A stretch of DNA of 64,000 nt from Planctomycetota bacterium (GTDB taxonomy: Bacteria > Planctomycetota > GCA-002687715 > CAIWVZ01): NCBI GenBank assembly GCA_044222185.1, contig JBGANV010000003.1, positions 704,001 to 768,000 of the forward strand, read 5' to 3'. The translations under genes were made by a program, and so were the position numbers. The notes under the pieces were generated by a model, which ran no database searches, was not told where the DNA came from, and was given only the letters and a program-made list of their open reading frames with translations. Positions 1 to 64,000 of the stretch are shown here, one piece after another; within the stretch, counting starts at the first letter, position 1, and the number at the start of each line of letters is the position of its first letter.

Positions 1-912
1 GGTATCGCCGAGGGCGACGAAGACGCCCTCACCGTCCGTCACGACGACCGAACGCGGAGCCAGAGGACAATCCACTCCCGTCAGGCGCACGAAGACGCCT
101 TGAGCCATTTGCCCGCGTTCGTCGACGACGCGGCCCGACAGGAGGACCGGCCGCTCGCGCAGCACGACCGTGCCGACATCGCGGCCCTGGGCCCAATCGA
201 CCCGCGCCACGTCGACGATCCCGAAGCGATCGACCTCGCGCACCATCGGCGGATGCATGGCGTGGTGCCGCAGTTCGAGTTCGATGCGCGCCGGCGGCGC
301 CTCTCCAGGAGCCAGGACGTCAGCCATGGGAATCACCACGCGCCCCGTGGCGTCGCTGCGGGCGAATTGCGGCCGTGACTCGATCGGGCGATTCGGAGCC
401 GACGGATCGACGGTGATCGCCACCTCGCAGTCCGCGAGCGGCCGGCGGTCGTCGTCCACGAGCGTTGCGCCGATCGCCGGCGCTGCGTTCTCCCGGGGCA
501 TGACGACCGCTCGAGAATCGGGCCTCGCCACTTCGATCGTCGTCACGGACGAGAGGGCCGTGTCCACGTCGATGCCCTTCGATACGGAACCGCAGCCGGC
601 CACCGTGACGCGGATCGCCCCGCGGGCCGGCAACTCGAACGGATCGCCTTCGAGCGGAATCGTGAACACGCCGTCCGCCGTGGGCGGCGGCGCCGTGTCC
701 GCCCCAGCCGCATTTCGCAGGATGAGTTCGACTCGTGCTGCCGTCACGGGAGCGCCCGCCTGATCGACGAGTCGAACACGAATCACTGGCGTCGTCGGCC
801 GCATCGTCGCAATCGGAGACTGCGGCACCGCGACGACAGCCCGCGCATGCGCCGTCGCAGCCAGGCCGATCGACACGATGGTGAAGAGCCTCAAAGACGC
901 CCGAACCATCAT
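1..912 (-). CDS. Secreted carboxypeptidase regulatory-like domain protein (partial, runs off the left edge)
   Basis: Not in the ORF track. Manual minus-strand translation from ATG 912 gives MMVRASLRLFTIVSIGLAATAHA (signal peptide), then IRVRLVDQAGAPVTAARVEL and SGRVVDERGQMAQGVFVRL, typical of this repeat. Confidence 0.8.
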   Translation of the reverse strand, partial: MMVRASLRLFTIVSIGLAATAHARAVVAVPQSPIATMRPTTPVIRVRLVDQAGAPVTAARVELILRNAAGADTAPPPTADGVFTIPLEGDPFELPARGAIRVTVAGCGSVSKGIDVDTALSSVTTIEVARPDSRAVVMPRENAAPAIGATLVDDDRRPLADCEVAITVDPSAPNRPIESRPQFARSDATGRVVIPMADVLAPGEAPPARIELELRHHAMHPPMVREVDRFGIVDVARVDWAQGRDVGTVVLRERPVLLSGRVVDERGQMAQGVFVRLTGVDCPLAPRSVVVTDGEGVFVALGDT

Positions 913-993
913 GCGCGAGAGTCTACAGGCAAGCGCGCGCCGCTGTCCAACTCAGGCAACGCGGGGACGCCGGCGGGTCTCCCGCCGCGCCGA

Positions 994-1410
994 TCACTCC
1001 GCAGCGCCCTTTCTCGTCGGCTCCACGACGCGGAACGCCTCCTGCTCGGCCGCCTCTGCGAGGCGGTCGTCCAGCGTGACGAATCCAAACGCCTCAGGCC
1101 GATCGCTGACGAGCGTGAGGGCCGCAGCGAGCGGCAATGCGTCTGCGGCACGCCGCCGGCGCACGGCACCGATGTCGGACAGTTCCGTCCAGTCATCAGA
1201 CAGCTGAACCAACGGACGCCGGGCCGCGGTGATGTCCGGCGATCGCAACGCGCCTTCACAGCGTTTCCTGGCGACCGCTGACCACACCTCGACGGACGTC
1301 AGGCCCCAGACCACAACTTCATGGTCGGCTTCGGACTCCTGTTGGACGACCTTGGTCATCGGTTCCCTGACGACCAACGGCACCAACGCCGAGGAATCCC
1401 AGAACCTCAT
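994..1410 (-). CDS. vapC: VapC-family PIN-domain toxin, possibly degenerate
   Basis: MRFWDSSALVPL...RAADAL.LAAAL...FVTLDDRL motifs; start overlaps the antitoxin stop. Confidence 0.85.
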   Translation of the reverse strand: MRFWDSSALVPLVVREPMTKVVQQESEADHEVVVWGLTSVEVWSAVARKRCEGALRSPDITAARRPLVQLSDDWTELSDIGAVRRRRAADALPLAAALTLVSDRPEAFGFVTLDDRLAEAAEQEAFRVVEPTRKGAAE

Positions 1411-1712
1411 CGACCACCTCGCCGCTCATCGAGCAACGCATCAAGCGCGCCGGTCGGCTTCGCCCCGGGTGGGCGCCTCTTGGCGATGTCACGGACCCCT
1501 TTCATGGGACCAACACGAACGACACCGGCGCGGCGCAGCTTCTCGAGCCACTCGGGAGTCGTACGCGCACCATCCGTCGCCACGGGCCCGACGGGCACCA
1601 ACCGCGCGACAGGTGTGCGACGATCGAGGATCTCGACGGTCTCGCCGTGCTTCACCGCCTCCAGGAACCCTCGCAGTCTGGCGCGCAGCATCGTCACATT
1701 CGTCGACTTCAC
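1407..1712 (-). CDS. Phd/YefM-family antitoxin
   Basis: 3' part of the 1407..3269 ORF: (V)KSTNVTMLRARLRGFLEAVKHGETVEILDRRTPVARLVP...LDALLDERRGGR. GTG start at 1712 is inferred. Confidence 0.85.
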   Translation of the reverse strand: MKSTNVTMLRARLRGFLEAVKHGETVEILDRRTPVARLVPVGPVATDGARTTPEWLEKLRRAGVVRVGPMKGVRDIAKRRPPGAKPTGALDALLDERRGGR

Positions 1713-1862
1713 GATGGACGCATCGTACGGAATCGGAGCGTACATTCGTGCGGTGGCTTGCCTGACCAAACCACAGACCACCGGCACCATGCCGGCGCAC
1801 GTTCGAATTCCACCGGAGTTCTCCGGAAGCGCGGCGTCCGCCCCCGCTGATACGCTGCGCGC

Positions 1863-3299
1863 GTGTTGAACGATCCTGAACTCCTCTATCGCAAGCTGCT
1901 CGATCGCGATCCCGAAAGCGACGGCACGTTCTACGTCGGCGTGAAGACGACGGGGATCTACTGCCGGCCGACGTGCACGGCGAAGAAGCCGCGGCGCGAG
2001 AACGTGGAGTTCTTCCCGAACGTGACGGACGCGTGTCGCGCCGGCTTCCGCGCCTGCAAGCGGTGCAAGCCTGACGCCTTCGCCGCCGGGTCCGATGCGC
2101 GTGCATCCGAGATGGATGCGCTGGGCGCGGCCCTCGCCGAGCGGCCGCACGAATTCCGCACGTCGGCGCAGATGCGTGCGTTCACGGGTCTGGCAGCGTC
2201 GCAACTGCACGCCTTGGTGCGCGAGCACTGGCACACGACGCCGTCCGAACTCGCGCGGCGTGCCCGGGTACATCGGGCGATGCATCTGTGGCGCGAACGC
2301 CGCCTGCGAGCGAAAGACGCGGCGTTCGCCGTGGGGTTCGAGTCCGCATCCACGTTCCACGCGGCGCTCAAGCGGCTCACGGGACTCACGCCGGCGGCCG
2401 CGGAGAAGCTGGGCGCCGCTCCCAGATTCCGCATCGAGCTCCCGGCGACGCTGTGCGTGCAGGCGATCCTCGACGTGCTGGGGCGCGATCCGTTCGAGGC
2501 GACGGAGCGCGTGCGAGGCTCGATCTGGACCACGGGCACCTGGATCGGCGATCGGCCCGCACGCCTGCGCGTGGAGTTCCGCGCCCGAATGGCGCTCTGC
2601 GAGATCGAATCGGACGAGACGCTCCCCTGGAGCGCCGCCTACGACGCCCAGGCTCTCGTGACGCGCGTCCTCGGATTCGAGCAGGATCCACAGCGGTTCG
2701 AGCGCGACACGATCCGCGGACCCCACCGCGAGCTGATCCGCACGCGCGGCCTCGTGGCGCCCCAAAGCCAGACGACCTTCGACGGCGTCCTGCGCACGAT
2801 CGTCGGCCAGCAGGTGAACCTGAAGTTCGCGGCAGAGCTGCGCCGCGTCATCTGCGAGCTGGCGTCTCCCGAGGTCGGCGATGGACTTCGCGCGCCGCCC
2901 CGTGCCGAGGACGTGGCGAAGCTCGACCTCGGCGATCTCACGTCGCGGAAGTTCTCCGGGGCCAAGGCCCGCTTCGTCGTCGAGGCTGCCCGCCGCTTCG
3001 CGACGCGCGCATTCGACGACGAGGCGTTCACGCGTGTCGGAGCCGTCACCGCGGCCAATCGCCTGCGAAAGATCTCCGGGCTCGGACCGTGGTCCATCGG
3101 GTATCTCCTCTTGCGAACCCGCGGCTTCGTCGACTCGGTGCCCGTGGGTGACTCGTCGCTCGCGAGCGCATTGCAGAAACTCTTCCGTCTGGACACGCGC
3201 CCGGACGGTCCACGCACCTTCGAGCTCCTCGAGCCGTTCCGCCCCTGGCGCGGCCTCGCCACCACGCACCTGTGGAGATACGACCGGGAGGTCCCATGA
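1863..3299 (+). CDS. alkA: Ada Zn-binding/AraC regulator fused to AlkA DNA-3-methyladenine glycosylase
   Basis: GVKTTGIYCRPTC...GFRACKRC Ada metal site; AraC HTH (AFAVGFESASTF); HhH-GPD region (IVGQQV, ISGLGPWS, PVGD, PFRPWRG). Confidence 0.93.
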   Translation: MLNDPELLYRKLLDRDPESDGTFYVGVKTTGIYCRPTCTAKKPRRENVEFFPNVTDACRAGFRACKRCKPDAFAAGSDARASEMDALGAALAERPHEFRTSAQMRAFTGLAASQLHALVREHWHTTPSELARRARVHRAMHLWRERRLRAKDAAFAVGFESASTFHAALKRLTGLTPAAAEKLGAAPRFRIELPATLCVQAILDVLGRDPFEATERVRGSIWTTGTWIGDRPARLRVEFRARMALCEIESDETLPWSAAYDAQALVTRVLGFEQDPQRFERDTIRGPHRELIRTRGLVAPQSQTTFDGVLRTIVGQQVNLKFAAELRRVICELASPEVGDGLRAPPRAEDVAKLDLGDLTSRKFSGAKARFVVEAARRFATRAFDDEAFTRVGAVTAANRLRKISGLGPWSIGYLLLRTRGFVDSVPVGDSSLASALQKLFRLDTRPDGPRTFELLEPFRPWRGLATTHLWRYDREVP

Positions 3300-3799
3300 G
3301 CCGTTTTCACAACGTCATCCAGTCCCCCATCGGCCCCATCACGACCGTCGTCGATGCGACGGAAGCGCTGGTCGCGATCTCGTTCGGAGGCGTGGCGCCG
3401 ACGGAGATCGGTGAACACGACGCGCGACGCACCGGCGCCGTGGACGCACAACTGGCCGAGTACTTCGCCGGGCAACGACGCCGCTTCGACCTGCGGTTCG
3501 CCGAGCTCGGCACGCCGTTCCAGCGGCGCGTGTGGGACGCGCTCTGCGAGATCCCCTTCGGCGAAACGCGCAGCTACTTGGACATCGCGCGCCGGATCGG
3601 ATCGCCGGATGCCGTCCGCGCCGTCGGCCAGGCGAACGGCCGCAACCCGCGCGGCATCGTCGTTCCGTGCCACCGGGTCATCGGATCGAACGGCACGCTG
3701 ACGGGCTACGCGGGCGGATTGTCCACGAAGGACGCGCTGCTCCGCTTCGAGCGCACGGGCTCGATCGCCGAGCCGTCGCTCTTCGGAGCGGCGTGCTGA
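3296..3799 (+). CDS. ogt: Methylated-DNA--protein-cysteine methyltransferase
   Basis: GTPFQRRVW...IPFGETRSY...RAVGQANGRN...VPCHRVIG active site; ATGA overlap with the upstream gene. Confidence 0.95.
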   Translation: MSRFHNVIQSPIGPITTVVDATEALVAISFGGVAPTEIGEHDARRTGAVDAQLAEYFAGQRRRFDLRFAELGTPFQRRVWDALCEIPFGETRSYLDIARRIGSPDAVRAVGQANGRNPRGIVVPCHRVIGSNGTLTGYAGGLSTKDALLRFERTGSIAEPSLFGAAC

Positions 3800-3809
3800 G
3801 TCGCGGGCC

Positions 3810-6800
3810 TCAGAACGTGCGGACGCGGATCGCGCGCAGATGCACGGACGTGGTGCTGCGTGCGTGGAGCTGGAATCCAAAGACGCCCTCGCGGGCTCCG
3901 TTCTGGTCGTCCATCTCCGACATCACGACGCCGTTCACTTCGACTCGGATTCGCGACCCGCGCGCGTCGACGACGTAGTGGTTCCAGCGATGCAGTCGCA
4001 CCTCGGGCTTCCACAATTCGGGAGGCGCGAGGTGCAGCATGCCGCGTCCGCCCTCCTCGTACAGCGACCCCCAATAGGCCTCGCCCACGTCGGCCTGATA
4101 TCCCATCACGCGGAACCCATCGCGCTTCGACCGGAACTGCAGGCCGCTGTTGCCCTCGTCGAGAAGCACGTCGAACTCGGCGATGAAGTCCCGGTATGAC
4201 TCCTTCGAGACGAGGAACGTGCTCAGCGGCTGCCCGTTCGCGAGGCCGTGGATCGTCGAGCCCTCGATCGTCCACAGGCCCGGCTCGCCATCCCAGCCGT
4301 CGAGCGTCTTCCCGTCGAAGAGCGTGCGCCACTGAGTTGCGGCAGGGAGCGGCGTCGGCTTGCCCGCGTTGAGGAACGCGAAGAGGTCGCCGATCTCCTC
4401 GAGGGTCAGCCCGTCGAGGAGACCCTCGGGCATCACCGACACGGTCGATGGTTTCTCCTCCTCGATCGCCTCGCGCGCAATCTTCGTCCGCTCGCCGGTC
4501 GGAAGCAGGAGTTCGATCCCGGCGTCCGTCCGACCGACGACGAGCCCGGAGACGACTGGGTCGTCCTTCCGGAAGACGTTGATCGGACGGTACTGGTCGG
4601 CGATCGTCCGCGACGGCTCCATGACGGCGACGAGCTGATCGTCGATCGAGAACCGGGCACGCACCGTCGCCAGATCGGGACCGACGGCCGTGCCGATGTC
4701 GCCGATGCGGTGGCACGCGGCACAGGTCCGCTTGAACACGAGCGCGCCTTCGGCGGTCGATCGTCGCTCGGCGGAGAGGGTCCGCCGGAGCATCTTGAGC
4801 GTGAGGTCGAAGTCGCGCTTCGGAGACCCCGCCGCCAGTTCGACACGCAGGCTCGGCGTCGCCGACGCAATGGCTTTGTCCAGCTCCGCCCGCAACTCGG
4901 GGCGGATGTGCGACGCGAAGTCACGACGGATCGCGGCCAGGTGGCCTCCGAAGCTCGCGCCGCCGGACCAGGTCGCGGCTACGGAATGCCACCGGATGAA
5001 CCGGCGCGCCCGCTCGTCGTTCCAGTTGCGATCGAGCAACCGCAGGCAGTAGGCGATGCGGATCTGATCCTCGTGCGACGGCAGCGAATCGAGCATGCCG
5101 AGGAGCGCGTCGATGGCTTGCGGATCACCCTCCGTTCCGAGGGACGACGACCACGCTTCCGCCATGGCGCGCAGTTCAGCCTGTTCGATGACGAGTTCAC
5201 GGCGATCGGGCGAGCGGATCGCCGGTGCGCCGAGTGCGACGCCGATGGCCTTGTCGTGAATCGCCGCGAGTTCCCAGAACCGCAGCCTCTCGGCATCGCT
5301 GGCGACGGTCGCATCCGTGACGGGAGCCTGCCAGAGCGCCACGGTCTCGGTCCACGACTCGGGCGACGACGCTCCACCGATCGACCGGCGAGCGAGCGCG
5401 ATCATGGCTCCGAACTTCTGCCGCTCGGTCCGCCAGCTCCGCGAGGCGGGATTCCATTGGGCCGGGTCGCGCCGTTCCAGTTCGCGGCCCGCGAGGAAGC
5501 GCGTGGCCCGGTCGGCGTCATCGAGCCCGAGGAGGAGCGCCTCGATGGGCGTGGAGCCATCGAAGGGAGCCTTCCAGGGCACGGCTTGCGCCACGGGCGC
5601 CCGCCCCTTCTCGTCGGGTGCGGCCGCGTGGAGGCGGAACAGCGCGCCCCGTGTCCCTCGACCACCGGTCGTGAACAGGACGTCGCCGTTGTCGTCGATC
5701 ACGAGGTCCGTCACGTTCAGCGGACGCCCCGAGAGCAGGACCTCGTGATCGCCGGTGAAGCTCGCGCCCGTCGGTCGGACGAAGAACGCCAGGATGCGCC
5801 CCTGCGCCCAGTCCCCCGCGAGGATCGAACCGCGGAAGCGCTGCGGCACGTTGGGGCCATCCCACGTCGCCATGCCGGTCGGCGATCCGCGGCCCACGTC
5901 GACGACGCTGCCGAGCGAGTCCGGATACCAGTCAGGCCATTTCCCGGACCCGTTGCGCCAGCCGAATTCCGCGCCGGGCATCGCATGGCAGAGCCGCACC
6001 GGGCGATACCAGGGCAAACCGATGTCCCACTCCATGTCCGAGTCGTAGGTGAAGCACGCCCCGTCGGACGTGAACGCGAGGTCGTAGGTGTTGCGGAACC
6101 CGCCCGAGATGATCCGCCACTCCTTGCCCTCGCGATCGACGGAGGCGATGACGCCGCCGGGTGCGAGGATTCCCACGGCATGGCCGTTGGGATCGGGAAG
6201 CGGGGGCACGACGTTTCCTTCGTAGGCGATCCGGTATGGCGAATCCGGGCTGATGGGCCCGGCGATCCGCACGTGGTTTCCGACGGCGACCCAGAGTCGA
6301 TCGTCGGGCCCTTCGACGATGGCATGCGCGCCGTGCTCGCCCATCTCCCCCGTGTAGGCGCCGAGCAGGACGGGCGTGCGCGCCGTGCCCTCGCCGTCGA
6401 CGCGATACAAACCCGGGCCGGCCGGTCCGCGGCCATTGACGAACAGATGGCCCTTCGACCAGCAGAGGCCCTGCGCCGACCACCCGCCGGTGAGCCACGG
6501 CGTCCGAGTTTCGAACACGCCGTCGCGATCGCGGTCCTCGAGGAGGATCACTCCGCCGCGCTCGATCGCCACGAACACGCCGCCGGCATCGTTTCGGCAG
6601 CACGCGATGATCGATCCGATCCCGGAGGCGATCTCCGTCACCGTGTAGCCCGGGGGCGGATCGAAGGCGGGCGGTTCTTGCGGCGGCGCTGCAGCGACCG
6701 AGCCCCACGGCCCGCCGCCGAACTTCGCGATCTCACGCGCCGGAGCCCAGCCGGACTCGTCCGCATCGGTTTCGAGCCAGCGCGGGGTCTCTTTCGATGA

Positions 6801-7235
6801 CGTGAGCCACGCTCGATCACTGACGACGGTGGGTTTGGCATCCGAGTCGAGACGAAGCGCGAACGCCAGCCCCGCGGGTCCGCCGTCGTTCGCCGCCCTG
6901 ACGCAGATCACGTTCCGGCCGGCGCGCAGCTTCCCGGCGACGTCGACCGACGGTGGAGCCATCCAGTCGTCACAGACGACCACGGGCGAGCCGTTGATCC
7001 AGACCTCGCCGCGATTGTCCGCGGCGACGACGAGCATCGCCTTCGTTGGAACGGTCCCGAGATCGAGGGTTCGCCGGAACCAGCAGGCTTCATCGCTCGG
7101 GCGCGTGAGATCCTTCGCCCACGATCCCCAGATCCACTGAGTTCCGTTCAAGGACTGCGCGCGCCCAGAGGTCGCCAGCGACAAACCGAGGAGGGCGATC
7201 TGAACGACGCGGAACGCTTGGGATTTCGGCTTCAC
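3810..7235 (-). CDS. PVC-type multidomain heme-binding protein: carbohydrate-binding-like N-domain, sugar-dehydrogenase-like beta-propeller, helical repeats, cytochrome c, DUF1080
   Basis: Signal peptide; WIW...WFRRTLDL...ADNRGEVWING...GGPAGL; GEHGAH, GFRNTYD, YDSDMEWDIGLPWYRP; CAACH with GPDL and SVMPEGL; C-terminal LFDGKTLDGW...GNSGLQFRS...GYQAD...WNHY...FQLH. Confidence 0.85.
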   Translation of the reverse strand: MKPKSQAFRVVQIALLGLSLATSGRAQSLNGTQWIWGSWAKDLTRPSDEACWFRRTLDLGTVPTKAMLVVAADNRGEVWINGSPVVVCDDWMAPPSVDVAGKLRAGRNVICVRAANDGGPAGLAFALRLDSDAKPTVVSDRAWLTSSKETPRWLETDADESGWAPAREIAKFGGGPWGSVAAAPPQEPPAFDPPPGYTVTEIASGIGSIIACCRNDAGGVFVAIERGGVILLEDRDRDGVFETRTPWLTGGWSAQGLCWSKGHLFVNGRGPAGPGLYRVDGEGTARTPVLLGAYTGEMGEHGAHAIVEGPDDRLWVAVGNHVRIAGPISPDSPYRIAYEGNVVPPLPDPNGHAVGILAPGGVIASVDREGKEWRIISGGFRNTYDLAFTSDGACFTYDSDMEWDIGLPWYRPVRLCHAMPGAEFGWRNGSGKWPDWYPDSLGSVVDVGRGSPTGMATWDGPNVPQRFRGSILAGDWAQGRILAFFVRPTGASFTGDHEVLLSGRPLNVTDLVIDDNGDVLFTTGGRGTRGALFRLHAAAPDEKGRAPVAQAVPWKAPFDGSTPIEALLLGLDDADRATRFLAGRELERRDPAQWNPASRSWRTERQKFGAMIALARRSIGGASSPESWTETVALWQAPVTDATVASDAERLRFWELAAIHDKAIGVALGAPAIRSPDRRELVIEQAELRAMAEAWSSSLGTEGDPQAIDALLGMLDSLPSHEDQIRIAYCLRLLDRNWNDERARRFIRWHSVAATWSGGASFGGHLAAIRRDFASHIRPELRAELDKAIASATPSLRVELAAGSPKRDFDLTLKMLRRTLSAERRSTAEGALVFKRTCAACHRIGDIGTAVGPDLATVRARFSIDDQLVAVMEPSRTIADQYRPINVFRKDDPVVSGLVVGRTDAGIELLLPTGERTKIAREAIEEEKPSTVSVMPEGLLDGLTLEEIGDLFAFLNAGKPTPLPAATQWRTLFDGKTLDGWDGEPGLWTIEGSTIHGLANGQPLSTFLVSKESYRDFIAEFDVLLDEGNSGLQFRSKRDGFRVMGYQADVGEAYWGSLYEEGGRGMLHLAPPELWKPEVRLHRWNHYVVDARGSRIRVEVNGVVMSEMDDQNGAREGVFGFQLHARSTTSVHLRAIRVRTF

Positions 7236-7461
7236 TCGATTGACTCGCGGTCGCGCATGACGACCCGGCCTTGTACTCGCACGCGGCTCGGCCGCAACGC
7301 GCGACGGCTGGAATCGCCGTCGAACCGGGTGCCAGGTTTCGGTGAAGCGAGAACGTCGGCCGCACTCGGGCCGTCAATCGGGTCTGTCGATTCGCGTGCG
7401 CGGGGAACCGTGGGTCAGATGCCCGCGGACGCCCGGCCGAAGTGCGATCGGTCCGGAACCG

Positions 7462-9060
7462 TCACTTTCGCGCGGTCGCGCGGCGACCGCACCACGCCGG
7501 GAGGCCGGGCCCCGGTTTGTTCGCAGGGCTCGCGCCGAGCACGATCGCCCAGCAGGCGGTCGTCCAGACTTCGCCGACGGAGACGTCGGTGTTCGTGCCC
7601 ATGCTGATCGTCTCGTGCCACGGCCGCGGCTGCAGCGATCCGTCGGGGGCGCGCGCGAGGATCAGGTCGTTCTGCACGGCCGTCCAGTACTTCTTCTCGG
7701 GCTCGCCGCCGAGAGCTTGCGCGGCGACGCCAGCGAGGAGGATGTGCTGCATCAAGCTCGCGTGTCCGCCGAGGACGTCGTCGATGTGATGCGTGACGTA
7801 GCTCTTCATGCGCTCGTGGAACGGCCGCTCCGTGAGCCCCAGGTTGACGTAGCCGAGCCACGCGCCCGCGCTCCGACCGATGTTGCCGATGCCCTGCTGG
7901 CCCTGCATGGTCGAGTACCCGACGCCGCCGTCGCCGCTGGACGACGCCTCGACGTATTCGGCCGCCTTCTTCACGAGAGCCTCGTCGATCTTGCAGCCGG
8001 CCTGCTTCGCGAGTCCGACCGCGTTGAGCGTGAGCGCCGCCATGATGTTGAGCTCGACGTAACCGAGCGCGTTCTTCGTCTCGCCGGGGCCGTGGCCCCA
8101 ACCGCCGGATTGCACCTGGCTCTTCTGGAGGAACGTCGCCGCGTCCTGGAGTCGCGCGCGCACCGATTCCGATGGCTGCCGCGCGTGGAGTTCACCGAGG
8201 AAGATGCCGGCGTGTGCCCAGCCCCAGTTGTCCTGGTTCCAGTTGGGTCCGTCCTTGGGCATCATGCGGTCGGCAGCACTCTTCGCGTCCACGTTCTTCG
8301 TGACGAAGGAGAGTGCCTTCTTCAGGGCATCGCCCTGTTTGCCCTGTCCCGGCAGGTTTCCAGCCGCAAGCCACGCGAGGCCCGCGAGACTGGCCTGCAC
8401 CACGGCGCCTCCGGTCGCGTTCAGCGTCTCCGGATATCCGCCGTCGCCGGTCTGTCGCGTCGCGAGCCACGCCAGGGCCGCGGCCTGGACACGCGCACGG
8501 GCAGCCGGCTTCGCCATGTCCGCCAGGTCCTTGCCGACCGCCGGCACGCTCACCGTGACGACGCGCGTCTTGCCTGCGGCCTCGACGGTGAGCGCCACCT
8601 TGCCGACGCCCTGGCCGGATTCCGCCTTCACGAGTGCCTGCGCGAGTGCGGGCATGGACGACTTCTCGAAGTTCGCGCCGTTCACACCGACGACGACGTC
8701 GCCGACCTTCAGCCCGGCCTTCGCAGCGGGTCCATCGGGAAGGAGGCACTCGACCCGAAGCTTGACCGGCCCCTCGTCGGCCTTCGGGTCGTCCGCGCCC
8801 GTGGACACGATGCGCCGCGTGCCATTCGTCGGCGCGGCTGGTGGCGGAGCGGCCGCATCGCTGGCCTTTGCGCCGAGGAGTCCCAGGTTCCACAGGTCGC
8901 GGCCTTCGCGCATCGACATGGGATCGCCGTTCGCCGGTGTGGCGAACGGCCACTTGGGTCCGCCCTGTGCCTGCGCGTGGGACGGCGTGACCAATGCGAC
9001 GACGGCAGCCAACGACAAAAGGGCCCGCGCGAGCGGAGTACGTGCGACGGCATGGCTCAT
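7462..9060 (-). CDS. Secreted PDZ + DUF6288-like (prenyltransferase-like alpha/alpha toroid) protein
   Basis: WNLGLLGAK; PDZ motif PDGPAAKAGLKVGDVVVGVNG; QTGDGGY, NWGWAHAGIFLGE, QSGGWGH, GGVGYS repeats. Confidence 0.75.
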   Translation of the reverse strand: MSHAVARTPLARALLSLAAVVALVTPSHAQAQGGPKWPFATPANGDPMSMREGRDLWNLGLLGAKASDAAAPPPAAPTNGTRRIVSTGADDPKADEGPVKLRVECLLPDGPAAKAGLKVGDVVVGVNGANFEKSSMPALAQALVKAESGQGVGKVALTVEAAGKTRVVTVSVPAVGKDLADMAKPAARARVQAAALAWLATRQTGDGGYPETLNATGGAVVQASLAGLAWLAAGNLPGQGKQGDALKKALSFVTKNVDAKSAADRMMPKDGPNWNQDNWGWAHAGIFLGELHARQPSESVRARLQDAATFLQKSQVQSGGWGHGPGETKNALGYVELNIMAALTLNAVGLAKQAGCKIDEALVKKAAEYVEASSSGDGGVGYSTMQGQQGIGNIGRSAGAWLGYVNLGLTERPFHERMKSYVTHHIDDVLGGHASLMQHILLAGVAAQALGGEPEKKYWTAVQNDLILARAPDGSLQPRPWHETISMGTNTDVSVGEVWTTACWAIVLGASPANKPGPGLPAWCGRRATARK

Positions 9061-9176
9061 GGGAGTTGAGCCGCCGGCCTGGGATGGGGTTCAGCGTCCG
9101 CAGGGGCGGCCGCGAGACGATACACGGTTTCCGCCGGATCCGGACGACACCCAAGCTCCGCGCGCGCCCGCGAGCG

Positions 9177-10097
9177 TCACTTCCGGAGCGCGAGCACCCA
9201 GCGCTGCCATTCCTTCTGGAACGCGTCCAAGTCCTGCTGCTTCAACACGCTCTTCAGCGTTTCGATGCCCGTGGGGTCGGACTTGCGGTTTTCGAGGCAG
9301 CTCTTCCAGTACGCGTGGAGCAGGCCCTTCTCCTGGAGGAAGTAGAGCAGGTAGCGGGACTGGGCGTAGTTGTCCCCGCGCTTCTCGGCGTAGAACGCGT
9401 CGTTCGCGAGCGAGAACACGTCCTTGAAGCTCGGCAGGCGCCCGGCGTTGATCTCGCGCTTCAATCCCTTCAGGCGCCAGTTGACGAGTCCGACGATCTT
9501 CCCGTCGCGTTCCGCCGACTGCTCGAACAGCGAGGCCAGGCCTTCGTTGAGCCACGCGGGGCAGGTCGGATAGACGGCCCGGACGAAGGGGTGAACGATC
9601 TCGTGGACGAGCGTCCCCCGCCCCGTGGAGATGTTCATGATCAGTGCCTTGTGCGTCGGCGAGTAGTAGCCGAACGGCGTGTCGGGGTCGTCCCCGAAGA
9701 TCTCCTTCGCGTGGCTTCGGTAGCTCTGATCGTCCTTGAACAGCCAGATCTCGATGAGTTCGTTCGGTTCCGCCGAGAAGAACTCGCTCTTCAGATGGTT
9801 CACGGCCCAGCGGACGGCGTAGACGGCGTGGGATTCGACCGACTGGGTTGGCTCGTCGCCGAGGACGACGAAGGGCGGTTCGACGATGACCGTGAAACCC
9901 TTGGGCCCGAAGTGCGCGCGCAGGTCAGCGGCCCGCTTGTCGAGGTCCGTGACGGTCGGCGGCGAGCGCCGGGACTCGGCCCGGTGCGGAGTCGGCACCG
10001 GCCGAGTGTCAGTCGGTGCCCGTCGCGCGGCGCTGAACGTCATCGTCCAGAGCGAGGCGGAGATCACGACGGACAAGAGCACCCTGAGTAGGGTCAT
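9177..10097 (-). CDS. Secreted gluzincin-type metallopeptidase-like protein
   Basis: TLVHEIVH...PAWLNEGLASLFE...YAQS motif set; start MTLLRVLL at 10097 is inferred. Confidence 0.75.
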   Translation of the reverse strand: MTLLRVLLSVVISASLWTMTFSAARRAPTDTRPVPTPHRAESRRSPPTVTDLDKRAADLRAHFGPKGFTVIVEPPFVVLGDEPTQSVESHAVYAVRWAVNHLKSEFFSAEPNELIEIWLFKDDQSYRSHAKEIFGDDPDTPFGYYSPTHKALIMNISTGRGTLVHEIVHPFVRAVYPTCPAWLNEGLASLFEQSAERDGKIVGLVNWRLKGLKREINAGRLPSFKDVFSLANDAFYAEKRGDNYAQSRYLLYFLQEKGLLHAYWKSCLENRKSDPTGIETLKSVLKQQDLDAFQKEWQRWVLALRK

Positions 10098-10378
10098 GGA
10101 GGTCCATCCGGGTGGCCGGGCGGCGGCGAGGGTACCACAACGTGCCTGACGTTTTCGCCGCGGGCGGGTCACAGAACGGCGGCACGCGGGCGTCGTGCCG
10201 CGCACCTCGGCCGGATGAAGGACGCGAGAAGCCGCCGCCGGAACGCCATGAGGATCCGCACGACCGGGTGCGGCGCGCCTTGGCCGGCCTCGCCGACGCT
10301 GAGAACATCCCCGGCCATCGGCTTCTGGCCAAAGTCCCGCGATCGCGGGGGTTTCCATCGACGCCCGCGGCAACGCGC

Positions 10379-11551
10379 ATGACGGACACGCCGCGCATCC
10401 TCTTCCTCATGTCGGACACGGGCGGCGGGCACCGTGCCGCGGCCAACGCCATCACCGTCGCTCTTCGCGACGTCGCGCCGGGCGCGGCCGTCGAGATGAA
10501 GGACGTCCTGGTGGAGGCCGGCCGCTGGCCGGTGAACCGATCCCCCCAGATCTATGCGTGGGGCATGACCCACGCCCGGTGGGTCTGGGGCGCGAGCTTT
10601 CATCTCACGAACGGCCCGCTCCGTGCCCGCTGGATGGGCGAGTGGAACTACCTCCCCATGCGACGGCGCTTGATCGGGCTGATCCGGGACGCGAAGCCTG
10701 ACGTGGTCGTCAGCGTGCATCCGCTGCTGACGCGATCGATCGCACACGCGCTGGAGGCAGGCGACATCCGCGTGCCGTTCGTGATCGTCGTCACCGATCT
10801 CGTCACGGGCCACGCCACCTGGTACGAGCCGGCGGCGACGCGGATCTGCGTCCCGACGCCCGAGGCGCGGCAGGCGGCGATCCGCTGCCACGTGGACCCC
10901 GACAGGGTCCTCGTGACGGGCCAACCGCTTCATCCGCGTGCTGCAGCCGCAGTCGGCGACCGCGAGCCGCTCCGCACGCGCTTCGGGTGGACGCAGCCCG
11001 TCGTACTGCTCGTCGGTGGTGGCGACGGTGTCGGCAACCTCGGCGCGCGCGTCCGGGCACTGGCCTCCCATCGCATCGACGCGCGGCTCGTGGTCGTTTG
11101 CGGTCGGAACGAGCGTCTGCGCTCCGAGCTCGCGGCCGTCGCCTGGCCCATCCCCGTCGACGTCATGGGATTCGTGCAGAACCTGCCCGAACTGATGGCG
11201 GCGGCCGACGTGCTGGTGACGAAGGGCGGACCAGGTTCCGTCATGGAGGGGTGCCTGGCCGGTCTCCCGATCCTCATCTACGACTACCTCCCGGGGCAGG
11301 AGGTGGGCAACGTCGAGCTGATCCGCAGCAACGACGCCGGCGCATTCGTGCCGCGCGTCGAAGACCTCGTCGCGCAGGTGCGCCACCTGATCGCTGCCCC
11401 GGACAGGCGCGCCGCCATGGGGGCGCGGGCGCGAAGCCTTGCGATCCCCGATTCGGCCTACCGGATCGCGCGCGAGGTGATGGCCCAGGTGCGGCCGGCG
11501 CCGACTACGACTTCAGACCCGGGACGCGATCGAACGGCACCCACTCCCTGA
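10379..11551 (+). CDS. MGDG synthase / UgtP-like GT28 glycolipid glycosyltransferase
   Basis: ILFLMSDTGGGHRAAA, PDVVVSVHP, VVTDL...H..W, VVCGRN, LMAAADVLVTKGGPGSVME, PGQEVGN. Confidence 0.9.
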   Translation: MTDTPRILFLMSDTGGGHRAAANAITVALRDVAPGAAVEMKDVLVEAGRWPVNRSPQIYAWGMTHARWVWGASFHLTNGPLRARWMGEWNYLPMRRRLIGLIRDAKPDVVVSVHPLLTRSIAHALEAGDIRVPFVIVVTDLVTGHATWYEPAATRICVPTPEARQAAIRCHVDPDRVLVTGQPLHPRAAAAVGDREPLRTRFGWTQPVVLLVGGGDGVGNLGARVRALASHRIDARLVVVCGRNERLRSELAAVAWPIPVDVMGFVQNLPELMAAADVLVTKGGPGSVMEGCLAGLPILIYDYLPGQEVGNVELIRSNDAGAFVPRVEDLVAQVRHLIAAPDRRAAMGARARSLAIPDSAYRIAREVMAQVRPAPTTTSDPGRDRTAPTP

Positions 11552-12137
11552 AGGACGAGCACCACACGTGCACCCCGCGCGGAAGAGTCCCCGCGCGGAC
11601 CGAACCTCGGATGAACTCGAGCGCAACCGGGCCGGCATATGCGCTCGGCGTCGCGTAGTACCAACCTTCTTCGGGGAGGGCGGCGGCGGCCGTGGTCGTC
11701 GTGTAGCTCCCGTCCGGACGCGGCGGCTCCGCTGGGGGTGCCGGGGTGCGCGGCGGCGACGATGCGACCGGTTCCATCGGTGCCATGGGGGGTGGGACGG
11801 GTCCCGGGATCGGCGCTCCGGCGGCCGGGTGGACTCCCGGGGGTGGCGGCATGGGCGGGAACGGGCGCGGCGGAGTGGCGTAGGTGCCGTACGGGACCCC
11901 CGTCCCGACCCTCAGGTTGCGACGGTCCGGAACGAGAAAGAGGAGCGCGAGCCCGATCCAGGGCAGGAAGAACCCGATGAAGAACCACCCGAGGGACGAC
12001 CGCCCGCGCGACGAGGCGAAGACGGCCGAGAGGATCCCGCTGACGAGAGAGGTTCCACCGAGAACCAGTTCGGGACCCGAGGCGTGAAGGCCGCGGGACG
12101 ACACACAGAGCAACGGAAACATGGCGTCCAATGGCAT
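11505..12137 (-). CDS. Membrane protein with Pro-rich linker and C-terminal GYF_2 (DUF4339)-like domain
   Basis: TM segment ASSRGRSSLGWFFIGFFLPWIGL; C-terminal WYY...GPV...L...VW...W..F..VP. Start is inferred; 3' end overlaps the GT28 gene by 47 bp. Confidence 0.75.
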   Translation of the reverse strand: MPLDAMFPLLCVSSRGLHASGPELVLGGTSLVSGILSAVFASSRGRSSLGWFFIGFFLPWIGLALLFLVPDRRNLRVGTGVPYGTYATPPRPFPPMPPPPGVHPAAGAPIPGPVPPPMAPMEPVASSPPRTPAPPAEPPRPDGSYTTTTAAAALPEEGWYYATPSAYAGPVALEFIRGSVRAGTLPRGVHVWCSSFREWVPFDRVPGLKS

Positions 12138-12278
12138 CTCCGCAACGACATCCGGCTGATGATGGCCGGACCTGACGAGGGGACCCATACGAGCACGCCC
12201 GGTGAATCTTCCGGGCGGTTTTGGACGTGAGCGGCTCGTTCGCGGGGGTCCGCGCGCGCCGCGCGGTGCGGCGGGGCG

Positions 12279-12300
12279 GGCCGGGGGACGGCCCCCGGCC
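12279..12300. terminator. GC-rich hairpin downstream of glutamine synthetase
   Basis: GGCCGGGGG-ACGG-CCCCCGGCC perfect 9-bp stem about 20 bp past the stop; no U-tract. Confidence 0.45.
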
Positions 12301-12319
12301 ACGCCGGATCCGACTGGCC

Positions 12320-14512
12320 TCAGTGGATGAAGAGGATCTCGCGGTACTTGGGCAGCGGCCACAGATCATCGTCGACGATCAGTTCCAGGCTGTCGCAGGC
12401 CTCGCGCACCTTCTGCATCGCCGGGATGACGACGTCGCGGAACGTGAGCGCGTGCTCTTTCAGGCCGCCGTGGTGGGCGTCGGCCTTGTCGGAGGCTTCC
12501 TGGAGCCCTTCGACCGCCGTGATCAGCGCGCCCAGACGATCGGTCACGGTCTTCAGCAGACGCTCCTGGGCGCGCCACTCTCCCCCTGCGTTCAGGCCGC
12601 GGAGCGCGGTGAGATTCGCCGCGAGGCGTCCCTGGAACGTGAGCGCAGCCGGAAGCACGTGACTCTGCGCGAGGCCGAGCGCACTCTGGGCCTCGATGGC
12701 GATCGCCTTGCAGTAGGTCTCGTACATGATGTGGCCGCGGGACTCGACCTCACGCCGCGTGAGGACGTTCTGCGCCTCGAACAGCGCCACGTTCTTGTCG
12801 GAGGAGAACTGCCCGACGGCGTCGACCGTGTTGCGGAAGTTGGGCAGCCCGCGCCGCTCGGCTTCCTGGTGCCACTCGGTCGAGTAGCCGTTGCCGTTGA
12901 AGATGATCCTCTGGTGCTTCTTCAGCGTCGCCTGCACGACCTGCTGAACGGCCGCCTCGAGACCGACGCTCGCCTTCAGCTTCTCGATCTCGTTCGCGAG
13001 GTAGCTGAGCGAGTCGGCCGCGATCGAGTTCAGGACGATGTTCGGGTACGCGATCGACTGGCCGGAGCCGACGGCGCGGAACTCGAACTTGTTCCCCGTG
13101 AACGCGAACGGCGACGTCCGGTTGCGGTCCGTCGCGTCACGCGGCAGTGGTGGCAGCGTCGTGACTCCGAGGGTCATGGTCGCCTTGCGGCGATCGCCTG
13201 CGGGGGACGTGCCTGAGATGATGTTCTCGACGACCTCGGTGAGCTGCTCGCCGAGGTAGATCGAGATGATCGCTGGCGGGGCTTCGTTCGCACCCAGACG
13301 GTGATCGTTCCCCGCATGAGCGATGCTCGTGCGGAGCAGGTCGGCGTGCATGTCGACCGCGCGGATCACTGCCGTGAGGAACACGACGAACCGCATGTTC
13401 TGCGCCGGGGTGCGCCCCGGCTCGAGCATGTTGTCGCCGTAGTCCGTCGCCAACGACCAGTTGTTGTGCTTGCCCGATCCGTTGATTCCGGCGAACGGCT
13501 TCTCGTGCAGGAGGCAAATGAAGCCGTGCCGCTGCGCGACCTGACGAAGGACCTCCATGGTGAGCATGTTGTGGTCCGTCGCGATCGTCGTGCGCTCGAA
13601 GATCGGGGCGAGCTCGAACTGGGAGGGTGCAACCTCGTTGTGACGCGTCTTCGCCGGAACTCCGAGCTTCCACAGCTCGCGCTCGACTTCGTGCATGTAC
13701 GCGAGGACGCGCGGGCTGATCGACCCGAAGTAGTGATCCTCCATCTCCTGCCCCTTGGGCGGACGCGCGCCGATCAGCGTGCGCCCGGTCGCCACGAGGT
13801 CCGGTCGAAGAAGGAAGAAGTCGCGATCGACGAGGAAGTACTCCTGCTCGGCGCCGACCGTCGGATTCACCGACTTGACCTTGTCGTCACCGAGAATGCG
13901 CAGGAGGCGGACCGCCTGCTTCGAAAGCGCCTCGCCGCTGCGGAGCAGCGGAGTCTTCTTGTCGAGAGCTTCGCCCGTCCAGGAGCAGAACGCCGTGGGA
14001 ATGCACAGCGTCGCGCCGTTCTCGCTCTCGCGGATGAACGCTGGCGACGTGGGATCCCACGCCGTGTAGCCGCGCGCTTCGAACGTGCTGCGCAGGCCAC
14101 CAGACGGGAACGACGAGGCGTCGGGCTCGCCCTTGATCAGCTGCTTGCCCGAGAACTCCAGCATGAGGCGGCCGCCCGAGAACGCCACGAACGAGTCGTG
14201 CTTCTCGGCGGTGAGGCCGGTCATGGGCAGGAACCAGTGCGTGAAGTGCGTGGCGCCGCGCTCGAGCGCCCATTCCTTCATGGCATTCGCCACGATGTCG
14301 GCGAGCGCCGCGCTCATCTCCGTGCCACGCTCGATCACGTCGCGGAGTTCCTGGTAGGCCCGTTCGGGCAGGCGTTGGCGCACCTCCTCGTCGTTGAAAA
14401 CGTTCCTGCCGAAAAGCTCGGAAAGAGTCTCTTCCGTGTAGTGGACCTTCGTGGCGACGGGCTTCTTCGCCACGATGGCCTGAACGGCAGCACGACGGGC
14501 CTGCGCGGACAT
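12320..14512 (-). CDS. glnN: Glutamine synthetase type III
   Basis: [95 protein letters not shown]; 730 aa. Confidence 0.97.
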
Positions 14513-14613
14513 GGCGTCTCCCTGGGCCGGACCTCACAAATGAAAACGCGCGCGAACCCCGGTCTGGCATCTGTTGAGGTCGCGCGGCACGCGCGGCTTT
14601 CGCGCGTTGGCGC

Positions 14614-14628
14614 GCACTTTAGGTGCCG
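14614..14628 (-). promoter_or_regulatory. Probable sigma-54 (-24/-12) promoter of glnN
   Basis: Minus strand CGGCACCTAAAGTGC = GG-N10-GC, matching TGGCAC-N5-TTGC, about 100 bp upstream of the start. Confidence 0.6.
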
Positions 14629-14810
14629 ACTGTCGATCGGACCAGCCGTCCCGGCGAACTGCGCGGGAACTAGCGTTCGACCGCAGCCGGAGATCGGCTT
14701 GCGGCAACGAGTAAGGCCTCGTGCGCGTCCGTTCTGCACGATCCGTCCACGGGCATCGGTCGTGCATTCTCATCGGCGTCGCGGGCGAAGCGTGCGGCGG
14801 CCACCGACGA

Positions 14811-16289
14811 TCACGGCTCGATGGGCGTGATCTTCATCGACCAGTGGAATCGATCGAAGTAGACGTTCTTCCCATCGCACTCGACCTCGCCGCGCTGGAA
14901 GTCGACGGTGTCGCTGCGAAGCGACGGCTTGGGCGGATTCAGCGGGACGCCGTGATCCGAATTCGCGATCAAGCGGAAGTGATCCAGGCCGCCGAAGTAG
15001 AAGTCGCGAACCTTGCGTCGCGAGGCGTCGTCGAGCGTCGCTGCGTAGACGGCCATGTAGGGATCGACCGGACACCAGCCTTGTCCGTCGATCCACATCT
15101 CGGCCCAGTCGTGCATGGTCTCGTTGCCCGGCCACGGCGCCCAACCAGATTGCCACCGCGCGGGGATCCCGTTCATCCTGCAGAGCGTGATGAAGAGCAA
15201 CGCCGCCTCGCCGCAATCGCCGTAGCGACACGCGACGACCTTCTCCGGGATGCACGGGATCGTGGAGTACTCGCGCGCGAAGCTGTATTTCACCTCATCG
15301 CCGATCCAGTCGTAGATGCGGCGCGCGAGCGCTCGCTTGTCCGCCGTGCCCTTCGCGAGTTCTTCGGACAGGGCCCGGATCGGCGAGGAGAACACGACGT
15401 GGGGCGGGGCCTCGGCGAGGAACCGGGCCCGCTCCGCATCGGAGATTGGTGCCACCGTCCGATCCTTGCCGGCAAATGGAGCGACTGCCCGCGCCGTGTA
15501 TCGATAGGTCGCCGAGAACGTCGTCTCCTCGTCTTCGACTGCGGGGCGTTCCATGTAGAGCGCGCGCATGGGGGCGTCGACGGGCTCGACCCCGTAGAAC
15601 ATGGGCGCCGTCTTCATGACGACGCCCGGCTCCTGGTGAGGCAGCGCTCGCGGGAAGGGCATCCAGCACCGTACCGTCTTGCCCTCCGGCGTCGCCGATG
15701 GATCGACACGGATCGTCATCGACACCTCGTAGGTCGCCGGCAGCACTTCGCGGCGCCCCGTCCGCTCGGCCTCCTGGGCGACCGCGTCGATGTGGGCGAG
15801 GATCCGCCCCTTGAGCGTGTCCGGAGCTGGGTGCACGCGGCGCGCCGCGAGCTCCGGGTAGCGGAAGAAGAGGTTGCTCCGGCTGCTGTTCGCGTATCGG
15901 CGCTGACCGTCGATCATGCGCGCGTCGAATCGGCCCTCCCGATCGAAGCGGTCGAATTCCTCGGCACTGAAGTCGCGGACGGCGTCCTTCAACTGCGCGA
16001 GGAGGTCGTCGCGCGTGAGCTTGTAATCGCCCCGGATCCGCCGCACCACGTCGAGATCGTCCTCGACGCTCTTGCGCATCCCGGCTGGCGCGTGGGCGCC
16101 GACGGCATCGAGCCACGCCTGGCCCTTGACCTCGGCCTCGCGGAAGGCGCCGGTTGCTGCGATCTCCACGATCGCCGGTCGCGTCGGTCGTGACTCCTGT
16201 CCGTGCGCGACGGTCGAATGGACGACGAGACAGGCGAATGCGATCGCCGCGCTCCGGGCCAGGCGCGTCGCGAGATGAGGAACGGCCAT
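14811..16289 (-). CDS. Secreted transglutaminase-like domain protein
   Basis: YGDCGEAALLFITLCRMNGIPARWQSG...HDWAEMWIDGQGWCPVDP catalytic C-H-D; signal peptide. Confidence 0.9.
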   Translation of the reverse strand: MAVPHLATRLARSAAIAFACLVVHSTVAHGQESRPTRPAIVEIAATGAFREAEVKGQAWLDAVGAHAPAGMRKSVEDDLDVVRRIRGDYKLTRDDLLAQLKDAVRDFSAEEFDRFDREGRFDARMIDGQRRYANSSRSNLFFRYPELAARRVHPAPDTLKGRILAHIDAVAQEAERTGRREVLPATYEVSMTIRVDPSATPEGKTVRCWMPFPRALPHQEPGVVMKTAPMFYGVEPVDAPMRALYMERPAVEDEETTFSATYRYTARAVAPFAGKDRTVAPISDAERARFLAEAPPHVVFSSPIRALSEELAKGTADKRALARRIYDWIGDEVKYSFAREYSTIPCIPEKVVACRYGDCGEAALLFITLCRMNGIPARWQSGWAPWPGNETMHDWAEMWIDGQGWCPVDPYMAVYAATLDDASRRKVRDFYFGGLDHFRLIANSDHGVPLNPPKPSLRSDTVDFQRGEVECDGKNVYFDRFHWSMKITPIEP

Positions 16290-16366
16290 CGGGATCGTCT
16301 CCAGGCCCGTGAACCCGTCGCGGGCGCGGCGCAGTCTACGCCGAACGCTCGCGTCTCACCTGCTCA

Positions 16367-16811
16367 CGCGGAACGCCACGCGTTGCGCGGCTGGTTCGCA
16401 GGGCTCCGGCCCTGCCGGCACCGCGAACGGCCGTCGGCGGTGCAGCCTCATGCGATGCAGGGCAGCGGGAGTGGCGGAACGCCGTCATCATTCCCGACAG
16501 CGCTCGAGCGCTGCCGTCCGGCCAGGCGAAGCCTGGCGCTCCCGCTCGCGGAACGCCACGCTTTGCGCGGCTGGTTCGCAGGGCTCCGGCCCTGCCGGCA
16601 CCGCGGACGGCCGTCGGCGGTGCAGCCTCATGCGATGCAGGGCAGCGGGAGTGGCGGAACGCCGTCATCATTCCTGGCAGCGCTGGAGCGCTGCCGTCCG
16701 GCCAGGCGAAGCCTGGCGCTCCCGCTCGCGGAACGCCACGCTCTGCGTGGCTGGTTGGCAGGGCTCCTGCCCTGCCAGCACAGCGAACGGCCGTCGGTAT
16801 CGCACCCTCAT
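16367..16811. repeat. Intergenic tandem array of 180-bp units (about 2.5 copies), REP/BIME-like
   Basis: Units start at 16367, 16547 and 16727 (CGCGGAACGCCACG...). Internal hairpins GCAGGGC-TCCG-GCCCTGC, CAGCGCTCGAGCGCTG and GCCAGGC-GAA-GCCTGGC. Confidence 0.92.
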
Positions 16812-16847
16812 CCGACGCCGGTCGACGTGGCGCTTCGGAGAACCGGA

Positions 16848-17972
16848 TCAGAGGATGTGGGCGAAGATCGCCGCGGTCATCGTGACGGCACAGCTCGATC
16901 CGGGCGCGCGGAACACCACGCCCTGGAGGTTCAGGTCGAAGGGCCCGGGCGGCACCGTTCCGAGGAACACGACCTGACCATTGGCATCCAGCTGGAACGG
17001 CGATCCGGGCACCGTCCCATCGACGAGAACCAGGAGGTCGAAGAAGTTGGGTGCGGTCCCGATGTTCAACTCGCCGAAGCACGAGAAGGACGTCCCCGCC
17101 GCGTGCTGCGCGGCCGACACGAACACGGCGAAGGGCTGGCCCGGATCACCGCGCATCGTGAAGTTCGCCGTCGAGTTCCCCGGAATGTTCAGCGTGAACG
17201 GACCCGGACAGGTGCCGCCACCGGCGCCGTTGATCTCCATCCGGCCGTGGACCGAGTTCGCCTGACCCGACCCAGTCATCTGCGTCGAGGTCACGACGAT
17301 GTTGTCCACGAGGCCGTAGCCGTTCGTCGTCGCATCGCCCCGATTGGCGACGAGGATCACGAGGTCAAGCGCCATCCCCGGGACGTAACCCGCGACCGAC
17401 GCCATGTTCAACGTGACGTGCTTCGGTCCGGCAGGTGACACCTCACCGTTCACGAACGAGAACGGGTAGCTCACTCCCGTGGCTGCGCAGGCGGGCTGAA
17501 GCGTGCCGTTGCCGTCGCGGGTGTCGACGTACACCATCGTCGCCAGCAACGTTCCGTTGCCGTCGTACAGCCGGATCGACATGAAGTCGTTGTAGGTCGG
17601 CTGATTGGGCAGCTCGGCGCAGAACCACGTCCAGTCGAACGAAATCGACGTGACGTTCTCGCAGCCACCGAAGAGCTGATTGACCCACCCACCGCTGTAG
17701 GTCGGATGCTGCGTGCAGTTCAGCGTGTACGAGCCGGTGAAGTCGGACGCGACCCGCGCGAACTTGATGCCCTGCGTGGGAAAACCAAGCTGAGGCACGT
17801 TGTTCACGAAGGACTGGCTTCCGTTGGACTCGAGCCACGGGGCCGTGAACACGTTCCCGGGTGCCTGCTGCTCGAAGCTCCCGTCGGCGAAGGCCTGCCC
17901 GAACGTGCGAGAAGACGTCACGAGAAGCACGAAAAGGCCGAAACAGAACGCCTTGTTTTTCAGTCTTGGCAC
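16848..17972 (-). CDS. Secreted hypothetical protein: jelly-roll-like N-domain plus C-terminal beta-rich domain
   Basis: Coding-like composition; signal FCFGLFVLLVTSSRTFG|Q, then FADGSFE; GTG start at 17972 is inferred. Confidence 0.75.
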   Translation of the reverse strand: MPRLKNKAFCFGLFVLLVTSSRTFGQAFADGSFEQQAPGNVFTAPWLESNGSQSFVNNVPQLGFPTQGIKFARVASDFTGSYTLNCTQHPTYSGGWVNQLFGGCENVTSISFDWTWFCAELPNQPTYNDFMSIRLYDGNGTLLATMVYVDTRDGNGTLQPACAATGVSYPFSFVNGEVSPAGPKHVTLNMASVAGYVPGMALDLVILVANRGDATTNGYGLVDNIVVTSTQMTGSGQANSVHGRMEINGAGGGTCPGPFTLNIPGNSTANFTMRGDPGQPFAVFVSAAQHAAGTSFSCFGELNIGTAPNFFDLLVLVDGTVPGSPFQLDANGQVVFLGTVPPGPFDLNLQGVVFRAPGSSCAVTMTAAIFAHIL

Positions 17973-18317
17973 AAGCGGATCCTCAGTCAGACGTGGATTC
18001 ACGACGACGAGATGTGGAACTTCGTACGCCGCGACTTTGCGGGGATCGTACCACCCGAAAAACACGCGGTCGGGGATATGTCCCATTGATCGAAAACTCG
18101 ACGACGAAATGACGCGTGCCGGAAAAATCGTCCGCGCGTGAAGAAACCCGCGGGCAGAGATCGAGGCGTTCGAACTCGTTGCGCCGCGCAGGGCGCCGTG
18201 TCGTCGGCGGGCGCACGTCGACCAAGGCTCGTTCGCGATCGTGCGGATTCATCGCCTTTCGAACTCCGCCGGAGCTGCGAGCATGCGGGCCGCGGCTCCT
18301 CTCGCGCCGCATGCACC

Positions 18318-19088
18318 ATGGGCCTCTTCTCCTTCGCATCCAACGGTCTTCGCAGGCTGAACCGCCGCCACGTCTTCGGTCGGATCACGACTGAGTGTGA
18401 CCTCAGACTGTCGTTCGAGGCCCACCACGAGGACGTTGCGCTCCTCGAGCAGGTGTTCGTCGAGCGCGTCTATTCCGACTGGTTTCCCCATCGGCGCACG
18501 GCGACGATCGTCGACATCGGAGCCCACAAGGGCTTCTTCACCCTGTTTGCCGCGCGGCACGCGGCTCCCGATTCGCGGCTGTTCGCCATCGAGCCGTCGC
18601 CGGGAAACCTGACCCAGCTCCGCACGAACCTCGCCGCGAACGGCCTTTCGCACGTCGCCGTCCTCGACGTCGCCGTCGGGGCCGAGGACGGTCAGACGCG
18701 GCTCCACCTCGGCCCCAGCGAGAACCACTCGATCTTCCCCGATCACACGGCGCGACTTCGGCGCGCGTCGTCGACGGTCAGCACGCCCGTGGAGATGGTG
18801 ACGCTGCGCACCGTCCTCGACCGGTGCGACGTGGATCACGTCGACTTCCTGAAGCTCGACTGCGAGGGCTCCGAGTATCCGATCCTGCTCTCGGCCGATG
18901 CCGCGACGCTCGGCCGCATCGACGTCATCTCACTGGAATTCCACGACACCGGGAAGCCGGGGTGGACCGGGCGTGACCTCGCCGAGCACCTGGAGCGTTC
19001 GCGATTCCGAGTCGTTCGCTTTGCACACGGCGCGACGTGGATCGACAACGACTACGGCCGCATCATCGCCGTTCGCGACCGCCACTGA
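18318..19088 (+). CDS. FkbM-family methyltransferase
   Basis: TIVDIGAHKGFFT, AIEPSP.N, VDFLKLDCEGSEY, LEFH; start uncertain (ORF is open from 18138). Confidence 0.9.
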   Translation: MGLFSFASNGLRRLNRRHVFGRITTECDLRLSFEAHHEDVALLEQVFVERVYSDWFPHRRTATIVDIGAHKGFFTLFAARHAAPDSRLFAIEPSPGNLTQLRTNLAANGLSHVAVLDVAVGAEDGQTRLHLGPSENHSIFPDHTARLRRASSTVSTPVEMVTLRTVLDRCDVDHVDFLKLDCEGSEYPILLSADAATLGRIDVISLEFHDTGKPGWTGRDLAEHLERSRFRVVRFAHGATWIDNDYGRIIAVRDRH

Positions 19089-19105
19089 GGGGACGCGACC
19101 CCGAT

Positions 19106-20143
19106 TCACTCCGCGCGACGGGCGAACAGCAATCGCACGGAAATCCCCGACGACGCCTCGGCCTCGTTCACCAGATCGGATGCGAGGATGCCCCCGCAGA
19201 GCGAATATGGCGCACGGGGCGCCGTGAACGTGATCCCGGCTCGGCAGCGGACGGACCCGCCGATCGCTGCGACGAACGGGATGACGACGGGATCCAGCCC
19301 GCTGACGGCCGCATACTCCGACGACTCCGGCCCGAACCACGCGATCTTCTTCACGTCGATGAGGACCTGTGGTGGAGTGAACAAGCTCAGTCCCGCATCG
19401 ATCACCGAGATCTTGCCGATGGCCGCCTCGACGAACCGGGTCTTCAACTCCTTCGAGAGGAGCCTCGCCGAGAACAGGCGTTTCACTCCGCGCAGCCACG
19501 CGGATTGCGTCTTCTCGAACGTCGATCCGTCGCCGCGCCAACCCTGGACCACTCGATCGAGCCGCTCCGCTACGCGCATCTGCGGGCCGACGCTCGCATG
19601 CGGGCCTCGCCCGGCCGGAAGCTCGACGGCACCAAGTGCGAGAAGCTCGCGGTACCGCTCGTAGTTGCTCGCTGCCAGGTCGGCGCGCTTCGCGGTCCGC
19701 ACGACCGACTCGAGCGTCTGGCCATTCGAATCGAAGAGCGTCATGCGAACGCTGACCGAGGATCCATCGTCGGGCTCGCGCGGGCGTGAGTCGGCCTCGG
19801 TCGCCGGATCGACGACCTCGGCCGACACGAACCAGGTCTCGCGCCGCTCACCGCGCGTGAGCTGGAGGCCGACGCCGACGGCATCGCCGACTCTCAGGCC
19901 ATCCTCCGATGGGCGTGCGAACTGGGCTTCGAATGCGGCGGGGCGAGGTCCCGCCAGCTCTCCACCGGGGACGAACGACGACGTCACCGGGTGTTCCGGC
20001 AAGTCCATCACGTCGACTGCGCAGCCGCCGACGATCGAAACAGCCGCGAGCAAGACCGCGAGGATCGAGCATGTACCGAGTCGCTGCACGAGATGAATCC
20101 TTCGTCGCTCCGCGGACAGCATACCGATTCGGACGCCGTCCAT
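19106..20143 (-). CDS. Hypothetical protein, probable lipoprotein
   Basis: Hydrophobic stretch ending VSIVGG|C (lipobox-like); co-oriented, 51 bp after the HlyD gene. Confidence 0.6.
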   Translation of the reverse strand: MDGVRIGMLSAERRRIHLVQRLGTCSILAVLLAAVSIVGGCAVDVMDLPEHPVTSSFVPGGELAGPRPAAFEAQFARPSEDGLRVGDAVGVGLQLTRGERRETWFVSAEVVDPATEADSRPREPDDGSSVSVRMTLFDSNGQTLESVVRTAKRADLAASNYERYRELLALGAVELPAGRGPHASVGPQMRVAERLDRVVQGWRGDGSTFEKTQSAWLRGVKRLFSARLLSKELKTRFVEAAIGKISVIDAGLSLFTPPQVLIDVKKIAWFGPESSEYAAVSGLDPVVIPFVAAIGGSVRCRAGITFTAPRAPYSLCGGILASDLVNEAEASSGISVRLLFARRAE

Positions 20144-20194
20144 GGCAGCACCGGAGCGGGGCCAGGCATCGCCGGTTGGGCGGCGAATGGGACC

Positions 20195-21346
20195 TCAGGG
20201 AACGAAGCGCACGTGCACAACCTCGCCGGGTACGAGCCCGAGCTCCGGATCGGGCAGGATCAGAACAGGGCGCGCGAACTCGGGGCGATTTCGGTCGCGC
20301 CACAGCCGCTCGGGCAGACGCGCGATCTGAGGCCCCATCGCCGGCCTCGCCGCCAACGAGGCGTGAACGCGGCCGCCCCGCCGCACGATCTCCACCTTCG
20401 TCGCGGAATCGGGTAACGCCTCGCCTTCGGGAATGAACGCTTCGATGCCGTCCGCGCGCTCACCCAAGACGCACGCGACGCGCTGCCCGTCCGCCACGGT
20501 CTGCCCGCGCAACACCGGCAGCTCGGTGATTCGGCCCGTGACCGGAGTGCGGATGATCAGCCGCCGCCGCTCCAGTTCGATCTGGTTGAGCCTGGCGCGC
20601 TCGACGAGGACCTGTTCCTCGAACGCGCGCAGCACCGCCGGTTGATCGATCCCGCCAACGAGACCTTCGAAGCGCTTGCGGCGCGACTCGGCGGCCGCAC
20701 ACTCGGCCTGATTCTCCTTCAGCGCCTCGGCCCGGGCGGCCAGGCGTCGATCGAACACCTGGCGACGCATGAGGAGGTCGTCGACGTCGGCACGACTGAC
20801 GACTCCGGGCGTGGCGAGAGCCTGCGTTCGTTCGAGTTGAACGCGAAGGCGCTCGATCTCCGCGCGATCCGCCTCCATTTCCGTTTCGATCGACCGCGTC
20901 GCGAGACGAAGCCGGCTCTCCGTATCGAAGAACCGCTGGAGCTCTGCGGCGTGGTCGGTGGCGGCCTGGCGCGACTCGGCATGCATCCGCGCCTGCTCGG
21001 CGGCGGCCGCGGCCGCGAGTTGCTCGATGGTCGCTCGCGCCGTCGCGGCCCGCGCGTCGAGTTCCGCCTCGTCGAGCACGACGATCACGTCGCCGGCCTG
21101 CACTCGATCGAAGAGCGATACCCGGACGTCCGTGATCGCCCCGGCAACGGGGGCCGTGATCTCGCAGCGCGCGCTTCGGACCTCCCCCACGAACGCCACC
21201 GCCGGCGAGCGCATCCCGATCATCCGGAACGCCGCCACCGCGGCGGCAACCCAGACGACGAACACGACCGGACCGCGAGCGAGGTCACCGAGTCGCTGTC
21301 CGAGCGGCGTGGATACGGTTCGCGCGTGTCCCCGATCGGTGATCAC
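20195..21346 (-). CDS. HlyD-family periplasmic adaptor (membrane fusion protein), copy 1
   Basis: One N-terminal TM; lipoyl halves ITAPVAGAITDVRV...VQAGDVIVVLD and IRTPVTGRI...GQTVADGQ around a long coiled coil; ends LVPGEVVHVRF. Confidence 0.85.
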   Translation of the reverse strand: MITDRGHARTVSTPLGQRLGDLARGPVVFVVWVAAAVAAFRMIGMRSPAVAFVGEVRSARCEITAPVAGAITDVRVSLFDRVQAGDVIVVLDEAELDARAATARATIEQLAAAAAAEQARMHAESRQAATDHAAELQRFFDTESRLRLATRSIETEMEADRAEIERLRVQLERTQALATPGVVSRADVDDLLMRRQVFDRRLAARAEALKENQAECAAAESRRKRFEGLVGGIDQPAVLRAFEEQVLVERARLNQIELERRRLIIRTPVTGRITELPVLRGQTVADGQRVACVLGERADGIEAFIPEGEALPDSATKVEIVRRGGRVHASLAARPAMGPQIARLPERLWRDRNRPEFARPVLILPDPELGLVPGEVVHVRFVP

Positions 21347-21349
21347 TCT

Positions 21350-22039
21350 TCAGGTCTCCGCGAGATCGTCGTGCAGTACGAAGGCCACGCGACCACGATC
21401 GTCGAGCGACTGGAGCTCCACGGCGAAGTCGTCGCCCCGCCGTCGATCGCGCAGTCGTACCTGATACACGTACTCCACCACGCCGTCGCCGTGCCGGCTC
21501 GACAGTCGCTTGGCAGCCAGGCAGTGTCGGCGCAGGACGGCCGGCAGGACCTCCACGGCCGCCGGTGCCTGGAACCGGCACGTCAGATGCCCGTCGAAGC
21601 GACCCCGATTGCCGAAATCGACGACGTTCAGGTACGTGGTGACGGCGACCATGATCACCGCGCCCGGGACGGCTGCGTCGTACCGCTGCGAACCGCAAGC
21701 CATTCCGAGGACGAGCGTCGTGAAGACGAACACGGTGTCGCGCGTGTCCTTGAGCACGTTGCGGAACCGGACGAGGGCCAGGGCGCCGATCAACCCGAAC
21801 GCCGTGACGAGGCTGTTGCCGATCACGAACATCACGAGTGCGACGATCATCGTCATCAGCACCAGCGACTGCGCGAATGCACGCGAGTAGGACAGGCCCG
21901 AGTGCGTGCGCGTGTACGTCCACGACAGGAGCTGGCCGATCACGAACGACATGAGCACGGCTGGGATGAGCGTGGTGACACCGAACTCGGGCGTCTCGTG
22001 AACGCCGGGGTACGAGAGAATCCGACTGAGCTCATCCAT
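21350..22039 (-). CDS. DUF4956 membrane protein, copy 1
   Basis: YSRAFAQSLVLMTMIVALVMFVIGNSLVTAFGLIGALALVRFRNVLKDTRD signature; soluble C-terminal domain; start MDELSR overlaps the VTC stop. Confidence 0.9.
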   Translation of the reverse strand: MDELSRILSYPGVHETPEFGVTTLIPAVLMSFVIGQLLSWTYTRTHSGLSYSRAFAQSLVLMTMIVALVMFVIGNSLVTAFGLIGALALVRFRNVLKDTRDTVFVFTTLVLGMACGSQRYDAAVPGAVIMVAVTTYLNVVDFGNRGRFDGHLTCRFQAPAAVEVLPAVLRRHCLAAKRLSSRHGDGVVEYVYQVRLRDRRRGDDFAVELQSLDDRGRVAFVLHDDLAET

Positions 22040-22859
22040 GTTCGGCCAGCACCTCGGTTCGCGACGCCACCTTCGGCACGAGGTCCGGCGCACGCCGCGC
22101 ACCTTCCGTCTCGACACGACGGTGGCCGAGCATCCCCCGTCTCCTCGCGTCTTCGACGCAGAGGACGTACTTCGCCACCGACTCCCGCTGCAACTCGAAC
22201 TGGCGAACGAGGGCCAGCCCCCAGGATGGGAGCCGCTCCGTGAACTTGAACTCCAACACGACGCCGGGGAGGCGGATCGGCATCCATCCATCACCCCCCA
22301 ACCGGGTCTGCGGAGACGTGGTGAGGCTGTAGGAAAGCTCGGAGTCGAACGTGACGCGCAGCGGCGCCGAGTCCAGGCCTTCGTACGCCTCGCGCTCGTA
22401 GCGCACGCACAGGACCGGTGCGGCCGCGATGCGCGCCCGTTTCTCCATGAAGTCCGCGACCGCCGCATGGTCGCGAGACCGCGTCTGCGGAGTGAATCCG
22501 ACCACGAGCTCCGCCGCCTCGGACTTCGGCATCGGGGCGCGGGCCTTCGTGACGATGCCGTTCATGCGCGCCTTGACCTCCGAGAACACGGGCGACGCCG
22601 GATCGTCGGAGTAGCTGCGAACTCGGAGCTTGAACCGCGTCTTCTCGCCGTGGACGGTCGCTCGCAGCAGCGCGAAGTCCGCGCTGTCGAGATACAGACT
22701 GCTGATGACGTAGCGGTGATCAGGGGCCACCAGCGAGTACCGATCGAGGGTCACGAACGGCGCGATGAAGCGCCGAAGCGTGGGCAGGAGTCCGGGCGAC
22801 ACGATGTATTTGCACTCGTACCGCGAGGTCAGCGTCCGGTCGAACGATGGCGAGGTCAT
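22032..22859 (-). CDS. VTC-domain (polyphosphate polymerase, CYTH fold) protein, copy 1
   Basis: RYECKY, ISSLYLDS, RFKLRVRSY, EVK, YEREAY, RVTFD, VLEFKF, AKY. Confidence 0.92.
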   Translation of the reverse strand: MTSPSFDRTLTSRYECKYIVSPGLLPTLRRFIAPFVTLDRYSLVAPDHRYVISSLYLDSADFALLRATVHGEKTRFKLRVRSYSDDPASPVFSEVKARMNGIVTKARAPMPKSEAAELVVGFTPQTRSRDHAAVADFMEKRARIAAAPVLCVRYEREAYEGLDSAPLRVTFDSELSYSLTTSPQTRLGGDGWMPIRLPGVVLEFKFTERLPSWGLALVRQFELQRESVAKYVLCVEDARRRGMLGHRRVETEGARRAPDLVPKVASRTEVLAEHG

Positions 22860-22892
22860 GCTGATTCCAGGCAGGCGTGGAGGTTCGCGGCG

Positions 22893-24317
22893 TCACTGCG
22901 TCACGGGAATGGCGCAGGTCGTGAGGGCGAACGCCGGGAGGTCGAGCGCCTGGAACGCGACGCCGAACCCCGGCGGCAGCGTGGGGACGGCGAACGTGAA
23001 CTGGGCGTAACCCTGCGAGCTCACGGGCACCGGCGGCAGCGCGGTGATGAGGCCCCACAGCGGATCGACGAAGTCGTCCGTGTAGAGCTCCGGGAAGCCG
23101 CCCGGAACGCTCACGGCCGGGACGTAGGGAACGACGACCGTGCGCGGCGTGTATCCGCCGAGTGCCGTGACCTGCGCGAGATTCGCCATCAGCAGCACGC
23201 TCCCGTTCGGAGATGCGCCGCCGACGCCGAGGACGAGCGACCCCGGCGTCACGAGTTCCGTGTCATGGATGTTCAGGAGCCGCGGCGCCGTCGACAGCGA
23301 TCCGGCACGGACCGCGATCCCCGTCACCGTGTGCACCGCGCCACCGTCGAAGTTGGTCGGCCCGAGCCCCAGCGCGGGGCCGCCGCTGAGTATCACTCCG
23401 TTGCGCGAAGCGATGGATCCACCGGTACGCGTGCTGCAGATGACCGCCGTCGACGAACCATCTCCGGAGAGCCAGAGGTTCGGAATCGTGAACCCCGTTC
23501 CCGCGACGACGACCGTCCCACCGGCGGGGTCGATCTCGAGCCCGTCGAGGTCCCCCACGACTCCGATGCCGGCGTTCGCGAAGTAGACGTTCACGTCGGC
23601 CTCGCGCAGGACGATCTGGGCCGCCCCGGGCGTCACGAACGCCACCGTACCGTCGGGGTTGGCGACGTATGCCGCGGCGGGAAGTCGCACGACACCACCA
23701 TCCTCCACGGTCACGCCGTTCACGGTCTGCGGGAGCGTCATGCTCCAGTAGATGTCACCGTTCGACGCGACGCAGATCCCGTCGACGTCGATGTCGAGCC
23801 CCGGAGTCGCCATGGCCGAGGCGATCTGAACGCGGGTGATGAAGTACGTGACGCCTCCGGCGGGACGCAGGCGCACGACGTCGCCGTCGTCGATCGGAGA
23901 CACCACGCGCCCCTGCCCGCCGTGATCGTGGGAGAACGACAGGTAGAAGTCGAAGATCGTCGGCGGGTTCTGCGTTCCAGGGACGAACTGGATGGCGTCG
24001 ATCCTTCCGACGACTCCTTCGGTGTAGAGGCCGTCGCCGTCGTCATCGCCGAAGTAGGCCGCCCAGGTCGCTTTCGTCGCGCAGCCGTACGCGGTGAATG
24101 GCGTCGTCGCCGACGGAGACACCACCATCACGGACTCGTTGCCGAAGATCGCCCCGGGATTTCCTGGGAACAGAACCGAGCCGCCCGCGCCGGAGGCCGC
24201 GACCTCTTTCCCGTCCGTCGAGAACGCCAACGTGAATGGCGTCTGGGCCGGGACCGATCGGCAGAGCCCGAGGAGTGTGATGGTGAGTGCGGCCAGCGTG
24301 GTTCGTGTGCGCGTCAT
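22893..24317 (-). CDS. Secreted hypothetical protein with acidic beta-repeat region and C-terminal beta-rich domain
   Basis: MTRTRTTLAALTITLLGLCRSVPA|Q signal; repeats RIDAI/DVDGI/DLDGL and DDGDVVRL/EDGGVVRL; lies between CotH and VTC. Confidence 0.8.
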   Translation of the reverse strand: MTRTRTTLAALTITLLGLCRSVPAQTPFTLAFSTDGKEVAASGAGGSVLFPGNPGAIFGNESVMVVSPSATTPFTAYGCATKATWAAYFGDDDGDGLYTEGVVGRIDAIQFVPGTQNPPTIFDFYLSFSHDHGGQGRVVSPIDDGDVVRLRPAGGVTYFITRVQIASAMATPGLDIDVDGICVASNGDIYWSMTLPQTVNGVTVEDGGVVRLPAAAYVANPDGTVAFVTPGAAQIVLREADVNVYFANAGIGVVGDLDGLEIDPAGGTVVVAGTGFTIPNLWLSGDGSSTAVICSTRTGGSIASRNGVILSGGPALGLGPTNFDGGAVHTVTGIAVRAGSLSTAPRLLNIHDTELVTPGSLVLGVGGASPNGSVLLMANLAQVTALGGYTPRTVVVPYVPAVSVPGGFPELYTDDFVDPLWGLITALPPVPVSSQGYAQFTFAVPTLPPGFGVAFQALDLPAFALTTCAIPVTQ

Positions 24318-24391
24318 TTCAGTCGACCTTGGTGAGGGGAACACGCGAGGTTGCGGGCGGACCGAGCGGCGCATGGGCGCCGCTCCAAACC

Positions 24392-26794
24392 TCATGGGCA
24401 CAAGCGGACGTCGAGAGCGCGGCTCGCGCGCGCGCTCGCGCCGTCGGGTGCACCGACCTGGAGGAAGAGGTGCAGTCCCGCGAGTGCAGGGTCGCTCGGG
24501 AGCGTGACGGGGAGCACCGCCGCGCCCGCACCGTCCAACGGAAGGCTGAGCCACAGGAGCGACGTCGGATCCACGAGCAGGGTCACGGGCGTGCCTGCGA
24601 CCGGGATGTGCGCCCCTGCGCCCGAAGCGAACAGGAGTGCGAAGCCGGATGCCGGACCATTCCCCACTTGGAATTGGACGTTCGTCCCCACACCAGCGGT
24701 GCCGGACATCGTGAACGTCATGACGTGCGACGTGGGTGCAAGCGCCGTGTAAGCCCTCGCCCCGCACGCCGTCAGCTCGTTCACCGCACCCGGCGTCGGC
24801 GTCGGGAACGACACGAAGGGAAGACCGCCGTCGTAAAGGCGTCCCGTGGAGACGTTCGCGACCTGGGCGCCGAACGCGATCGAATCCAAGAGCGTCACAC
24901 CGTCGGATGCAAACAGCGAAACGCTCTCACCCCCGGCGGACAGTTTGAAATTCGCGTGGAGCGGTCCCTGGATGGCGTCCTCGTCGCACCAGACGAGCAG
25001 CGTCCCGTTGGCTGGAAGTGTCTGGCCCGCCGGCAACTGGAACTTGGTCGGGTTGAGCAGATCGTCCGTCAGGTACATCCCACCGACGGTGACGGGCGCG
25101 CTGGACGCGTTGTACAGCTCGACGTAGTCCTCGAACTCACCGAACCCGTCCGTGATCACCGACGTGTTCTGAGCCAGGAGTTCGTTGATGCGCGCGGGCG
25201 AGGTCCCCGTTGGCCATGCCACCTGGAACGCGTTCGCGTGGTGCTCGGCGGTCTTTGGAGCAAAGGTCAGTCGCCCGGCAGCAGTGGCAGCCGCGGCGTA
25301 ATACTCGACGAGCGTGCCGGGCGGGACCGCCGGCAGCGTGACGCCGAACGTGCCGTCGCCCGGGGCCCCGTCGCAGTGATTGCCGTCGTCGAACATGGGT
25401 GTCGACAAGAACGGACCTGCGGTCCGGTAGAAGAGCGTGACGGTGCTCGCGAGGCTCGACGCCTGCACCGTGAAGCAGACCGACTGCTGAGGCGTCGGGG
25501 CCGCGGGCGAATGATTCAGGTTCGTCAGCGTGGCTCGCGTCCCCGCGAACTCCGGTTGCGACAGAAGGTAGGTGCGACGGCCCGTGATCAGGGGCTGAAG
25601 TCCCGGGACCGTCGTGCTTCCGCCCCCCGGCCCGCCGCCACCGGTCACCGTCACCGGCGCCGTCACGTTCGTGTTGAACTGCGCGTACGTGTAGATCTTC
25701 TTGGGATCGGCGAGCACGTCGGCGTCGATCATGGCGTGATACTGGTTGATGAGCGGTCCGAGGACGTTCCAATCCCACGTGTCCTCGAGCATCGTCCGGT
25801 AGTGCGCGATGTACCGCTGGTTCCAGTCCGCGAAGGTGAGCGTCTTCGAGAACGCCGGCCGCGTGGCGAGTGTCGTCTGGTACCACATGCTGAGCGTCGT
25901 GCTGCCGGCAAGAGCCTCGTTCAGGTCGAACGGGAACATGTGGAACTGGCCGAACGTCGTGTCGTGATAGAGAAAGTGGTCCTTGCCGGATTCGAGGTAG
26001 CTGTCGGTGTTCGTCGTGATGCTCATGCACGCGGCATACCGATAGAACTGGTCCACGCTGAAGATCGTCGGCACCGTCGCCTGGATCAGCGAGTTCGGCG
26101 TGTTGTTGAGCAGGTTGCACAATTGCATGAGGTCCGTGCCGTCACCCTGCTTGGCCTGGTACGCGTCCAGATAGGACTGGACGACGCTCCCGAGCCACGT
26201 CAACGCGCAGCGGCCGTTCTGGAATCCGCCCGTCGTCGGGAACCCGCGATAACGATTTCCGTCGTTCGTGCGGAACCACTGCCCGGCCCATTTCGCATTC
26301 GGCTGCTGGACGTTGATGTACACACCCCAGAACTGGTTGTTGATGTAGAGCCGCACGAAGTTGCACCGCGGTGCCGGACCGTACTGCCTCATGATGTAGT
26401 AGGTCAGGAACTCGCGAATGAACGTGGGGTCGTGGAACCCGTTGTTGAGGTTGATGTGGTCGTACCCGAGGAGGTCCTGTCCAGGCACGAAGCTGTCGGT
26501 CTTGATGTTCAACCCGACCTTTTGCGACCCGGCGGGGAGCTGCGTGTAGGACGTGTTTCCGCGGATGCGCACCCCCACGTTCGGAAGCGCGATCCCGTCG
26601 ACCGTCAGCGTTCCCGGGATCTCCACCTCGGAGACGTAGTTCTGCTGCAGCAGCGTGAACCAGTTCGACTGGGCGAACGTCAGGTAGAAGGTGCGGTAGG
26701 TGGTCGGGTCGTACAGGTCGGGCGCCTGGCCGGCGGCGAACCCCGCGGCAAGCGTCATCGAGAGACCTATCGTTGCGACGATCGGGTGTTTCAT
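24392..26794 (-). CDS. Secreted CotH-family kinase with lamin-tail domain and C-terminal beta-rich domain
   Basis: GVRIRGNTS, LNN...DPTFIRE, APRCNFVRLYIN...GVY, NTDSY, PFDLNE kinase motifs; MFDDGNHCDGAPGDGTFG module; RINELLAQN...DYVELYN LTD. ATG 26794 follows GGAG. Confidence 0.92.
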   Translation of the reverse strand: MKHPIVATIGLSMTLAAGFAAGQAPDLYDPTTYRTFYLTFAQSNWFTLLQQNYVSEVEIPGTLTVDGIALPNVGVRIRGNTSYTQLPAGSQKVGLNIKTDSFVPGQDLLGYDHINLNNGFHDPTFIREFLTYYIMRQYGPAPRCNFVRLYINNQFWGVYINVQQPNAKWAGQWFRTNDGNRYRGFPTTGGFQNGRCALTWLGSVVQSYLDAYQAKQGDGTDLMQLCNLLNNTPNSLIQATVPTIFSVDQFYRYAACMSITTNTDSYLESGKDHFLYHDTTFGQFHMFPFDLNEALAGSTTLSMWYQTTLATRPAFSKTLTFADWNQRYIAHYRTMLEDTWDWNVLGPLINQYHAMIDADVLADPKKIYTYAQFNTNVTAPVTVTGGGGPGGGSTTVPGLQPLITGRRTYLLSQPEFAGTRATLTNLNHSPAAPTPQQSVCFTVQASSLASTVTLFYRTAGPFLSTPMFDDGNHCDGAPGDGTFGVTLPAVPPGTLVEYYAAAATAAGRLTFAPKTAEHHANAFQVAWPTGTSPARINELLAQNTSVITDGFGEFEDYVELYNASSAPVTVGGMYLTDDLLNPTKFQLPAGQTLPANGTLLVWCDEDAIQGPLHANFKLSAGGESVSLFASDGVTLLDSIAFGAQVANVSTGRLYDGGLPFVSFPTPTPGAVNELTACGARAYTALAPTSHVMTFTMSGTAGVGTNVQFQVGNGPASGFALLFASGAGAHIPVAGTPVTLLVDPTSLLWLSLPLDGAGAAVLPVTLPSDPALAGLHLFLQVGAPDGASARASRALDVRLCP

Positions 26795-27078
26795 GGGAGC
26801 CATCTCCGAAGGCGAGTCCGCGGGGCCTTGCCGGGCATGACTCAGCCGGCGGACCGTTTTCAGCAGCCCTTCACGTGATTTCGCCGTTCACTCGACGGTG
26901 CCCGGATGACGGGCCCGACCTTCGATCGGACCGACCGCCCGTCCCGCGACGCCCTGACTCGTCGCCGCAACTCGTTTTGACACCAGGACATGTTTCCGGC
27001 GCGACGACATCGCGCCGGGGAGCGGGAGCGTCGCCCGTCCGTAGCACCGCGAAGGGCCGAGCCCGCCGGAGAACCGCC

Positions 27079-28221
27079 ATGACCCAGACTCGCCGTGACT
27101 TCCTTCGCACCACCGCCGCCGCCGCGCTCGTTGGCGTGCTGCCGTCGACTTCAGCCCGCCCAGTCCGCCAGGACTCGGCGCCGACCAAGGGTCTCAAGAT
27201 CCTCATCCTCGGCGGAACGAACTTCCTCGGCCCAGCCTGTGTGGAAGCCGCGCGGGCGAGAGGTCACACCGTCACCCTCTTCAACCGCGGCAAGCACAAC
27301 CCGGACTGGTTCCCCGACGTCGAGAAGCTCCACGGCGATCGTGATCCGAAGAAGGACAAGGGCCTCTCGGCATTGAAGGACCGCAAGTGGGACGCCGTTC
27401 TCGACAACTCGGGCTATTACCCGCGGACCGTGAAGGCCTCCGCGGAGTTGCTCGCGCCGAACGTCGGGCACTACACGTTCGTCTCGACGCTCTCCGTCTA
27501 CGCGGACACGGAAACCGAGAACCAGGACGAGACGGGCAAGCTGCTCACGATCGCCGATCCGACCGTCGAGACGATGGGCAAGGAATTCGAGAACTACGGC
27601 CCGCTGAAGGCGCTCTGCGAGAAGGCCGCGGAGGAGGCCATGCCGGGCCGAGTCGCCGTCGTACGGCCGACGTACATCGTCGGGCCTGGAGACACGAGCG
27701 ACCGGTTCACCTATTGGCCGGCGCGGTTCGCCCGCGGCGGCGACGTCCTCGTGCCGGGCACTCCGCAGGATCCGGTTCAGATCATCGACGTGCGCGACCT
27801 CGCTGAATGGATGATTCGACTCGCCGAGGCGAAGACGGCCGGGGTCTTCAACGCACTCGGTCCGGTGCCGCCGCTGAAGTGGGGAACCCTCGTCGAGGCA
27901 TGCCAGGCGGCGGGCAACAAGACGGCGAAACCCATCTGGGTCAACGCCGAGTTCATGGCGAAGTTCATCAAGCCTGACGATGACGTCGGCATTCCGATCT
28001 GGATCCCGCCCGTCGGCAAGACGAAGGGTTTCCACACGTTCAGTGCCGCTCGATCCGTGAAGGCAGGCCTCACCTACCGTCCCGTGGCAACCACGGTGAA
28101 CGACACGCTGAAGTGGTGGAACAGCCAAACCGAGGAGCGCCGTGCGAAGCCGCGTGCCGGACTCACTCCCGAGAAGGAGACGGAGATCCTCACGGCCTGG
28201 GCGAAGTCGCAGGCGAAGTAG
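27079..28221 (+). CDS. Tat-exported NAD-dependent epimerase/dehydratase (atypical SDR)
   Basis: TRRDFL Tat motif; ILILGGTNFLG, TLFNRG, YGPLK, VRPTYIVGPGD. Confidence 0.9.
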   Translation: MTQTRRDFLRTTAAAALVGVLPSTSARPVRQDSAPTKGLKILILGGTNFLGPACVEAARARGHTVTLFNRGKHNPDWFPDVEKLHGDRDPKKDKGLSALKDRKWDAVLDNSGYYPRTVKASAELLAPNVGHYTFVSTLSVYADTETENQDETGKLLTIADPTVETMGKEFENYGPLKALCEKAAEEAMPGRVAVVRPTYIVGPGDTSDRFTYWPARFARGGDVLVPGTPQDPVQIIDVRDLAEWMIRLAEAKTAGVFNALGPVPPLKWGTLVEACQAAGNKTAKPIWVNAEFMAKFIKPDDDVGIPIWIPPVGKTKGFHTFSAARSVKAGLTYRPVATTVNDTLKWWNSQTEERRAKPRAGLTPEKETEILTAWAKSQAK

Positions 28222-28235
28222 ACGGACGCTTCGGT

Positions 28236-28673
28236 TCAGCCGCTCGACGGCGGACGCGTCATTTCGAAGCGCTGCTCGCCACTGGCGACAGCGCCCACGC
28301 GCGTCCAGCCCGCAGCCTCGTAGAAGCGCTCGGCCCGCGTGCCTGGCGCGGTCGTCAGCCAGAGGCGATCGAGCGCCTGCGTCCAAAGCCACGCGACCAT
28401 GACGTCGTGGAGGCGGCGACCGATCCCGCGGCCTTCGTGCGCGGGATCGACGAACAACGCCCAGATGTTGCCGGTGCGGCCGTTTCCCACGGCGAACCCC
28501 GCGATGGTGCCGTCGACCTCGGCGACCCAGCCGCGACCGACGTCCTCCATCTGCGGGACGTAGCTCGCCTCGGTCACGATGGCGGAAACGAGTCGGTTCT
28601 CGCGAACACCCATGCGGATGCTATGCATGGCCGGGATGTCCCCGCGGCGCGCCTGGCGAATGGTGACGGTCAT
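28236..28673 (-). CDS. GNAT N-acetyltransferase
   Basis: NIWALFVDPAHEGRGIGRRL...RAERFYEAAGW; start MTVTIRQA is inferred. Confidence 0.9.
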   Translation of the reverse strand: MTVTIRQARRGDIPAMHSIRMGVRENRLVSAIVTEASYVPQMEDVGRGWVAEVDGTIAGFAVGNGRTGNIWALFVDPAHEGRGIGRRLHDVMVAWLWTQALDRLWLTTAPGTRAERFYEAAGWTRVGAVASGEQRFEMTRPPSSG

Positions 28674-28840
28674 CGCCCAACGATAGCGACGCCTGCCCAC
28701 GACCCGGCGCCCGCCGTCGCACCGCGAGCGGCGCCGGCCCCGCGCAGGTTTTTTTCCCACGCGACGTCACTTCCGCGTCACTCGCCCCCATGAGGACCCC
28801 AGGGGGCTCGGTGATCCGGGCCCGGCCCAGGATTCACCTC

Positions 28841-30979
28841 ATGACCATCCGCACACGCAACCTCCGGACTCGGCTCCTCGCCCTGACAGGCGCGATCGCA
28901 GTCGCCATCGTCATCGTCGCCGTCGCATGCCGAGAGTCCACGTCGGCGGGGCAGTCCCCCGCGTCTCCGGCGCGGGTCCAAGTGATGACGTCGGAGTCGG
29001 CCTCGGGCTCGGACACCACGCACACCGCGCAGGTGGCTCCCGTTCAGGTGAAGCCGTTCCACGACGGTGTGGCCCCGTCGAGCCCCAACGGCGGATCGGC
29101 GTCGGTCACGGGATCGGTGATCACCTCCGACGGTCAGCCGGTGCCGGGCGCAGAGGTGGAGATCCAACGCGACCCCACGCGCGGGGACGGCCCTGCGGTG
29201 GATGGCCCTGCGCTCGCAAGGACGACGACCGACTTCGCGGGTCGATTCACCCTCGGCGGCATCGTGGCGAGCGAGGCCTACCTCCTGCGTGTCGAGCACG
29301 AGCGATTCCAGGTCGGCGTGTTCCGCCCCGTTCACACCCAAGTGCCCGCCTCCCTCCATCCCACGATCGTTCTGGAGGACGGCGGCACGCTCAGCGGCGT
29401 CGTGCGCAGTCAGGAGGGCACGCCACTCGGCTCGGCCCGCGTCGCGATCTACAGCTCGTCCGAGCAGGTTCCGCCGGTGGGGCTGCGTTTCGAACGGGCC
29501 GTCGACACGAACCCCGACGGATCGTTCCGCATCGGGCACCTGGCAGCGGGCCCCAAGCGCGTCGTCACCCAGAAGCTCGGCTACGCCACCGAGGTCGTCG
29601 AAGGGTTCCGGTTCTCCGCCGCCCCTGACGAGCGCGCGCTCGAGATCACGCTCGCCTTCGGCTCCACGATCAAGGGCCGTGTCGTCGACGCGACGCGCGG
29701 AACGCCGCTGGCGAACGTCCCTCTGAGCGCCCGCATCGCGGGGCCATCGACCGCGTCCCAAGGACTGGGCAAGGATGGCACGCCGATGGCGGCCGCGCCC
29801 AAAGCCCGCGCCGCGGGGTCGAACCCGCGCATCGATCCGACCGTCGCCATGGTGACGGTCGACGCGAGCGGAACGCGCTCCGTGCAGTTCGCCTATCCGC
29901 AGTGGCTCCGTGATCGAGCGTGGTTCGACCTCTCCGTCACGTCCGACGCCGACGGGACGTTCGAGTTCGTGGGCGTGCATGACGGTGACTACGTGCTCGC
30001 CGTCGCCGACGAGTCGTACTCACAGGGAACCGAATGGCTGGTTCACGCCGGCGACGATGACGTCACGATCGACGTTGCGCCCGGCCTCATCCTCGCGGGT
30101 CGGATCGTCGACGAGGAAACCGGCGCCGCCGTCTCCCCCGCCGTCGTCGCCGTCGGCGGCAGCCCGGAAGCCGGGCTCGTCCCCGCGGAGAAGCGCCACC
30201 AGATCGACGACGGCGACGGGCGGTTCCAGCTCTCGGCCCCGCGGACGAGCGTCTCGTACATCCACGTCTGGGCGAGTGGGTTCGCACCCTTCGTCAGCGG
30301 CCCCTACCTGCCGAACGGCCCGGACCGCGTGGACTCGATCGTCGTCGCGCTGCGCCGCGGTGCGACGATCGACGGGGCGGTCAAGGATTCCGCTGGGCGC
30401 GGCCTGGCGGGCGTCAGCGTCTCTCTCGTCGATCCGCTGCCAGACGCGACGGGAATCGACGACAGCCTCCGCTTCCTGGCGCGGCGGTCGATGGGCGCGC
30501 TCGCCGCGTGCCACGCCGTCACCGACGCGCAGGGGATGTTCAAGATCACCGGAGTCCCGGCGGGGCGCATGGCGATCAAGACCGAACACCCGGAGTTCGC
30601 GGAGATGGTCGGCGCGCCCTTCGTCTGCGGCGGACGCGGAACCGAGCGCATCGCCGACGTCGTCCTCGCGCGCGGTGCCCGACTCGACGGCGTCGTGCGG
30701 GGCCTGCAAGGTCACACCGCACACCTCCTCGTTCGCGGCATGACGCCCGGGTCCCCCGTCCGAACGATCGAGCTGGCGCCGAACGGCGTGTTCCAGTGCG
30801 CCGGTCTGCCGGCCGGCACCTATCAACTCATCACCATGCGTGACGGTCGAAGCGACCCCGCGCAGTTCCTCGCGCAGACGAACGCTGCGCCCAAGATCGA
30901 ACTTCACGAAGGCGAGATCCGCGGAGATCTCGCACTCGGCGAGGAGCCCGTGGCGGCTCCTGAACGCCCGAAGGACTGA
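28841..30979 (+). CDS. Membrane-anchored carboxypeptidase regulatory-like repeat protein
   Basis: N-terminal TM; repeated G.V...G.P..GA.V / TD..G.F modules. Confidence 0.85.
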   Translation: MTIRTRNLRTRLLALTGAIAVAIVIVAVACRESTSAGQSPASPARVQVMTSESASGSDTTHTAQVAPVQVKPFHDGVAPSSPNGGSASVTGSVITSDGQPVPGAEVEIQRDPTRGDGPAVDGPALARTTTDFAGRFTLGGIVASEAYLLRVEHERFQVGVFRPVHTQVPASLHPTIVLEDGGTLSGVVRSQEGTPLGSARVAIYSSSEQVPPVGLRFERAVDTNPDGSFRIGHLAAGPKRVVTQKLGYATEVVEGFRFSAAPDERALEITLAFGSTIKGRVVDATRGTPLANVPLSARIAGPSTASQGLGKDGTPMAAAPKARAAGSNPRIDPTVAMVTVDASGTRSVQFAYPQWLRDRAWFDLSVTSDADGTFEFVGVHDGDYVLAVADESYSQGTEWLVHAGDDDVTIDVAPGLILAGRIVDEETGAAVSPAVVAVGGSPEAGLVPAEKRHQIDDGDGRFQLSAPRTSVSYIHVWASGFAPFVSGPYLPNGPDRVDSIVVALRRGATIDGAVKDSAGRGLAGVSVSLVDPLPDATGIDDSLRFLARRSMGALAACHAVTDAQGMFKITGVPAGRMAIKTEHPEFAEMVGAPFVCGGRGTERIADVVLARGARLDGVVRGLQGHTAHLLVRGMTPGSPVRTIELAPNGVFQCAGLPAGTYQLITMRDGRSDPAQFLAQTNAAPKIELHEGEIRGDLALGEEPVAAPERPKD

Positions 30980-31038
30980 ATCCGCAGTTTCCCGCGCCGG
31001 GCCCACGTCGGCCCGCCCATTCCCAGAAGGAGTCCGTC

Positions 31039-32394
31039 ATGTCACGTCGAATCGCCGTCTGTCTTGCTCTCGCCCTTTCGGTGGTCACCGCTTCCGCGCA
31101 GTTCGCTCACGACCCGGTTTTCGGGATCGCACCCAACTCCCCAGTTCCGCCGTCGGGTACGGGTGGCGGCGCCTGTGGCACGCCACAGAACACTCTGAAC
31201 GTGTCGTTCGTCGGCTCGTTCGTCGGTCTCGTCGGACAGATGAGCGTGACCGTCAACATCGATCACACGTTCGTCGCAGACCTCGTCATCACGCTCACCC
31301 ACGACGGCGTCTCCGTGGTGCTGTCGGACGGCAACAACCTCGCCAACGGAAGCGCGGACCTCCACGGCGCATACGTGTTCGCCGACTTCGCGGCGACCCC
31401 GATCGACGCGGCGTCAGCATCCGCCGGGACGCTCGTGCCGGGCTCCTACCGTCCGGACAACCCGCTTTCGGCATTCGCGTCGACGAGCATGGCTGGGCTC
31501 TGGACTCTGCAGATCTGTGATCGAGCGTCCGCCGACGTCGGCGTCCTCCACTCCGTGTTCATCGACGCCGCGACGCAGGGCACGCAGGTGTCCGACCCGG
31601 CCGTGCCAGCAACGATCCCGCCGTCGGGCACGGGCGGTGGCGCGTGCGGCGCGCCGCAGAACACGTTCACCCACCTGATCAACGTGACCGAGACCGGTCG
31701 CGTCGGCGACGTCGCGGCGTACTTCAACATGACGCACACCTACTCGAGCGACCTCACGATCACGCTCTCGCACTTCGGCGTGACGCGCACGATCTTCAGC
31801 GGCGCGAACGGCACCGGCGGGAACGACTTCAATGGCTTCTACAGCTTCTGGGAGAATCGATTCAGCCTGCTCACCGGCAGCAACGCAGCCGGCGGGACGC
31901 TCACCACCGGCTTCTACCGCAGTCTCCAGGACTTCGCCCCGTTCCACGGCATGGAGATGTCCGGGCCCTGGTACTTGACGATTTGCGACGACGCCGGCGC
32001 CGACACGGGCGTCCTCTCAGCGTTCGAGTTGAGCATCGCACGGCAGGGTTTTGCGATGAACCTCTCCCAGCCGAACGGGTCGGCGGACGTGCGTGCGAAT
32101 GACAGCGCCGGGGCAAGCATCGGCAACGCCTACTTCAACGCCTTCACGCTGAACGGCGGCAACTACCCCTACGGCTGGTTCTACGGGATCGACATCGCGT
32201 ACAGCGATCTCCTCTTCCAGATCAATCTGCCGATCGGGTTCTTCAACGGAACGCTCGACGGGTCCGTCCGCGCCACGTCGACGATCCCCGGCCCGATCCC
32301 TGCCGGTCTGACGGTCTACGGAACGGCGATCGAGATCGAGTCCGGCGCGTTGCGTCAGGTCTCCACTCCGACCGCGCACCAAACCGTCCCGTGA
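31039..32394 (+). CDS. Secreted protein with two proprotein-convertase P-domains and the shared C-terminal domain (paralog 1)
   Basis: Two repeats of V.VNIDHTFVADL.ITL.H...G.W.L.ICD....DVG.L; signal ending TASA|Q; GAAGGAG RBS. Confidence 0.85.
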   Translation: MSRRIAVCLALALSVVTASAQFAHDPVFGIAPNSPVPPSGTGGGACGTPQNTLNVSFVGSFVGLVGQMSVTVNIDHTFVADLVITLTHDGVSVVLSDGNNLANGSADLHGAYVFADFAATPIDAASASAGTLVPGSYRPDNPLSAFASTSMAGLWTLQICDRASADVGVLHSVFIDAATQGTQVSDPAVPATIPPSGTGGGACGAPQNTFTHLINVTETGRVGDVAAYFNMTHTYSSDLTITLSHFGVTRTIFSGANGTGGNDFNGFYSFWENRFSLLTGSNAAGGTLTTGFYRSLQDFAPFHGMEMSGPWYLTICDDAGADTGVLSAFELSIARQGFAMNLSQPNGSADVRANDSAGASIGNAYFNAFTLNGGNYPYGWFYGIDIAYSDLLFQINLPIGFFNGTLDGSVRATSTIPGPIPAGLTVYGTAIEIESGALRQVSTPTAHQTVP

Positions 32395-32551
32395 CCTCGC
32401 GGGTGCTCTCGATCCCCGGCATCGACTCCCGTCGGTCCGGGGATCGCTCGCGTTCGCGGTCCACGACCCCACGCGGATCTCCCGCTTCGCATCCTCCCCG
32501 CGCGCGACCGCAACACACACGCCCGTTCGCATTCGTCCGAAGGAGCCTCCG

Positions 32552-33916
32552 ATGCCGCACCGAACCGCAACCTGTCTTGGCCTCGCCCTGTGTCTCGTCG
32601 TGATGGCGCCCGCCCAGACGGCGCACGGTCCGGCCTTCGGGGCCACACCGAACGCGACGATTCCGCCATCCGGCACCGGGGGCGGCGCCTGCGGCGGGAC
32701 ATCGAACACCTTCGACACGCATGCGACGGCGGCGTTCGCCGGTCTCGTCGGCAGCCTCGTGATCACGGTCGACATCGACCACAGCTATGCCGGCGACGTG
32801 GTCATGACGCTGATCCACGATGGCGTCTCCGTCGTCCTCTCGGACGGAAACAACTTCGCGAGCGGCGGAGGCGCCGACCTTCACGGCGGATACAGCTTCT
32901 CCGACGCGGCACCGACGGCGTTCGACGCGGCGCCCCTCGCACCCGGGGGAAGGCTCGCGGCCGGCACCTATCGGCCCGACAATCCCCTCTCCGCGTTCAC
33001 AGGAGCCGCCGTCGCCGGGATCTGGACGCTCCGCATCTGTGACCGCGCGGCCGGCGACGTCGGCGTGTTGCACTCGACGTTCCTCGACGTCAGAACGCTC
33101 GGCACGCAGGTCAGCGACCCCATCGTCCAGGCGCCGATCCCGCCCTCGGGGACCGGCGGAGGCTCGTGCGGCGCTCCCCCGAACACCTTCACGCACGTCG
33201 TGAACGTCGTGCAGACGGGCCGGGTCGGCGATGTCGCGACATACTTCGACATCACCCATTCCGCGTCGGGTGATCTCACGATCACGCTCAGCCACATGGG
33301 CGTGACGCGCACGATCTTCAGTCCGGCCATTGCCACGGGCGCTCTCGACTTCAACGGGTTCTACAGTTTCTGGGAGAACCGGTTCTCGCCCATCTCGGGC
33401 GCCAATGCGACGAGTGGAGCCCTCAACACGGGCTACTACAGGAGTCTCCAGGACTTCGCCCCGTTCCACGGCATGGAGATGTCGGGCCCCTGGTACCTGA
33501 CGATCTGCGATGGAGGTCCCTTCGACGTCGGCGTGCTGCACGGCTTCGTGCTGAGCATCGCGCGCCAGGGCTTCTCGCTCTCGATTGAGCAGCCCACGGG
33601 ATCGGCGAGCCTCGACGCCGTCGATCGACACGGTGCCGCCACCGGCAATGCCTACTTCAACGTCGTGACGTTGAATGCCGGCAACTACCCCAACGGGTGG
33701 TTCTACGGGATCGACATCGGCTACAGCGATCTCCTGTTCCAGCTCGACCTGCCGATCCCGTTTTTCCATGGAACCCTCGACGCATCGGTGCAGGCCGCGT
33801 CGTCGTTGCCCGGTCCGATCCCAGCCGGCATCCACGCATTCGCCACGGCGATCGAGTTCGAGAACGGGTCATTGCGCCAGGCATCGGCGCCGAGTCAATA
33901 CACCACGCTCCCGTGA
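32552..33916 (+). CDS. Secreted double P-domain protein (paralog 2)
   Basis: Collinear with 31039..32394 over its full length; AAGGAG RBS. Confidence 0.85.
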   Translation: MPHRTATCLGLALCLVVMAPAQTAHGPAFGATPNATIPPSGTGGGACGGTSNTFDTHATAAFAGLVGSLVITVDIDHSYAGDVVMTLIHDGVSVVLSDGNNFASGGGADLHGGYSFSDAAPTAFDAAPLAPGGRLAAGTYRPDNPLSAFTGAAVAGIWTLRICDRAAGDVGVLHSTFLDVRTLGTQVSDPIVQAPIPPSGTGGGSCGAPPNTFTHVVNVVQTGRVGDVATYFDITHSASGDLTITLSHMGVTRTIFSPAIATGALDFNGFYSFWENRFSPISGANATSGALNTGYYRSLQDFAPFHGMEMSGPWYLTICDGGPFDVGVLHGFVLSIARQGFSLSIEQPTGSASLDAVDRHGAATGNAYFNVVTLNAGNYPNGWFYGIDIGYSDLLFQLDLPIPFFHGTLDASVQAASSLPGPIPAGIHAFATAIEFENGSLRQASAPSQYTTLP

Positions 33917-33965
33917 TCGTGCGCGGACACCCGACGTCGTCCGGGTGACGCCACGCACGGGAGCT

Positions 33966-34634
33966 TCACCCGAGTTCGTCAGAGTCGGGACCGACGAGAT
34001 GATCCACGATGGAGGCAGGCAACGTCTGGCGGAGCTTCTCGAGCGCGCGGCGCAACCGCACGGTGACCGTGTTCGGCGCGAGCCCCGTGACGGCTGCGAC
34101 GACCCGAACCGGCTGTTCCTCGATCGCACGGAGCACGACGACGGCACGGTCCGTGGGATCGAGGGATGCGATGGCGGAACGGACGGAGTCGTGGCGCTCG
34201 GCACGGACGGCCCGCGAGACGACACCCGTCGTCTCCGCCGACAGTTCGAGGGCCGCACCGCGTTCCGACCCGCCGTCGACGCCCCGATCCGGCAGGGCGA
34301 TCGCACTCGGCTTCCCTGCGATGTGCTTGTCGTAGAGGTCCCGCACCTGGCGCAGGAGCACGGTCCCGAGGAACCGCATCAGACCGGCGGACGTGCTCCC
34401 GGGTTCGGGACGGTACTCGGGGAGCCGGCGCAGGGCGACCAGCCAGACGTCGTTCACGAGGTCCGTCGGATCCACGAAGCGGCGGAGCGGCGCACCGATC
34501 CGATACTCCGCCTGCATGATCAAAAGGGGCGTGAACCGTTCGACGACCGTCGTCAGATGAGCGAGACTGCCCAGCGACGCGGCGCGGATCACGGCCGAGA
34601 GTTCCCGATCATCCTCGAGGCGGTTTTGAGACAC
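33966..34634 (-). CDS. ECF RNA polymerase sigma factor (kinase-associated type)
   Basis: Region 2 LRRFVDPTDLVNDVW; region 4 AIASLDPTDRAVVVLR...TVTVRLRRALEKLR. Confidence 0.88.
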   Translation of the reverse strand: MSQNRLEDDRELSAVIRAASLGSLAHLTTVVERFTPLLIMQAEYRIGAPLRRFVDPTDLVNDVWLVALRRLPEYRPEPGSTSAGLMRFLGTVLLRQVRDLYDKHIAGKPSAIALPDRGVDGGSERGAALELSAETTGVVSRAVRAERHDSVRSAIASLDPTDRAVVVLRAIEEQPVRVVAAVTGLAPNTVTVRLRRALEKLRQTLPASIVDHLVGPDSDELG

Positions 34635-34684
34635 GGCCGGGAAGTATGCCTCACTTCCGGCGTTTCTGAATAGGATCCTCCCCC

Positions 34685-37243
34685 ATGGACGATCTCAGCT
34701 CCGATCTCGCCATCGAAGTCGCCGTGATGGACGCCATCCTGGACGCGCGGGCGCAGGGACGATCCGTCACCGTCCAGGAGCTCTGCGAACGGTTCCCAGG
34801 GTGCGAGCCCGAGGTTGCCAAGGCGTTCCAGCGCGCGACCGCGCTCGGGTCGACCGACACGGAGATGCCGCGCCACGTCGACGCCGACGCCCCCGTCGCC
34901 AGACACACGCGGGTCGGGCCGTACCGCATCGAGTCGGAACTGGGCCGCGGAGCCCAGGGCGTCGTGTACATGGCGGTCGACGAGCGCCTCGACCGCCGCG
35001 TGGCGCTGAAGATCCTGCTTCCCTCCTGGGCGGCGTCGCCGCGGACGCTCCGCCGATTCGAGAACGAGGCCCGCACGCTCGCCGCCCTGGATCACCCGGG
35101 CATCTGCACGGTTCACGAAGCCGCGACGATCGACGGGACGCCCTTCATCGCCATGCGCCTCGTGGCGGGCGAGTCGCTCGTCGCCCGGATCTCGCACCTT
35201 CGGACGCAGCGCGACGGCGGGCGGCCACTCGCGGCGGACGTGGCGAGTGCGGTCGCGATCATCGAGAAGGTGGCACGCGCGGCCAACGCCGCGCACGAGG
35301 CGGGCGTCATCCACCGGGATCTCAAGCCCGCGAACGTGATCGTGTCCGACGCGGACGAGCCCACCATCCTCGACTTCGGGCTCGCGAGTTCGGCGGAGGA
35401 CGGCGACGGTTCCCTCACGATGAGCGGCGACATCCTCGGGACGCCCGCGTACATGGCACCCGAGCAAGCCGCGGGCAACATGGACGAGGTCGATCGCCGC
35501 GCCGACATCCACGCACTCGGCGTGATCCTCTTCGAGATGACGACGGGACGGCGGCCGTTCGATGCGCCCACGCGGTCCGGCCTGCTCGACGCCGTGTGCA
35601 ACACCGAAGCGCCCGACGCGCGGCGGACGAACCCCGAGGTCGACCGGGACGTGGCGACGGTGATCGCGCGCTGTCTCGCCAAACTTCCGAGCGACCGCTA
35701 CGCCTCCGCGCTCGACCTCGCGGACGACCTTCGACGTGTCCGCCTCCTCGAGCCGATCGCGGCCAGGCCCGTGTCGACTGCCGAGCGCGCGCTGCGCTGG
35801 GTCCGTCGAAACCCGCTGCGGGCGGCCCTGATCACGGTCATCGGCCTGCTTTTCGCCACGCTCATCGCCGGCGGCGCCTGGTACCTCGCCAACCGCGATC
35901 GCCTCGCGAGCCAGGAGGCCGCCGAGCGCCGTGCGCAGGTCGAAGAGGAGCTGGTCGAGGGTTCGACGGCCATGGCTGCGCTGCGCCAGGGTGCCGCCAT
36001 CGCCCACTACGAGGCCGCGCTCCGCCTCGACCCGTCCTCGGTCGAGGCCATCACGGCGCTCGCAATCTGCCTCGTCCGCCGCGGGCACCGGGACGTCGCG
36101 ATCCAACGCCTCGACGAGTTCGGAGGCCGCTTCGGGCGATCCTCGGCATGGTATTCGGCCCGCCGTTTCGCCGGACCCATTCCAAACGATCCCGAACCCC
36201 GTGCCACGAGTCGCCCTGACACCGCGTCGCCGCGTGATGACGTCTCCTGCTTCATCGAATCGATGAAATGCACCGCCGAGAGCGAGATCGGATCGGAGGA
36301 CGGCATCTCGCGCGCCTGCAACTGGCTCGAGGCGGCGATCCAACGGAGCCCGACCCGGCGCCTGCTCTATCTCAACAGCCTCGCGGCGGTCGCCAGCCGC
36401 CTCAACGACCGGACCACGGCGCAGCGCATCGCCGGGACGCTGCGCACCGTGCTCACGGGACCACGCGCCGAGGTACTGGCGGGACTCGCTCTCTGCCGCG
36501 CCGATCCGGACGCAGCGCGCGCAACGTTCGCTCGCGCGGAAGCGCTGGGCGGGAACCAGACGGACATCGGCTACGGGATGTTCACCATCCTCGTGGGCAG
36601 CCGCGACTTCGCCAGCGCCGCCGCACTCATGCGTGACATGCTCGCGCGCCGACCGGACGACGCCACGCTCTACTACAACCTCTCGCTGGCCGAGCTGAAA
36701 CTCGACCACGTCGCGCTGGCACTCGAGGCCGCGCGCCGCGCCGTCGAGCTCCGCCCCGACGTCGCCGCGAACCATGCCCAGGTCGGGATGATCCTGCGCG
36801 ATGGCCTCCAGCAGTTCGCCGCAGCCTCCGTCGAGTTCGAGCGCGCGCTGGCGTGCAGCCCAGCAAACCTCGAGGTCGCGGGCGAGCTGTCGCGCTGCCT
36901 GTCGTTCAAGGGTGACCAGCCGGCCGCGCTTGCGATGGCGCAGCGGGTCATCGACAAGGATCCGCAGAACGTCGTCGCCTGGCGGACGATCGCGCGAGCG
37001 CGCCTGCTTCTCGACGATCCAGAGGCGGGCGAGGCTGCCGCGCGTCACGTCGTCGAGCTCGCTCCGGAGTACGCGATCCACCATTTGGAGCTTGCCCGTG
37101 CCGTCGCGGCGAATGGTGACTTTGAAGGCGCGCGCAAGATCGTCGACGAGTGGTATGAACGGGCCGTCGCTTCGGGGCTCACCAGCTATCTGAACTTCCT
37201 GGAATCGAAATTCCCCGGGCTGGCACCGCCGCGGTCGAAGTGA
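34685..37243 (+). CDS. Ser/Thr protein kinase with TM segment and TPR repeats
   Basis: LGRGAQGVVY, VALK, HRDLKPANV, DFGL, GTPAYMAPEQ; WVRRNP + TM; C-terminal TPR-like helices. Confidence 0.95.
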   Translation: MDDLSSDLAIEVAVMDAILDARAQGRSVTVQELCERFPGCEPEVAKAFQRATALGSTDTEMPRHVDADAPVARHTRVGPYRIESELGRGAQGVVYMAVDERLDRRVALKILLPSWAASPRTLRRFENEARTLAALDHPGICTVHEAATIDGTPFIAMRLVAGESLVARISHLRTQRDGGRPLAADVASAVAIIEKVARAANAAHEAGVIHRDLKPANVIVSDADEPTILDFGLASSAEDGDGSLTMSGDILGTPAYMAPEQAAGNMDEVDRRADIHALGVILFEMTTGRRPFDAPTRSGLLDAVCNTEAPDARRTNPEVDRDVATVIARCLAKLPSDRYASALDLADDLRRVRLLEPIAARPVSTAERALRWVRRNPLRAALITVIGLLFATLIAGGAWYLANRDRLASQEAAERRAQVEEELVEGSTAMAALRQGAAIAHYEAALRLDPSSVEAITALAICLVRRGHRDVAIQRLDEFGGRFGRSSAWYSARRFAGPIPNDPEPRATSRPDTASPRDDVSCFIESMKCTAESEIGSEDGISRACNWLEAAIQRSPTRRLLYLNSLAAVASRLNDRTTAQRIAGTLRTVLTGPRAEVLAGLALCRADPDAARATFARAEALGGNQTDIGYGMFTILVGSRDFASAAALMRDMLARRPDDATLYYNLSLAELKLDHVALALEAARRAVELRPDVAANHAQVGMILRDGLQQFAAASVEFERALACSPANLEVAGELSRCLSFKGDQPAALAMAQRVIDKDPQNVVAWRTIARARLLLDDPEAGEAAARHVVELAPEYAIHHLELARAVAANGDFEGARKIVDEWYERAVASGLTSYLNFLESKFPGLAPPRSK

Positions 37244-37371
37244 CGGGCTCGCCGGGACCGTGGCGTCGTCCGACCCGTCGAGGGCCGAGCACCCCCGTCG
37301 GCTTTGAGGTTGCGGCTTCCGACGGCCGATGAAGAAGCGGCGCCTTCCTCGTTCCGACGGCGCCGCATCCC

Positions 37372-38019
37372 ATGACGCTCTTCGCCGAGATCCATCACTG
37401 GTGCCGTGGCCGCCACTGGCCGGCACGCGCGTTGTTCCTCGCGTGGCTCACGTGGGTCGGCGTCCGCTGCACGGGCGATCGCCGGTTCTGCACCATCTTC
37501 GACGGGATCAACCTGGGGATTCACGAGGGCGGACACGTCATGTTCAGCCCCTTCGGTCGGTTTCTCTACGTCGCTGGCGGAACGATCACCCAACTCGCAG
37601 CGCCGATCGCGGCGGCGTTCATCCTCCGTCGACAGGGCGACTGGTTCGGCGTCGGTGCGACGGGTGTGTGGCTCGCGACGAACTTCTTCGGCGTCGCCGT
37701 GTACTCCGCCGATGCGCGCAGTCAGGCGCTCCCCCTGGTCACCATCGGCGGCGGCGAGGCCTCGCACGATTGGACGTACATGCTCGGCCGGCTCGGCTGG
37801 CTGCGCCACGATCAACTCGTCGCGGGACTGTTCCGCGTCACCGGCCTCGGCGTCCTGTGGCTGTCGCTCGCGTTCATGGCGTGGCTCGTCGTGAACATGA
37901 TCCGTTCTCCCGAGCGAATTCCCGTGCGCCAACGGCGCGCCATCGTTCGCGATCTTCCCCGCAACGCGCCCACGACCCAGCCAGCCAGCGTGCGCACCGA
38001 CCCCGTCGACCCGCGCTGA
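37372..38019 (+). CDS. Membrane protein with HExxH motif (M50B-like)
   Basis: INLGIHEGGH...AGGTITQL...HDWTYML; several TM helices. Confidence 0.75.
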   Translation: MTLFAEIHHWCRGRHWPARALFLAWLTWVGVRCTGDRRFCTIFDGINLGIHEGGHVMFSPFGRFLYVAGGTITQLAAPIAAAFILRRQGDWFGVGATGVWLATNFFGVAVYSADARSQALPLVTIGGGEASHDWTYMLGRLGWLRHDQLVAGLFRVTGLGVLWLSLAFMAWLVVNMIRSPERIPVRQRRAIVRDLPRNAPTTQPASVRTDPVDPR

Positions 38020-38214
38020 CATCGCTCGCACGACATGCGACGTGTGGAAGAACGATGCGCGACGCCGCCGCGACGTTGACGGCTGCACGTGACCACATCT
38101 ACGATCACGCCCCGTCGGGGCAGTGCGTTTGGAGCGGGAGGGTATGCGATGAGGAAGCAGCGGGAATCATCCGTCGTCGGTGCGATGACGAGGCACGACG
38201 GGAGGAGAACGAGC

Positions 38215-41046
38215 ATGCGAGGAGCCGGCGTGCGTGCGATCCAGATTCTCTTCATGTTCACCTGCGGATCATGTCTCATCGCCCAGACCTGCATTCCCGG
38301 ATGGGGGCCAGGCTGCACGACCCTCGGAGGGATCCAAGGCGGTGTGACGGCATACACCGAGTACGACGCCGACGGCCCCGGGCCGGCGCCGAAGCTCCCC
38401 GTCATCGGTGGCAGTTTTGGGGTCGCAATCGGTGACGCCGAGGGCGCCAACTGGCGAATCATCCTCGTGCCGTCCTCGGCCGGTGGGGTGACAGCCCTGG
38501 CAACGCATGACTTCGATGGCCCTGGGCCAGGCCCGGTGGAGATCGTGGCCGCGGGCCGCGCCGGGACCTTCGTTTCCCAATACGCGGCGCCATTGGGTCG
38601 TTGGAATGGCACGACCTGGTCTACTTTCGGCACGGACCTGACTGGCTGGACCTACCCTGCACCGGTTACGCGAATGATCGAGTGGGACATGGACGGCGCG
38701 GGCCCCGGGCCCGCGGAGCTGATCATGGGCGGGGGATTCACCGCGCCCTCGATGCCGCCTGCATTCGGCGTCGCGCGATATGGCGGAAGTTGGAGCGCGC
38801 TCTCGCCGCTGGGATCCGGCGGAACGCCGAGACACACCAGTGTCGACGCGTTGATGGTGTGGGATGACGACGGCAACGGCCCCAATCCCCCGGCCCTCGT
38901 CATAGGATCCCACAGCAGCCTTAGAGGGACGACATCGTCGAGCCTGGTCCGCTGGGATGGACTGACGTCGACGCCGCTCGGTCAGGGGTTCAACGGAGCG
39001 GTACTCGACCTCGCCGTGTTCGATGACGACGGCCCGGGCCCTCACGTGCCGGCGCTCTTTGCCAGCGGATCGTTCACCCTCGCCGGTGGCGTCTCGGCGC
39101 CGCGCGTTGCGCGATGGAACGGTTCGGCCTGGAGCGCGACCGGCTTCGGCGTTGGCAGCGCCGTGAGGACGATCACACCTTTCGATCTCGACGGCCCGGG
39201 CCCGCTCGGGGAACGACTCATAGCGGGCGGAGAGTTCACGACGGCCAACGGAGCGAACGTCGGCAACGTGGCGAGCTTTGATGGAACGAACTGGATCCCC
39301 GTCTCGTTCGGCCTGGGCGTCGGCGGCGGCGCCACACCCATTCCAACCGTCGCGAAACTCGCTTCGCTCGATGCGGACGGAGCCGGGCCGGGAGAGCCAC
39401 GCCTCCTGGCGTTCGGGAACTTCGTGTCGGCCGATGGGGCGCCAGCAAATTCGGTCGCGATCTGGGACCGCGTTGCGTGGAGACCCACCGGACACGGATT
39501 CGTCCTACCGCCGCGCGCCATGGCGGTGTTCGACGCCGACGGCCCGGGTGCCGCTCCGGCGACGCTGTACCTCGCTGCTCCGCCTGTACAACTCACGACT
39601 ATGGCGGTCAGCCCCGTCCGCGCCTGGACCGGGAGCGCGCTTTACACCGTACCGTCCCCCGCGCTCATGACCGTGAACGACCTGATAGTGGGTGACCCTG
39701 ACGGCCCGGGACCGCTCCCCAACCGTCTGATCGCTGGCGGAGCGCCGACCCTGTTCGCAGCACCCGTGACGACCTTCGACGGGACCGCTTGGACGCAGCT
39801 TCCACCGCTCCCGGCGATACCGCCGTACACCGGCGTGAGGGCCATGACGTTCTTCGACGACGACGGACCCGGACCAAGCGCCCCGAAACTCGTAGCCGCC
39901 GACGACGGACACGTTGCGCGGTTCGATGGCGTCGCGTGGAGCCCTGTCGGAGTCCTCGGATCGTCCTACGGTGCTGTCCGAGCGATCGCGGCTTTCGACG
40001 ACGACGGCGCGGGGCCGAGGACCCCGGCGCTGTATCTCGGTGGTTCGTTCTCGACGCTGGCCGGCGCACCGTCGGGCGGGATCTCGCGGTGGAACGGGTA
40101 CTCCTGGGTGCCCATCGGGGTGCCCGCCGGAGTGAGCACGGCCGGCGGCGCGTTCAGCTCCGTGAATGCGCTGCTCGAATACGACCCGGACGGCGCGGGA
40201 CCACGGCCTGGGCTGCTCGTCGTCGGCGGCGATTTCGACACGGCTGGCGGAGTCCCCGCACTGGGAATCGCCGCGTGGAACGGATCCGGGTGGTCCGCAG
40301 CGTTCGGCTCCGGAGTCGTGCGTGGGAATCTCCCCGGAACGGTCTCGGCGATGGCGGTCGCCGACCTCGACGGGAACCCAGGAACACCCGACGAGCTCGT
40401 CGTCGCAGGCTCGTTCACGAGTGTCAGCGGGATTGCCGCCGAATCGATCGCCCACTGGAACGGGACGTCCTGGGCGCCGTTCGGCGGCGGCATCACTGCG
40501 CTCGGCAACTCGGTCCATTTCGCTTTTCAGCCTGCGGCGCCACCCGGCATCGCCGACCTCGCAATGTTCGACGAGGACGGGAGCGGCGGCGGCAGCGCGG
40601 CAGCCGCACTGCATGTATGCGGCCAATTCCTGACGGCCGGCGGAGTGTCGGCACCGCTCCATGCGCGCTGGGGAACGGCGCCGGGCTTGAGTCTCTCTCT
40701 GACCCGCGCGGGCCCGAACGCACCACTGCTCTTCACCGATTCCGCATGCGCCGGTCTGGACACCTGGTTCAACGCCATGAGTCTGGACCCGATGAACGCG
40801 GCATACCCGAACACCGGCCCCTGGTTTGGCCTGCACATCGGTCCCACGGATCTCCTGGGGCAGTTCCAGTCCGGCGTCGCACCGTTCCGAGGCACGCTGA
40901 ATGCGATAGGCAATTCCGTGACGTCGGCACCCGCATCGACTCTGATCCCCTACTCGGGCGTGAGGGTCTGGAGTGTGGGCGTCCGCTTCGACGCACCGAG
41001 CCTGACGGTGCATGGAGTATCGCCGGTGACGTCGATTCAGCTCTAG
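38215..41046 (+). CDS. Secreted 14-repeat DxDG beta-propeller protein with the shared C-terminal domain (paralog 1)
   Basis: 14 copies of [FWY]DxDGxGP...L..GG.F...ARW[ND]G..W; GGAGGAG RBS before ATG 38215. Confidence 0.85.
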   Translation: MRGAGVRAIQILFMFTCGSCLIAQTCIPGWGPGCTTLGGIQGGVTAYTEYDADGPGPAPKLPVIGGSFGVAIGDAEGANWRIILVPSSAGGVTALATHDFDGPGPGPVEIVAAGRAGTFVSQYAAPLGRWNGTTWSTFGTDLTGWTYPAPVTRMIEWDMDGAGPGPAELIMGGGFTAPSMPPAFGVARYGGSWSALSPLGSGGTPRHTSVDALMVWDDDGNGPNPPALVIGSHSSLRGTTSSSLVRWDGLTSTPLGQGFNGAVLDLAVFDDDGPGPHVPALFASGSFTLAGGVSAPRVARWNGSAWSATGFGVGSAVRTITPFDLDGPGPLGERLIAGGEFTTANGANVGNVASFDGTNWIPVSFGLGVGGGATPIPTVAKLASLDADGAGPGEPRLLAFGNFVSADGAPANSVAIWDRVAWRPTGHGFVLPPRAMAVFDADGPGAAPATLYLAAPPVQLTTMAVSPVRAWTGSALYTVPSPALMTVNDLIVGDPDGPGPLPNRLIAGGAPTLFAAPVTTFDGTAWTQLPPLPAIPPYTGVRAMTFFDDDGPGPSAPKLVAADDGHVARFDGVAWSPVGVLGSSYGAVRAIAAFDDDGAGPRTPALYLGGSFSTLAGAPSGGISRWNGYSWVPIGVPAGVSTAGGAFSSVNALLEYDPDGAGPRPGLLVVGGDFDTAGGVPALGIAAWNGSGWSAAFGSGVVRGNLPGTVSAMAVADLDGNPGTPDELVVAGSFTSVSGIAAESIAHWNGTSWAPFGGGITALGNSVHFAFQPAAPPGIADLAMFDEDGSGGGSAAAALHVCGQFLTAGGVSAPLHARWGTAPGLSLSLTRAGPNAPLLFTDSACAGLDTWFNAMSLDPMNAAYPNTGPWFGLHIGPTDLLGQFQSGVAPFRGTLNAIGNSVTSAPASTLIPYSGVRVWSVGVRFDAPSLTVHGVSPVTSIQL

Positions 41047-41144
41047 GCCCATCCGCAGCTGGCGCGCTCATTGCACGGCCGGCGCGGGTCGGCATACAAT
41101 CCCGCGGGCGCAATGACGTCCGGTTGCGCTCGTGAGGAGATCCC

Positions 41145-44048
41145 ATGAATAGCCAAGGCTGCGTGAGTCACGGTCCGCCTTCGACCGAGGAACCGAATGA
41201 CCGGAAACTCCCTGCAGATCCGAGACGCCGCGGATCGTGCATGCTCGCCGGGCTGGTGTGCCTGATCGTGCATACGGCCGTTGCGCAGACGTGCGCTCCG
41301 GGCTGGGCGACTGGGCCGGGGACACTCGGTGGCGTCGGCGGCACCGTGTACACGTCGACGACCTGGGATCCCGACGGACCCGGACCCACGGTCCCAATCC
41401 CCGTCTTGGGAGGAGGCTTCGGCGTCGCATTTGGTTCCCCCTCCGGCAACAGCTGGTATCTGAATGGTCCAGTGCACCAGGCCAACGTGTCGGCGTTCGC
41501 GTGCGTCGACTTCGACGGGCCTGGACCGGCACCATGCGAGCTGGTGGCCGCCGGGTGGTTCGTCGACCCCGCCGTTGGATCAGCGCCGCTCGCCCGATGG
41601 GACGGAACGCGATGGCTCCTCTTCGGCGCTGATCTCATCACCCCAACGCCTACGTCGTTCGCAGACATCAATGGCCTGTGCGCGTGGGACCCCGACGGCA
41701 GCGGCCCGGGCACCGAGGTGCTCATCGTCGCCGGAGATTTCATCGCGCCGTGCACTCCGCCCGGGTTCGGAGTCGCAGCGTACTCGGGCGCCTGGGCGCC
41801 GCTGTCACCAAATGCCAGCGGTGGCACCACGCAAGGGACAGTCGGGATGGCGGTCGCGACGTGGGACGACGACGGCACCGGCCCGCACGCGCCCGGCCTC
41901 GTGCTGTCCGAAACGAACCCCTTCACGATCCCCAACACGAACCGCGTGACGTTCTGGTTGGCCGGACAATCGACCGTTCTTGCAGGCGCATTCAATGCCG
42001 CGGTGCAGACCTTCGCGGCGTTCGACGAGGACGGAATCGGTCCGCAGCCGCCACGACTCTTCGCCGCGGGTACGTTCGCGGGCGTGAACGGCCAGTTAGT
42101 GCCTGGATTCGCGCGCTGGAACGGGGCGAATTGGGGCACGCCACCAGCCGGCCCGTCGCCCACGACGGGGGTTGCGTGCATGCTGGCATTCGACCTCGAC
42201 GGTCCGGGGCCGCTACCCGAGCAGCTGGTTGTGGGAGGACGAGCCACCGCGGCGAACGGAGGTTTGACGGTCAGCACCACCGCGCTCGGGCCGTCGGGCT
42301 GGACGTCCGTCGGATCGGGGTTCGGCTCGGCCGGTCCAGGCTCAACACCGGGATCCGTGAATACCCTCGTGTCCATCGACATCGACGGGATAGGGCCGGC
42401 GGCGCCCCGTCTGCTTGCGGCCGGTGCATTCGACGACGTGAACGGTCACCACGGCCAATCCGTCGCGATCTGGGGGACGGGCACATGGGGAACGACGGGC
42501 ACGGGTCCGAACACTCCACCGAACGCACTATCGGTCTTCGATCCGGACGGCACAGGCCCAGGCCCATCGAAGCTCTACATCTCCTCCCCGCCGCTGACGA
42601 CGTTCGGCAACTTTCCAACCGACATCCTCGCCTGGGATGGAAGCTCGTTTCAGTCACTGTCAGCGACGCCCACGGGGCTCATCCACGATCTGCTGAACGC
42701 GGACATCGACGGGCCGGGTCCGATTCCAGCCCGGCTGTATGCCTCGGGACGGTTTGGCTCCAGTCCCTTGCCTCAGTTCCAACACGTAGTCGAGGCATTC
42801 GACGGAACGACGTGGACGCCGCTGCCGACGTCGACCACCACGTTGTGCCGCGCCATGACGATGTATGACGACGATGGACCGGGGCCCAACCCCGCGAGAC
42901 TGACCACGGCCGGAACGGGCACGCCCGCGTCTTACGACGGATCCAGCTGGACACCTCTGGGCGTGACTGGCCCGAACGGAACGATCAACACGCTCAGCGC
43001 GTTCGACGACGACGGCCCCGGCCCGGGTCTGCCCCTGCTCTATGCTGCCGGGGGATTCACGAACATTGCAGGGCTCACCACCAACTCCATCATGCGGTGG
43101 AACGGTTTTTACTGGTGGACAGTTGGCGCCGGCCTGTTCGTCAATCCCGGCGGCGGCGTTCCCGGGACCGCGAACGCCATGGTCGATTACGACCCCGACG
43201 GGCCCGGCCCGCTGCCACACATGCTCGTCGTCGGGGGAGTATTCGGGGGTGCGGGAAGCCTCGCGGCCATCGGGATTGCCGCGTGGAATGGCACCGCCTG
43301 GTCGAACGCCTTCGGTAACGTGATGCAGGCCAACGGCAACTACGGAACGATCTCCGCTCTCGCGGTCGTCGACTTGGATTCGAATCCCACGACGCCTGGA
43401 GAACTCGTGGCCACCGGCGACTTCATCTCGATCGGGGGTGTCGCCGCGGCGTCGATCGCGCATTGGGATGGGTTCAATTGGTCCGCATTCGGATCGGGGC
43501 TCGGCGGCGCCACTGCAGCGCCCTATTTCCCATATCAACAGATCCTGCTCCCCGGCGGCAACGACATCGCGGTCTACGACGAGGATGGAACCGGAGCCGG
43601 CAACCCGGGCATGTATGTTTCGGGCGTATTCGTGACGGCCGGTGGTCATGCCTCCACGTATCTCGCGCGCTGGGGCGTCGACCCGAGCACGAGCCTCTCT
43701 CTTGCGACGGCGGGCCCGGGAACGGCACTGTCGATCATGACGTCGGCGTGCGTCGGGTTCTCGCACGCCTTCACGGCCTTCAGTCTGGATCCGAGCAACG
43801 CCCTGAGCCCAGGCACGGGACCCTGGTTCGGGCTCCACATCAGCGTGAACGACCTCGTCGCGCAGTATCAGTTCGCGAGTCCGCCGTTCGTCGGGACGCT
43901 CGACGCGTTCGGCCTCTCATCTTCCGTCGTTCCTGCTGCCACGATCGCACCGCTGGTCGGGCAGAACCTCTTCGCCGTAAGCGTCCTCTACGATCCCTCC
44001 ACTCTGACGGCCTTCGGCGTTTCTCCGGTGGCCTTCGTCCAACTGTGA
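41145..44048 (+). CDS. Secreted 14-repeat DxDG beta-propeller protein (paralog 2)
   Basis: Collinear with paralog 1 (QTC.PGW..G.GTLGG...); GAGGAG RBS; alternative start at 41241. Confidence 0.85.
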   Translation: MNSQGCVSHGPPSTEEPNDRKLPADPRRRGSCMLAGLVCLIVHTAVAQTCAPGWATGPGTLGGVGGTVYTSTTWDPDGPGPTVPIPVLGGGFGVAFGSPSGNSWYLNGPVHQANVSAFACVDFDGPGPAPCELVAAGWFVDPAVGSAPLARWDGTRWLLFGADLITPTPTSFADINGLCAWDPDGSGPGTEVLIVAGDFIAPCTPPGFGVAAYSGAWAPLSPNASGGTTQGTVGMAVATWDDDGTGPHAPGLVLSETNPFTIPNTNRVTFWLAGQSTVLAGAFNAAVQTFAAFDEDGIGPQPPRLFAAGTFAGVNGQLVPGFARWNGANWGTPPAGPSPTTGVACMLAFDLDGPGPLPEQLVVGGRATAANGGLTVSTTALGPSGWTSVGSGFGSAGPGSTPGSVNTLVSIDIDGIGPAAPRLLAAGAFDDVNGHHGQSVAIWGTGTWGTTGTGPNTPPNALSVFDPDGTGPGPSKLYISSPPLTTFGNFPTDILAWDGSSFQSLSATPTGLIHDLLNADIDGPGPIPARLYASGRFGSSPLPQFQHVVEAFDGTTWTPLPTSTTTLCRAMTMYDDDGPGPNPARLTTAGTGTPASYDGSSWTPLGVTGPNGTINTLSAFDDDGPGPGLPLLYAAGGFTNIAGLTTNSIMRWNGFYWWTVGAGLFVNPGGGVPGTANAMVDYDPDGPGPLPHMLVVGGVFGGAGSLAAIGIAAWNGTAWSNAFGNVMQANGNYGTISALAVVDLDSNPTTPGELVATGDFISIGGVAAASIAHWDGFNWSAFGSGLGGATAAPYFPYQQILLPGGNDIAVYDEDGTGAGNPGMYVSGVFVTAGGHASTYLARWGVDPSTSLSLATAGPGTALSIMTSACVGFSHAFTAFSLDPSNALSPGTGPWFGLHISVNDLVAQYQFASPPFVGTLDAFGLSSSVVPAATIAPLVGQNLFAVSVLYDPSTLTAFGVSPVAFVQL

Positions 44049-44151
44049 TCGCGCAGCGGCTCGGTGCCGCCAGCCCGCGTATGGCCGGCGACGCCGACGC
44101 AGCGGCCCTCGGCCGCAGCCGAATCGCCGCCGCTCTACCGGTCCGCCCGGA

Positions 44152-45357
44152 TCACGGCTCGAAACGAGCGTCGTAGATCTCGTTGGGAACGAGCTCGGGC
44201 ACGCCGTCGAGCTGGATCGTCGCGAGGCGGCCCCAAGGCGGTGTCGTGAGCACGGCCTTCAACCGCGCGGGCGCGGGCTCGAGGCGCGGAGCGACGGCGA
44301 TGACGGTGCCATGCAGCCGCTCGCCCACGTGGTCGTGCGGGCGCAGTGCGACCTTGACCCCCGTCTTCACGGTCGTGAGCTGGTTGTAGGTGACGTAGGC
44401 GACGACGCGGCCCGGCCGCGACACGACGATCGTCGCGACGGGCACGCCCGTCGCAACCCACTCGCCACCGTGATGCGACACGCTGGCGACGACGCCCGCC
44501 GCGGGCGCCCTCACGACGCACCGCTCTCGCCGCGCTGCAAGCTCGGCGAGCCGTAGGTCGATCACTCGAAGCTCGAGCTCGAGCGGTTCGAGCCGAGAGG
44601 TCACCTCGGGAACCGGAATCGTCGACGGCACCGAATCCAAAGTTGCGTTCGACCGTGCCCGCATCCCCTCGATGGCGACCGTCCGCCGCGCGATCCGCGC
44701 GGCGAGCGCCGCCCGCCTCAGCGAGAGATCGGCCAGGCGGTCCGAGGTGGATGCGCCCGGGGTCGACAGCGCCAGCCGCGAGATCTCGCCTCCGAGCGCC
44801 GCCGCCTCGGCCTCGTCTGCGGCTTGATCGACCTCGTGCCGGTCGAGTTCGCCACGGAGCGCCTCGACGTCGAGGGCGCGCGCGCGCCGGCGTTCCTCCG
44901 CGCCCGCAAGCCGGTCGGCCGATTCGACGCGCCACGCCTCGGCCTGCGCTCGGATCATGGCCCGAACCCGCTCCCCGTCGGCCTTGGTCACGGCGATCTG
45001 GCCGTCGACATCCTGCGTGTCGAGCTGCGCCAGGACGTCCCCCGGCTTCACCGCGAGACCCGTCTCGGCGTCCACGTGGACCAATCGACCTTCGATCGCG
45101 GGCGCGACCTGCAGCTCGACCGTGTCCGCGAACGCGAGCGCGTCCCCGCGAACGCCCTCGACGAGCCAAAGCCTCGCTCCGGCCACGGCGGCAGTCGCCC
45201 AGATCGCAAACGGCGCGACCCGACGAATGCCGGCGATGATGCGGCCGCGCGCCGGAATCGCCGGCGGCGGCTGGACCCGAAACGCCCCCGAATCGGCGAC
45301 CGGCGATCGGACCGGTGCGCCGGTCCCGGCTCCGCCCGCGCTCTTCGTCGCGCTCAT
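44152..45357 (-). CDS. HlyD-family periplasmic adaptor, copy 2
   Basis: TM; VAPAIEGRL...VKPGDVLAQLD, coiled coil, VRAPAAGVV...GEWVATG; ATGA overlap with DUF4956. Confidence 0.87.
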   Translation of the reverse strand: MSATKSAGGAGTGAPVRSPVADSGAFRVQPPPAIPARGRIIAGIRRVAPFAIWATAAVAGARLWLVEGVRGDALAFADTVELQVAPAIEGRLVHVDAETGLAVKPGDVLAQLDTQDVDGQIAVTKADGERVRAMIRAQAEAWRVESADRLAGAEERRRARALDVEALRGELDRHEVDQAADEAEAAALGGEISRLALSTPGASTSDRLADLSLRRAALAARIARRTVAIEGMRARSNATLDSVPSTIPVPEVTSRLEPLELELRVIDLRLAELAARRERCVVRAPAAGVVASVSHHGGEWVATGVPVATIVVSRPGRVVAYVTYNQLTTVKTGVKVALRPHDHVGERLHGTVIAVAPRLEPAPARLKAVLTTPPWGRLATIQLDGVPELVPNEIYDARFEP

Positions 45358-46040
45358 ACCTCCACCGCCTGATCCTGCATGAGGATCGCCACACCGTCCA
45401 CCTTCGGGACGGTGCGCAACGCCGCGACCAGCGCCGCGTTCAACGACGTGTCGCGAAGCCGGACCTGGTAGGCGCGCTCCATCACCCGGCCTTGCGCCAG
45501 CTCGCGCAGGTTCACGAGGATGAAGTTCGAGCAGTACTGCTGGAGCACGGATCGACAGTGCTCATCGACCTCCGGATCGGGCGGCGTCTGGAAGCGCAGC
45601 AGGCCATCGAATGCTCGGCGGGAACCGAAGTCAGAGAAGCTGATCCACAACGAGGCGAGGCAGAAGATGACGGATCCGATCAACGCGACGACGTAGGTCT
45701 GCACGCCGCACGCGATGCCGATCGCGAGACACGCGAAGACGAACGCCATGTCGCGCGTGTCGCGGAGCGTCGCGCGATATCGGACGAGGGCGAGCGTCCC
45801 GAGCAAGCCGAGGCCGCGCGCCACGTTGTTGCCGATGGCGAGCATCAGCATGGTGCTCACGAGCCCCGTCATCACGAGCGAGTGGACGAATCCGCGGGAG
45901 TACGACAGCCCACGGTAGGTCCACGCATAGACGGCGGCGCACATCTGGCAGAACACGAACGAGGCGATCATCGCGAGGACGACCGACTGCCAGGTCATGC
46001 CGGGTTCGTATCGAAGGAAATCGTCGAGGAATGACTGCAT
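45354..46040 (-). CDS. DUF4956 membrane protein, copy 2
   Basis: SYSRGFVHSL...IGNNVARGLGLLGTLALVRYRATLRDTRD. Confidence 0.9.
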   Translation of the reverse strand: MQSFLDDFLRYEPGMTWQSVVLAMIASFVFCQMCAAVYAWTYRGLSYSRGFVHSLVMTGLVSTMLMLAIGNNVARGLGLLGTLALVRYRATLRDTRDMAFVFACLAIGIACGVQTYVVALIGSVIFCLASLWISFSDFGSRRAFDGLLRFQTPPDPEVDEHCRSVLQQYCSNFILVNLRELAQGRVMERAYQVRLRDTSLNAALVAALRTVPKVDGVAILMQDQAVEV

Positions 46041-46049
46041 CGTCGTCGG

Positions 46050-46832
46050 TCAGAGGAAGGGGTTGGGACGCCAGAGCGATGGGAGTCCGACGCGAACCCC
46101 ATCCATCAGGTGTCGGATGCACTCGAAGTACTTGGACGCGTTGGTGCGCACGAGCTCGAGCGTGCGCACGAGGTCGAACATCCACACGGGCACGTGGCGC
46201 GTGAACTTCAGCTCGATGAGGACGCCCGCGGGAAACCCGGCGACTTCGAGCCCGGTGTCGAGGTACTGCCAGTTGCCTGGCTCGCCACGGAGGTCGAAGC
46301 CGCAAGCCGGCTGGAACCGAACGCCTCGATCGAAGGTCAGTCGCGCGTAGTCACCGAAGGCGCTCTCGTAGGCTTCGCGCTCATAACGGATCAGCACCTT
46401 CGGCTCGGCACCGTGCCGTACGGCCTTGTGCTGAAAGTCGGCGAGATGGATGGCGTTTTCGCCGCCCGCGTCGGGATCGATCACGCCTCTCACCCGGGCG
46501 TCATATTCGGCGCGCGGACATCGACCGCGAGTCTTGACGACGACGTCTTTCAGCTTGCGCTTGACTTCGAAGAAGATCGGGCCGTCGGCATCGGCCCCGT
46601 AGGTTCGCACGCGCAGCTTGTACCGATCCATCGAACCGGCCGCCTGGCGGTGCCACAACGCGAAATCCGGTGAATCGAGGTAGAGGTTCGTGATCGTGTA
46701 GGCCCCTTCGTCGCGCGTGCCGGCCTCGGCGTCGTGCACCACGTAGGGCGCAATGAAGCGCCGGATTCGATCGACCCGGCTCTCGGGCACGAAGTACTTG
46801 TATTCGAAGCGCTCGAAGCGGACGGATGTCAT
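46050..46832 (-). CDS. VTC-domain (polyphosphate polymerase) protein, copy 2
   Basis: RFEYKY, ITNLYLDS, RYKLRVRTY, FEVKRK, YEREAY, RLTFD, IELKF, SKY. Confidence 0.92.
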   Translation of the reverse strand: MTSVRFERFEYKYFVPESRVDRIRRFIAPYVVHDAEAGTRDEGAYTITNLYLDSPDFALWHRQAAGSMDRYKLRVRTYGADADGPIFFEVKRKLKDVVVKTRGRCPRAEYDARVRGVIDPDAGGENAIHLADFQHKAVRHGAEPKVLIRYEREAYESAFGDYARLTFDRGVRFQPACGFDLRGEPGNWQYLDTGLEVAGFPAGVLIELKFTRHVPVWMFDLVRTLELVRTNASKYFECIRHLMDGVRVGLPSLWRPNPFL

Positions 46833-47201
46833 GGAAGGGTGGTGGCGACGCGGGCAGTCTCGGACCGGGCCGAAAGGATAGACGAACTCCTCGGCGACTT
46901 CGCGGGATTCTCCCCGCGCAGTACCGCGGTCCTACCCGCATCGCAGGCCCGGTCGCCGCACGCGACGCGCCTTGGCGCGGCCACGGAACCCGAGTCACTC
47001 ACAGGAACAGCGGGGATTCGCGCGAGTTCCGCTTGGTGGTAAGGACGTTGGATCCGCCGCGGGGGAACGTGACGCCGCGCGTCGACGCGCGCCGTTGCGA
47101 GCCAGCCGCCACCGCGCCACCGATTCCGCGGTCGGACTCCCTCGCAGTCTGGGAGCGGCCGTCACCGCAGTCCGCCCGGTGAGGCCCCTCGCACGCGAGC
47201 G

Positions 47202-47229
47202 TTGACGCCCGCGCAGGCCCCACTAAACT
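47202..47229 (+). promoter_or_regulatory. Candidate sigma-70 promoter
   Basis: TTGACG-N16-TAAACT about 50 bp upstream of the 47282 start. Confidence 0.5.
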
Positions 47230-47281
47230 GTCGCCCTCGAGTTCGCGTCGATGGCGAACTCGCACATGCGTGGAGAGCGAC

Positions 47282-48019
47282 ATGCCAGCGAATGAACAGG
47301 ATGACCGAGGCGCCAACCTCGGCGAGCGACCGGACGGGGCTGCACCCGTCGAGCCGACCGAAGCCATCGAAGGCGAGACGGGTGACCCAGCGGTCCTGAC
47401 GGACGCGCCCGTCGCCACGTGCTGCACCGCGCCAAACCCGAGCACGATCAAACCGTGTGCGCTCTGCCAGGCGCCCGTCTGTTCGCGCTGCCGGACCTAC
47501 GCCAACACGAAGGCCGTCTGTCAGACGTGTGCCGCATCCATCCAGGCCGAACTCGCCGCCGAGAAAGCCGGGGTGCTCCACATGCCAGGTGCGATCCTGG
47601 GCGGATTCATCGCTGCACTCGTCGGTGCCGGCGCCTGGGCGGCGATCACGATCATCACGAACCTGCAGATCGGGTACGTCGCCGTCGGCGTGGGGTTCCT
47701 CGCGGGACTCGGAACGTTCATCGGTGCAGGGAAGAAGAAGGGCGCGCCGCTCCAGGCCGTCGCCGCGGCGTGCGCGGCCCTGGGCCTCATCGTCGGCAAG
47801 TACTTCATCTACGCCCATTTCATCGTCGAGTACGTGAACAAGAAGCAACCGGGCCGGGACCTGTCGATTCTCGACCTGAACTCCATGGTGGTCCTGAAGG
47901 AGTGCGTCCTCACGCTCAAGGAGCCCATGGACCTCCTGTTCCTGGCCCTCGCGTTCGTCGCGGCGATCAAGGTCGTCCGTCCTCAGCGCGTGTCCATGCG
48001 CTCGGTGGGGCGCCGCTGA
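47282..48019 (+). CDS. Membrane protein with N-terminal Cys-rich (B-box-like) zinc finger
   Basis: CALC...CSRC...CQTC followed by four Gly/Ala-rich TM helices; GGAG RBS. Confidence 0.75.
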   Translation: MPANEQDDRGANLGERPDGAAPVEPTEAIEGETGDPAVLTDAPVATCCTAPNPSTIKPCALCQAPVCSRCRTYANTKAVCQTCAASIQAELAAEKAGVLHMPGAILGGFIAALVGAGAWAAITIITNLQIGYVAVGVGFLAGLGTFIGAGKKKGAPLQAVAAACAALGLIVGKYFIYAHFIVEYVNKKQPGRDLSILDLNSMVVLKECVLTLKEPMDLLFLALAFVAAIKVVRPQRVSMRSVGRR

Positions 48020-48020
48020 G

Positions 48021-49010
48021 ATGGCGATGGACGAGAGCCCGCTCGCACGGCTTCGGCGGCTCGAGGGCGAGAGTACGCTGAACCGCGCCCCACCCCGGCC
48101 CCCGGGCAGCGGCGCACCTGGGCCCGGGCCGAGCCGGAGGAAGGGCGGCGTGCTCGGCGGGATCGGCGCCGTCATCCTCATCGTCCTCGTCAAGAGCAAG
48201 ACCCTGCTCCTGCTGCTGGTGACGAAAGGCAGCGCGATCCTCTCACTGCTCAAGGTGGGGAAGCTCTTCGCCACGCTGGCGACGATGGGCATCTCCATCG
48301 TCTACTACACGGAGCGCTGGGGCGCGAAGTTCGCCGCGGGATTCGTCGGCCTCATCCTCGTCCACGAACTCGGCCACGGTGCCGCCGCCAAGATCGTGGG
48401 ACTGCGCGTCGGGGCGCCGATCTTCATCCCGGGCTTCGGAGCGTTCATCTCGCTCAAGGAGCAGGTGCGTTCCACGTGGCAGAACTTCGTGATCGGGTAC
48501 GGCGGGCCGCTCGCCGGGACCCTGGGCGGCACGCTCGTGCTCGCCGCCGGGATGATGTCCGGCGATGACGAGGTCGTGAGTTTCACGCGCGCGCTCGCCG
48601 AGCTCACGTTCATCATCAACCTGTTCAATCTCCTGCCGGTCTTTCACCTGGACGGCGACCGCATCTCCGAGCCTTTGAAGACGCGCCACTGGATCACGGG
48701 GCTCGCGGCGACGTCCGTGATCGTGCTGCTGCAAGGCGCCCCAGCCGCGGACTCCGAGCGAGGCCATCCGGAGTTCGGGTTCGTCCTCCTCATCCTGATC
48801 CTGGGGGTGGTGAAGGCGATCCTCGTGCATCGCCGCGCCTCACATCCGGCGACGGTCCGGCTCGTCGATCGACTGAACGAGGCGGCTCCGGCACCGCTGC
48901 TGGAGGAAGCGACGGTCAGCGACCAACAGCGGACGATCGCCGCGCTGTCCTACTTCGGGCTCGTCGTACTGCTCTCGGCGCTCGCGCGAGCCGCAGCGCC
49001 GTACGTGTGA
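48021..49010 (+). CDS. Site-2 protease (M50 family)
   Basis: LVHELGH, FIPGFGA, GGPLAG, NLFNLLPVFHLDG. Confidence 0.92.
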   Translation: MAMDESPLARLRRLEGESTLNRAPPRPPGSGAPGPGPSRRKGGVLGGIGAVILIVLVKSKTLLLLLVTKGSAILSLLKVGKLFATLATMGISIVYYTERWGAKFAAGFVGLILVHELGHGAAAKIVGLRVGAPIFIPGFGAFISLKEQVRSTWQNFVIGYGGPLAGTLGGTLVLAAGMMSGDDEVVSFTRALAELTFIINLFNLLPVFHLDGDRISEPLKTRHWITGLAATSVIVLLQGAPAADSERGHPEFGFVLLILILGVVKAILVHRRASHPATVRLVDRLNEAAPAPLLEEATVSDQQRTIAALSYFGLVVLLSALARAAAPYV

Positions 49011-49065
49011 CGTCAGACCCTGCGGATGCGCGCTTTGGGTCCTGCCCGATCGACGCGCAGTCGCG

Positions 49066-50517
49066 TCACTTCAACGCCTCGAAGAGCGCGCGTGCAGCCT
49101 CGCGAGCGACGAAGCGGTTGCCGGCCGGCGTGAGATGAACGCCGTCGCTCGTGAGCACACCCGCGGCGGCATCCTTCGCGTTGAAGACGCGCAGGTGATC
49201 CTGGAACGCGCGGCGGAGGTCGCAGACGTGGAGGTGGCGCTCCGCGGCCACACGGCGCGTGATCGCGGCATAGGTGTCGAGCGCCGCATCCAGGTCGTTC
49301 GTGCCCGCACGTTTCTCGCCGATCACCGACGGGGTGGCGAGGATCGGGACGGCGCCCGAGGCTTCGAGCCTCGAAACCAGGTCGCGCAGTCCAGACTCGA
49401 ACTCGTTCTCGGGAGTGCCCCGGCCCTGTAGCCGATGCCACACGTCGTTGATTCCGATGTAGACGAACACGACCGTGGCCCCGCGGTCGATGACGTCGTG
49501 CTGGACACGCGCAAGCAGGTTGGGCACGCGGTTGCCGCTCACGCCGGCTCCGATGACCTGGACGCCGAGGTCCGCATGCGCAGCGAAGGCCTCGGAGATC
49601 AGCGTGACGTATCCGCCGGGCCCGGCGCCGCTCTCGGTGATCGAATCGCCGAGGAATGCGATCTTCGCGCCCTTCTTCACGGGAGAGTGCGCGCCGGTGA
49701 GGAGCCCGAGCGCGCGCGCCACTCCCCCGTCTTCAGGCCGCCGCTGTCCGAACATCCACGGGATCACCCCGCCCTCGCCGTAGGCCTGACGCCACGAGTC
49801 GTGCCCGACGCTTGGAAGCTCCGTCAACCGCGCATCGCCGCCGGCGGCGTGGATCGCATCGACCATCTGACGCGAGCGCACGGGCCAGACGGTCTTGTCG
49901 TCCGAGCCGTGGAACGTCCACAGCGGCACGCCGACGAGCCGATGCGCCAGACGTTCATCGCCACCACCGCAGATCGGAGCGACGGCCGCGAACCACTCGG
50001 GATGACGGACCGCCAGATCCCACGAACCGAACCCGCCCATGCTCAATCCCGTGAGGTACACGCGGTCGAGGTCCACCGGGTTCTCGGCGATCGTGCGGGA
50101 GAGGCACTCGAGCGCGAGTTGCATGGGGAAGCTCGGCTCGGACGGCGCTGGCGTCGACACCTTCGCGTCCCAGGGAACGTCGACCCACTGCCGTCCCAAC
50201 GGACATTGAGGTGCGAGCACGAAGCACGGCCAATCGCGCCGCGCCTTCTCGCTGAGGAGCGGGCCTTTGATGTGAGTCAACGCCAGATCGGGGTCCGAGC
50301 CCCGCTCGCCCGCTCCATGCAGGAACATCACGAGGGGGTACCGACGGTTCGGTTCCAGCGCTGCGGGCGAAATCAGCACGTACGGGAACGTCTCACCGGC
50401 ATGCGGTCCGGCCTTCAACTGGATCGTGCGGCGTGACTCGGGCACCTGGGCCCGCGCGCGCATGGAAACCATGGCCATCGCCAGAAACGCGACCGCGAAC
50501 AGAGGGAGCAGGCGCAT
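49066..50517 (-). CDS. Secreted bifunctional alpha/beta-hydrolase esterase + SGNH/GDSL hydrolase
   Basis: FLHGAGERG, GLSMGG, FHGSDD, GHDSW; second domain FLGDSIT, GVSGN, IGIND, DGVH. Confidence 0.9.
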   Translation of the reverse strand: MRLLPLFAVAFLAMAMVSMRARAQVPESRRTIQLKAGPHAGETFPYVLISPAALEPNRRYPLVMFLHGAGERGSDPDLALTHIKGPLLSEKARRDWPCFVLAPQCPLGRQWVDVPWDAKVSTPAPSEPSFPMQLALECLSRTIAENPVDLDRVYLTGLSMGGFGSWDLAVRHPEWFAAVAPICGGGDERLAHRLVGVPLWTFHGSDDKTVWPVRSRQMVDAIHAAGGDARLTELPSVGHDSWRQAYGEGGVIPWMFGQRRPEDGGVARALGLLTGAHSPVKKGAKIAFLGDSITESGAGPGGYVTLISEAFAAHADLGVQVIGAGVSGNRVPNLLARVQHDVIDRGATVVFVYIGINDVWHRLQGRGTPENEFESGLRDLVSRLEASGAVPILATPSVIGEKRAGTNDLDAALDTYAAITRRVAAERHLHVCDLRRAFQDHLRVFNAKDAAAGVLTSDGVHLTPAGNRFVAREAARALFEALK

Positions 50518-50584
50518 GGCGTCCTCCTGGGTGGGGTGCGCCGACGACGGGGGGCAGGCGCCTTCCGCACACCCTCAAACAGCC

Positions 50585-50625
50585 GCGGGTTGATGCCGGC
50601 GCGGATCCGCGCGACACCAACCCGC
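50585..50625 (-). terminator. Hairpin immediately downstream of the tRNA
   Basis: GCGGGTTG...CAACCCGC arms enclosing the palindrome GCGCGGATCCGCGC. Confidence 0.45.
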
Positions 50626-50630
50626 TGAGA

Positions 50631-50703
50631 TAGCGGCGACAGGACTCGAACCTGTGACCCGGGGCTTATGAATCCCCTGCTCTACCAACTGAGCTACGCC
50701 GCC
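50631..50703 (-). tRNA. tRNA-Met(CAT), probably elongator; CCA not encoded
   Basis: Reverse complement GGCGGCGTAGCTCAGTTGGTAGAGCAGGGGATTCATAAGCCCCGGGTCACAGGTTCGAGTCCTGTCGCCGCTA folds as a cloverleaf. Confidence 0.95.
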
Positions 50704-50884
50704 GTTGTGTTGTCATCCCCCGACCTGCCGGTCATCCGGCCGCAGCGGGGACAGCGTTGTACGGCTCGACCCGACGAGCCTCAACCGATCGCGTGAGGGA
50801 TGTTCGCGGCCGCAGGACACGAAATCGAAACGATCGCCGGGGCGCGACATAAGTTCTCACGAGGTCGGATCGATATACAAAAAG

Positions 50885-51056
50885 CACGAGCTGCGGCCAA
50901 CCCGGCCCCCCCGGGATGCGACCGCGGCGGACCTCGATCAGCCTTCTCCATCGACACGCAACTGACTTCCCTTCCCTCCTCCGCCTGAACCCAAGATCGA
51001 GGTCTCATTCTTCCGGGCGCCCCCGACGCGACGTCGGTGGCGCCCGTCTTTTTTTC
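50885..51056 (+). ncRNA. Candidate small RNA or attenuator leader
   Basis: Three consecutive stem-loops ending in an intrinsic terminator, with no credible CDS upstream on this strand. Confidence 0.45.
51014..51055 (+). terminator. Rho-independent terminator
   Basis: CGGGCGCC-CCCGACG-CGA-CGTCGGT-GGCGCCCG stem followed by TCTTTTTTT. Confidence 0.8.
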
Positions 51057-51200
51057 TCCGCGTGCGTGCGAGTCAACGCCCGCGTCCGGGGAGAAAACTG
51101 GCGGTCGCCACGCGCGAAGATTGCGCCGCGTCCTCGCGATGGGGACCTGTAGGATCGCCACCGTTCGCCACGTCACCGAGCGACCTGAGGAAGTCACCCC

Positions 51201-52067
51201 ATGAGAATCGCATCGATCGGCACGCTGATGTGCCTCGTCATTTCAGCCCCCGCGCAGCAGGTCTGGCTGCCGAGCTCAGGCGGCAACGGCCACACCTACG
51301 AGGTCCGCGTCGTCCAGGGAGGCATCAGCTGGCTCGCCGCCTCGACGGACGCCATCGCGCGCAACGGGCACCTCGTGACGATCACGAGCGCGGCCGAGAG
51401 CGCCTTCGTCCTCTCGCTCGTGAACACACCGACCTGCTGGGTACCGAACCCGTACGGCTACAGCTTCGGACCGTGGATCGGCGCCTATCAGCTGCCCGGC
51501 TCCGTCGAGCCGAACGGCGGCTGGGTGTGGGTGACCGGCGAGCCCATGGTCTACACCAACTGGCTGCCCGGGCAGCCGAACAATTCGTGTGCGCCAGGCG
51601 AGGATCACGCGCACTTCATGGAGAACACGTACCCGGCGCGCGGGAACTCCTGGAACGACCTCGCCCCGGCTTCCTGCGGGATGCCGAGCGCCTACGTCGT
51701 CGAGTGGGACGTGAGCCTCGTCGTCGACCAGCCCCAAGGGCCCGGCACGCCCATCATCGTCACGAACCACGACCTGAACCTGGGAAGCGAGTACTTCAAC
51801 GTGTTCAGCACCGACGTGTGCGCGGGCACGGGAGCAGGGCCGTACCTGGGACTGTGCGCCAGCGGGGGCGCGGGACTTCAGCTCATTGCGCTGCAGGTCC
51901 TCGCGCCGCTGAGCACGCCGCCGTTCCACGTCCTGGCGACGTCGCCGTCGGCGTCATGGCCAGCCGTACCCAACGTCCCGCCGATCACGATCCAGGGCGT
52001 CTGCTTCGAGGTCGTCGGGGGCTCGATCGGTGAGACGTCCCGCGTCGTCACGTTCACCGTCTTCTGA
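51201..52067 (+). CDS. Secreted C-type lectin domain protein with the shared C-terminal domain
   Basis: GNGHTYE...ISW..A...GHLVTITSAAE...WIG...WVWVTGE...YTNW.PGQPNN...WND...YVVEW. Confidence 0.9.
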   Translation: MRIASIGTLMCLVISAPAQQVWLPSSGGNGHTYEVRVVQGGISWLAASTDAIARNGHLVTITSAAESAFVLSLVNTPTCWVPNPYGYSFGPWIGAYQLPGSVEPNGGWVWVTGEPMVYTNWLPGQPNNSCAPGEDHAHFMENTYPARGNSWNDLAPASCGMPSAYVVEWDVSLVVDQPQGPGTPIIVTNHDLNLGSEYFNVFSTDVCAGTGAGPYLGLCASGGAGLQLIALQVLAPLSTPPFHVLATSPSASWPAVPNVPPITIQGVCFEVVGGSIGETSRVVTFTVF

Positions 52068-52072
52068 CGCGG

Positions 52073-53101
52073 TCAGTTCTTCGCGTCGCCGATGAGCGTG
52101 ACCACCGGCGCATCACGCCCAGGCACCTTCAGCAGTTCCTGGGTCAGGCGCGCTTCGAACGTTGCGGCCCCGGCCTTCTTCTTGAAGCTGAACTCTGTTG
52201 GATCGCCGGGCTTCAACACGGGACCGTCAGGGAACGAGAACGGACGGGAGTCCGTACCAACGGATTTCCCGCCGACGTCCACGTGATTCACCGTTAGGAC
52301 GACGCTCCGTCCCGAGGACGCCGGCAGCGAGTGCCCGGCGTTCGAGGTCAACGTCACGACGACGTCGTCACCCTTGGTCTCGAGCTTCACGTCGACCGAG
52401 TCCGTGACCATGTCGCCCTGGCGCGCACCGGCGAATGTGTGCTTGCGACACTCGACGACGCCGATGGTGAACTCGTCCTTGATGTCGGAAGCCGTGACCA
52501 TTTTGCGCTGCACCGCGGGCATGTGACACGACTGGCACGTGTCCGTCGGCGCGCGGTTCTTGTTCGCGAGGAACGATGAGACCTGCTCGTGTTCCTTGCG
52601 CGCCTCGGCCTGGCCGTGGCAGCTCGCACACACCTTCACTTCACGGAACTCCGGCGTGGGCTCGACGCCGCCGTGGCCCGGACTCTTGAACGGGCCGTGG
52701 TAGCGGTTGCCCTTCATGTGGCACGTGACGCAGTTGACGCCGAGTTCGCGGTCGTTGACGCGACCCTTGGGGAGCGCGCCGAGGCCCGCATCCATCACTT
52801 CACGCGGCGCGTGGCAGCGGGCGCAGCTCGCGCCCTTGTCCTCGAGCGTCGCGATCGCAGCCTGAAACACCGGGTTGTCCCACGATTTCGAGTGCTGGGA
52901 CGACGACCATTCGTTGAAGTCGTCGGCGTGGCACTTCTTGCAGCTCGTCACGAGCGTCTTCATGTTCGAACGCTCCGTGTCCTGGAAGGGATCGACGAAG
53001 CCGTCGAGGCCGTCGCGTGCGGACGAACCGTCGAGTGCGCTCGAACCGAAGAACGCCAGCGCGATGGAGGCAGAGGCTGCAAGCAGAAGCTGTCGCATCA
53101 T
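52073..53101 (-). CDS. Secreted pentaheme c-type cytochrome (c554-like)
   Basis: Five CxxCH motifs: CKKCH, CARCH, CVTCH, CASCH, CQSCH; W..S.H motif; NAGHSLP. Confidence 0.9.
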   Translation of the reverse strand: MMRQLLLAASASIALAFFGSSALDGSSARDGLDGFVDPFQDTERSNMKTLVTSCKKCHADDFNEWSSSQHSKSWDNPVFQAAIATLEDKGASCARCHAPREVMDAGLGALPKGRVNDRELGVNCVTCHMKGNRYHGPFKSPGHGGVEPTPEFREVKVCASCHGQAEARKEHEQVSSFLANKNRAPTDTCQSCHMPAVQRKMVTASDIKDEFTIGVVECRKHTFAGARQGDMVTDSVDVKLETKGDDVVVTLTSNAGHSLPASSGRSVVLTVNHVDVGGKSVGTDSRPFSFPDGPVLKPGDPTEFSFKKKAGAATFEARLTQELLKVPGRDAPVVTLIGDAKN

Positions 53102-53151
53102 GGTGAGGCGCGGATCTTACCGCGGAGACGGCGGGGAGCGCGCAGCGGAGG

Positions 53152-54177
53152 TCAGAACGTGCGGTCGACGGCTGCCGCGATGGCGCGGAGCGACGGCATC
53201 AGGTTCTGGAGTTCGTCACTCGTCAGCGCCTGGCGTCCGTCGGAGAGTGCCTCGTCCGGTTCCGGGTGACTTTCGATGAGCAACCCATCGGCGCCAGCCG
53301 CGACGGCCGCGCGCGCCGCCGACGGAACGAGCGTGGCGAGGCCCGTGGCGTGGCTCGGATCGGCGATGATCGGCAGGTGCGTGAGGCGCTCGAGCACGGG
53401 GATCGCGGCGACGTCGAGCGTGAACCGCGTGCGGTGCTCGAACGTCCGGATGCCGCGCTCGCACAGGACTACCTGGTCGTTGCCCTCGGCGAGGATGTAC
53501 TCGGCAGCGGAGAGGAACTCGTCGATCTCCGTCGCCATGCCCCGCTTCAGCAGCACGGGCTTGCGGCTCTGGCCGACGGCGCGGAGGAGGGGGAAATTCT
53601 GGATGCTGCGGGATCCGACCTGGAGCATGTCCGCGTAGCAGGAGACGAGCGGCACCTGCTCGGGCGACATCACTTCCGTGACGACGGGGATGTCGAGCTC
53701 GGCCGAGACTTCGGCGAGGAGCTTCAGGCCCTCCTCACCCAAGCCCTGGAACGAGTAGGGCGACGTCCGCGGCTTGAACGCACCGCCGCGCAGCATGCGG
53801 CCGCCCGCCGCTTTCACGGCGCGCGCGACCTCGAAGATCTGTTCACGTGACTCGACGGCGCACGGGCCTGCGATGAGCACCACTCGCCGCCCGCCGAACA
53901 CGACGTCGCGCACCCGGACGAGGGTGTCCTCGGCATGAAACTCCCGCGCGGCGAGCACGTAAGGCAGGTCCGCCTGGACCACGCCACGGACGCCCGGGAA
54001 CTCGTCGAAGCGCAAGGCGTCACCGCGGGTGGAAGGCCTGCCGGCCGGAACCCGAACCACGGTCGCGGCATGAGCGCGGGTGACCGAGGGTTCGAACCCG
54101 AACCGCTGGGCCTCGCGCACCACGGCACCGACCTGTGTTTCCGAGGCTCCGCCCTCCAGGACGACGATCATTCGCAT
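53152..54177 (-). CDS. aroF: DAHP synthase type I-beta with N-terminal regulatory domain
   Basis: IAGPCAVES, LRGGAFKPRTSPYSFQGLG, LLKRG, LCERGIRTFE, DPSH, ALSDG.Q. Confidence 0.96.
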   Translation of the reverse strand: MRMIVVLEGGASETQVGAVVREAQRFGFEPSVTRAHAATVVRVPAGRPSTRGDALRFDEFPGVRGVVQADLPYVLAAREFHAEDTLVRVRDVVFGGRRVVLIAGPCAVESREQIFEVARAVKAAGGRMLRGGAFKPRTSPYSFQGLGEEGLKLLAEVSAELDIPVVTEVMSPEQVPLVSCYADMLQVGSRSIQNFPLLRAVGQSRKPVLLKRGMATEIDEFLSAAEYILAEGNDQVVLCERGIRTFEHRTRFTLDVAAIPVLERLTHLPIIADPSHATGLATLVPSAARAAVAAGADGLLIESHPEPDEALSDGRQALTSDELQNLMPSLRAIAAAVDRTF

Positions 54178-54397
54178 CGTCCTTTCATGGCGAGTTCATG
54201 GGGGCGGCAAACCGCGGTGTGAGACATCCGGACCCGTCGAGACATTCGGCGGGATGTTAGCTGCGAGGTCCCTCTGTTCAACGCGGCGCGGCGCGGGCGA
54301 GACGGCCCGACCCGACCGCGCCCGTCGAAGGTTCGCCGGGCTGAAGCAATACGGCGCGGTGGCGGCCGTCCCGAGGGCGACGGCGCCAGCCACCGGA

Positions 54398-55705
54398 TCA
54401 GACGTGGGGCCGCGTCAGGTTCCGATGCCCGGTCGCGGTGACGACGACGTTGTCCTCGATGCGGATTCCGCCGAACGGCGCCAGGCGCTCCACGAGTCGC
54501 CAGTCGATGCTGGCCGCGTCCTTTCCCGTGCGATAGGGCCGAAGGAGCATCTCGATGAAGTAGAGGCCCGGCTCGATCGTGAAGACCTGACCCTCGGTGA
54601 TCGTCCGGGTCGTCCGGAGGTAGGGGTACTGCGGCGGCGGTGCGACGGTCCCGCCTTCGGGCCCCTTCTGGCGTCCGCTCACGTCGTGCACCTGGATTCC
54701 GAGGAAGTGACCCACGCCGTGAGGGAAGAACGGCGCCGTGAGGCCCCGTGCCACCGCCTCCTCGCCCCCCACTTTCAGGATGCCGTGTGTGTGCAGCAGG
54801 TCCCCGATCACGCGATGCGCCGCGTCCTGGATCGCGACGTAAGACAGCCCGGGCTTCACCATCGCGCAGAGCTGCTTCTGCAACGCGTCGACGCCAGCGA
54901 CGAGCGCGCGGAACGTCGGGTCACAGGCCGTCGTCGTCCACGTCCGCGTGATGTCCGAGCCGTAGCCGAGCCATGAGGCACCGCAGTCGATGAGGAGGAC
55001 TCGCCCGTCCCGCTTCGTCCGCTTCACGGTGTAGTGAAGCGTCGCGCCCTTCTCGTCGAGGGCGACGATCGTCTCGTAGGGGAGCTCGTGATCGACGCAG
55101 CCCACACCCGTCATGTACGCGTGGTGGATCTCGAGCTCGGAGGCTCCGGTGTCGAAGGCGGCCTTGGCCGCCGCGTGTCCACGAGCGGCGCGTCGGGTCG
55201 CCTCCTCGAGGCACGCGACTTCGTAGGGAGTCTTGGTGCTGCGATCCCAATCGAGACGCGCCGTCAACGCCGCCGGATTCACGTCGCCCTCCGCGACTCC
55301 GTTCGCCAGCGCCTTCGCGGGCGAAGCGCCGATGGCCGCGACGCGGCCGCTGCCACGCACGGCCTTCCAGCCCTCGTCCTCCGTCTTCACCTCGACGACG
55401 TCGAACGCGCCCGCCCAGAACGGGCTGCCGAGCGGCGACTGCTCGTACCAGTAGTCGTCCGGCGCGAACCGCACGAGGCGCGGCTGCTTGCCCGGCCGGA
55501 TCGACAAGAGGTGGAACGGTCCCGTCATGGGCACCCAGTGCGCGAAGTGCGGCGTCGCGCGATGCGGCGCGCCCTGGTCGTCGGCGAAGTACGTGAACGG
55601 CGTGCCGCTCGACAGGATGAGTCCGTCATAGCCGCACGCGGCGAGCGCCGCCTCGGCCTTCGACTGCCGTTCGGTCACGTGGGCTGGGTAGAGGGATTCG
55701 AGCAT
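54398..55705 (-). CDS. pepQ: Xaa-Pro dipeptidase (prolidase)
   Basis: LIDCGA...SDITRT, FFPHGVGHFLGIQVHDV, FTIEPGLYF, GGIRIEDNV. Confidence 0.93.
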   Translation of the reverse strand: MLESLYPAHVTERQSKAEAALAACGYDGLILSSGTPFTYFADDQGAPHRATPHFAHWVPMTGPFHLLSIRPGKQPRLVRFAPDDYWYEQSPLGSPFWAGAFDVVEVKTEDEGWKAVRGSGRVAAIGASPAKALANGVAEGDVNPAALTARLDWDRSTKTPYEVACLEEATRRAARGHAAAKAAFDTGASELEIHHAYMTGVGCVDHELPYETIVALDEKGATLHYTVKRTKRDGRVLLIDCGASWLGYGSDITRTWTTTACDPTFRALVAGVDALQKQLCAMVKPGLSYVAIQDAAHRVIGDLLHTHGILKVGGEEAVARGLTAPFFPHGVGHFLGIQVHDVSGRQKGPEGGTVAPPPQYPYLRTTRTITEGQVFTIEPGLYFIEMLLRPYRTGKDAASIDWRLVERLAPFGGIRIEDNVVVTATGHRNLTRPHV

Positions 55706-55712
55706 GGCTGTC

Positions 55713-57941
55713 TCACTTCACTCCGACCATCCAACGACGAAGGACGGGGATGACACCGAGAAGAACGACCGCAGCGACGCCCAGCGTGATCGTGATGAAG
55801 GTGAAGAAGTCCAGGGGCTTCATCGCCTCGATCTGCTCGGCGCCGATCCCGGCAAGCTTGTTCGCGAACGCGTTCGTGAGGAACCAGACGCCCATGAGCA
55901 TGGCTGCGAAACGCGCGGGCGCGAGCTTCGTCACCATCGACAGACCGACGGGCGAGATGCACAGTTCGCCGAGGGTTTGCAGGAAGTACGCGGCCGTCAG
56001 CCACATGAAGCTCACCTGTTCGCCGCCGCTCGCCGCCTTGGCTGCGCCGATCATCAGGAAGAAGGCCAGGAACTCGAATCCGAGTCCGAGGAACATCTTG
56101 AACGCCGTCGGCGGTTCCTTCTTGCGCACCGCGAGCCACGTCCAGATGAACGCGAACACCGGGGCGATGACGATGATGCACAGCGGGTTCACCGACTGAT
56201 ACATGCTCGATTCGAACGACGTCCCGAACGCCACGTTGCGGGTCAGCTTCTCGGCGAAGATCGTCATCGACGATCCGGCCTGCTCGAAGGCGCCCCAGAA
56301 CACCATGACGAAGATCCCGATGAGGAAGATCGAGCCGACGCGGCTGACCTCCGCGCCCTTGCATCGCATCATCAGGAACGCGAACAGGCACAGGACGATC
56401 GTGCCGGCGATCGGCCACAGCATCGATCGCACGAACGTCAGCGCCTTCGGCGGGCTCACCGTCGCACGACGCTCGGCGAGCGCCATGCGCTTGAGGATCC
56501 CCGCATAGTCGAAGCGCTCGTCCTTCCCGACGACTCCGATCTTGTCTTCACAGGAACCGCGCGCGTCCTTCGTCGGGTCGTCGGACTCGAACCCTGCGTC
56601 GCGGTCCAGAACCATGCGTCCCTCGATCGTCCGCAGCGCGAACAGCCCTTGGCCCCATCCCCCGGCGGCGATCCGCAGGTCGTCGATCAGCGGTGGCGAC
56701 CAGAATGCGAGGACCTTCGCGCCGGGCGTCAGTCGGGCCTGAACGCCCGTCTGCAGGAGCTCCTTGGTCTTCTCGCCTTCCTTCTTCGTCACGCGAACCG
56801 GCACGCGGATCGTCCGCGTCGCCAGCGACTCGCCGCGATAGGAGTGGGCGACGTCGAATTCGTAGCGAATCGCGTCACGTCCACCGATGACCTCTGGAGT
56901 CGCCGCCTTCACCGTACCCTCGAACACGAGGTCGGAGACGGCGTAGAGGTCCGAGAGATCCGCCCGCTTCTGGACGGGGATCAAGGCCGCGCCGACGCGT
57001 GCGTCCAGCTGTTGAGCCTGTTCCTCCGGGGTCGCAGCGACAGCGGTCTCCTCCTGCTTCGGCTCGAGGGCCTTCATGGCCTTCGTCACCGCGAATCCGA
57101 TGCCGACGATCGCCACGAGGGCGATGATCGCCAGCTCGCGCGCTGTCAGCGGCGCACCCGTCTCCGCCTTGGTGACGTCCGCACGGGGCGGCTTCAGCCC
57201 GATCGAGCCCAGGTACTTCCGTGCGCCCCAGGAGAACACGACGAGCCCGAGCAACATGCCGATCGTCGCGAGGCCGAACCCGAGGTGCCAGAGCGGCTGG
57301 TCGTCCCGCAGCTCGGAGACGCCGAGCACCCACTTCACGATCGGCGCGAAGTTGCCGAGCCAGCCGTCCTTCATCTCGCCCCAGTAGCTCTGGCCCAGCG
57401 CTCCGCATGCCAGCGGCGCGAGGAACGCACCGACGTTGATCCCCATGTAGAAGATCGTGAATCCGGCGTCGCGGCGAGGATCGCCAGGCCGATAGAGCTG
57501 CCCCACCATAGTCGAGATGTTGGGCTTGAAGAACCCGTTGCCGACGATGAGACAGAGGAGCGCGGAGAGCATGAACCACTGGTTCGGGTGGTAGCGATCG
57601 TCGACGGACATGAGCCCGTGGCCGAGCGACATCAGAAGTCCGCCCAGGACGATGGACCGTCGCAGGCCCAGGTAGCGGTCGGCGACGAAGCCGCCCAGTA
57701 GCGGCGTCAGGTAGACGAGTCCCGCGTAGTCGCCATAGATGCCGCCTGCATAGGCACTGCTGTAGAAGATGTGCTGAAGCATGTAGAGCATCAGCAGGGC
57801 GCGCATGCCGTAGTACGAGAACCGTTCCCACAGCTCGGCGAAGAACAGGACGTAGAGCGCGCGCGGGTGACCGAACAGGGTCGGGCCGTCGACGACCGAC
57901 ACATCGATGGCAGCCGCTGGGGACTCGGAGGGGTGACTCAT
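55713..57941 (-). CDS. POT/PTR-family proton-dependent oligopeptide MFS transporter with a large insertion
   Basis: ELWERFSYYGMR, GGFVADRYLG, GFFKPNIS, FYMGINVGA, GELCISPVGLS; ends 7 bp before the pepQ start. Confidence 0.95.
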   Translation of the reverse strand: MSHPSESPAAAIDVSVVDGPTLFGHPRALYVLFFAELWERFSYYGMRALLMLYMLQHIFYSSAYAGGIYGDYAGLVYLTPLLGGFVADRYLGLRRSIVLGGLLMSLGHGLMSVDDRYHPNQWFMLSALLCLIVGNGFFKPNISTMVGQLYRPGDPRRDAGFTIFYMGINVGAFLAPLACGALGQSYWGEMKDGWLGNFAPIVKWVLGVSELRDDQPLWHLGFGLATIGMLLGLVVFSWGARKYLGSIGLKPPRADVTKAETGAPLTARELAIIALVAIVGIGFAVTKAMKALEPKQEETAVAATPEEQAQQLDARVGAALIPVQKRADLSDLYAVSDLVFEGTVKAATPEVIGGRDAIRYEFDVAHSYRGESLATRTIRVPVRVTKKEGEKTKELLQTGVQARLTPGAKVLAFWSPPLIDDLRIAAGGWGQGLFALRTIEGRMVLDRDAGFESDDPTKDARGSCEDKIGVVGKDERFDYAGILKRMALAERRATVSPPKALTFVRSMLWPIAGTIVLCLFAFLMMRCKGAEVSRVGSIFLIGIFVMVFWGAFEQAGSSMTIFAEKLTRNVAFGTSFESSMYQSVNPLCIIVIAPVFAFIWTWLAVRKKEPPTAFKMFLGLGFEFLAFFLMIGAAKAASGGEQVSFMWLTAAYFLQTLGELCISPVGLSMVTKLAPARFAAMLMGVWFLTNAFANKLAGIGAEQIEAMKPLDFFTFITITLGVAAVVLLGVIPVLRRWMVGVK

Positions 57942-58016
57942 GGCGATCTCCACGATCGACCATGCGGTGCGATCGTCCAGAGGGGTGGGGCGGATTCTAC
58001 TCGGCTTGGATGGGGA

Positions 58017-58607
58017 CTATCGGTTCGCGATGGCGAGCACCGCGACGAACTGCTCCGGCGTGACGGGCTGGATCGAAAGGCGGTTGGCCCGGCGGAGAAC
58101 TCCCATCTGGGAGCACACCGGATCGCTCGAAAGGTCGTCGCGCGTGACGACGCGCGGGAACGTGGCGGCATGCTTCACGTCGACCATGAACCACGTGGGT
58201 TCGTCGCGCTGCGAGTCCGGATCGAAGTGCACGTGGCCTTTCTCGAACGCCGTGTGATCCGGGTAGCCCTCACGGACGACGGTCGCGCGCCCGGCGATTC
58301 CCATGGGGTCGGCGTTGCTGTGATAGACGAGCACCTCGTCGCCGAGCTTCACGTCGTCGCGGAGCGTGTTTCGAGCCTGGTAGTTCCGGACGCCGTCCCA
58401 GAACGTCGTCTTGGCGCGGGCGAGGTCGTCGATCGAGAACGCCTCGGGCTCGGTCTTGAACAGCCAATAGCGCTTCTCGCCGGCGGGCCGGGCGACCCGA
58501 TTGGCCGCTGACGGACGCGCGGGTTTCGCTGGCGACTTCGCCGGCACCGTCCGGGGCTTGGGGTTGCGTGGTTTCGACTCGACCGACGGGCCTTTCCGCT
58601 TCTTCAC
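58017..58607 (-). CDS. EVE domain protein
   Basis: YWLFKTEPEAFSIDDL...WDGVRNYQARN...YHSN...RLSIQPV; basic N-terminal extension, start inferred. Confidence 0.92.
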   Translation of the reverse strand: MKKRKGPSVESKPRNPKPRTVPAKSPAKPARPSAANRVARPAGEKRYWLFKTEPEAFSIDDLARAKTTFWDGVRNYQARNTLRDDVKLGDEVLVYHSNADPMGIAGRATVVREGYPDHTAFEKGHVHFDPDSQRDEPTWFMVDVKHAATFPRVVTRDDLSSDPVCSQMGVLRRANRLSIQPVTPEQFVAVLAIANR

Positions 58608-58763
58608 GGGGCGGATGATACACGGAGCGATGTTCGGCGTTTCGGGTGTGCAGTGGCCGTCCCGCGCCACAGTCTGAGTGGACACGTCGAGAATGGCGGA
58701 TTCCGCGCGTTTCGTGGGCCAGTACAATCCGCGCCGGCAGACGCAGGCACTCGGATCCGTCCG

Positions 58764-59384
58764 ATGACAGAGGCGCTCACTTACGAGTTCAGGCCGCTTC
58801 CCTTCTCGCAGCCCGCCCGGGCCCGTCTGGAGGCCGATCGCCTCGTCGTCCAGCGAGGCGAAACGACGGAGCGGATCGGTTTCGACGAGGTGCGCCGGGT
58901 CCACATGTCGCGTCTTGGCACCCGCACGTCATGCCAGGTGTCCACGGAGCGACGTCGGATCGCAGAGATCACGAACGCAGCCTCCAGCGACGTGCGGGAA
59001 TCGTTCGATCAGCGCATCTTCGTCCGCGTCGAGCCGGACGGTTCGATCGGCAGCGTCGACGACCGTCTGGCAGGTTTCGACGCGTTCGTCCGCGATCTGC
59101 ACGCGCGGCTGCGAGCGGCCGGAAGCGAGCCGCGATGCTTCACCGGATCGTCGGGCTCATCGTGGCGCACGGTCGGCGTGGGAGCGCTGATCGCCCTCGG
59201 CGCGGGCGCGCTCGCGGTCGTCGCGACGTGGAACGTCACCGTCGCTGCCGCATGCCTCCCGATCGTTTGCATCGTCGGCTGGGATCTGCCCGAAATCGTC
59301 TCGAGATGGCGACTCGACGGGGCCGCCGGATCGCCCCGTGAATACGATCCCGCGCACGTCGAGGCCGTACTGAGGACCCCATGA
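58764..59384 (+). CDS. Hypothetical membrane protein
   Basis: MTEALTYEFRP...FDAFVRDLHARL...TG plus two TM helices; paralog of the next gene. Confidence 0.7.
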   Translation: MTEALTYEFRPLPFSQPARARLEADRLVVQRGETTERIGFDEVRRVHMSRLGTRTSCQVSTERRRIAEITNAASSDVRESFDQRIFVRVEPDGSIGSVDDRLAGFDAFVRDLHARLRAAGSEPRCFTGSSGSSWRTVGVGALIALGAGALAVVATWNVTVAAACLPIVCIVGWDLPEIVSRWRLDGAAGSPREYDPAHVEAVLRTP

Positions 59385-59772
59385 CCGAACCGCTCACCTA
59401 CGACTTCAAGCCGTTTCCATTGGCTCGACGGGTCCACCTTCGGCTGGAGGAGAATCAGCTCGTCGAGACGATCGGATCCGACACGCGGCATGTTCCCTTC
59501 GATCGGGTGTTCTGGGTGCATACGGGACGTTTCGGCCGGACGCGGGCTTGCGGGCTCGGGACGCGACTCGGCGGTGGCATCAGGTTGCAAGGGCCGATCC
59601 GTGGACCGGGCGACGCGATCCAGGCCGCCGCCTTCGACAGATTCGTCACCGCTTTGCATGCGCGACTCCTCCCCCATGGGGGACACATCCAGTTCACGAC
59701 GGGGGCATCATGCGCGTTCGCCCCATGCTGTTCCTGACGGCGTTCGCGGTGTGTTACACGGCCTTGATCGTC
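59381..59772 (+). pseudogene. Frameshifted, truncated paralog of 58764..59384
   Basis: MTEPLTYDFKP...FDRFVTALHARL...FTTG. The TM segment (MLFLTAFAVCYTALIV) continues in another frame after the G5 run at 59701-59705 and ends at the repeat array. Confidence 0.65.
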
Positions 59773-60290
59773 GAGTTCGACGCGGGGTCCTGGCCGGGTG
59801 GCGAGACCTCCGGGCTCGCCGGATCGGCTACGACATCACGTCGCGCTGATGGCGGCCCGACGGTGGCAACTTCATCGAGCTGCATCGCGGTGCGAGATCG
59901 CGGCAGGGCTGGAGCGCCAGGATCCCCGAGTTCGACGAGGGGTCCTGGCTGGTTGGCGAGACCTCCGGGCTCGCCGGATCGGCTGCGACATCACGTCGCG
60001 CTGACGGCGGCCCGACGGTGGCTACTTCACCGAGCTGCGTCGTGGTGCGAGATCGCGGCAGGGCTGGAGCCCTGCTGATCCGGCCGCGTGAAACGCGGCG
60101 CTCCGGTTCCGAGTTCGACGAGGGGTCCTGGCTGGTTGGCGAGACCTCCGGGCTCGCCGGATCGGCTACGACCTCACGTCGCGCTGATGGCGGCCAGACG
60201 CTGGCAACCTCATTGAGCGGCATCGCGGTGCGGGCTCGCGGCAGGGCTGGAGCCCTGCCGGTCCGGCCGCGTGAAACGCGGCGCTCCGCG
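59773..60290. repeat. Tandem array of three units (155, 183, about 180 bp), REP-like
   Basis: Units start GAGTTCGACG at 59773, 59928 and 60111. Hairpins GCAGGGC-TGGA-GCCCTGC and GCCGCGT-GAA-ACGCGGC-GCTCC. Abuts the hrpB stop. Confidence 0.92.
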
Positions 60291-62828
60291 TCAGCGGCGT
60301 GGTTTCGCGCGCGCGGTCGGCTGGGCGGTCCAGGGATCCTCGGGCCAGCTGTGCTTCGGATAGCGACCGCGAAGGTCCTTGCGAACCTGCTGGTAGGTGG
60401 TGTTCCAGAAGCTCCGCAGGTCCTGCGTCACCTGCACGACCTGCATGTTCGGCGCCAGGAGGTGAAGGATCACGCGCACGCGACCGCGGGCGACGGACGG
60501 CGTTTCGGGCTGACCGAACAACTCCTGAAGCCGGACGGCGAGGACTGGCGCCTTCCCCACCTCGTACTTCAACCCGCGCCGCGAGCCGGACGGCATGTCG
60601 AGGACCTCGGGCGCATCATCATCCAACGCCTTGCGCTGATCGCGCGACAGGCGCCCGAGCAGGACGTCGTGAAGCGGAATCGCGCGCAGTGCCGCCACAC
60701 TCGACTTGCCATCGAGCCACGGCTCGAGCGCGGCGACGATTTCTGCGTCCGTCAAGCCAGGCCAGGAAAGCTCGGGCATCCATTCGGCGAGACACCGCAG
60801 CCGCGTGATGAGGTCTCCAACCGAGCCCGTCAGATCCAGCGCCGCGTGAGGATCCTTCCGCGCCGCGTCGAGCAGCAGCTGCGCGCCGGCGACGGGATCC
60901 GTGGCGATCTCCACGTCGTCGAGCACCAGGTCCTCGTAGCGCGTGCGTCGCCGCGTGACGGCGCGTTGGCGCTCCGCGTCCCACGCGGTCTCCTCGCTCA
61001 CGTTCATCGCCCCGGGGATGCGATCGAGCCAGGCTCGGCGGACCGCGCTCGCCTGACGGACTTGCGCCTTCGCGAACTCGCCCCGTCGTCCCATGTCGCC
61101 GTCGATCACGACGAACAGCTCGTCGTCGCGGACGACGCTCTCGGGCGTGAGCACGAGACCTCGGCCGCCGACCATGACGGCCTCCGCTGACTGCGCCTTG
61201 CGCCGTCGCGCCACGCGGTCGACGTATCCGCTGAAGACGATCGCGAGCAGATCGTCCTCCGAGGCCCCGCCCCGCTCCGACTTCCCGAACACGTCCTCCG
61301 AGACCCGACGAAACTGATCCCGCGCTCGTTCCACCGAACGGACGGCGTTCGAATCCAGGTCACCGTGACGACCGCGGCCGCCCTCGAGCAGGTCACGCCG
61401 CGCCAACACGTCGCTGGGGCCCGTCGGCAGGAGCGACGCCGTGCGCGACAGGTCGGCGGCCCGCCGGAAGACGACGTCCCGCTCCGAGAGCAGCGCCGCA
61501 ATCGACGCCGCGTCGCCCGGCGCACCGCGCCGATGTCCTTCGGCGAGGATCCGCGCCACGCGCGGATGCGCCGGCACGCGCACGAGCGCACGCCCGAGCG
61601 CCGTCGGCGCGAGGGTCGACGGATCGAGGGCCCCGAGGCGCACCAAGAGTCGCTCCGCGCGTTCGAGCGCGGCCGGATCGGGAGCCTCGAACCAACCGAA
61701 TCGCCGCAGGTCCGTCTCGCCCCACGCACGAAGTTCGAGAACGGGGCCAGCCAGATCGATCCGCCGGATCTCGGGCGTGTCGTGGGGAGCCATCTGCGAC
61801 TCCTCGCTCTTCGTCCACATCCGGTAGACGACGCCGGGGCCGAGACGCCCCGCACGGCCGCCGCGTTGCGTCGCCGACGCGCGGCTGATGCGACGCAGCT
61901 CCAGTCGATCCATCCCGTGGTCTTGGTCGTGGGTCAGGATCCGCGCCATGCCCGTGTCGACGACGATTCGCACGCCGGGAACGGTGAGCGACGTCTCGGC
62001 CACGTTCGTCGCGAGGATCACGCGCCGCTCCTTCGAGGGCTGCAGCACGCGGTCCTGGTCCTCCGCGCGCATCTCACCGTGCAGCGGCAGCACCACGAGC
62101 CTCCGCTCGCGTGCCAGATCCGCGAGGCCCTCCGCCGTTCGCGAGATCTCTCCAGCACCCGGCAGAAACACGAGGATGTCGCCCTCCGACTCCGTCACGG
62201 CGCGCCGAACGCCAGCGACCGCACGGATTGGAATGGGCCGATCGTCCGACTGCTCGAGGAGCTTCACCTCCAATGGGAATTGCCGGCCCGGAACCCTCAC
62301 GATCGGCACGCCGCCGAGGTAGGCCGCGACCGGTTCCGCCTCGAGGGTCGCCGACATGACGACCAGCCGCAGGTCCGGCCGCAACCCGGCGCGGACGTCG
62401 CGCACGAGCGCGAGCGCGAGGTCGGCGTGGATGCTGCGTTCGTGGAATTCGTCGAGCACGACCGCATCGACTCCGCGCAGCTCGGGGTCGGACTGAAGGG
62501 CCCGCATGAGGATGCCCTCCGTGACGACGCGGATGCGCGTCGCTGCCGACGTGCGATTCTCGAATCGCACCTGGTAGCCCGCCCAATCACCCACTTCGGA
62601 CCCGTGCTCCTCGGCGATGCGTCGTGCCGCCGCACGCGCGGCCACGCGTCGCGGCTGCAGCACGACGACCTGTCCCTTCGCTGCAAGGCCGCTCTTCACG
62701 AGCGCTGGCGGAATGCGCGTCGTCTTCCCCGCGCCAGGCTCGGCGACGACGACGACGGCACCCGCCGATCGGATCGCCGTCACGATCTCCGGGATGAACG
62801 CGTCGATGGGCAGGGATTCGCTGGGCAT
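60291..62828 (-). CDS. hrpB: ATP-dependent RNA helicase HrpB
   Basis: PGAGKTT, DEFHER, MSAT, TNVAETSLT, QRGGRAGR; C-terminal LQELFG...FW...Y..VRKDLRGRYPKHSWPEDP. Confidence 0.96.
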   Translation of the reverse strand: MPSESLPIDAFIPEIVTAIRSAGAVVVVAEPGAGKTTRIPPALVKSGLAAKGQVVVLQPRRVAARAAARRIAEEHGSEVGDWAGYQVRFENRTSAATRIRVVTEGILMRALQSDPELRGVDAVVLDEFHERSIHADLALALVRDVRAGLRPDLRLVVMSATLEAEPVAAYLGGVPIVRVPGRQFPLEVKLLEQSDDRPIPIRAVAGVRRAVTESEGDILVFLPGAGEISRTAEGLADLARERRLVVLPLHGEMRAEDQDRVLQPSKERRVILATNVAETSLTVPGVRIVVDTGMARILTHDQDHGMDRLELRRISRASATQRGGRAGRLGPGVVYRMWTKSEESQMAPHDTPEIRRIDLAGPVLELRAWGETDLRRFGWFEAPDPAALERAERLLVRLGALDPSTLAPTALGRALVRVPAHPRVARILAEGHRRGAPGDAASIAALLSERDVVFRRAADLSRTASLLPTGPSDVLARRDLLEGGRGRHGDLDSNAVRSVERARDQFRRVSEDVFGKSERGGASEDDLLAIVFSGYVDRVARRRKAQSAEAVMVGGRGLVLTPESVVRDDELFVVIDGDMGRRGEFAKAQVRQASAVRRAWLDRIPGAMNVSEETAWDAERQRAVTRRRTRYEDLVLDDVEIATDPVAGAQLLLDAARKDPHAALDLTGSVGDLITRLRCLAEWMPELSWPGLTDAEIVAALEPWLDGKSSVAALRAIPLHDVLLGRLSRDQRKALDDDAPEVLDMPSGSRRGLKYEVGKAPVLAVRLQELFGQPETPSVARGRVRVILHLLAPNMQVVQVTQDLRSFWNTTYQQVRKDLRGRYPKHSWPEDPWTAQPTARAKPRR

Positions 62829-62835
62829 GCGCGCG

Positions 62836-63570
62836 TCAGGGTGCGAGAAGCCGGCCGACGGGGCCGCCATCCGAAATCAGGAAGCCGGCCAGCGCGGCGT
62901 ACCCGCGATCGTTCAAGTGGTAGCGATCGCTCGAGACGTCGACGGGTAACAGGCCCTCGTCGTCGACGAGTGGCGGACGCCGCGTCGGCACGAACGTGAG
63001 GCCGCAGTCGAGCGCGATCTTGCGCCACGCGATCGTCAGCGTGGCGAGTTGAACGCGGGTCTGCGCACCCAGGTCGCGCTCCGACATCACTTCGAGCAGC
63101 GCGATCGGGACCCCCGGGTAGCGCGCTGCCAGCGCATCGACGACGGCGCGAACGCGGCCAGGGATCTCCGTCACGGTCAGCTCGGGCTCCCACCGCGCGT
63201 CGGCGCTGCCGGCGTACAGGACGATCCCCGCCGGGCGTGCCGCCGGCAAACTGAACGGAATCCGCGCCAGGAGGTCGACCGCGTTCTCGTTCCCCACTCC
63301 GCGATTCACGCAGCGCTTTCCGGGAAACGCCGACTCGAGCGGGAATCTCTCGATCGTCGACGAGCCCACGAACAACACGTAACCGTCGGTGACGCTCGGG
63401 TTCTCGACCTCGAACCGCGCAAGTCGCTTGCGCACGAGTGGATCGACGGTTTTCGCCGAACCGCCGAGGGCGCCCTCTGGCTCCGACGTGCTGCGCCGAA
63501 GCCACGCGTAGACGGCGACGCCGGCCGCGATCAGCACGACGGCGACGAGAAGCCCTCGCCACGCGATCAT
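62836..63570 (-). CDS. SGNH/GDSL hydrolase family protein
   Basis: LFVGSSTIE, NRGVG, LYAGSAD, DRYHLN..GY; N-terminal TM; start inferred. Confidence 0.85.
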   Translation of the reverse strand: MIAWRGLLVAVVLIAAGVAVYAWLRRSTSEPEGALGGSAKTVDPLVRKRLARFEVENPSVTDGYVLFVGSSTIERFPLESAFPGKRCVNRGVGNENAVDLLARIPFSLPAARPAGIVLYAGSADARWEPELTVTEIPGRVRAVVDALAARYPGVPIALLEVMSERDLGAQTRVQLATLTIAWRKIALDCGLTFVPTRRPPLVDDEGLLPVDVSSDRYHLNDRGYAALAGFLISDGGPVGRLLAP

Positions 63571-63630
63571 GCCGAAGCTCGCGGGCCGATCGGCTCCCGA
63601 TACACTCGGCGCTCGACGAAAGTGCACACG

Positions 63631-63972
63631 ATGACCACCCCCAAGACTGCGATCGCCGACCATCTCGGCCGGCGTGACGACAAGTTCCACAAGGCGACGC
63701 TCTTCGAAAGCCCGCGACTGCTGCTCGGCGTGAACTGTCTCGAGCCCGGCCAGGTGCAGGCGGTTCACGATCACGCCGGCCAGGACAAGTTCTACATCGT
63801 GCACGAGGGCACCGGCCGCTTCACCGTCGGTGCAGAGACGTTCGATGCAACCGCCGGGCAGGTCGTCTGGGCACCGGCCGGTGTTCCCCACGGAGTCGCA
63901 AATCTGGGATCGACGCGGCTCTCGCTCGTGGTCGGAATCGCGCCGGGCCCAAAGGCCGAGCGCGGCTCATAG
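63631..63972 (+). CDS. Cupin domain protein
   Basis: LEPGQVQAVHDH...DKFYIVHEG...WAPAGVPHGVAN. Confidence 0.9.
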   Translation: MTTPKTAIADHLGRRDDKFHKATLFESPRLLLGVNCLEPGQVQAVHDHAGQDKFYIVHEGTGRFTVGAETFDATAGQVVWAPAGVPHGVANLGSTRLSLVVGIAPGPKAERGS

Positions 63973-64000
63973 CCCTCGGGCCACGGCGGGACCGCCGGTC

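Follow-up and report, generated by a model that had tools for sequence, protein, structure and literature searches.

What might a Vtc4-like enzyme, a DUF4956 membrane protein and an HlyD-like periplasmic adaptor do together in a planctomycete? The question is raised by a 64,000-nucleotide stretch of DNA (the window) from a planctomycete of wastewater sludge, in which the VTC-DUF4956-HlyD trio is present in two copies. The first copy (locus 1) lies within a run of six genes:

24392..26794, minus strand: CotH-family secreted kinase with a lamin-tail domain, 800 aa (Pfam CotH and LTD)
22893..24317, minus strand: acidic secreted protein of no family, 474 aa, pI 4.3 (no Pfam or NCBIfam match)
22032..22859, minus strand: stand-alone VTC (Vtc4-like tunnel) domain protein, 275 aa, cytoplasmic, presumed polyphosphate polymerase (PF09359)
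21350..22039, minus strand: DUF4956 membrane protein of five helices plus an ACT-like domain at the C-terminus, presumed to act as partner or conduit in the inner membrane (PF16316)
20195..21346, minus strand: membrane-anchored HlyD/EmrA-type periplasmic adaptor of a VTC-DUF4956-dedicated subfamily (HlyD_3, Biotin_lipoyl_2)
19106..20143, minus strand: lipoprotein of a very small family (no Pfam match; lipobox Cys)

All six genes are on the minus strand, and the recomputed gaps between them (74, 33, -8, 3 and 51 bp) are identical to those of the initial annotation; the start of DUF4956 overlaps the VTC stop by 8 bp.

A three-gene cassette

The initial annotation treated the six genes as one system. 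We find that the conserved unit comprises VTC, DUF4956 and the HlyD-like adaptor only. A second, diverged trio (44152-46832), unmentioned in that annotation, lies in the same window:

46050..46832, minus strand: second VTC gene (PF09359 2.7e-37, 129 bits)
45354..46040, minus strand: second DUF4956 gene (PF16316 9.6e-16, 58.4 bits)
44152..45357, minus strand: second HlyD-like adaptor gene (HlyD_3 3e-13, HlyD_D23 7e-10)

Both trios have the same gene order with tight or overlapping junctions, the second adaptor starting 4 bp before the end of the second DUF4956 gene. Identity between the copies is 36% for VTC, 38% for DUF4956 and 28%, over the full length, for the adaptor. The two VTCs belong to different subclades, both inside the HlyD-linked VTC clade, and the second adaptor shares its nearest relatives (L036, L039, L037 and L044) with the VTC and DUF4956 proteins beside it. 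We take the functional unit to be a cassette of three genes that occurs twice in the host genome.

The cassette is widely conserved. When the adaptor profile was run against 401 Planctomycetota genomes, 27 of its 29 best non-self hits (E <= 1.7e-21) sat 1.4-1.9 kb downstream of a same-strand VTC gene; the two exceptions come from fragmented assemblies. In the 80 best genome loci retrieved with a trio-type DUF4956 profile, VTC is always directly upstream (80/80), and an adaptor is downstream in 76, full and directly adjoining in 75 and across a run of N in one; three of the remaining loci stop at a contig edge and one retains an adaptor fragment. These 80 loci come from records of five or more diderm phyla, and the phyla with trios include Planctomycetota, Acidobacteriota, Myxococcales/Deltaproteobacteria (Myxococcota-type), Sumerlaeota and Hydrogenedentota. 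All 30 adaptor-linked VTCs form one clade, whose only other member (L067) is contig-truncated and sister to a rearranged trio (L073). Furthermore, the VTC, DUF4956 and adaptor of each locus have broadly the same nearest relatives.

The initial annotation had staked its proposal on HlyD being conserved beside VTC and DUF4956 elsewhere, and this is what we find: a dedicated HlyD subfamily lies directly after VTC-DUF4956 at approximately 100 non-redundant loci from several phyla. This does not extend to diderms in general, as most planctomycete VTC loci are without HlyD, including those of four genomes from the same family. Because most planctomycete VTC-DUF4956 modules have no adaptor, the adaptor is unnecessary for basic VTC-DUF4956 function. 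Our literature search found no paper on a VTC-DUF4956-HlyD system, and no experiments on bacterial VTC or DUF4956 proteins except for Pel-linked deletion phenotypes in Streptococcus.

The enzyme, the membrane protein and the adaptor

The VTC protein of locus 1 closely resembles the catalytic subunit of the yeast complex. PF09359 is the only domain of its 275 residues (7.3e-33, 114.5 bits against a curated cut-off of 23). The family profile reaches 2e-31 with the catalytic domain of yeast Vtc4 (3g3q) and 1e-15 to 2e-16 with the inactive Vtc2/Vtc3; at E <= 0.01, VTC-complex chains are its only matches among solved proteins. Sixteen residues are invariant in 98 VTC sequences, among them E15, K17, R79, Y83, K96, K105, R107, R156, R168, T170, D172, E203, K205 and K230. 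The initial description of a bare catalytic domain with intact tunnel motifs is thus upheld. Alignment to 5iiq/3g3q identifies K17, R79, R81 and E203 as the equivalents of Vtc4 K200, R264, R266 and E426, of which we take K200 to be a catalytic or tunnel position; K17, R79 and E203 are invariant, and R81 is kept in at least 90% of the 98 sequences. The catalytically dead yeast Vtc4 mutant is R264A/R266A/E426N, and in the yeast complex synthesis is coupled to transit of the polymer through a channel that basic residues line (PMC9911596). On its sequence, the window VTC keeps the residues mutated in dead Vtc4 and is presumed to be a polyphosphate polymerase. As hydrolases and cyclases are likewise found among tunnel (TTM) enzymes, the VTC product is not certain. 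For ordinary polyphosphate, the genome also encodes PPK1 and PPK2.

DUF4956 is the presumed inner-membrane partner or conduit. The locus 1 protein matches PF16316 at 1e-12 (48.5 bits, cut-off 30.6), and its AF2 model (pLDDT 86) has five membrane helices followed by a C-terminal ACT fold (residues 147-229; Z 9.9 to the SerB ACT domain and 7.7 to the C-terminal domain of MgtC). R91 and R93, in the loop motif VRFRxxxKDTRD, are invariant. No VTC chain in the PDB matches DUF4956 in sequence at E <= 10, nor does its fold resemble a Vtc1-type channel; the membrane part is without a solved counterpart. We rejected membership of the MgtC/SapB family, as the scores fall far below the family cut-offs (PF02308: 0.0046, 17.7 bits against 31.4; NF007431: 18.5 bits against 214) and the likeness is one of architecture only. 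MgtC, the nearest named relative of DUF4956, is a regulator and no known channel.

The adaptor is predicted to have the layout of HlyD/membrane-fusion proteins, with an N-terminal membrane anchor followed by a coiled-coil hairpin set between a lipoyl and a beta-barrel domain. Its Pfam matches are HlyD_3 (2e-7, 32 bits against 22.2) and Biotin_lipoyl_2 (1e-7, 31.7 against 29.8). The AF2 model (pLDDT 91) places a helix at 26-45, strands at 52-91, the hairpin at 94-229 and a barrel at 264-382; the hairpin helices span 94-178 and 185-229, the longer being 85 residues long. Foldseek matches the model to EmrA, MacA, AcrA and MexA (E 1e-16 to 1e-10), the closest solved folds being EmrA 8zal and 4tko. 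Assignment to EmrA/EmrK itself (TIGR00998) was rejected at 63.6 bits against a cut-off of 390.8.

Several features may connect the adaptor with TolC-type outer-membrane proteins. R173-x3-L177-x6-S184 forms an RLS motif whose residues flank the turn (179-184) at the hairpin tip, and the RxxxLxxxxxxS tip motif serves TolC binding (PMC3391258). Of the three positions, L is the best conserved across 100 adaptor homologues (95%), ahead of R (79%) and S (33%). In 9 of 74 related trios, the gene right after the adaptor encodes a TolC-type OEP; no TolC gene is linked in the other 65. The host genome has 12 TolC-type genes elsewhere. The initial report that the window holds no ABC, RND or TolC partner was confirmed, with no match to these families, TolC/OEP factors included, among the 45 window ORF translations scanned. 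Nor does any ABC, RND or MFS inner-membrane transporter among these adjoin either trio; the sole MFS match is a POT peptide transporter (55713..57953) distant from both. In related loci, such genes never directly follow the adaptor (0/74), and an MFS gene directly precedes VTC in 1 of 77 trios (L105). Some relatives have secreted phosphoesterases after the adaptor, of the NPP type at two loci and a purple acid phosphatase at one.

Proposed function and optional neighbours

In view of the gene order and conservation of the trio, the retained catalytic residues, the fold and tip motif of the adaptor, and the TolC gene linked at some loci, the best reading, to which we would give an even chance, is that the trio couples polyphosphate synthesis to export. 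The cytoplasmic Vtc4-like tunnel enzyme would polymerise phosphate from ATP into polyphosphate and pass the chain to DUF4956, where an invariant basic loop on the cytoplasmic side would take it up. Carriage across the inner membrane would then fall to DUF4956, in the role that the transmembrane ring of Vtc1/3/4 plays in yeast. The adaptor hairpin tip may then dock a TolC-type outer-membrane duct encoded elsewhere in the genome, a step that comparative and structural signatures already support in part, so that the polymer would exit the cell. The cassette at locus 1 would have gained the CotH+LTD kinase, the acidic secreted protein and the lipoprotein as lineage-specific additions working on or with the exported product. 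Bacterial export of a phosphate polymer by such a route has never been shown.

We counted the Vtc4-like profile, the kept catalytic residues, R91/R93 of DUF4956, the separate PPK1/PPK2 and the phosphoesterase neighbours in favour of polyphosphate synthesis. The TolC-type gene in 9/74 loci, the EmrA-like hairpin with its RLS tip and the 12 genomic TolC-type genes were counted for export. Counted against the reading were the dissimilarity of DUF4956 to a Vtc1-type channel, the unlinked TolC in 65/74 loci, the absence of an adaptor from most modules and the RLS serine at 33%.

The adaptor and TolC signatures are also those of efflux pumps. The trio could accordingly be a new tripartite pump for other cargo, be it a cation, some small molecule or another polyanion, with DUF4956 as the membrane transporter and VTC hydrolysing nucleotides or triphosphates to power or gate it. 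The distant MgtC likeness of DUF4956, with its ligand-sensing ACT-type domain, and the hydrolases of the tunnel-enzyme superfamily would fit such a pump. We consider it unlikely, however, since the VTC profile is much nearer to the polymerase Vtc4 than to any other solved protein, the residues tied to polymerase activity are all invariant or nearly so, and we know of no pump powered by a tunnel enzyme. Alternatively, polyphosphate might be moved only as far as the periplasm or the outer surface of the inner membrane and serve there as a reserve or a buffer for cations, much as in the vacuole of yeast; the adaptor would then be a scaffold or co-polymerase in the periplasm. VTC-DUF4956 modules without HlyD are frequent among diderm planctomycetes, most trios have no linked TolC gene, and polysaccharide synthases have adaptor-like co-polymerases such as Alg44, all of which would suit this explanation. 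It is nonetheless made quite improbable by a hairpin helix of 85 residues, by the conservation of R and L in the TolC-docking motif at the tip, and by nine four-gene TolC operons, which favour outer-membrane docking. A regulatory module without polymer export, in which an MgtC-like DUF4956 modulates ATP synthase or a phosphate sensor and VTC senses or consumes a phosphate metabolite, would draw on the architecture of five helices and an ACT domain, and on the reported effect of MgtC on phosphate homeostasis. This would leave a dedicated adaptor with a TolC-docking tip and linked TolC genes unexplained, and the MgtC match is far under the family cut-offs; we regard it as a very remote prospect.

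The initial annotation went beyond synthesis and export. It proposed, speculatively, that exported polyphosphate is the phosphoryl donor of CotH, which would phosphorylate surface proteins such as its acidic neighbour where ATP is lacking. The window CotH is a strong family member (Pfam CotH 6.4e-38, 131.5 bits against 23.8; LTD 5.2e-11; NCBIfam choice-of-anchor X domain 2.6e-6). Its annotated Sec signal, judged by eye, looks Sec-like, with a basic start, a hydrophobic run and AAG/QA. Both catalytic Asp motifs of B. cereus CotH (5jd9) are kept, NFDGF as NTDSY and PWDYD as FPFDLN, and probably correspond to the D228 and D251 sites of B. subtilis CotH, where the D228Q and D251A mutants are inactive. 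CotH, VTC and DUF4956 co-occur very widely: CotH is within 2.6 kb of 25 of 28 HlyD-less VTC-DUF4956 modules, the three control genomes with VTC and DUF4956 also carry CotH, and the set has been noted beside Gram-positive pel loci. The acidic secreted protein recurs between CotH and VTC in two other genomes. On the other hand, no more than 29 of 100 trios have CotH within 2.6 kb (36/100 anywhere in the fetched flanks), and the window scan found none near the second trio. Furthermore, characterised CotH uses ATP, and our literature search found no polyphosphate-dependent member of the CotH kinase family. We thus hold polyphosphate-fed phosphorylation to be distinctly doubtful. Slimmer still is the chance of a complete diderm, synthase-dependent polyphosphate secretion machine (VTC, a DUF4956 channel, the adaptor and a TolC duct) that feeds secreted CotH kinases with phosphoryl donor. 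If true, it would mean ATP-independent phosphorylation of the cells' own surface or matrix.

CotH is an optional accessory of the trio. In 11 of 77 related trios, a gene of the same CotH+LTD architecture immediately precedes VTC. As CotH accompanies 29/100 trios but 25/28 HlyD-less modules, the adaptor did not evolve to serve CotH. The acidic secreted protein (pI 4.29), without Pfam or NCBIfam match, has seven relatives at 44-50% identity among 5.8 billion proteins. Homologues occupy the same position in only two other loci, L037 (a trio) and L081 (CotH-SEC-VTC-DUF4956), and the protein is a rare accessory outside the conserved unit. The lipoprotein has a conserved lipobox cysteine. A word-indexed search returns only itself, and 1.84 billion representatives hold seven distant relatives. 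Nine other genomes encode a relative, in no case on a contig with VTC or close to a VTC gene; the lipoprotein is probably co-transcribed with the locus 1 genes, yet is no conserved member of the system. Strain variants are eight synonymous and two non-synonymous for the acidic protein, and six and two for the lipoprotein.

Comparison with known systems

We compared the cassette with the eukaryotic VTC complex (yeast Vtc4/Vtc3/Vtc1; PDB 3g3q, 7ytj and 8i6v) and with tripartite pumps (PDB 8zal, 4tko and 5nik). It shares with eukaryotic VTC a homologous catalytic tunnel domain (profile E 2e-31), the equivalents of K200, R264, R266 and E426, and an enzyme tied to a membrane protein, here by the 8-bp gene overlap. 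The mechanism proposed here would follow the yeast logic too, in that making the chain and moving it past basic residues are coupled. In contrast, the window VTC has neither an SPX sensor nor a fused C-terminal three-helix transmembrane domain, its membrane partner is an unrelated MgtC-like DUF4956 rather than a Vtc1-type channel subunit, and a periplasmic adaptor is added. The proposed target is the cell envelope or exterior, whereas that of yeast is the vacuole.

The adaptor resembles those of EmrAB-TolC, other tripartite pumps and type I secretion in domain order and long hairpin, with EmrA as the best structural match; the RLS tip motif and the TolC-type gene that follows in 9/74 loci are further likenesses to tripartite pumps. 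Unlike in these pumps, the inner-membrane protein constantly found beside the adaptor is DUF4956, accompanied by a polymerase, and no ABC, MFS or RND gene is linked. MgtC/SapB proteins resemble DUF4956 in having an ACT-fold cytoplasmic domain after five membrane helices, and there is a weak sequence match, with scores far under thresholds; MgtC has no VTC or adaptor linkage, nor is it known as a polymer conduit.

According to two reports (bioRxiv 10.1101/768473; mBio PMC12345266), Gram-positive pel loci have accessory genes of the same CotH, VTC (polyphosphate polymerase) and DUF4956 families. In S. intermedius, deletion of the DUF4956 and CotH genes is reported to reduce Pel production and aggregation (PMC12345266). 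This suggests that the CotH/VTC/DUF4956 set matters for the extracellular matrix. The mBio authors report that they did not find this three-gene set outside pel loci (PMC12345266). The window and the approximately 130 loci surveyed here are such cases. Unlike pel loci, the window contains no pelDEADAFG operon, no other Pel family and no DUF4832 gene among the 45 ORF translations scanned, its host is a diderm, and its cassette has an added adaptor.

Synthase-dependent alginate secretion (Alg8/Alg44/AlgE) also uses an adaptor-like co-polymerase. Its polymer and all of its enzymes are unrelated to those considered here, but the layout is alike: a cytoplasm-facing polymerase, an inner-membrane partner, a periplasmic protein of adaptor fold, an outer-membrane pore and an anionic polymer.

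Two copies of the trio in one window

The cluster comprises six co-oriented genes. We find that the coordinates and spacings of the initial annotation are exact by ORF listing and start-codon inspection, with intergenic gaps of 74, 33, −8, 3, and 51 bp in gene order from CotH to the lipoprotein. The list of six genes is right, although a second trio of VTC, DUF4956, and HlyD-like adaptor genes in the same window was missed.

Genes of the six-gene cluster and of the second trio
26794..24392, − strand: CotH with lamin-tail domain (Pfam)
24317..22893, − strand: acidic secreted protein (no Pfam or NCBIfam family matched)
22859..22032, − strand: VTC, 275 aa, VTC as sole domain (Pfam)
22039..21350, − strand: DUF4956 (Pfam)
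21346..20195, − strand: HlyD-like adaptor (Pfam HlyD_3 / Biotin_lipoyl_2)
20143..19106, − strand: lipoprotein (no Pfam or NCBIfam family matched)
46832..46050, − strand: second VTC
46040..45354, − strand: second DUF4956
45357..44152, − strand: second HlyD-like adaptor

The third-position G+C excess typical of real genes is present in the frames of all six genes of the cluster (window G+C, ~68%). An FkbM methyltransferase is convergent with the cluster and an epimerase divergent from it; thus, the cluster is bounded as first described. Scans of the cluster for promoters and terminators gave no signal above chance. In activated-sludge and bioreactor metagenomes that stem from an independent study, contigs almost identical in sequence together span the entire interval 18000-28000, in pieces that bridge the FkbM/lipoprotein/adaptor, DUF4956/VTC/secreted-protein, and secreted-protein/CotH junctions. 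The gene order is therefore no artefact of a single-sample assembly. Sequences with ~99% likeness to this interval occur in activated-sludge and bioreactor metagenomes from several studies, and strain variants within the cluster are mostly synonymous.

A whole-genome VTC search recovered the second VTC 24 kb from the first, at the head of a trio that is accompanied by neither CotH nor the secreted protein nor the lipoprotein. Full-length identity between the trios is 36% for VTC, 38% for DUF4956, and 28% for the adaptor; judged by sequence, the two are old paralogues. The genome's full complement is two VTC, two DUF4956, and three CotH genes, together with one PPK1 and one PPK2 gene, both elsewhere; its TolC-type genes number 12, and all of them lie outside the window.

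Other genes were noted in the window. Divergent from the second trio (47270-49010, + strand), an unnamed 249-aa ORF comes first, and the start of a Peptidase_M50 (site-2 protease) gene overlaps it. Two putative ORFs of 985 and 967 aa (38089-44048, + strand) converge on the second trio; both are essentially without Pfam match and failed the third-position G+C filter. Two tandem paralogues of ~450 aa each, both with a proprotein-convertase P domain (31039-33916, + strand), are followed by an ECF-type sigma factor (33966-34634, − strand) and by a Ser/Thr kinase that carries TPR repeats (34685-37243, + strand).

Conservation of the cassette

The adaptor is a regular neighbor of VTC and DUF4956. 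VTC was found in 110 of 401 genomes of a Planctomycetota sample. With a profile built from both adaptors of the window, 29 strong matches other than these two themselves were obtained in the 401 genomes (E <= 1.7e-21; next match, 3.6e-15), a search in which four candidates were scored per genome, so that weaker members may be missed. All but two of these matches follow a VTC match, on its contig and strand and 1.4-1.9 kb downstream of it; the remaining two are in fragmented assemblies. We fetched 60 loci, consisting of the 27 trios and 33 VTC loci that gave no adaptor match, a non-random set drawn from the best VTC matches, the genome's own family and order, and complete genomes. Local iterative profiles place the genes in the order VTC, DUF4956, adaptor in all 27 trios. 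The other 33 loci, four same-family genomes included, are mostly CotH-VTC-DUF4956 without an adaptor.

Adaptor-linked VTCs group together. In a tree of 62 VTC domains from a quick maximum-likelihood search, all 30 of them fall in a single clade (SH-aLRT 92) whose sole additional row, L067, is a contig-truncated locus sister to the rearranged trio L073. Only two label changes are needed on this tree, against a shuffled mean of 21. The two window VTCs belong to different subclades.

A second sample was picked by likeness to DUF4956 rather than by adaptor presence. A profile of the trio-type DUF4956 found 398 relatives (one genome per species), of which the best 80 were examined. Among these 80, VTC is directly upstream of DUF4956 in every case, and a full adaptor directly downstream in 75; in the other five, the adaptor is broken by 100 N (one), a fragment stands alone (one), or the contig ends right after DUF4956 (three). 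By record title, they span Planctomycetota, Acidobacteriota, Myxococcales/Deltaproteobacteria, Sumerlaeota, and Hydrogenedentota. The initial annotation had made its proposal depend on HlyD being conserved beside VTC and DUF4956 elsewhere, and this is what we find (27 of the 29 best adaptors adjoin VTC, and 76 of the 80 DUF4956 loci have an adaptor).

All three proteins of locus 2 have their nearest relatives in common. The same holds at locus 1 for DUF4956 and the adaptor, and VTC there points to the same group. On these relationships, the genes of the cassette are inherited together.

Some loci depart from the usual arrangement. L073 (8982-13867) has DUF4956 and the adaptor first, with VTC 1.4 kb beyond. 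L074 (3019-8385) has CotH-VTC-DUF4956 and, in divergent orientation to it, an adaptor from the same subfamily. The acidobacterial locus L119 carries a 95-aa adaptor fragment alone after VTC-DUF4956 (7688-7972), which may reflect adaptor decay. An apparent VTC-DUF4956 fusion in L133 was set aside, as its frame runs through an ambiguous base.

Among the control genomes, VTC and DUF4956 both match three and no others (Bacteroides thetaiotaomicron, Corynebacterium glutamicum, and Methanosarcina acetivorans). Thus, the pairing extends to monoderms and archaea. CotH matches these three and Bacillus subtilis.

Protein signatures and accessory genes

VTC carries the signatures of a catalytic subunit. 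Searched against the PDB, a profile of 48 VTC sequences matched VTC-complex chains only, catalytic Vtc4 at 2e-31 and inactive Vtc2 and Vtc3 at 1e-15 to 2e-16. Sixteen residues are invariant among 98 sequences and include, via alignment, the equivalents of Vtc4 R264 and E426. The R266 equivalent is kept in at least 90% of the 98, and the K200 equivalent is kept as well. The catalytically dead VTC complex used for cryo-EM is mutated at R264, R266, and E426 (PMC9911596).

The adaptor model (pLDDT 91) combines a membrane helix, a lipoyl domain, and a beta-barrel with an 85-residue helix that a turn at 179-184 joins to a return helix, and its best structural match is EmrA of the EmrAB-TolC pump. 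At the modelled hairpin tip, R173-x3-L177-x6-S184 fits the RLS motif; of 100 homologues, 79% keep R, 95% keep L, and 33% keep S. The RLS motif binds TolC, and its third position is the most permissive (PMC3391258).

DUF4956 is modelled (pLDDT 86) as five helices and a C-terminal beta-alpha-beta-beta-alpha-beta domain that matches ACT folds, the MgtC C-terminal domain among them. The membrane part has no Foldseek PDB match at E <= 0.001 and no solved counterpart in sequence and fold searches; a wide structure search paired residues 20-118 with viral coat proteins, which we rejected as generic helical matches (Z 8.6-8.7). The loop that joins the third helix to the fourth carries the motif VRFRxxxKDTRD with the invariant R91 and R93, and by the positive-inside rule it would lie on the cytoplasmic face.

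CotH is optional to the trio. In a census of 131 non-redundant modules (CotH counted at E < 1e-30), it lies within 2.6 kb of DUF4956 in 29 of 100 trios (36 of 100 anywhere in the fetched flanks) and in 25 of 28 HlyD-less modules with room downstream (again 25 of 28 anywhere in the flanks). One of the 28 is L172 (6977-9413), which is in fact a trio: an additional DUF4956 fragment (8e-15) separates its DUF4956 from its adaptor. Pfam identifies the gene 5′ of VTC as CotH with a lamin-tail domain in 11 of 77 loci. The window CotH, aligned to that of B. cereus, keeps both aspartate motifs; the corresponding B. subtilis mutants are inactive (PMC7821199).

The first same-strand gene 3′ of the adaptor encodes, by Pfam, a TolC-type outer-membrane protein in 9 of 74 loci (eight planctomycete, one deltaproteobacterial) and CotH in five. 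It is an NPP-type phosphodiesterase in two (L101, 9027-11045; L109, 9048-11078) and a purple acid phosphatase in one (L159, 9056-11653); the rest are unrelated or unnamed. These phosphoesterases hint at extracellular phosphate chemistry around the cassette.

The acidic secreted protein (pI 4.3) has seven relatives at 44-50% identity and recurs in two other genomes, between CotH and VTC or directly 5′ of VTC. A protein-atlas look-up gave unnamed planctomycete clusters and weak beta-propeller leads, nothing more. A domain common to this protein and the CotH C-terminus was considered and dropped (best E 2.0). The family of the lipoprotein is very small, and its lipobox cysteine is conserved. Strain variants (six synonymous, two non-synonymous) indicate that the lipoprotein gene is probably real. 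Among the 401 genomes it has relatives in nine others, which never share a contig with VTC or lie close to it; the lipoprotein has no protein-atlas match, and a metagenome scan with one relative, P0010, found none. By this distribution, the lipoprotein is outside the conserved system. Thus, the six genes find no support as a conserved unit: the lipoprotein and secreted protein are demoted, and the linkage counts leave CotH optional.

A candidate polyphosphate export machine

The best reading of the cassette, to which we give about even odds, is polyphosphate synthesis coupled to export. The Vtc4-like polymerase would make polyphosphate, the putative product, at the membrane; DUF4956 would carry it across the inner membrane as the conduit; and the dedicated adaptor, together with a duct of the TolC type, would take it out, every contact among these parts being predicted. 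Conservation, fold, and motif strengthen this core of the initial proposal, but not the six-gene unit in which it was cast.

Other, less likely readings draw on the same observations. A different cargo, with VTC acting as a hydrolase, has to be set beside the best profile match to catalytic Vtc4 and the residues kept from it. A periplasmic polyphosphate deposit, made without outer-membrane passage, could suit a window free of TolC-type genes, and has to be weighed with the adaptor hairpin motif and the TolC-type genes linked to a subset of cassettes. An MgtC-like regulatory role would build on the C-terminal fold of DUF4956, a protein found here next to a polymerase-like neighbor and an EmrA-like one. 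The initial idea that exported polyphosphate serves as phosphoryl donor for CotH is compatible with the intact aspartate motifs, and was not strengthened, given how often trios lack a nearby CotH. We continue to favor coupled synthesis and export.

To our knowledge, coupled polyphosphate synthesis and translocation is known from eukaryotic vacuoles alone; were our reading true, it would extend to bacteria. A tripartite envelope machine could then swap its pump for a polymerase and an MgtC-like protein, and there would be a mechanism for the puzzling CotH-VTC-DUF4956 set in the biofilm loci of Gram-positive bacteria. Host DNA occurs in activated sludge and bioreactors, where polyphosphate turnover is of practical interest. 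The export idea is directly testable, since a cultured planctomycete strain with a complete genome (L134) carries the trio.

In literature searches that left subscription journals mostly uncovered, we found no biochemical work on VTC or DUF4956 proteins from bacteria, no bacterial exporter in work on extracellular polyphosphate, no published description of the adaptor-linked cassette, and no paper that treats the VTC domain together with HlyD. A paper on a C. perfringens pathogenicity locus reportedly mentions CotH and VTC together. In eukaryotic VTC, as PMC9911596 describes it, synthesis is coupled to passage through a Vtc1/3/4 helix ring lined with basic residues. In contrast, the SPX domain and this ring are absent from the window system. 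A set of cotH, polyphosphate-polymerase, and DUF4956 genes is noted beside Gram-positive pel loci (bioRxiv 10.1101/768473), and S. intermedius produces less Pel and aggregates less when its DUF4956 and CotH genes are deleted (PMC12345266). The latter paper states that the three genes were not found outside pel loci, whereas the window and ~130 loci here carry VTC/DUF4956 modules outside them. The cassette is an undescribed variant, in which a VTC-type polymerase is combined with parts of a tripartite pump.

Follow-up and report, generated by a model that had tools for sequence, protein, structure and literature searches.

Tail-bearing genes in the window

The window, a 64,000-nucleotide stretch of a Planctomycetota genome (GCA_044222185.1, JBGANV010000003.1:704001-768000), carries five genes for exported proteins that end in the same type of domain, hereafter referred to as the tail (Table 1). 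The five ORFs were located where a reading of the sequence alone had placed them, and the tail coordinates agreed with that sequence-only reading to approximately 15 nt. Its description of the proteins was also borne out: Pfam assigned them to three unrelated cargo types (P-domain, propeller-like, and lectin), Sec-type signal peptides were seen in all five translations, and the hydropathy profiles of the window tails contained no TM-like segment, consistent with the proposed lack of a TM anchor. The leader of the 451-aa P-domain protein is MSRRIAVCLALALSVVTASA, followed by Q. For the first propeller gene, ATG 38215 is the likely start (943 aa, also the length of its protein-collection entry, P0165), whereas GTG 38089 opens the longest ORF (985 aa); counted from the beginning of the stop-to-stop frame, the best start for a signal peptide comes 45 codons in.

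Table 1. Tail-bearing genes, tail copies, and context genes in the window
Feature	Position	Strand	Evidence
CarboxypepD_reg-repeat protein, upstream of first tail gene (context)	28790..30979	+	PF13620 E 1.7e-43
Exported protein gene, 451 aa: signal peptide, two P_proprotein domains, tail	31039..32394	+	ORF/translation; PF01483 E 8.7e-14
Tail copy 1, 115 aa, abuts stop codon	32047..32391	+	Leave-out HMM E 8e-24, envelope 338-450 of 451
Paralogue of first P-domain gene, 454 aa: signal peptide, P-domains, tail	32552..33916	+	ORF, Pfam
Tail copy 2	33569..33913	+	Leave-out HMM E 8.9e-26, envelope 341-453 of 454
ECF-type sigma factor, between tail-gene pairs (context)	33966..34634	-	Sigma70_r4_2 E 1e-10
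Ser/Thr protein kinase with TPR repeats (context)	34685..37243	+	Pkinase E 4e-39
Propeller-like exported protein gene, DxDGxGP repeats, 943 aa	38215..41046	+	ORF, Pfam, signal-peptide start
Tail copy 3, the modelled sequence	40699..41043	+	Leave-out HMM E 2.6e-20, envelope 866-985 of 985
Second propeller-like exported protein gene, paralogue, 967 aa	41145..44048	+	ORF
Tail copy 4	43701..44045	+	Leave-out HMM E 1.7e-21, envelope 849-967 of 967
Exported C-type lectin gene with tail, 288 aa, Lectin_C	51201..52067	+	PF00059 E 6.9e-7
Tail copy 5, Cys-containing subfamily ('GPYLGLC...PFH')	51720..52064	+	Leave-out HMM E 1.7e-21, envelope 171-288 of 288

The central claim of the earlier reading, that one homologous terminal domain of about 115 aa is common to all five ORFs, was supported by both BLASTP and profile searches. 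Within the paralogue pairs, the tails were 64% (P-domain) and 50% (propeller) identical. BLASTP of 130-aa tails also connected the P-domain tails with the propeller tails (E 1e-9 to 8e-5) and the lectin tail, which belongs to a different clade from the other four, with those four (E 6e-5 to 0.025). When an HMM was built from 65 tails, all from outside the window (the leave-out HMM; Z = 61,510 six-frame ORFs), it matched 5/5 window proteins at E 2.6e-20 to 8.9e-26 with a C-terminal envelope each time, and matched 0/5 reversed and 0/100 tail-shuffled controls at E <= 10. These scores and the clean controls show that significant similarity extends past the paralogue pairs, as had been proposed, and takes in the lectin tail.

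Copy number, position, and cargo of the tail

In the genome searched (93.8% complete), an HMM of the five tails identified 50 ORFs, which increased to 70 after iteration, and the number of tail copies is 70-81. The tail was present as a single copy at the C-terminus in 70/70 ORFs, and its envelope ended 0-7 residues from the protein end in 60/60 called genes. Searching a wide library (1.84 billion proteins) gave 1302 matching representatives; the tail ended <=5 residues from the C-terminus in 150 of the 153 representatives examined, and the two real exceptions to the terminal position were apparent frameshifts. A crude rule detected Sec-like signal peptides in 61 of the 70 tail ORFs, and the scan returned the numerous, always C-terminal matches that had been anticipated, nearly all with a signal peptide. 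A TM-like window after the signal peptide occurred in only 3/70 tail proteins, and the 18-aa hydropathy of the tails had a maximum of 2.01 and a median of 1.42, with marginal values (>=1.8) in 3/70. The last residue was mostly Q, L, or P, and a conserved boundary or cleavage motif was sought upstream of the tail and not found. In the alignment of the 70 tails (A1, in which tail copy 1 is row 2), two glycines were the only near-invariant positions and the mean column identity was 28%, so a conserved binding site is not evident.

The cargo of the 70 tails was of extracellular type and mutually unrelated, falling into at least 23 clusters. FG-GAP (10), Rax2-like propeller (10), LTD (10), Ig_3 (7), and astacin (7) domains were the most numerous, followed by P-domain (6), HYR (3), subtilase (2), C-type lectin (2), and C25 peptidase (1). 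For 26/70 tails, the nearest tail was on another cargo cluster; unrelated cargo bore tails up to 73% identical, and the two tail-bearing lectins of the genome had tails of different clades. The tail is a real and modular domain, strictly C-terminal on exported proteins. At one place, a lipoprotein that lacks the tail adjoins a paralogue that has both the tail and an SPase I leader, and the pair looks like two alternative ways to fix similar cargo.

The C-terminal position on secreted proteins that include peptidases (astacin, subtilase, and C25) would suit a PPC-like propeptide or intramolecular chaperone, which would assist folding or hold the periplasmic cargo in an inactive state and would then be removed from the secreted protein. 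However, the cargo is mostly non-enzymatic (propellers, LTD, Ig, and lectins), no match to PPC or another Pfam family was detected, and unrelated cargo are served by near-identical tails, which is unlike a cargo-specific chaperone. We consider a propeptide highly improbable.

Taxonomic distribution and predicted fold

The tail was present in 22/22 genomes of the same order and in only 6/238 other genomes of the phylum; in an out-of-order genome, both tail matches were C-terminal. The suggestion of a lineage-specific domain therefore held, in that the tail is essentially confined to one planctomycete order. Scans of Pfam and NCBIfam (E <= 1) matched 0/70 tails, so no characterised domain was recovered, and the tail is an undescribed, lineage-restricted domain that is absent from the domain databases. 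Every computational test suggested in the sequence-only reading came out as it had predicted, and none of the outcomes that it had named as contrary (a match to a characterised domain, internal or cytoplasmic copies, or similarity limited to the paralogue pairs) was encountered.

PEP-CTERM and other short -CTERM sorting signals, carried by substrates of exosortase, rhombosortase, or sortase, consist of a short motif, then a TM helix, and then a basic tail at the C-terminus; such a TM-like stretch was not found in the tails, and the NCBIfam -CTERM models matched 0/70. The AlphaFold model of tail copy 3 (pLDDT 93.9) is a beta-sandwich of about eight strands with three short helices, a confident prediction of an Ig/FN3-like fold. 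Its best PDB structural matches were FN3 domains with Z of about 7, which is background level, and no specific PDB relative was found. The best Foldseek match was a putative carbohydrate-binding protein (E 0.037), and a profile search gave a weak match to the Ig-like repeats of the ice-binding adhesin 4p99 (E 2.2e-5), with no single stretch passing.

The generic predicted fold, these two matches, and the low conservation of the tail are in line with an ordinary Ig-like module of structural or ligand-binding type, such as a spacer or a domain that binds carbohydrate or protein, which would have no sorting role and would owe its terminal position to duplication and shuffling. Spacers and binding modules are typically found in tandem and at no fixed position, whereas the tail is single and terminal throughout the genome, is terminal in nearly all library representatives, and joins all of its cargo clusters, yet lies at the extreme C-terminus every time. 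An ordinary module is, on this evidence, unlikely.

Comparison with the type IX secretion system

The type A CTD of the T9SS (Por_Secre_tail, TIGR04183/PF18962), which occurs in Bacteroidota and other FCB bacteria, resembles the tail in its location at the extreme C-terminus, its single copy per protein and tens of copies per genome, its unrelated, Sec-exported cargo, and its small Ig-like beta-sandwich, which in the tail is predicted. It also holds the tail's position on homologues of the propeller and P-domain cargo of the window. Apart from the Phycisphaerae relatives treated below, this CTD was terminal in 5/5 relatives of the window propeller, four of which are titled Chlorobiaceae, Anaerophaga, Ignavibacteriaceae, and Bacteroidetes and the fifth just 'bacterium', and a relative of the P-domain cargo also bears PF18962. 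In contrast, the two domains share no sequence or profile similarity, the CTD model has 72 positions compared with approximately 115 aa, and the modelled tail has short helices that distinguish it from the CTD. The tail host belongs to the Planctomycetota rather than the FCB group, and its genome has no SprA or T9SS CTD matches. Solved T9SS CTDs are seven-stranded 3+4 beta-sandwiches (PMC11285876), compared with the roughly eight strands of the tail model, and no T9SS CTD was among the PDB structural matches listed for that model.

A general likeness of this sort, in position and in the classes of size and fold, would be expected of a highly diverged T9SS CTD using a cryptic T9SS, but the searches indicated otherwise. 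TIGR04183 had 0 matches in the whole genome, compared with 44 and at least 150 in Bacteroidota controls, and SprA (TIGR04189) had no match in the genome or in two Phycisphaerales MAGs, whereas two Bacteroidota controls were positive; the translocon search covered SprA/Sov. Neither TIGR04183, the type B CTD model (TIGR04131/CHU_C), nor any other NCBIfam or Pfam model matched any of the 70 tails, and hhalign of A1 against 25 natural T9SS CTDs gave a probability of 0.8% with 24 columns aligned. A diverged T9SS CTD is close to refuted.

It is possible, though rather unlikely, that the tail instead marks cargo for an outer-membrane export system that has yet to be described. In the manner of a T9SS CTD, it would be recognised in the periplasm by a dedicated translocon and maybe cleaved and replaced by an anchor. 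The deployment of the tail, single and strictly C-terminal at 5-81 copies per genome on diverse Sec substrates, is the same as that of T9SS CTDs, its predicted fold is of the same general kind, and the two alternate on homologous cargo; moreover, the cargo includes the T9SS-substrate-typical families Peptidase_C25, GBD_T9SS_assoc, and CHU_C-associated Ig_7. A T9SS-CTD-like domain has also been reported in another PVC bacterium. In PMC13524802, the sulfatase Amuc0953 of Akkermansia muciniphila is described as surface-located with a T9SS-CTD-like, Ig-like C-terminal domain, and the authors suggest that 'a comparable system' may exist in Akkermansia, for which no T9SS is described. By that account, this domain resembles the tail in being an Ig-like C-terminal end in a PVC-superphylum bacterium, but it belongs to the Verrucomicrobiota and concerns one protein. 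The A1 profile did not find an Amuc0953-type chain among PDB sequences, where the deposited construct may omit the CTD.

Against an export signal, the searches turned up neither a translocon nor a sortase candidate, SprA being detected by its model in the controls and not in the genome, and the tail is not preceded by a conserved boundary or cleavage motif. A PorU-like C25 peptidase was rejected as a machinery candidate; the conserved C25 peptidase of the order lacks the tail, and the tail-bearing C25 peptidase is a different one. Genome-wide, the neighbours of tail genes were enriched for regulators only: the Ser/Thr kinase family of the window kinase (29 vs 13.3 expected), the ECF family of the window sigma factor (7 vs 2.4 expected), and a sigma-CarboxypepD_reg fusion family (7 vs 2.3 expected) related to the CarboxypepD_reg-repeat protein in the window. 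No receptor or machinery gene was found among these neighbours, and synteny in a few-copy genome and an out-of-order genome yielded no machinery candidate.

Comparison with GC-type dockerins and the planctosome

In the Phycisphaerae relatives of the window propeller, the terminal module is the GC-type dockerin (NF041540, 'GC-type dockerin domain-anchored protein'), with two scoring above the cut-off, one below it, and one being dockerin-like by eye. Like the tail, this module is C-terminal, is borne in sister lineages by propeller cargo of the same family, and is present in many copies per genome: three Phycisphaerae MAGs without the tail had at least 150, 82, and 15 matches. In the tail-bearing genome and in 21/22 same-order genomes, NF041540 had 0 matches, and it matched 0/70 tails. 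The distribution of the GC-type dockerin complements that of the tail in the genomes searched, which are few and related. The two modules differ in that the GC-type dockerin is a duplicated Ca-binding-type repeat of approximately 67 positions ending in GC, whereas the tail is a 115-aa beta-sandwich; they are unrelated in sequence and in predicted fold class. The function of the GC-type dockerin rests on its NCBIfam name, because literature under that phrase was not found. The alternation of the tail, on homologous cargo, with two modules whose NCBIfam names designate them as domains for sorting or anchoring also argues against an ordinary module.

In PMC6461901, the 'planctosome' is a hypothetical cohesin/dockerin model for the Phycisphaerae family Nemodlikiaceae, with a proposed assembly at the outer membrane. 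As described there, its cargo resembles that of the tail, with LTD, proprotein-convertase P-domains, HYR, and metallopeptidases on signal-peptide proteins. That model uses cohesin and dockerin, whereas the tail-bearing genome has no Pfam cohesin or GC-type dockerin and has the tail instead. Pfam cohesin was absent from the dockerin-rich MAGs as well.

Proposed role of the tail

We tentatively favour the interpretation that the tail is a portable Ig/FN3-like sandwich of approximately 115 residues that serves as a surface-localisation handle in one Planctomycetota order. The earlier proposal of a secretion or surface-attachment tag stands with respect to tag-like deployment, which was observed; a localisation role is suggested mainly by the homologous cargo that bear a T9SS CTD or a GC-type dockerin elsewhere. 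The precursor would cross the inner membrane via Sec, and signal peptidase I would cut off the leader, in most cases so that Gln is at +1. After folding in the periplasm, the protein would reach the cell surface, where the folded tail may act as a common handle that holds or assembles the cargo, possibly by binding a shared receptor, either a protein or an envelope glycan. The tail would be the functional counterpart of the GC-type dockerin on the same cargo in sister Phycisphaerae lineages. That it anchors rather than translocates its cargo is our guess; the exchange of terminal domains on homologous cargo would be no less expected of a secretion signal, which is what the T9SS CTD is.

A further reading, which we regard as doubtful, is that the tail is the address label of an unknown Planctomycetota outer-membrane export and attachment system with its own translocon and tail-processing enzyme, analogous to the T9SS. 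If true, the PVC superphylum would have evolved a T9SS analogue of its own, with the GC-type dockerin system of sister lineages, and perhaps the Akkermansia CTD, as parallels.

A shared C-terminal domain in the window and across the genome

Five secreted proteins encoded in the window end in a common domain of approximately 115 amino acids (hereafter, the tail), which the sequence-only reading had proposed as a candidate sorting signal carried by three unrelated types of protein. The parts preceding the tail (the cargo) were indeed of three types: two proteins of 451 and 454 amino acids each contained two proprotein-convertase P-domains (Pfam), a pair of approximately 950 amino acids each was made of DxDGxGP propeller-like repeats, and a protein of 288 amino acids contained a C-type lectin domain (Pfam). 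All five began with a Sec-type signal peptide, as had been read, and their C-terminal residues (approximately 115) were covered by no Pfam or NCBIfam model. Pairwise BLASTP matched the P-domain tails to the propeller tails with E values of 1e-9 to 8e-5; for the lectin tail against the other four, the values were 6e-5 to 0.025. An HMM trained solely on 65 tails from outside the window in the same genome (G000) recognized all five proteins, the lectin included, at E values of 2.6e-20 to 8.9e-26 (Z = 61,510), with a C-terminal envelope in every case, and none of five reversed or 100 tail-shuffled controls was matched at E ≤ 10. The tail is a real, statistically solid domain family.

Across the G000 assembly (7.08 Mb in 16 contigs), in which the window is C7:704001-768000, an HMM built from the five window tails matched 50 six-frame ORFs at E ≤ 1e-4 and, on convergence after iteration, 70; a G000 profile search at E ≤ 0.001 gave 81 matches. 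Each of the 70 ORFs had a single tail domain, ending 9–23 residues short of the stop with the shorter profile derived from the five tails, and in all 60 called tail genes the envelope of the 117-position profile of the 70 aligned tails stopped 0–7 residues short of the C-terminus. The expectation of many C-terminal matches in the same proteome was thus borne out, and the expectation of a signal peptide on every one held for 61 of the 70 ORFs when hydrophobicity and charge were judged by a crude rule; of the nine others, several were still leader-like, without K/R. A later TM-like window occurred in three of the 70 proteins, and none of note lay inside the tails. The tail marks approximately 1.5% of G000 genes (adhesin-like propellers, lectins, and proteases), which tend to cluster: the 64-kb window contains five, and for 18 of 60 a second tail gene lies no more than two genes away.

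The genes for VTC-domain, DUF4956, HlyD-family, M50, and esterase/GDSL proteins between the window tail genes looked ordinary, and two further ORFs had a good codon-position GC pattern. The planctomycete marker DUF1559 (PF07596) gave no match in a search run without a positive control.

Features in the window and in genomes of the same order
Feature	Position	Strand	Remark
Regulator pattern like that near tail genes genome-wide	28790-30979; 33966-34634; 34685-37243		Window
N-termini concerned by the [AGS]-Q observation	Genes at 31039, 32552, 38215, 41145/41241, 51201		Window
215-aa ORF	37372-38019	+	No Pfam match; directly upstream of the propeller pair
HlyD-family protein	44152-45357		Pfam
VTC-domain protein	45354-46832	-	Pfam (PF09359, E 2.7e-37); adjoins a DUF4956 membrane protein
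249-aa ORF	47270-48019	+	No Pfam match
M50 peptidase	48021-49010		Pfam
Esterase/GDSL lipase fusion	49066-50517		Pfam
Conserved C25 protein, examples	L133:7599-10289; L134:6840-9506; L135:7596-10280		Same-order genomes

Cargo diversity and signal peptides

A Pfam search of the 70 full-length proteins identified a varied cargo of FG-GAP, Rax2-like propeller, and lamin-tail domains (10 each), Ig_3 and astacin (7 each), P-domain (6), HYR (3), RCC1, subtilase, C-type lectin, beta-helix, and GBD_T9SS_assoc (2 each), and Peptidase_C25 and CHU_C-associated Ig_7 (1 each). The cargo parts fell into 23 BLAST clusters, the biggest of which (35 members) was inflated by common repeats. For 26 of the 70 tails, the nearest tail was attached to a different cargo cluster; tails with 73% and 67% identity were among those attached to unrelated cargo, and the tails of the two lectins belonged to different clades of a quick tree. 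Because tails and cargo are mixed across clusters in this way, we regard the tail as a mobile module that is C-terminal every time.

The signal peptides of the tail proteins nearly always ended in [AGS]-Q. Counted directly after the hydrophobic core, this motif occurred in 55 of 56 tail proteins, in 591 of 1249 other signal-peptide-like genes (47%), and in 261 of 2248 cases in a no-signal control window (12%). The pattern resembles the 'Q-rule' (Gln at +1, pyroglutamate), described by its authors as Bacteroidetes-specific in an abstract that does not mention Planctomycetes (PMC5837995). A search of G000 for type I glutaminyl cyclase (PF05096) gave no match. At one locus (L056 and the gene before it, G000:C1:1288117-1291767), a tail-less FG-GAP/ASPIC-like lipoprotein, recognizable by its lipobox Cys, is encoded directly upstream of a tail-bearing paralogue with an SPase I leader, and a lipoprotein adjoining a tail gene was also seen in the same-order genome G010.

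Comparison with known domains and predicted structure

As the sequence-only reading had anticipated, the tail matched no characterized domain: the Pfam/NCBIfam scan gave a meaningful match for none of the 70 tails, the best being unrelated singletons (E 0.017–0.45), and the sole match in a PDB sequence-profile search was a weak, repeat-driven one to adhesin Ig-like repeats. AlphaFold2 produced a confident model from the 70-row alignment (pLDDT 93.9, pTM 0.84), with predicted strands at residues 10–14, 22–28, 64–66, 73–77, 89–98, 103–107, and 111–114 and helices at 32–35, 49–58, and 79–85. Foldseek gave no match to this model at E ≤ 1e-3, and the structure searches gave generic FN3/Ig matches only; in the exhaustive VIA structure search, FN3 domains reached a top Z of 7.1, which is background level. 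That the tail is a plain binding or structural module seems unlikely to us.

The ESM Atlas neighbours of the tail were 'hypothetical protein' clusters without a Pfam family, mostly from Planctomycetota, and a cluster look-up of ten tail representatives returned 'hypothetical protein' or no name. A word-indexed search for longer proteins gave 21 matches; their names were 'hypothetical protein' or 'trimeric autotransporter adhesin', and their Pfam domains lay in the cargo only. No published description of the domain was found in the literature searched, supplements (which may list domains) aside, and we therefore treat the tail as an undescribed family.

Taxonomic distribution

We assign the phylum to Planctomycetota from the ESM Atlas neighbours and the closest cargo relatives. 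Among 30 relatives, the tail was found in every one of the 22 same-order genomes, which span four families and had 5–46 matches each, and in none of the eight from other orders. When 251 genomes were sampled evenly across the phylum and 18 candidates were scored in each, all 13 in-order genomes were positive, G000 included, vs 6 of 238 out-of-order genomes, which had 1–4 mostly weak matches and belonged to two families (f36 and f46); in one of these six (G177), both matches were flush with the C-terminus. The tail is thus restricted mainly to one planctomycete order, in agreement with its proposed lineage specificity.

A search of 1.84 billion cluster representatives gave 1302 tail matches at E ≤ 1e-3, of which 941 remained at E ≤ 1e-10. 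The tail ended within five residues of the C-terminus in 150 of 153 stored sequences and within 15 in one, so that the claim that it is never internal stood apart from two apparent exceptions, the metagenome proteins P0006 and P0150. These copies lie in Arg/Pro-rich sequence that looks like wrong-frame read-through and are probably frameshifts or gene-calling errors.

Alternative C-terminal modules on homologous cargo

Relatives of the window propeller protein fetched from named genomes carry other modules in the terminal place that the tail occupies. All five from Chlorobiaceae, Anaerophaga, Ignavibacteriaceae, a Bacteroidetes MAG, and one other bacterium ended in a T9SS type A CTD scoring over the cut-off, and one P-domain relative contained PF18962. 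Those from four Phycisphaerae MAGs ended in a GC-type dockerin (NF041540), two scoring over the cut-off, one below it, and the fourth dockerin-like by eye, without an NF041540 match. Of five named Phycisphaerae MAGs, all lacking the tail, three had at least 150, 82, and 15 matches to NF041540; this model had no match in G000 or in 21 of the 22 same-order genomes, and two on a single contig in the remaining one. We found no literature on the GC-type dockerin. In this small sample of related genomes, homologous cargo thus ends in different modules in different lineages, three in all and unrelated to one another. Since two of the three are annotated as sorting or anchoring modules, we read the tail as a localization device, and this is the main basis for that reading. 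The substitution suggests that C-terminal address modules may be interchangeable across phyla.

The comparisons spoke strongly against the tail itself being a T9SS CTD. Neither the Por_Secre_tail nor the SprA model had a match in G000, which is 93.8% complete, or in either of two Phycisphaerales MAGs; in two Bacteroidota controls the same models gave 44 and at least 150 T9SS CTDs, and SprA in both. When the tail profile was compared by hhalign with 25 natural T9SS CTDs, the probability was 0.8%. Even a strongly diverged T9SS CTD is therefore extremely improbable.

Possible mechanism and search for machinery

The deployment of the tail is of the C-terminal sorting or anchoring type; its function and machinery are inferred. 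Our tentative preference is for a surface-anchoring or assembly handle. A tail protein would leave via Sec, be cut by SPase I, and fold, and the folded tail would then attach to a shared receptor at the surface, as would the dockerin in whose place it stands; that the tail is instead a propeptide seems very unlikely. The cargo vocabulary of the hypothetical 'planctosome' matches that of the tail proteins (PMC6461901). A T9SS-like export signal with machinery of its own, similar to a suggestion made for Akkermansia (PMC13524802), is possible but rather doubtful, and the present evidence separates it poorly from an anchoring handle.

No match to the Pfam cohesin model was obtained in G000, two same-order genomes, or two dockerin-rich MAGs. 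No more than four genes away from a called tail gene (60 in all), the recurring families were Ser/Thr kinases (29 vs 13.3 expected), ECF sigma factors (7 vs 2.4), sigma-CarboxypepD_reg fusions (7 vs 2.3), DUF7948 giants, an HDOD protein, and three families without a Pfam match. Only regulators were enriched, with no convincing machinery among the neighbours, and the four tail loci of G010, which has few copies, and the two of G177 had no common non-cargo neighbour. The window has a like regulator pattern (see table), which suggests that tail-bearing surface proteins are under dedicated ECF/kinase control.

PorU is a C25 family peptidase, and one tail protein is also a C25 peptidase; we therefore asked whether a tail-bearing enzyme is conserved. 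Of the 22 same-order genomes, 19 contained PF01364, most of them in one ORF of approximately 890–950 amino acids. In the three genomes checked (G009, G010, and G003), this protein lacked the tail and was 21–23% identical to the tail-bearing C25 of G000; at the G011 locus, the gene had been missed by gene calling. The tail-bearing C25 is not the conserved C25 of the order, and the PorU-like sortase reading of it was rejected. The conserved protein, single-copy, approximately 890 amino acids long, and with a signal peptide but no tail, is present in most genomes of the order.

Implications

How folded proteins cross, or are placed on, the planctomycete outer membrane is, to our knowledge, essentially unknown. 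For an entire uncultured order, the tail supplies a ready catalogue of proteins that are probably secreted or at the surface, and a handle for finding the receptor or machinery, both experimentally and by phylogenetic profiling. An HMM of the family would improve the annotation of genomes of the order, and the occurrence of the T9SS CTD, the GC-type dockerin, and the tail on like cargo makes interchangeable address modules a testable idea.
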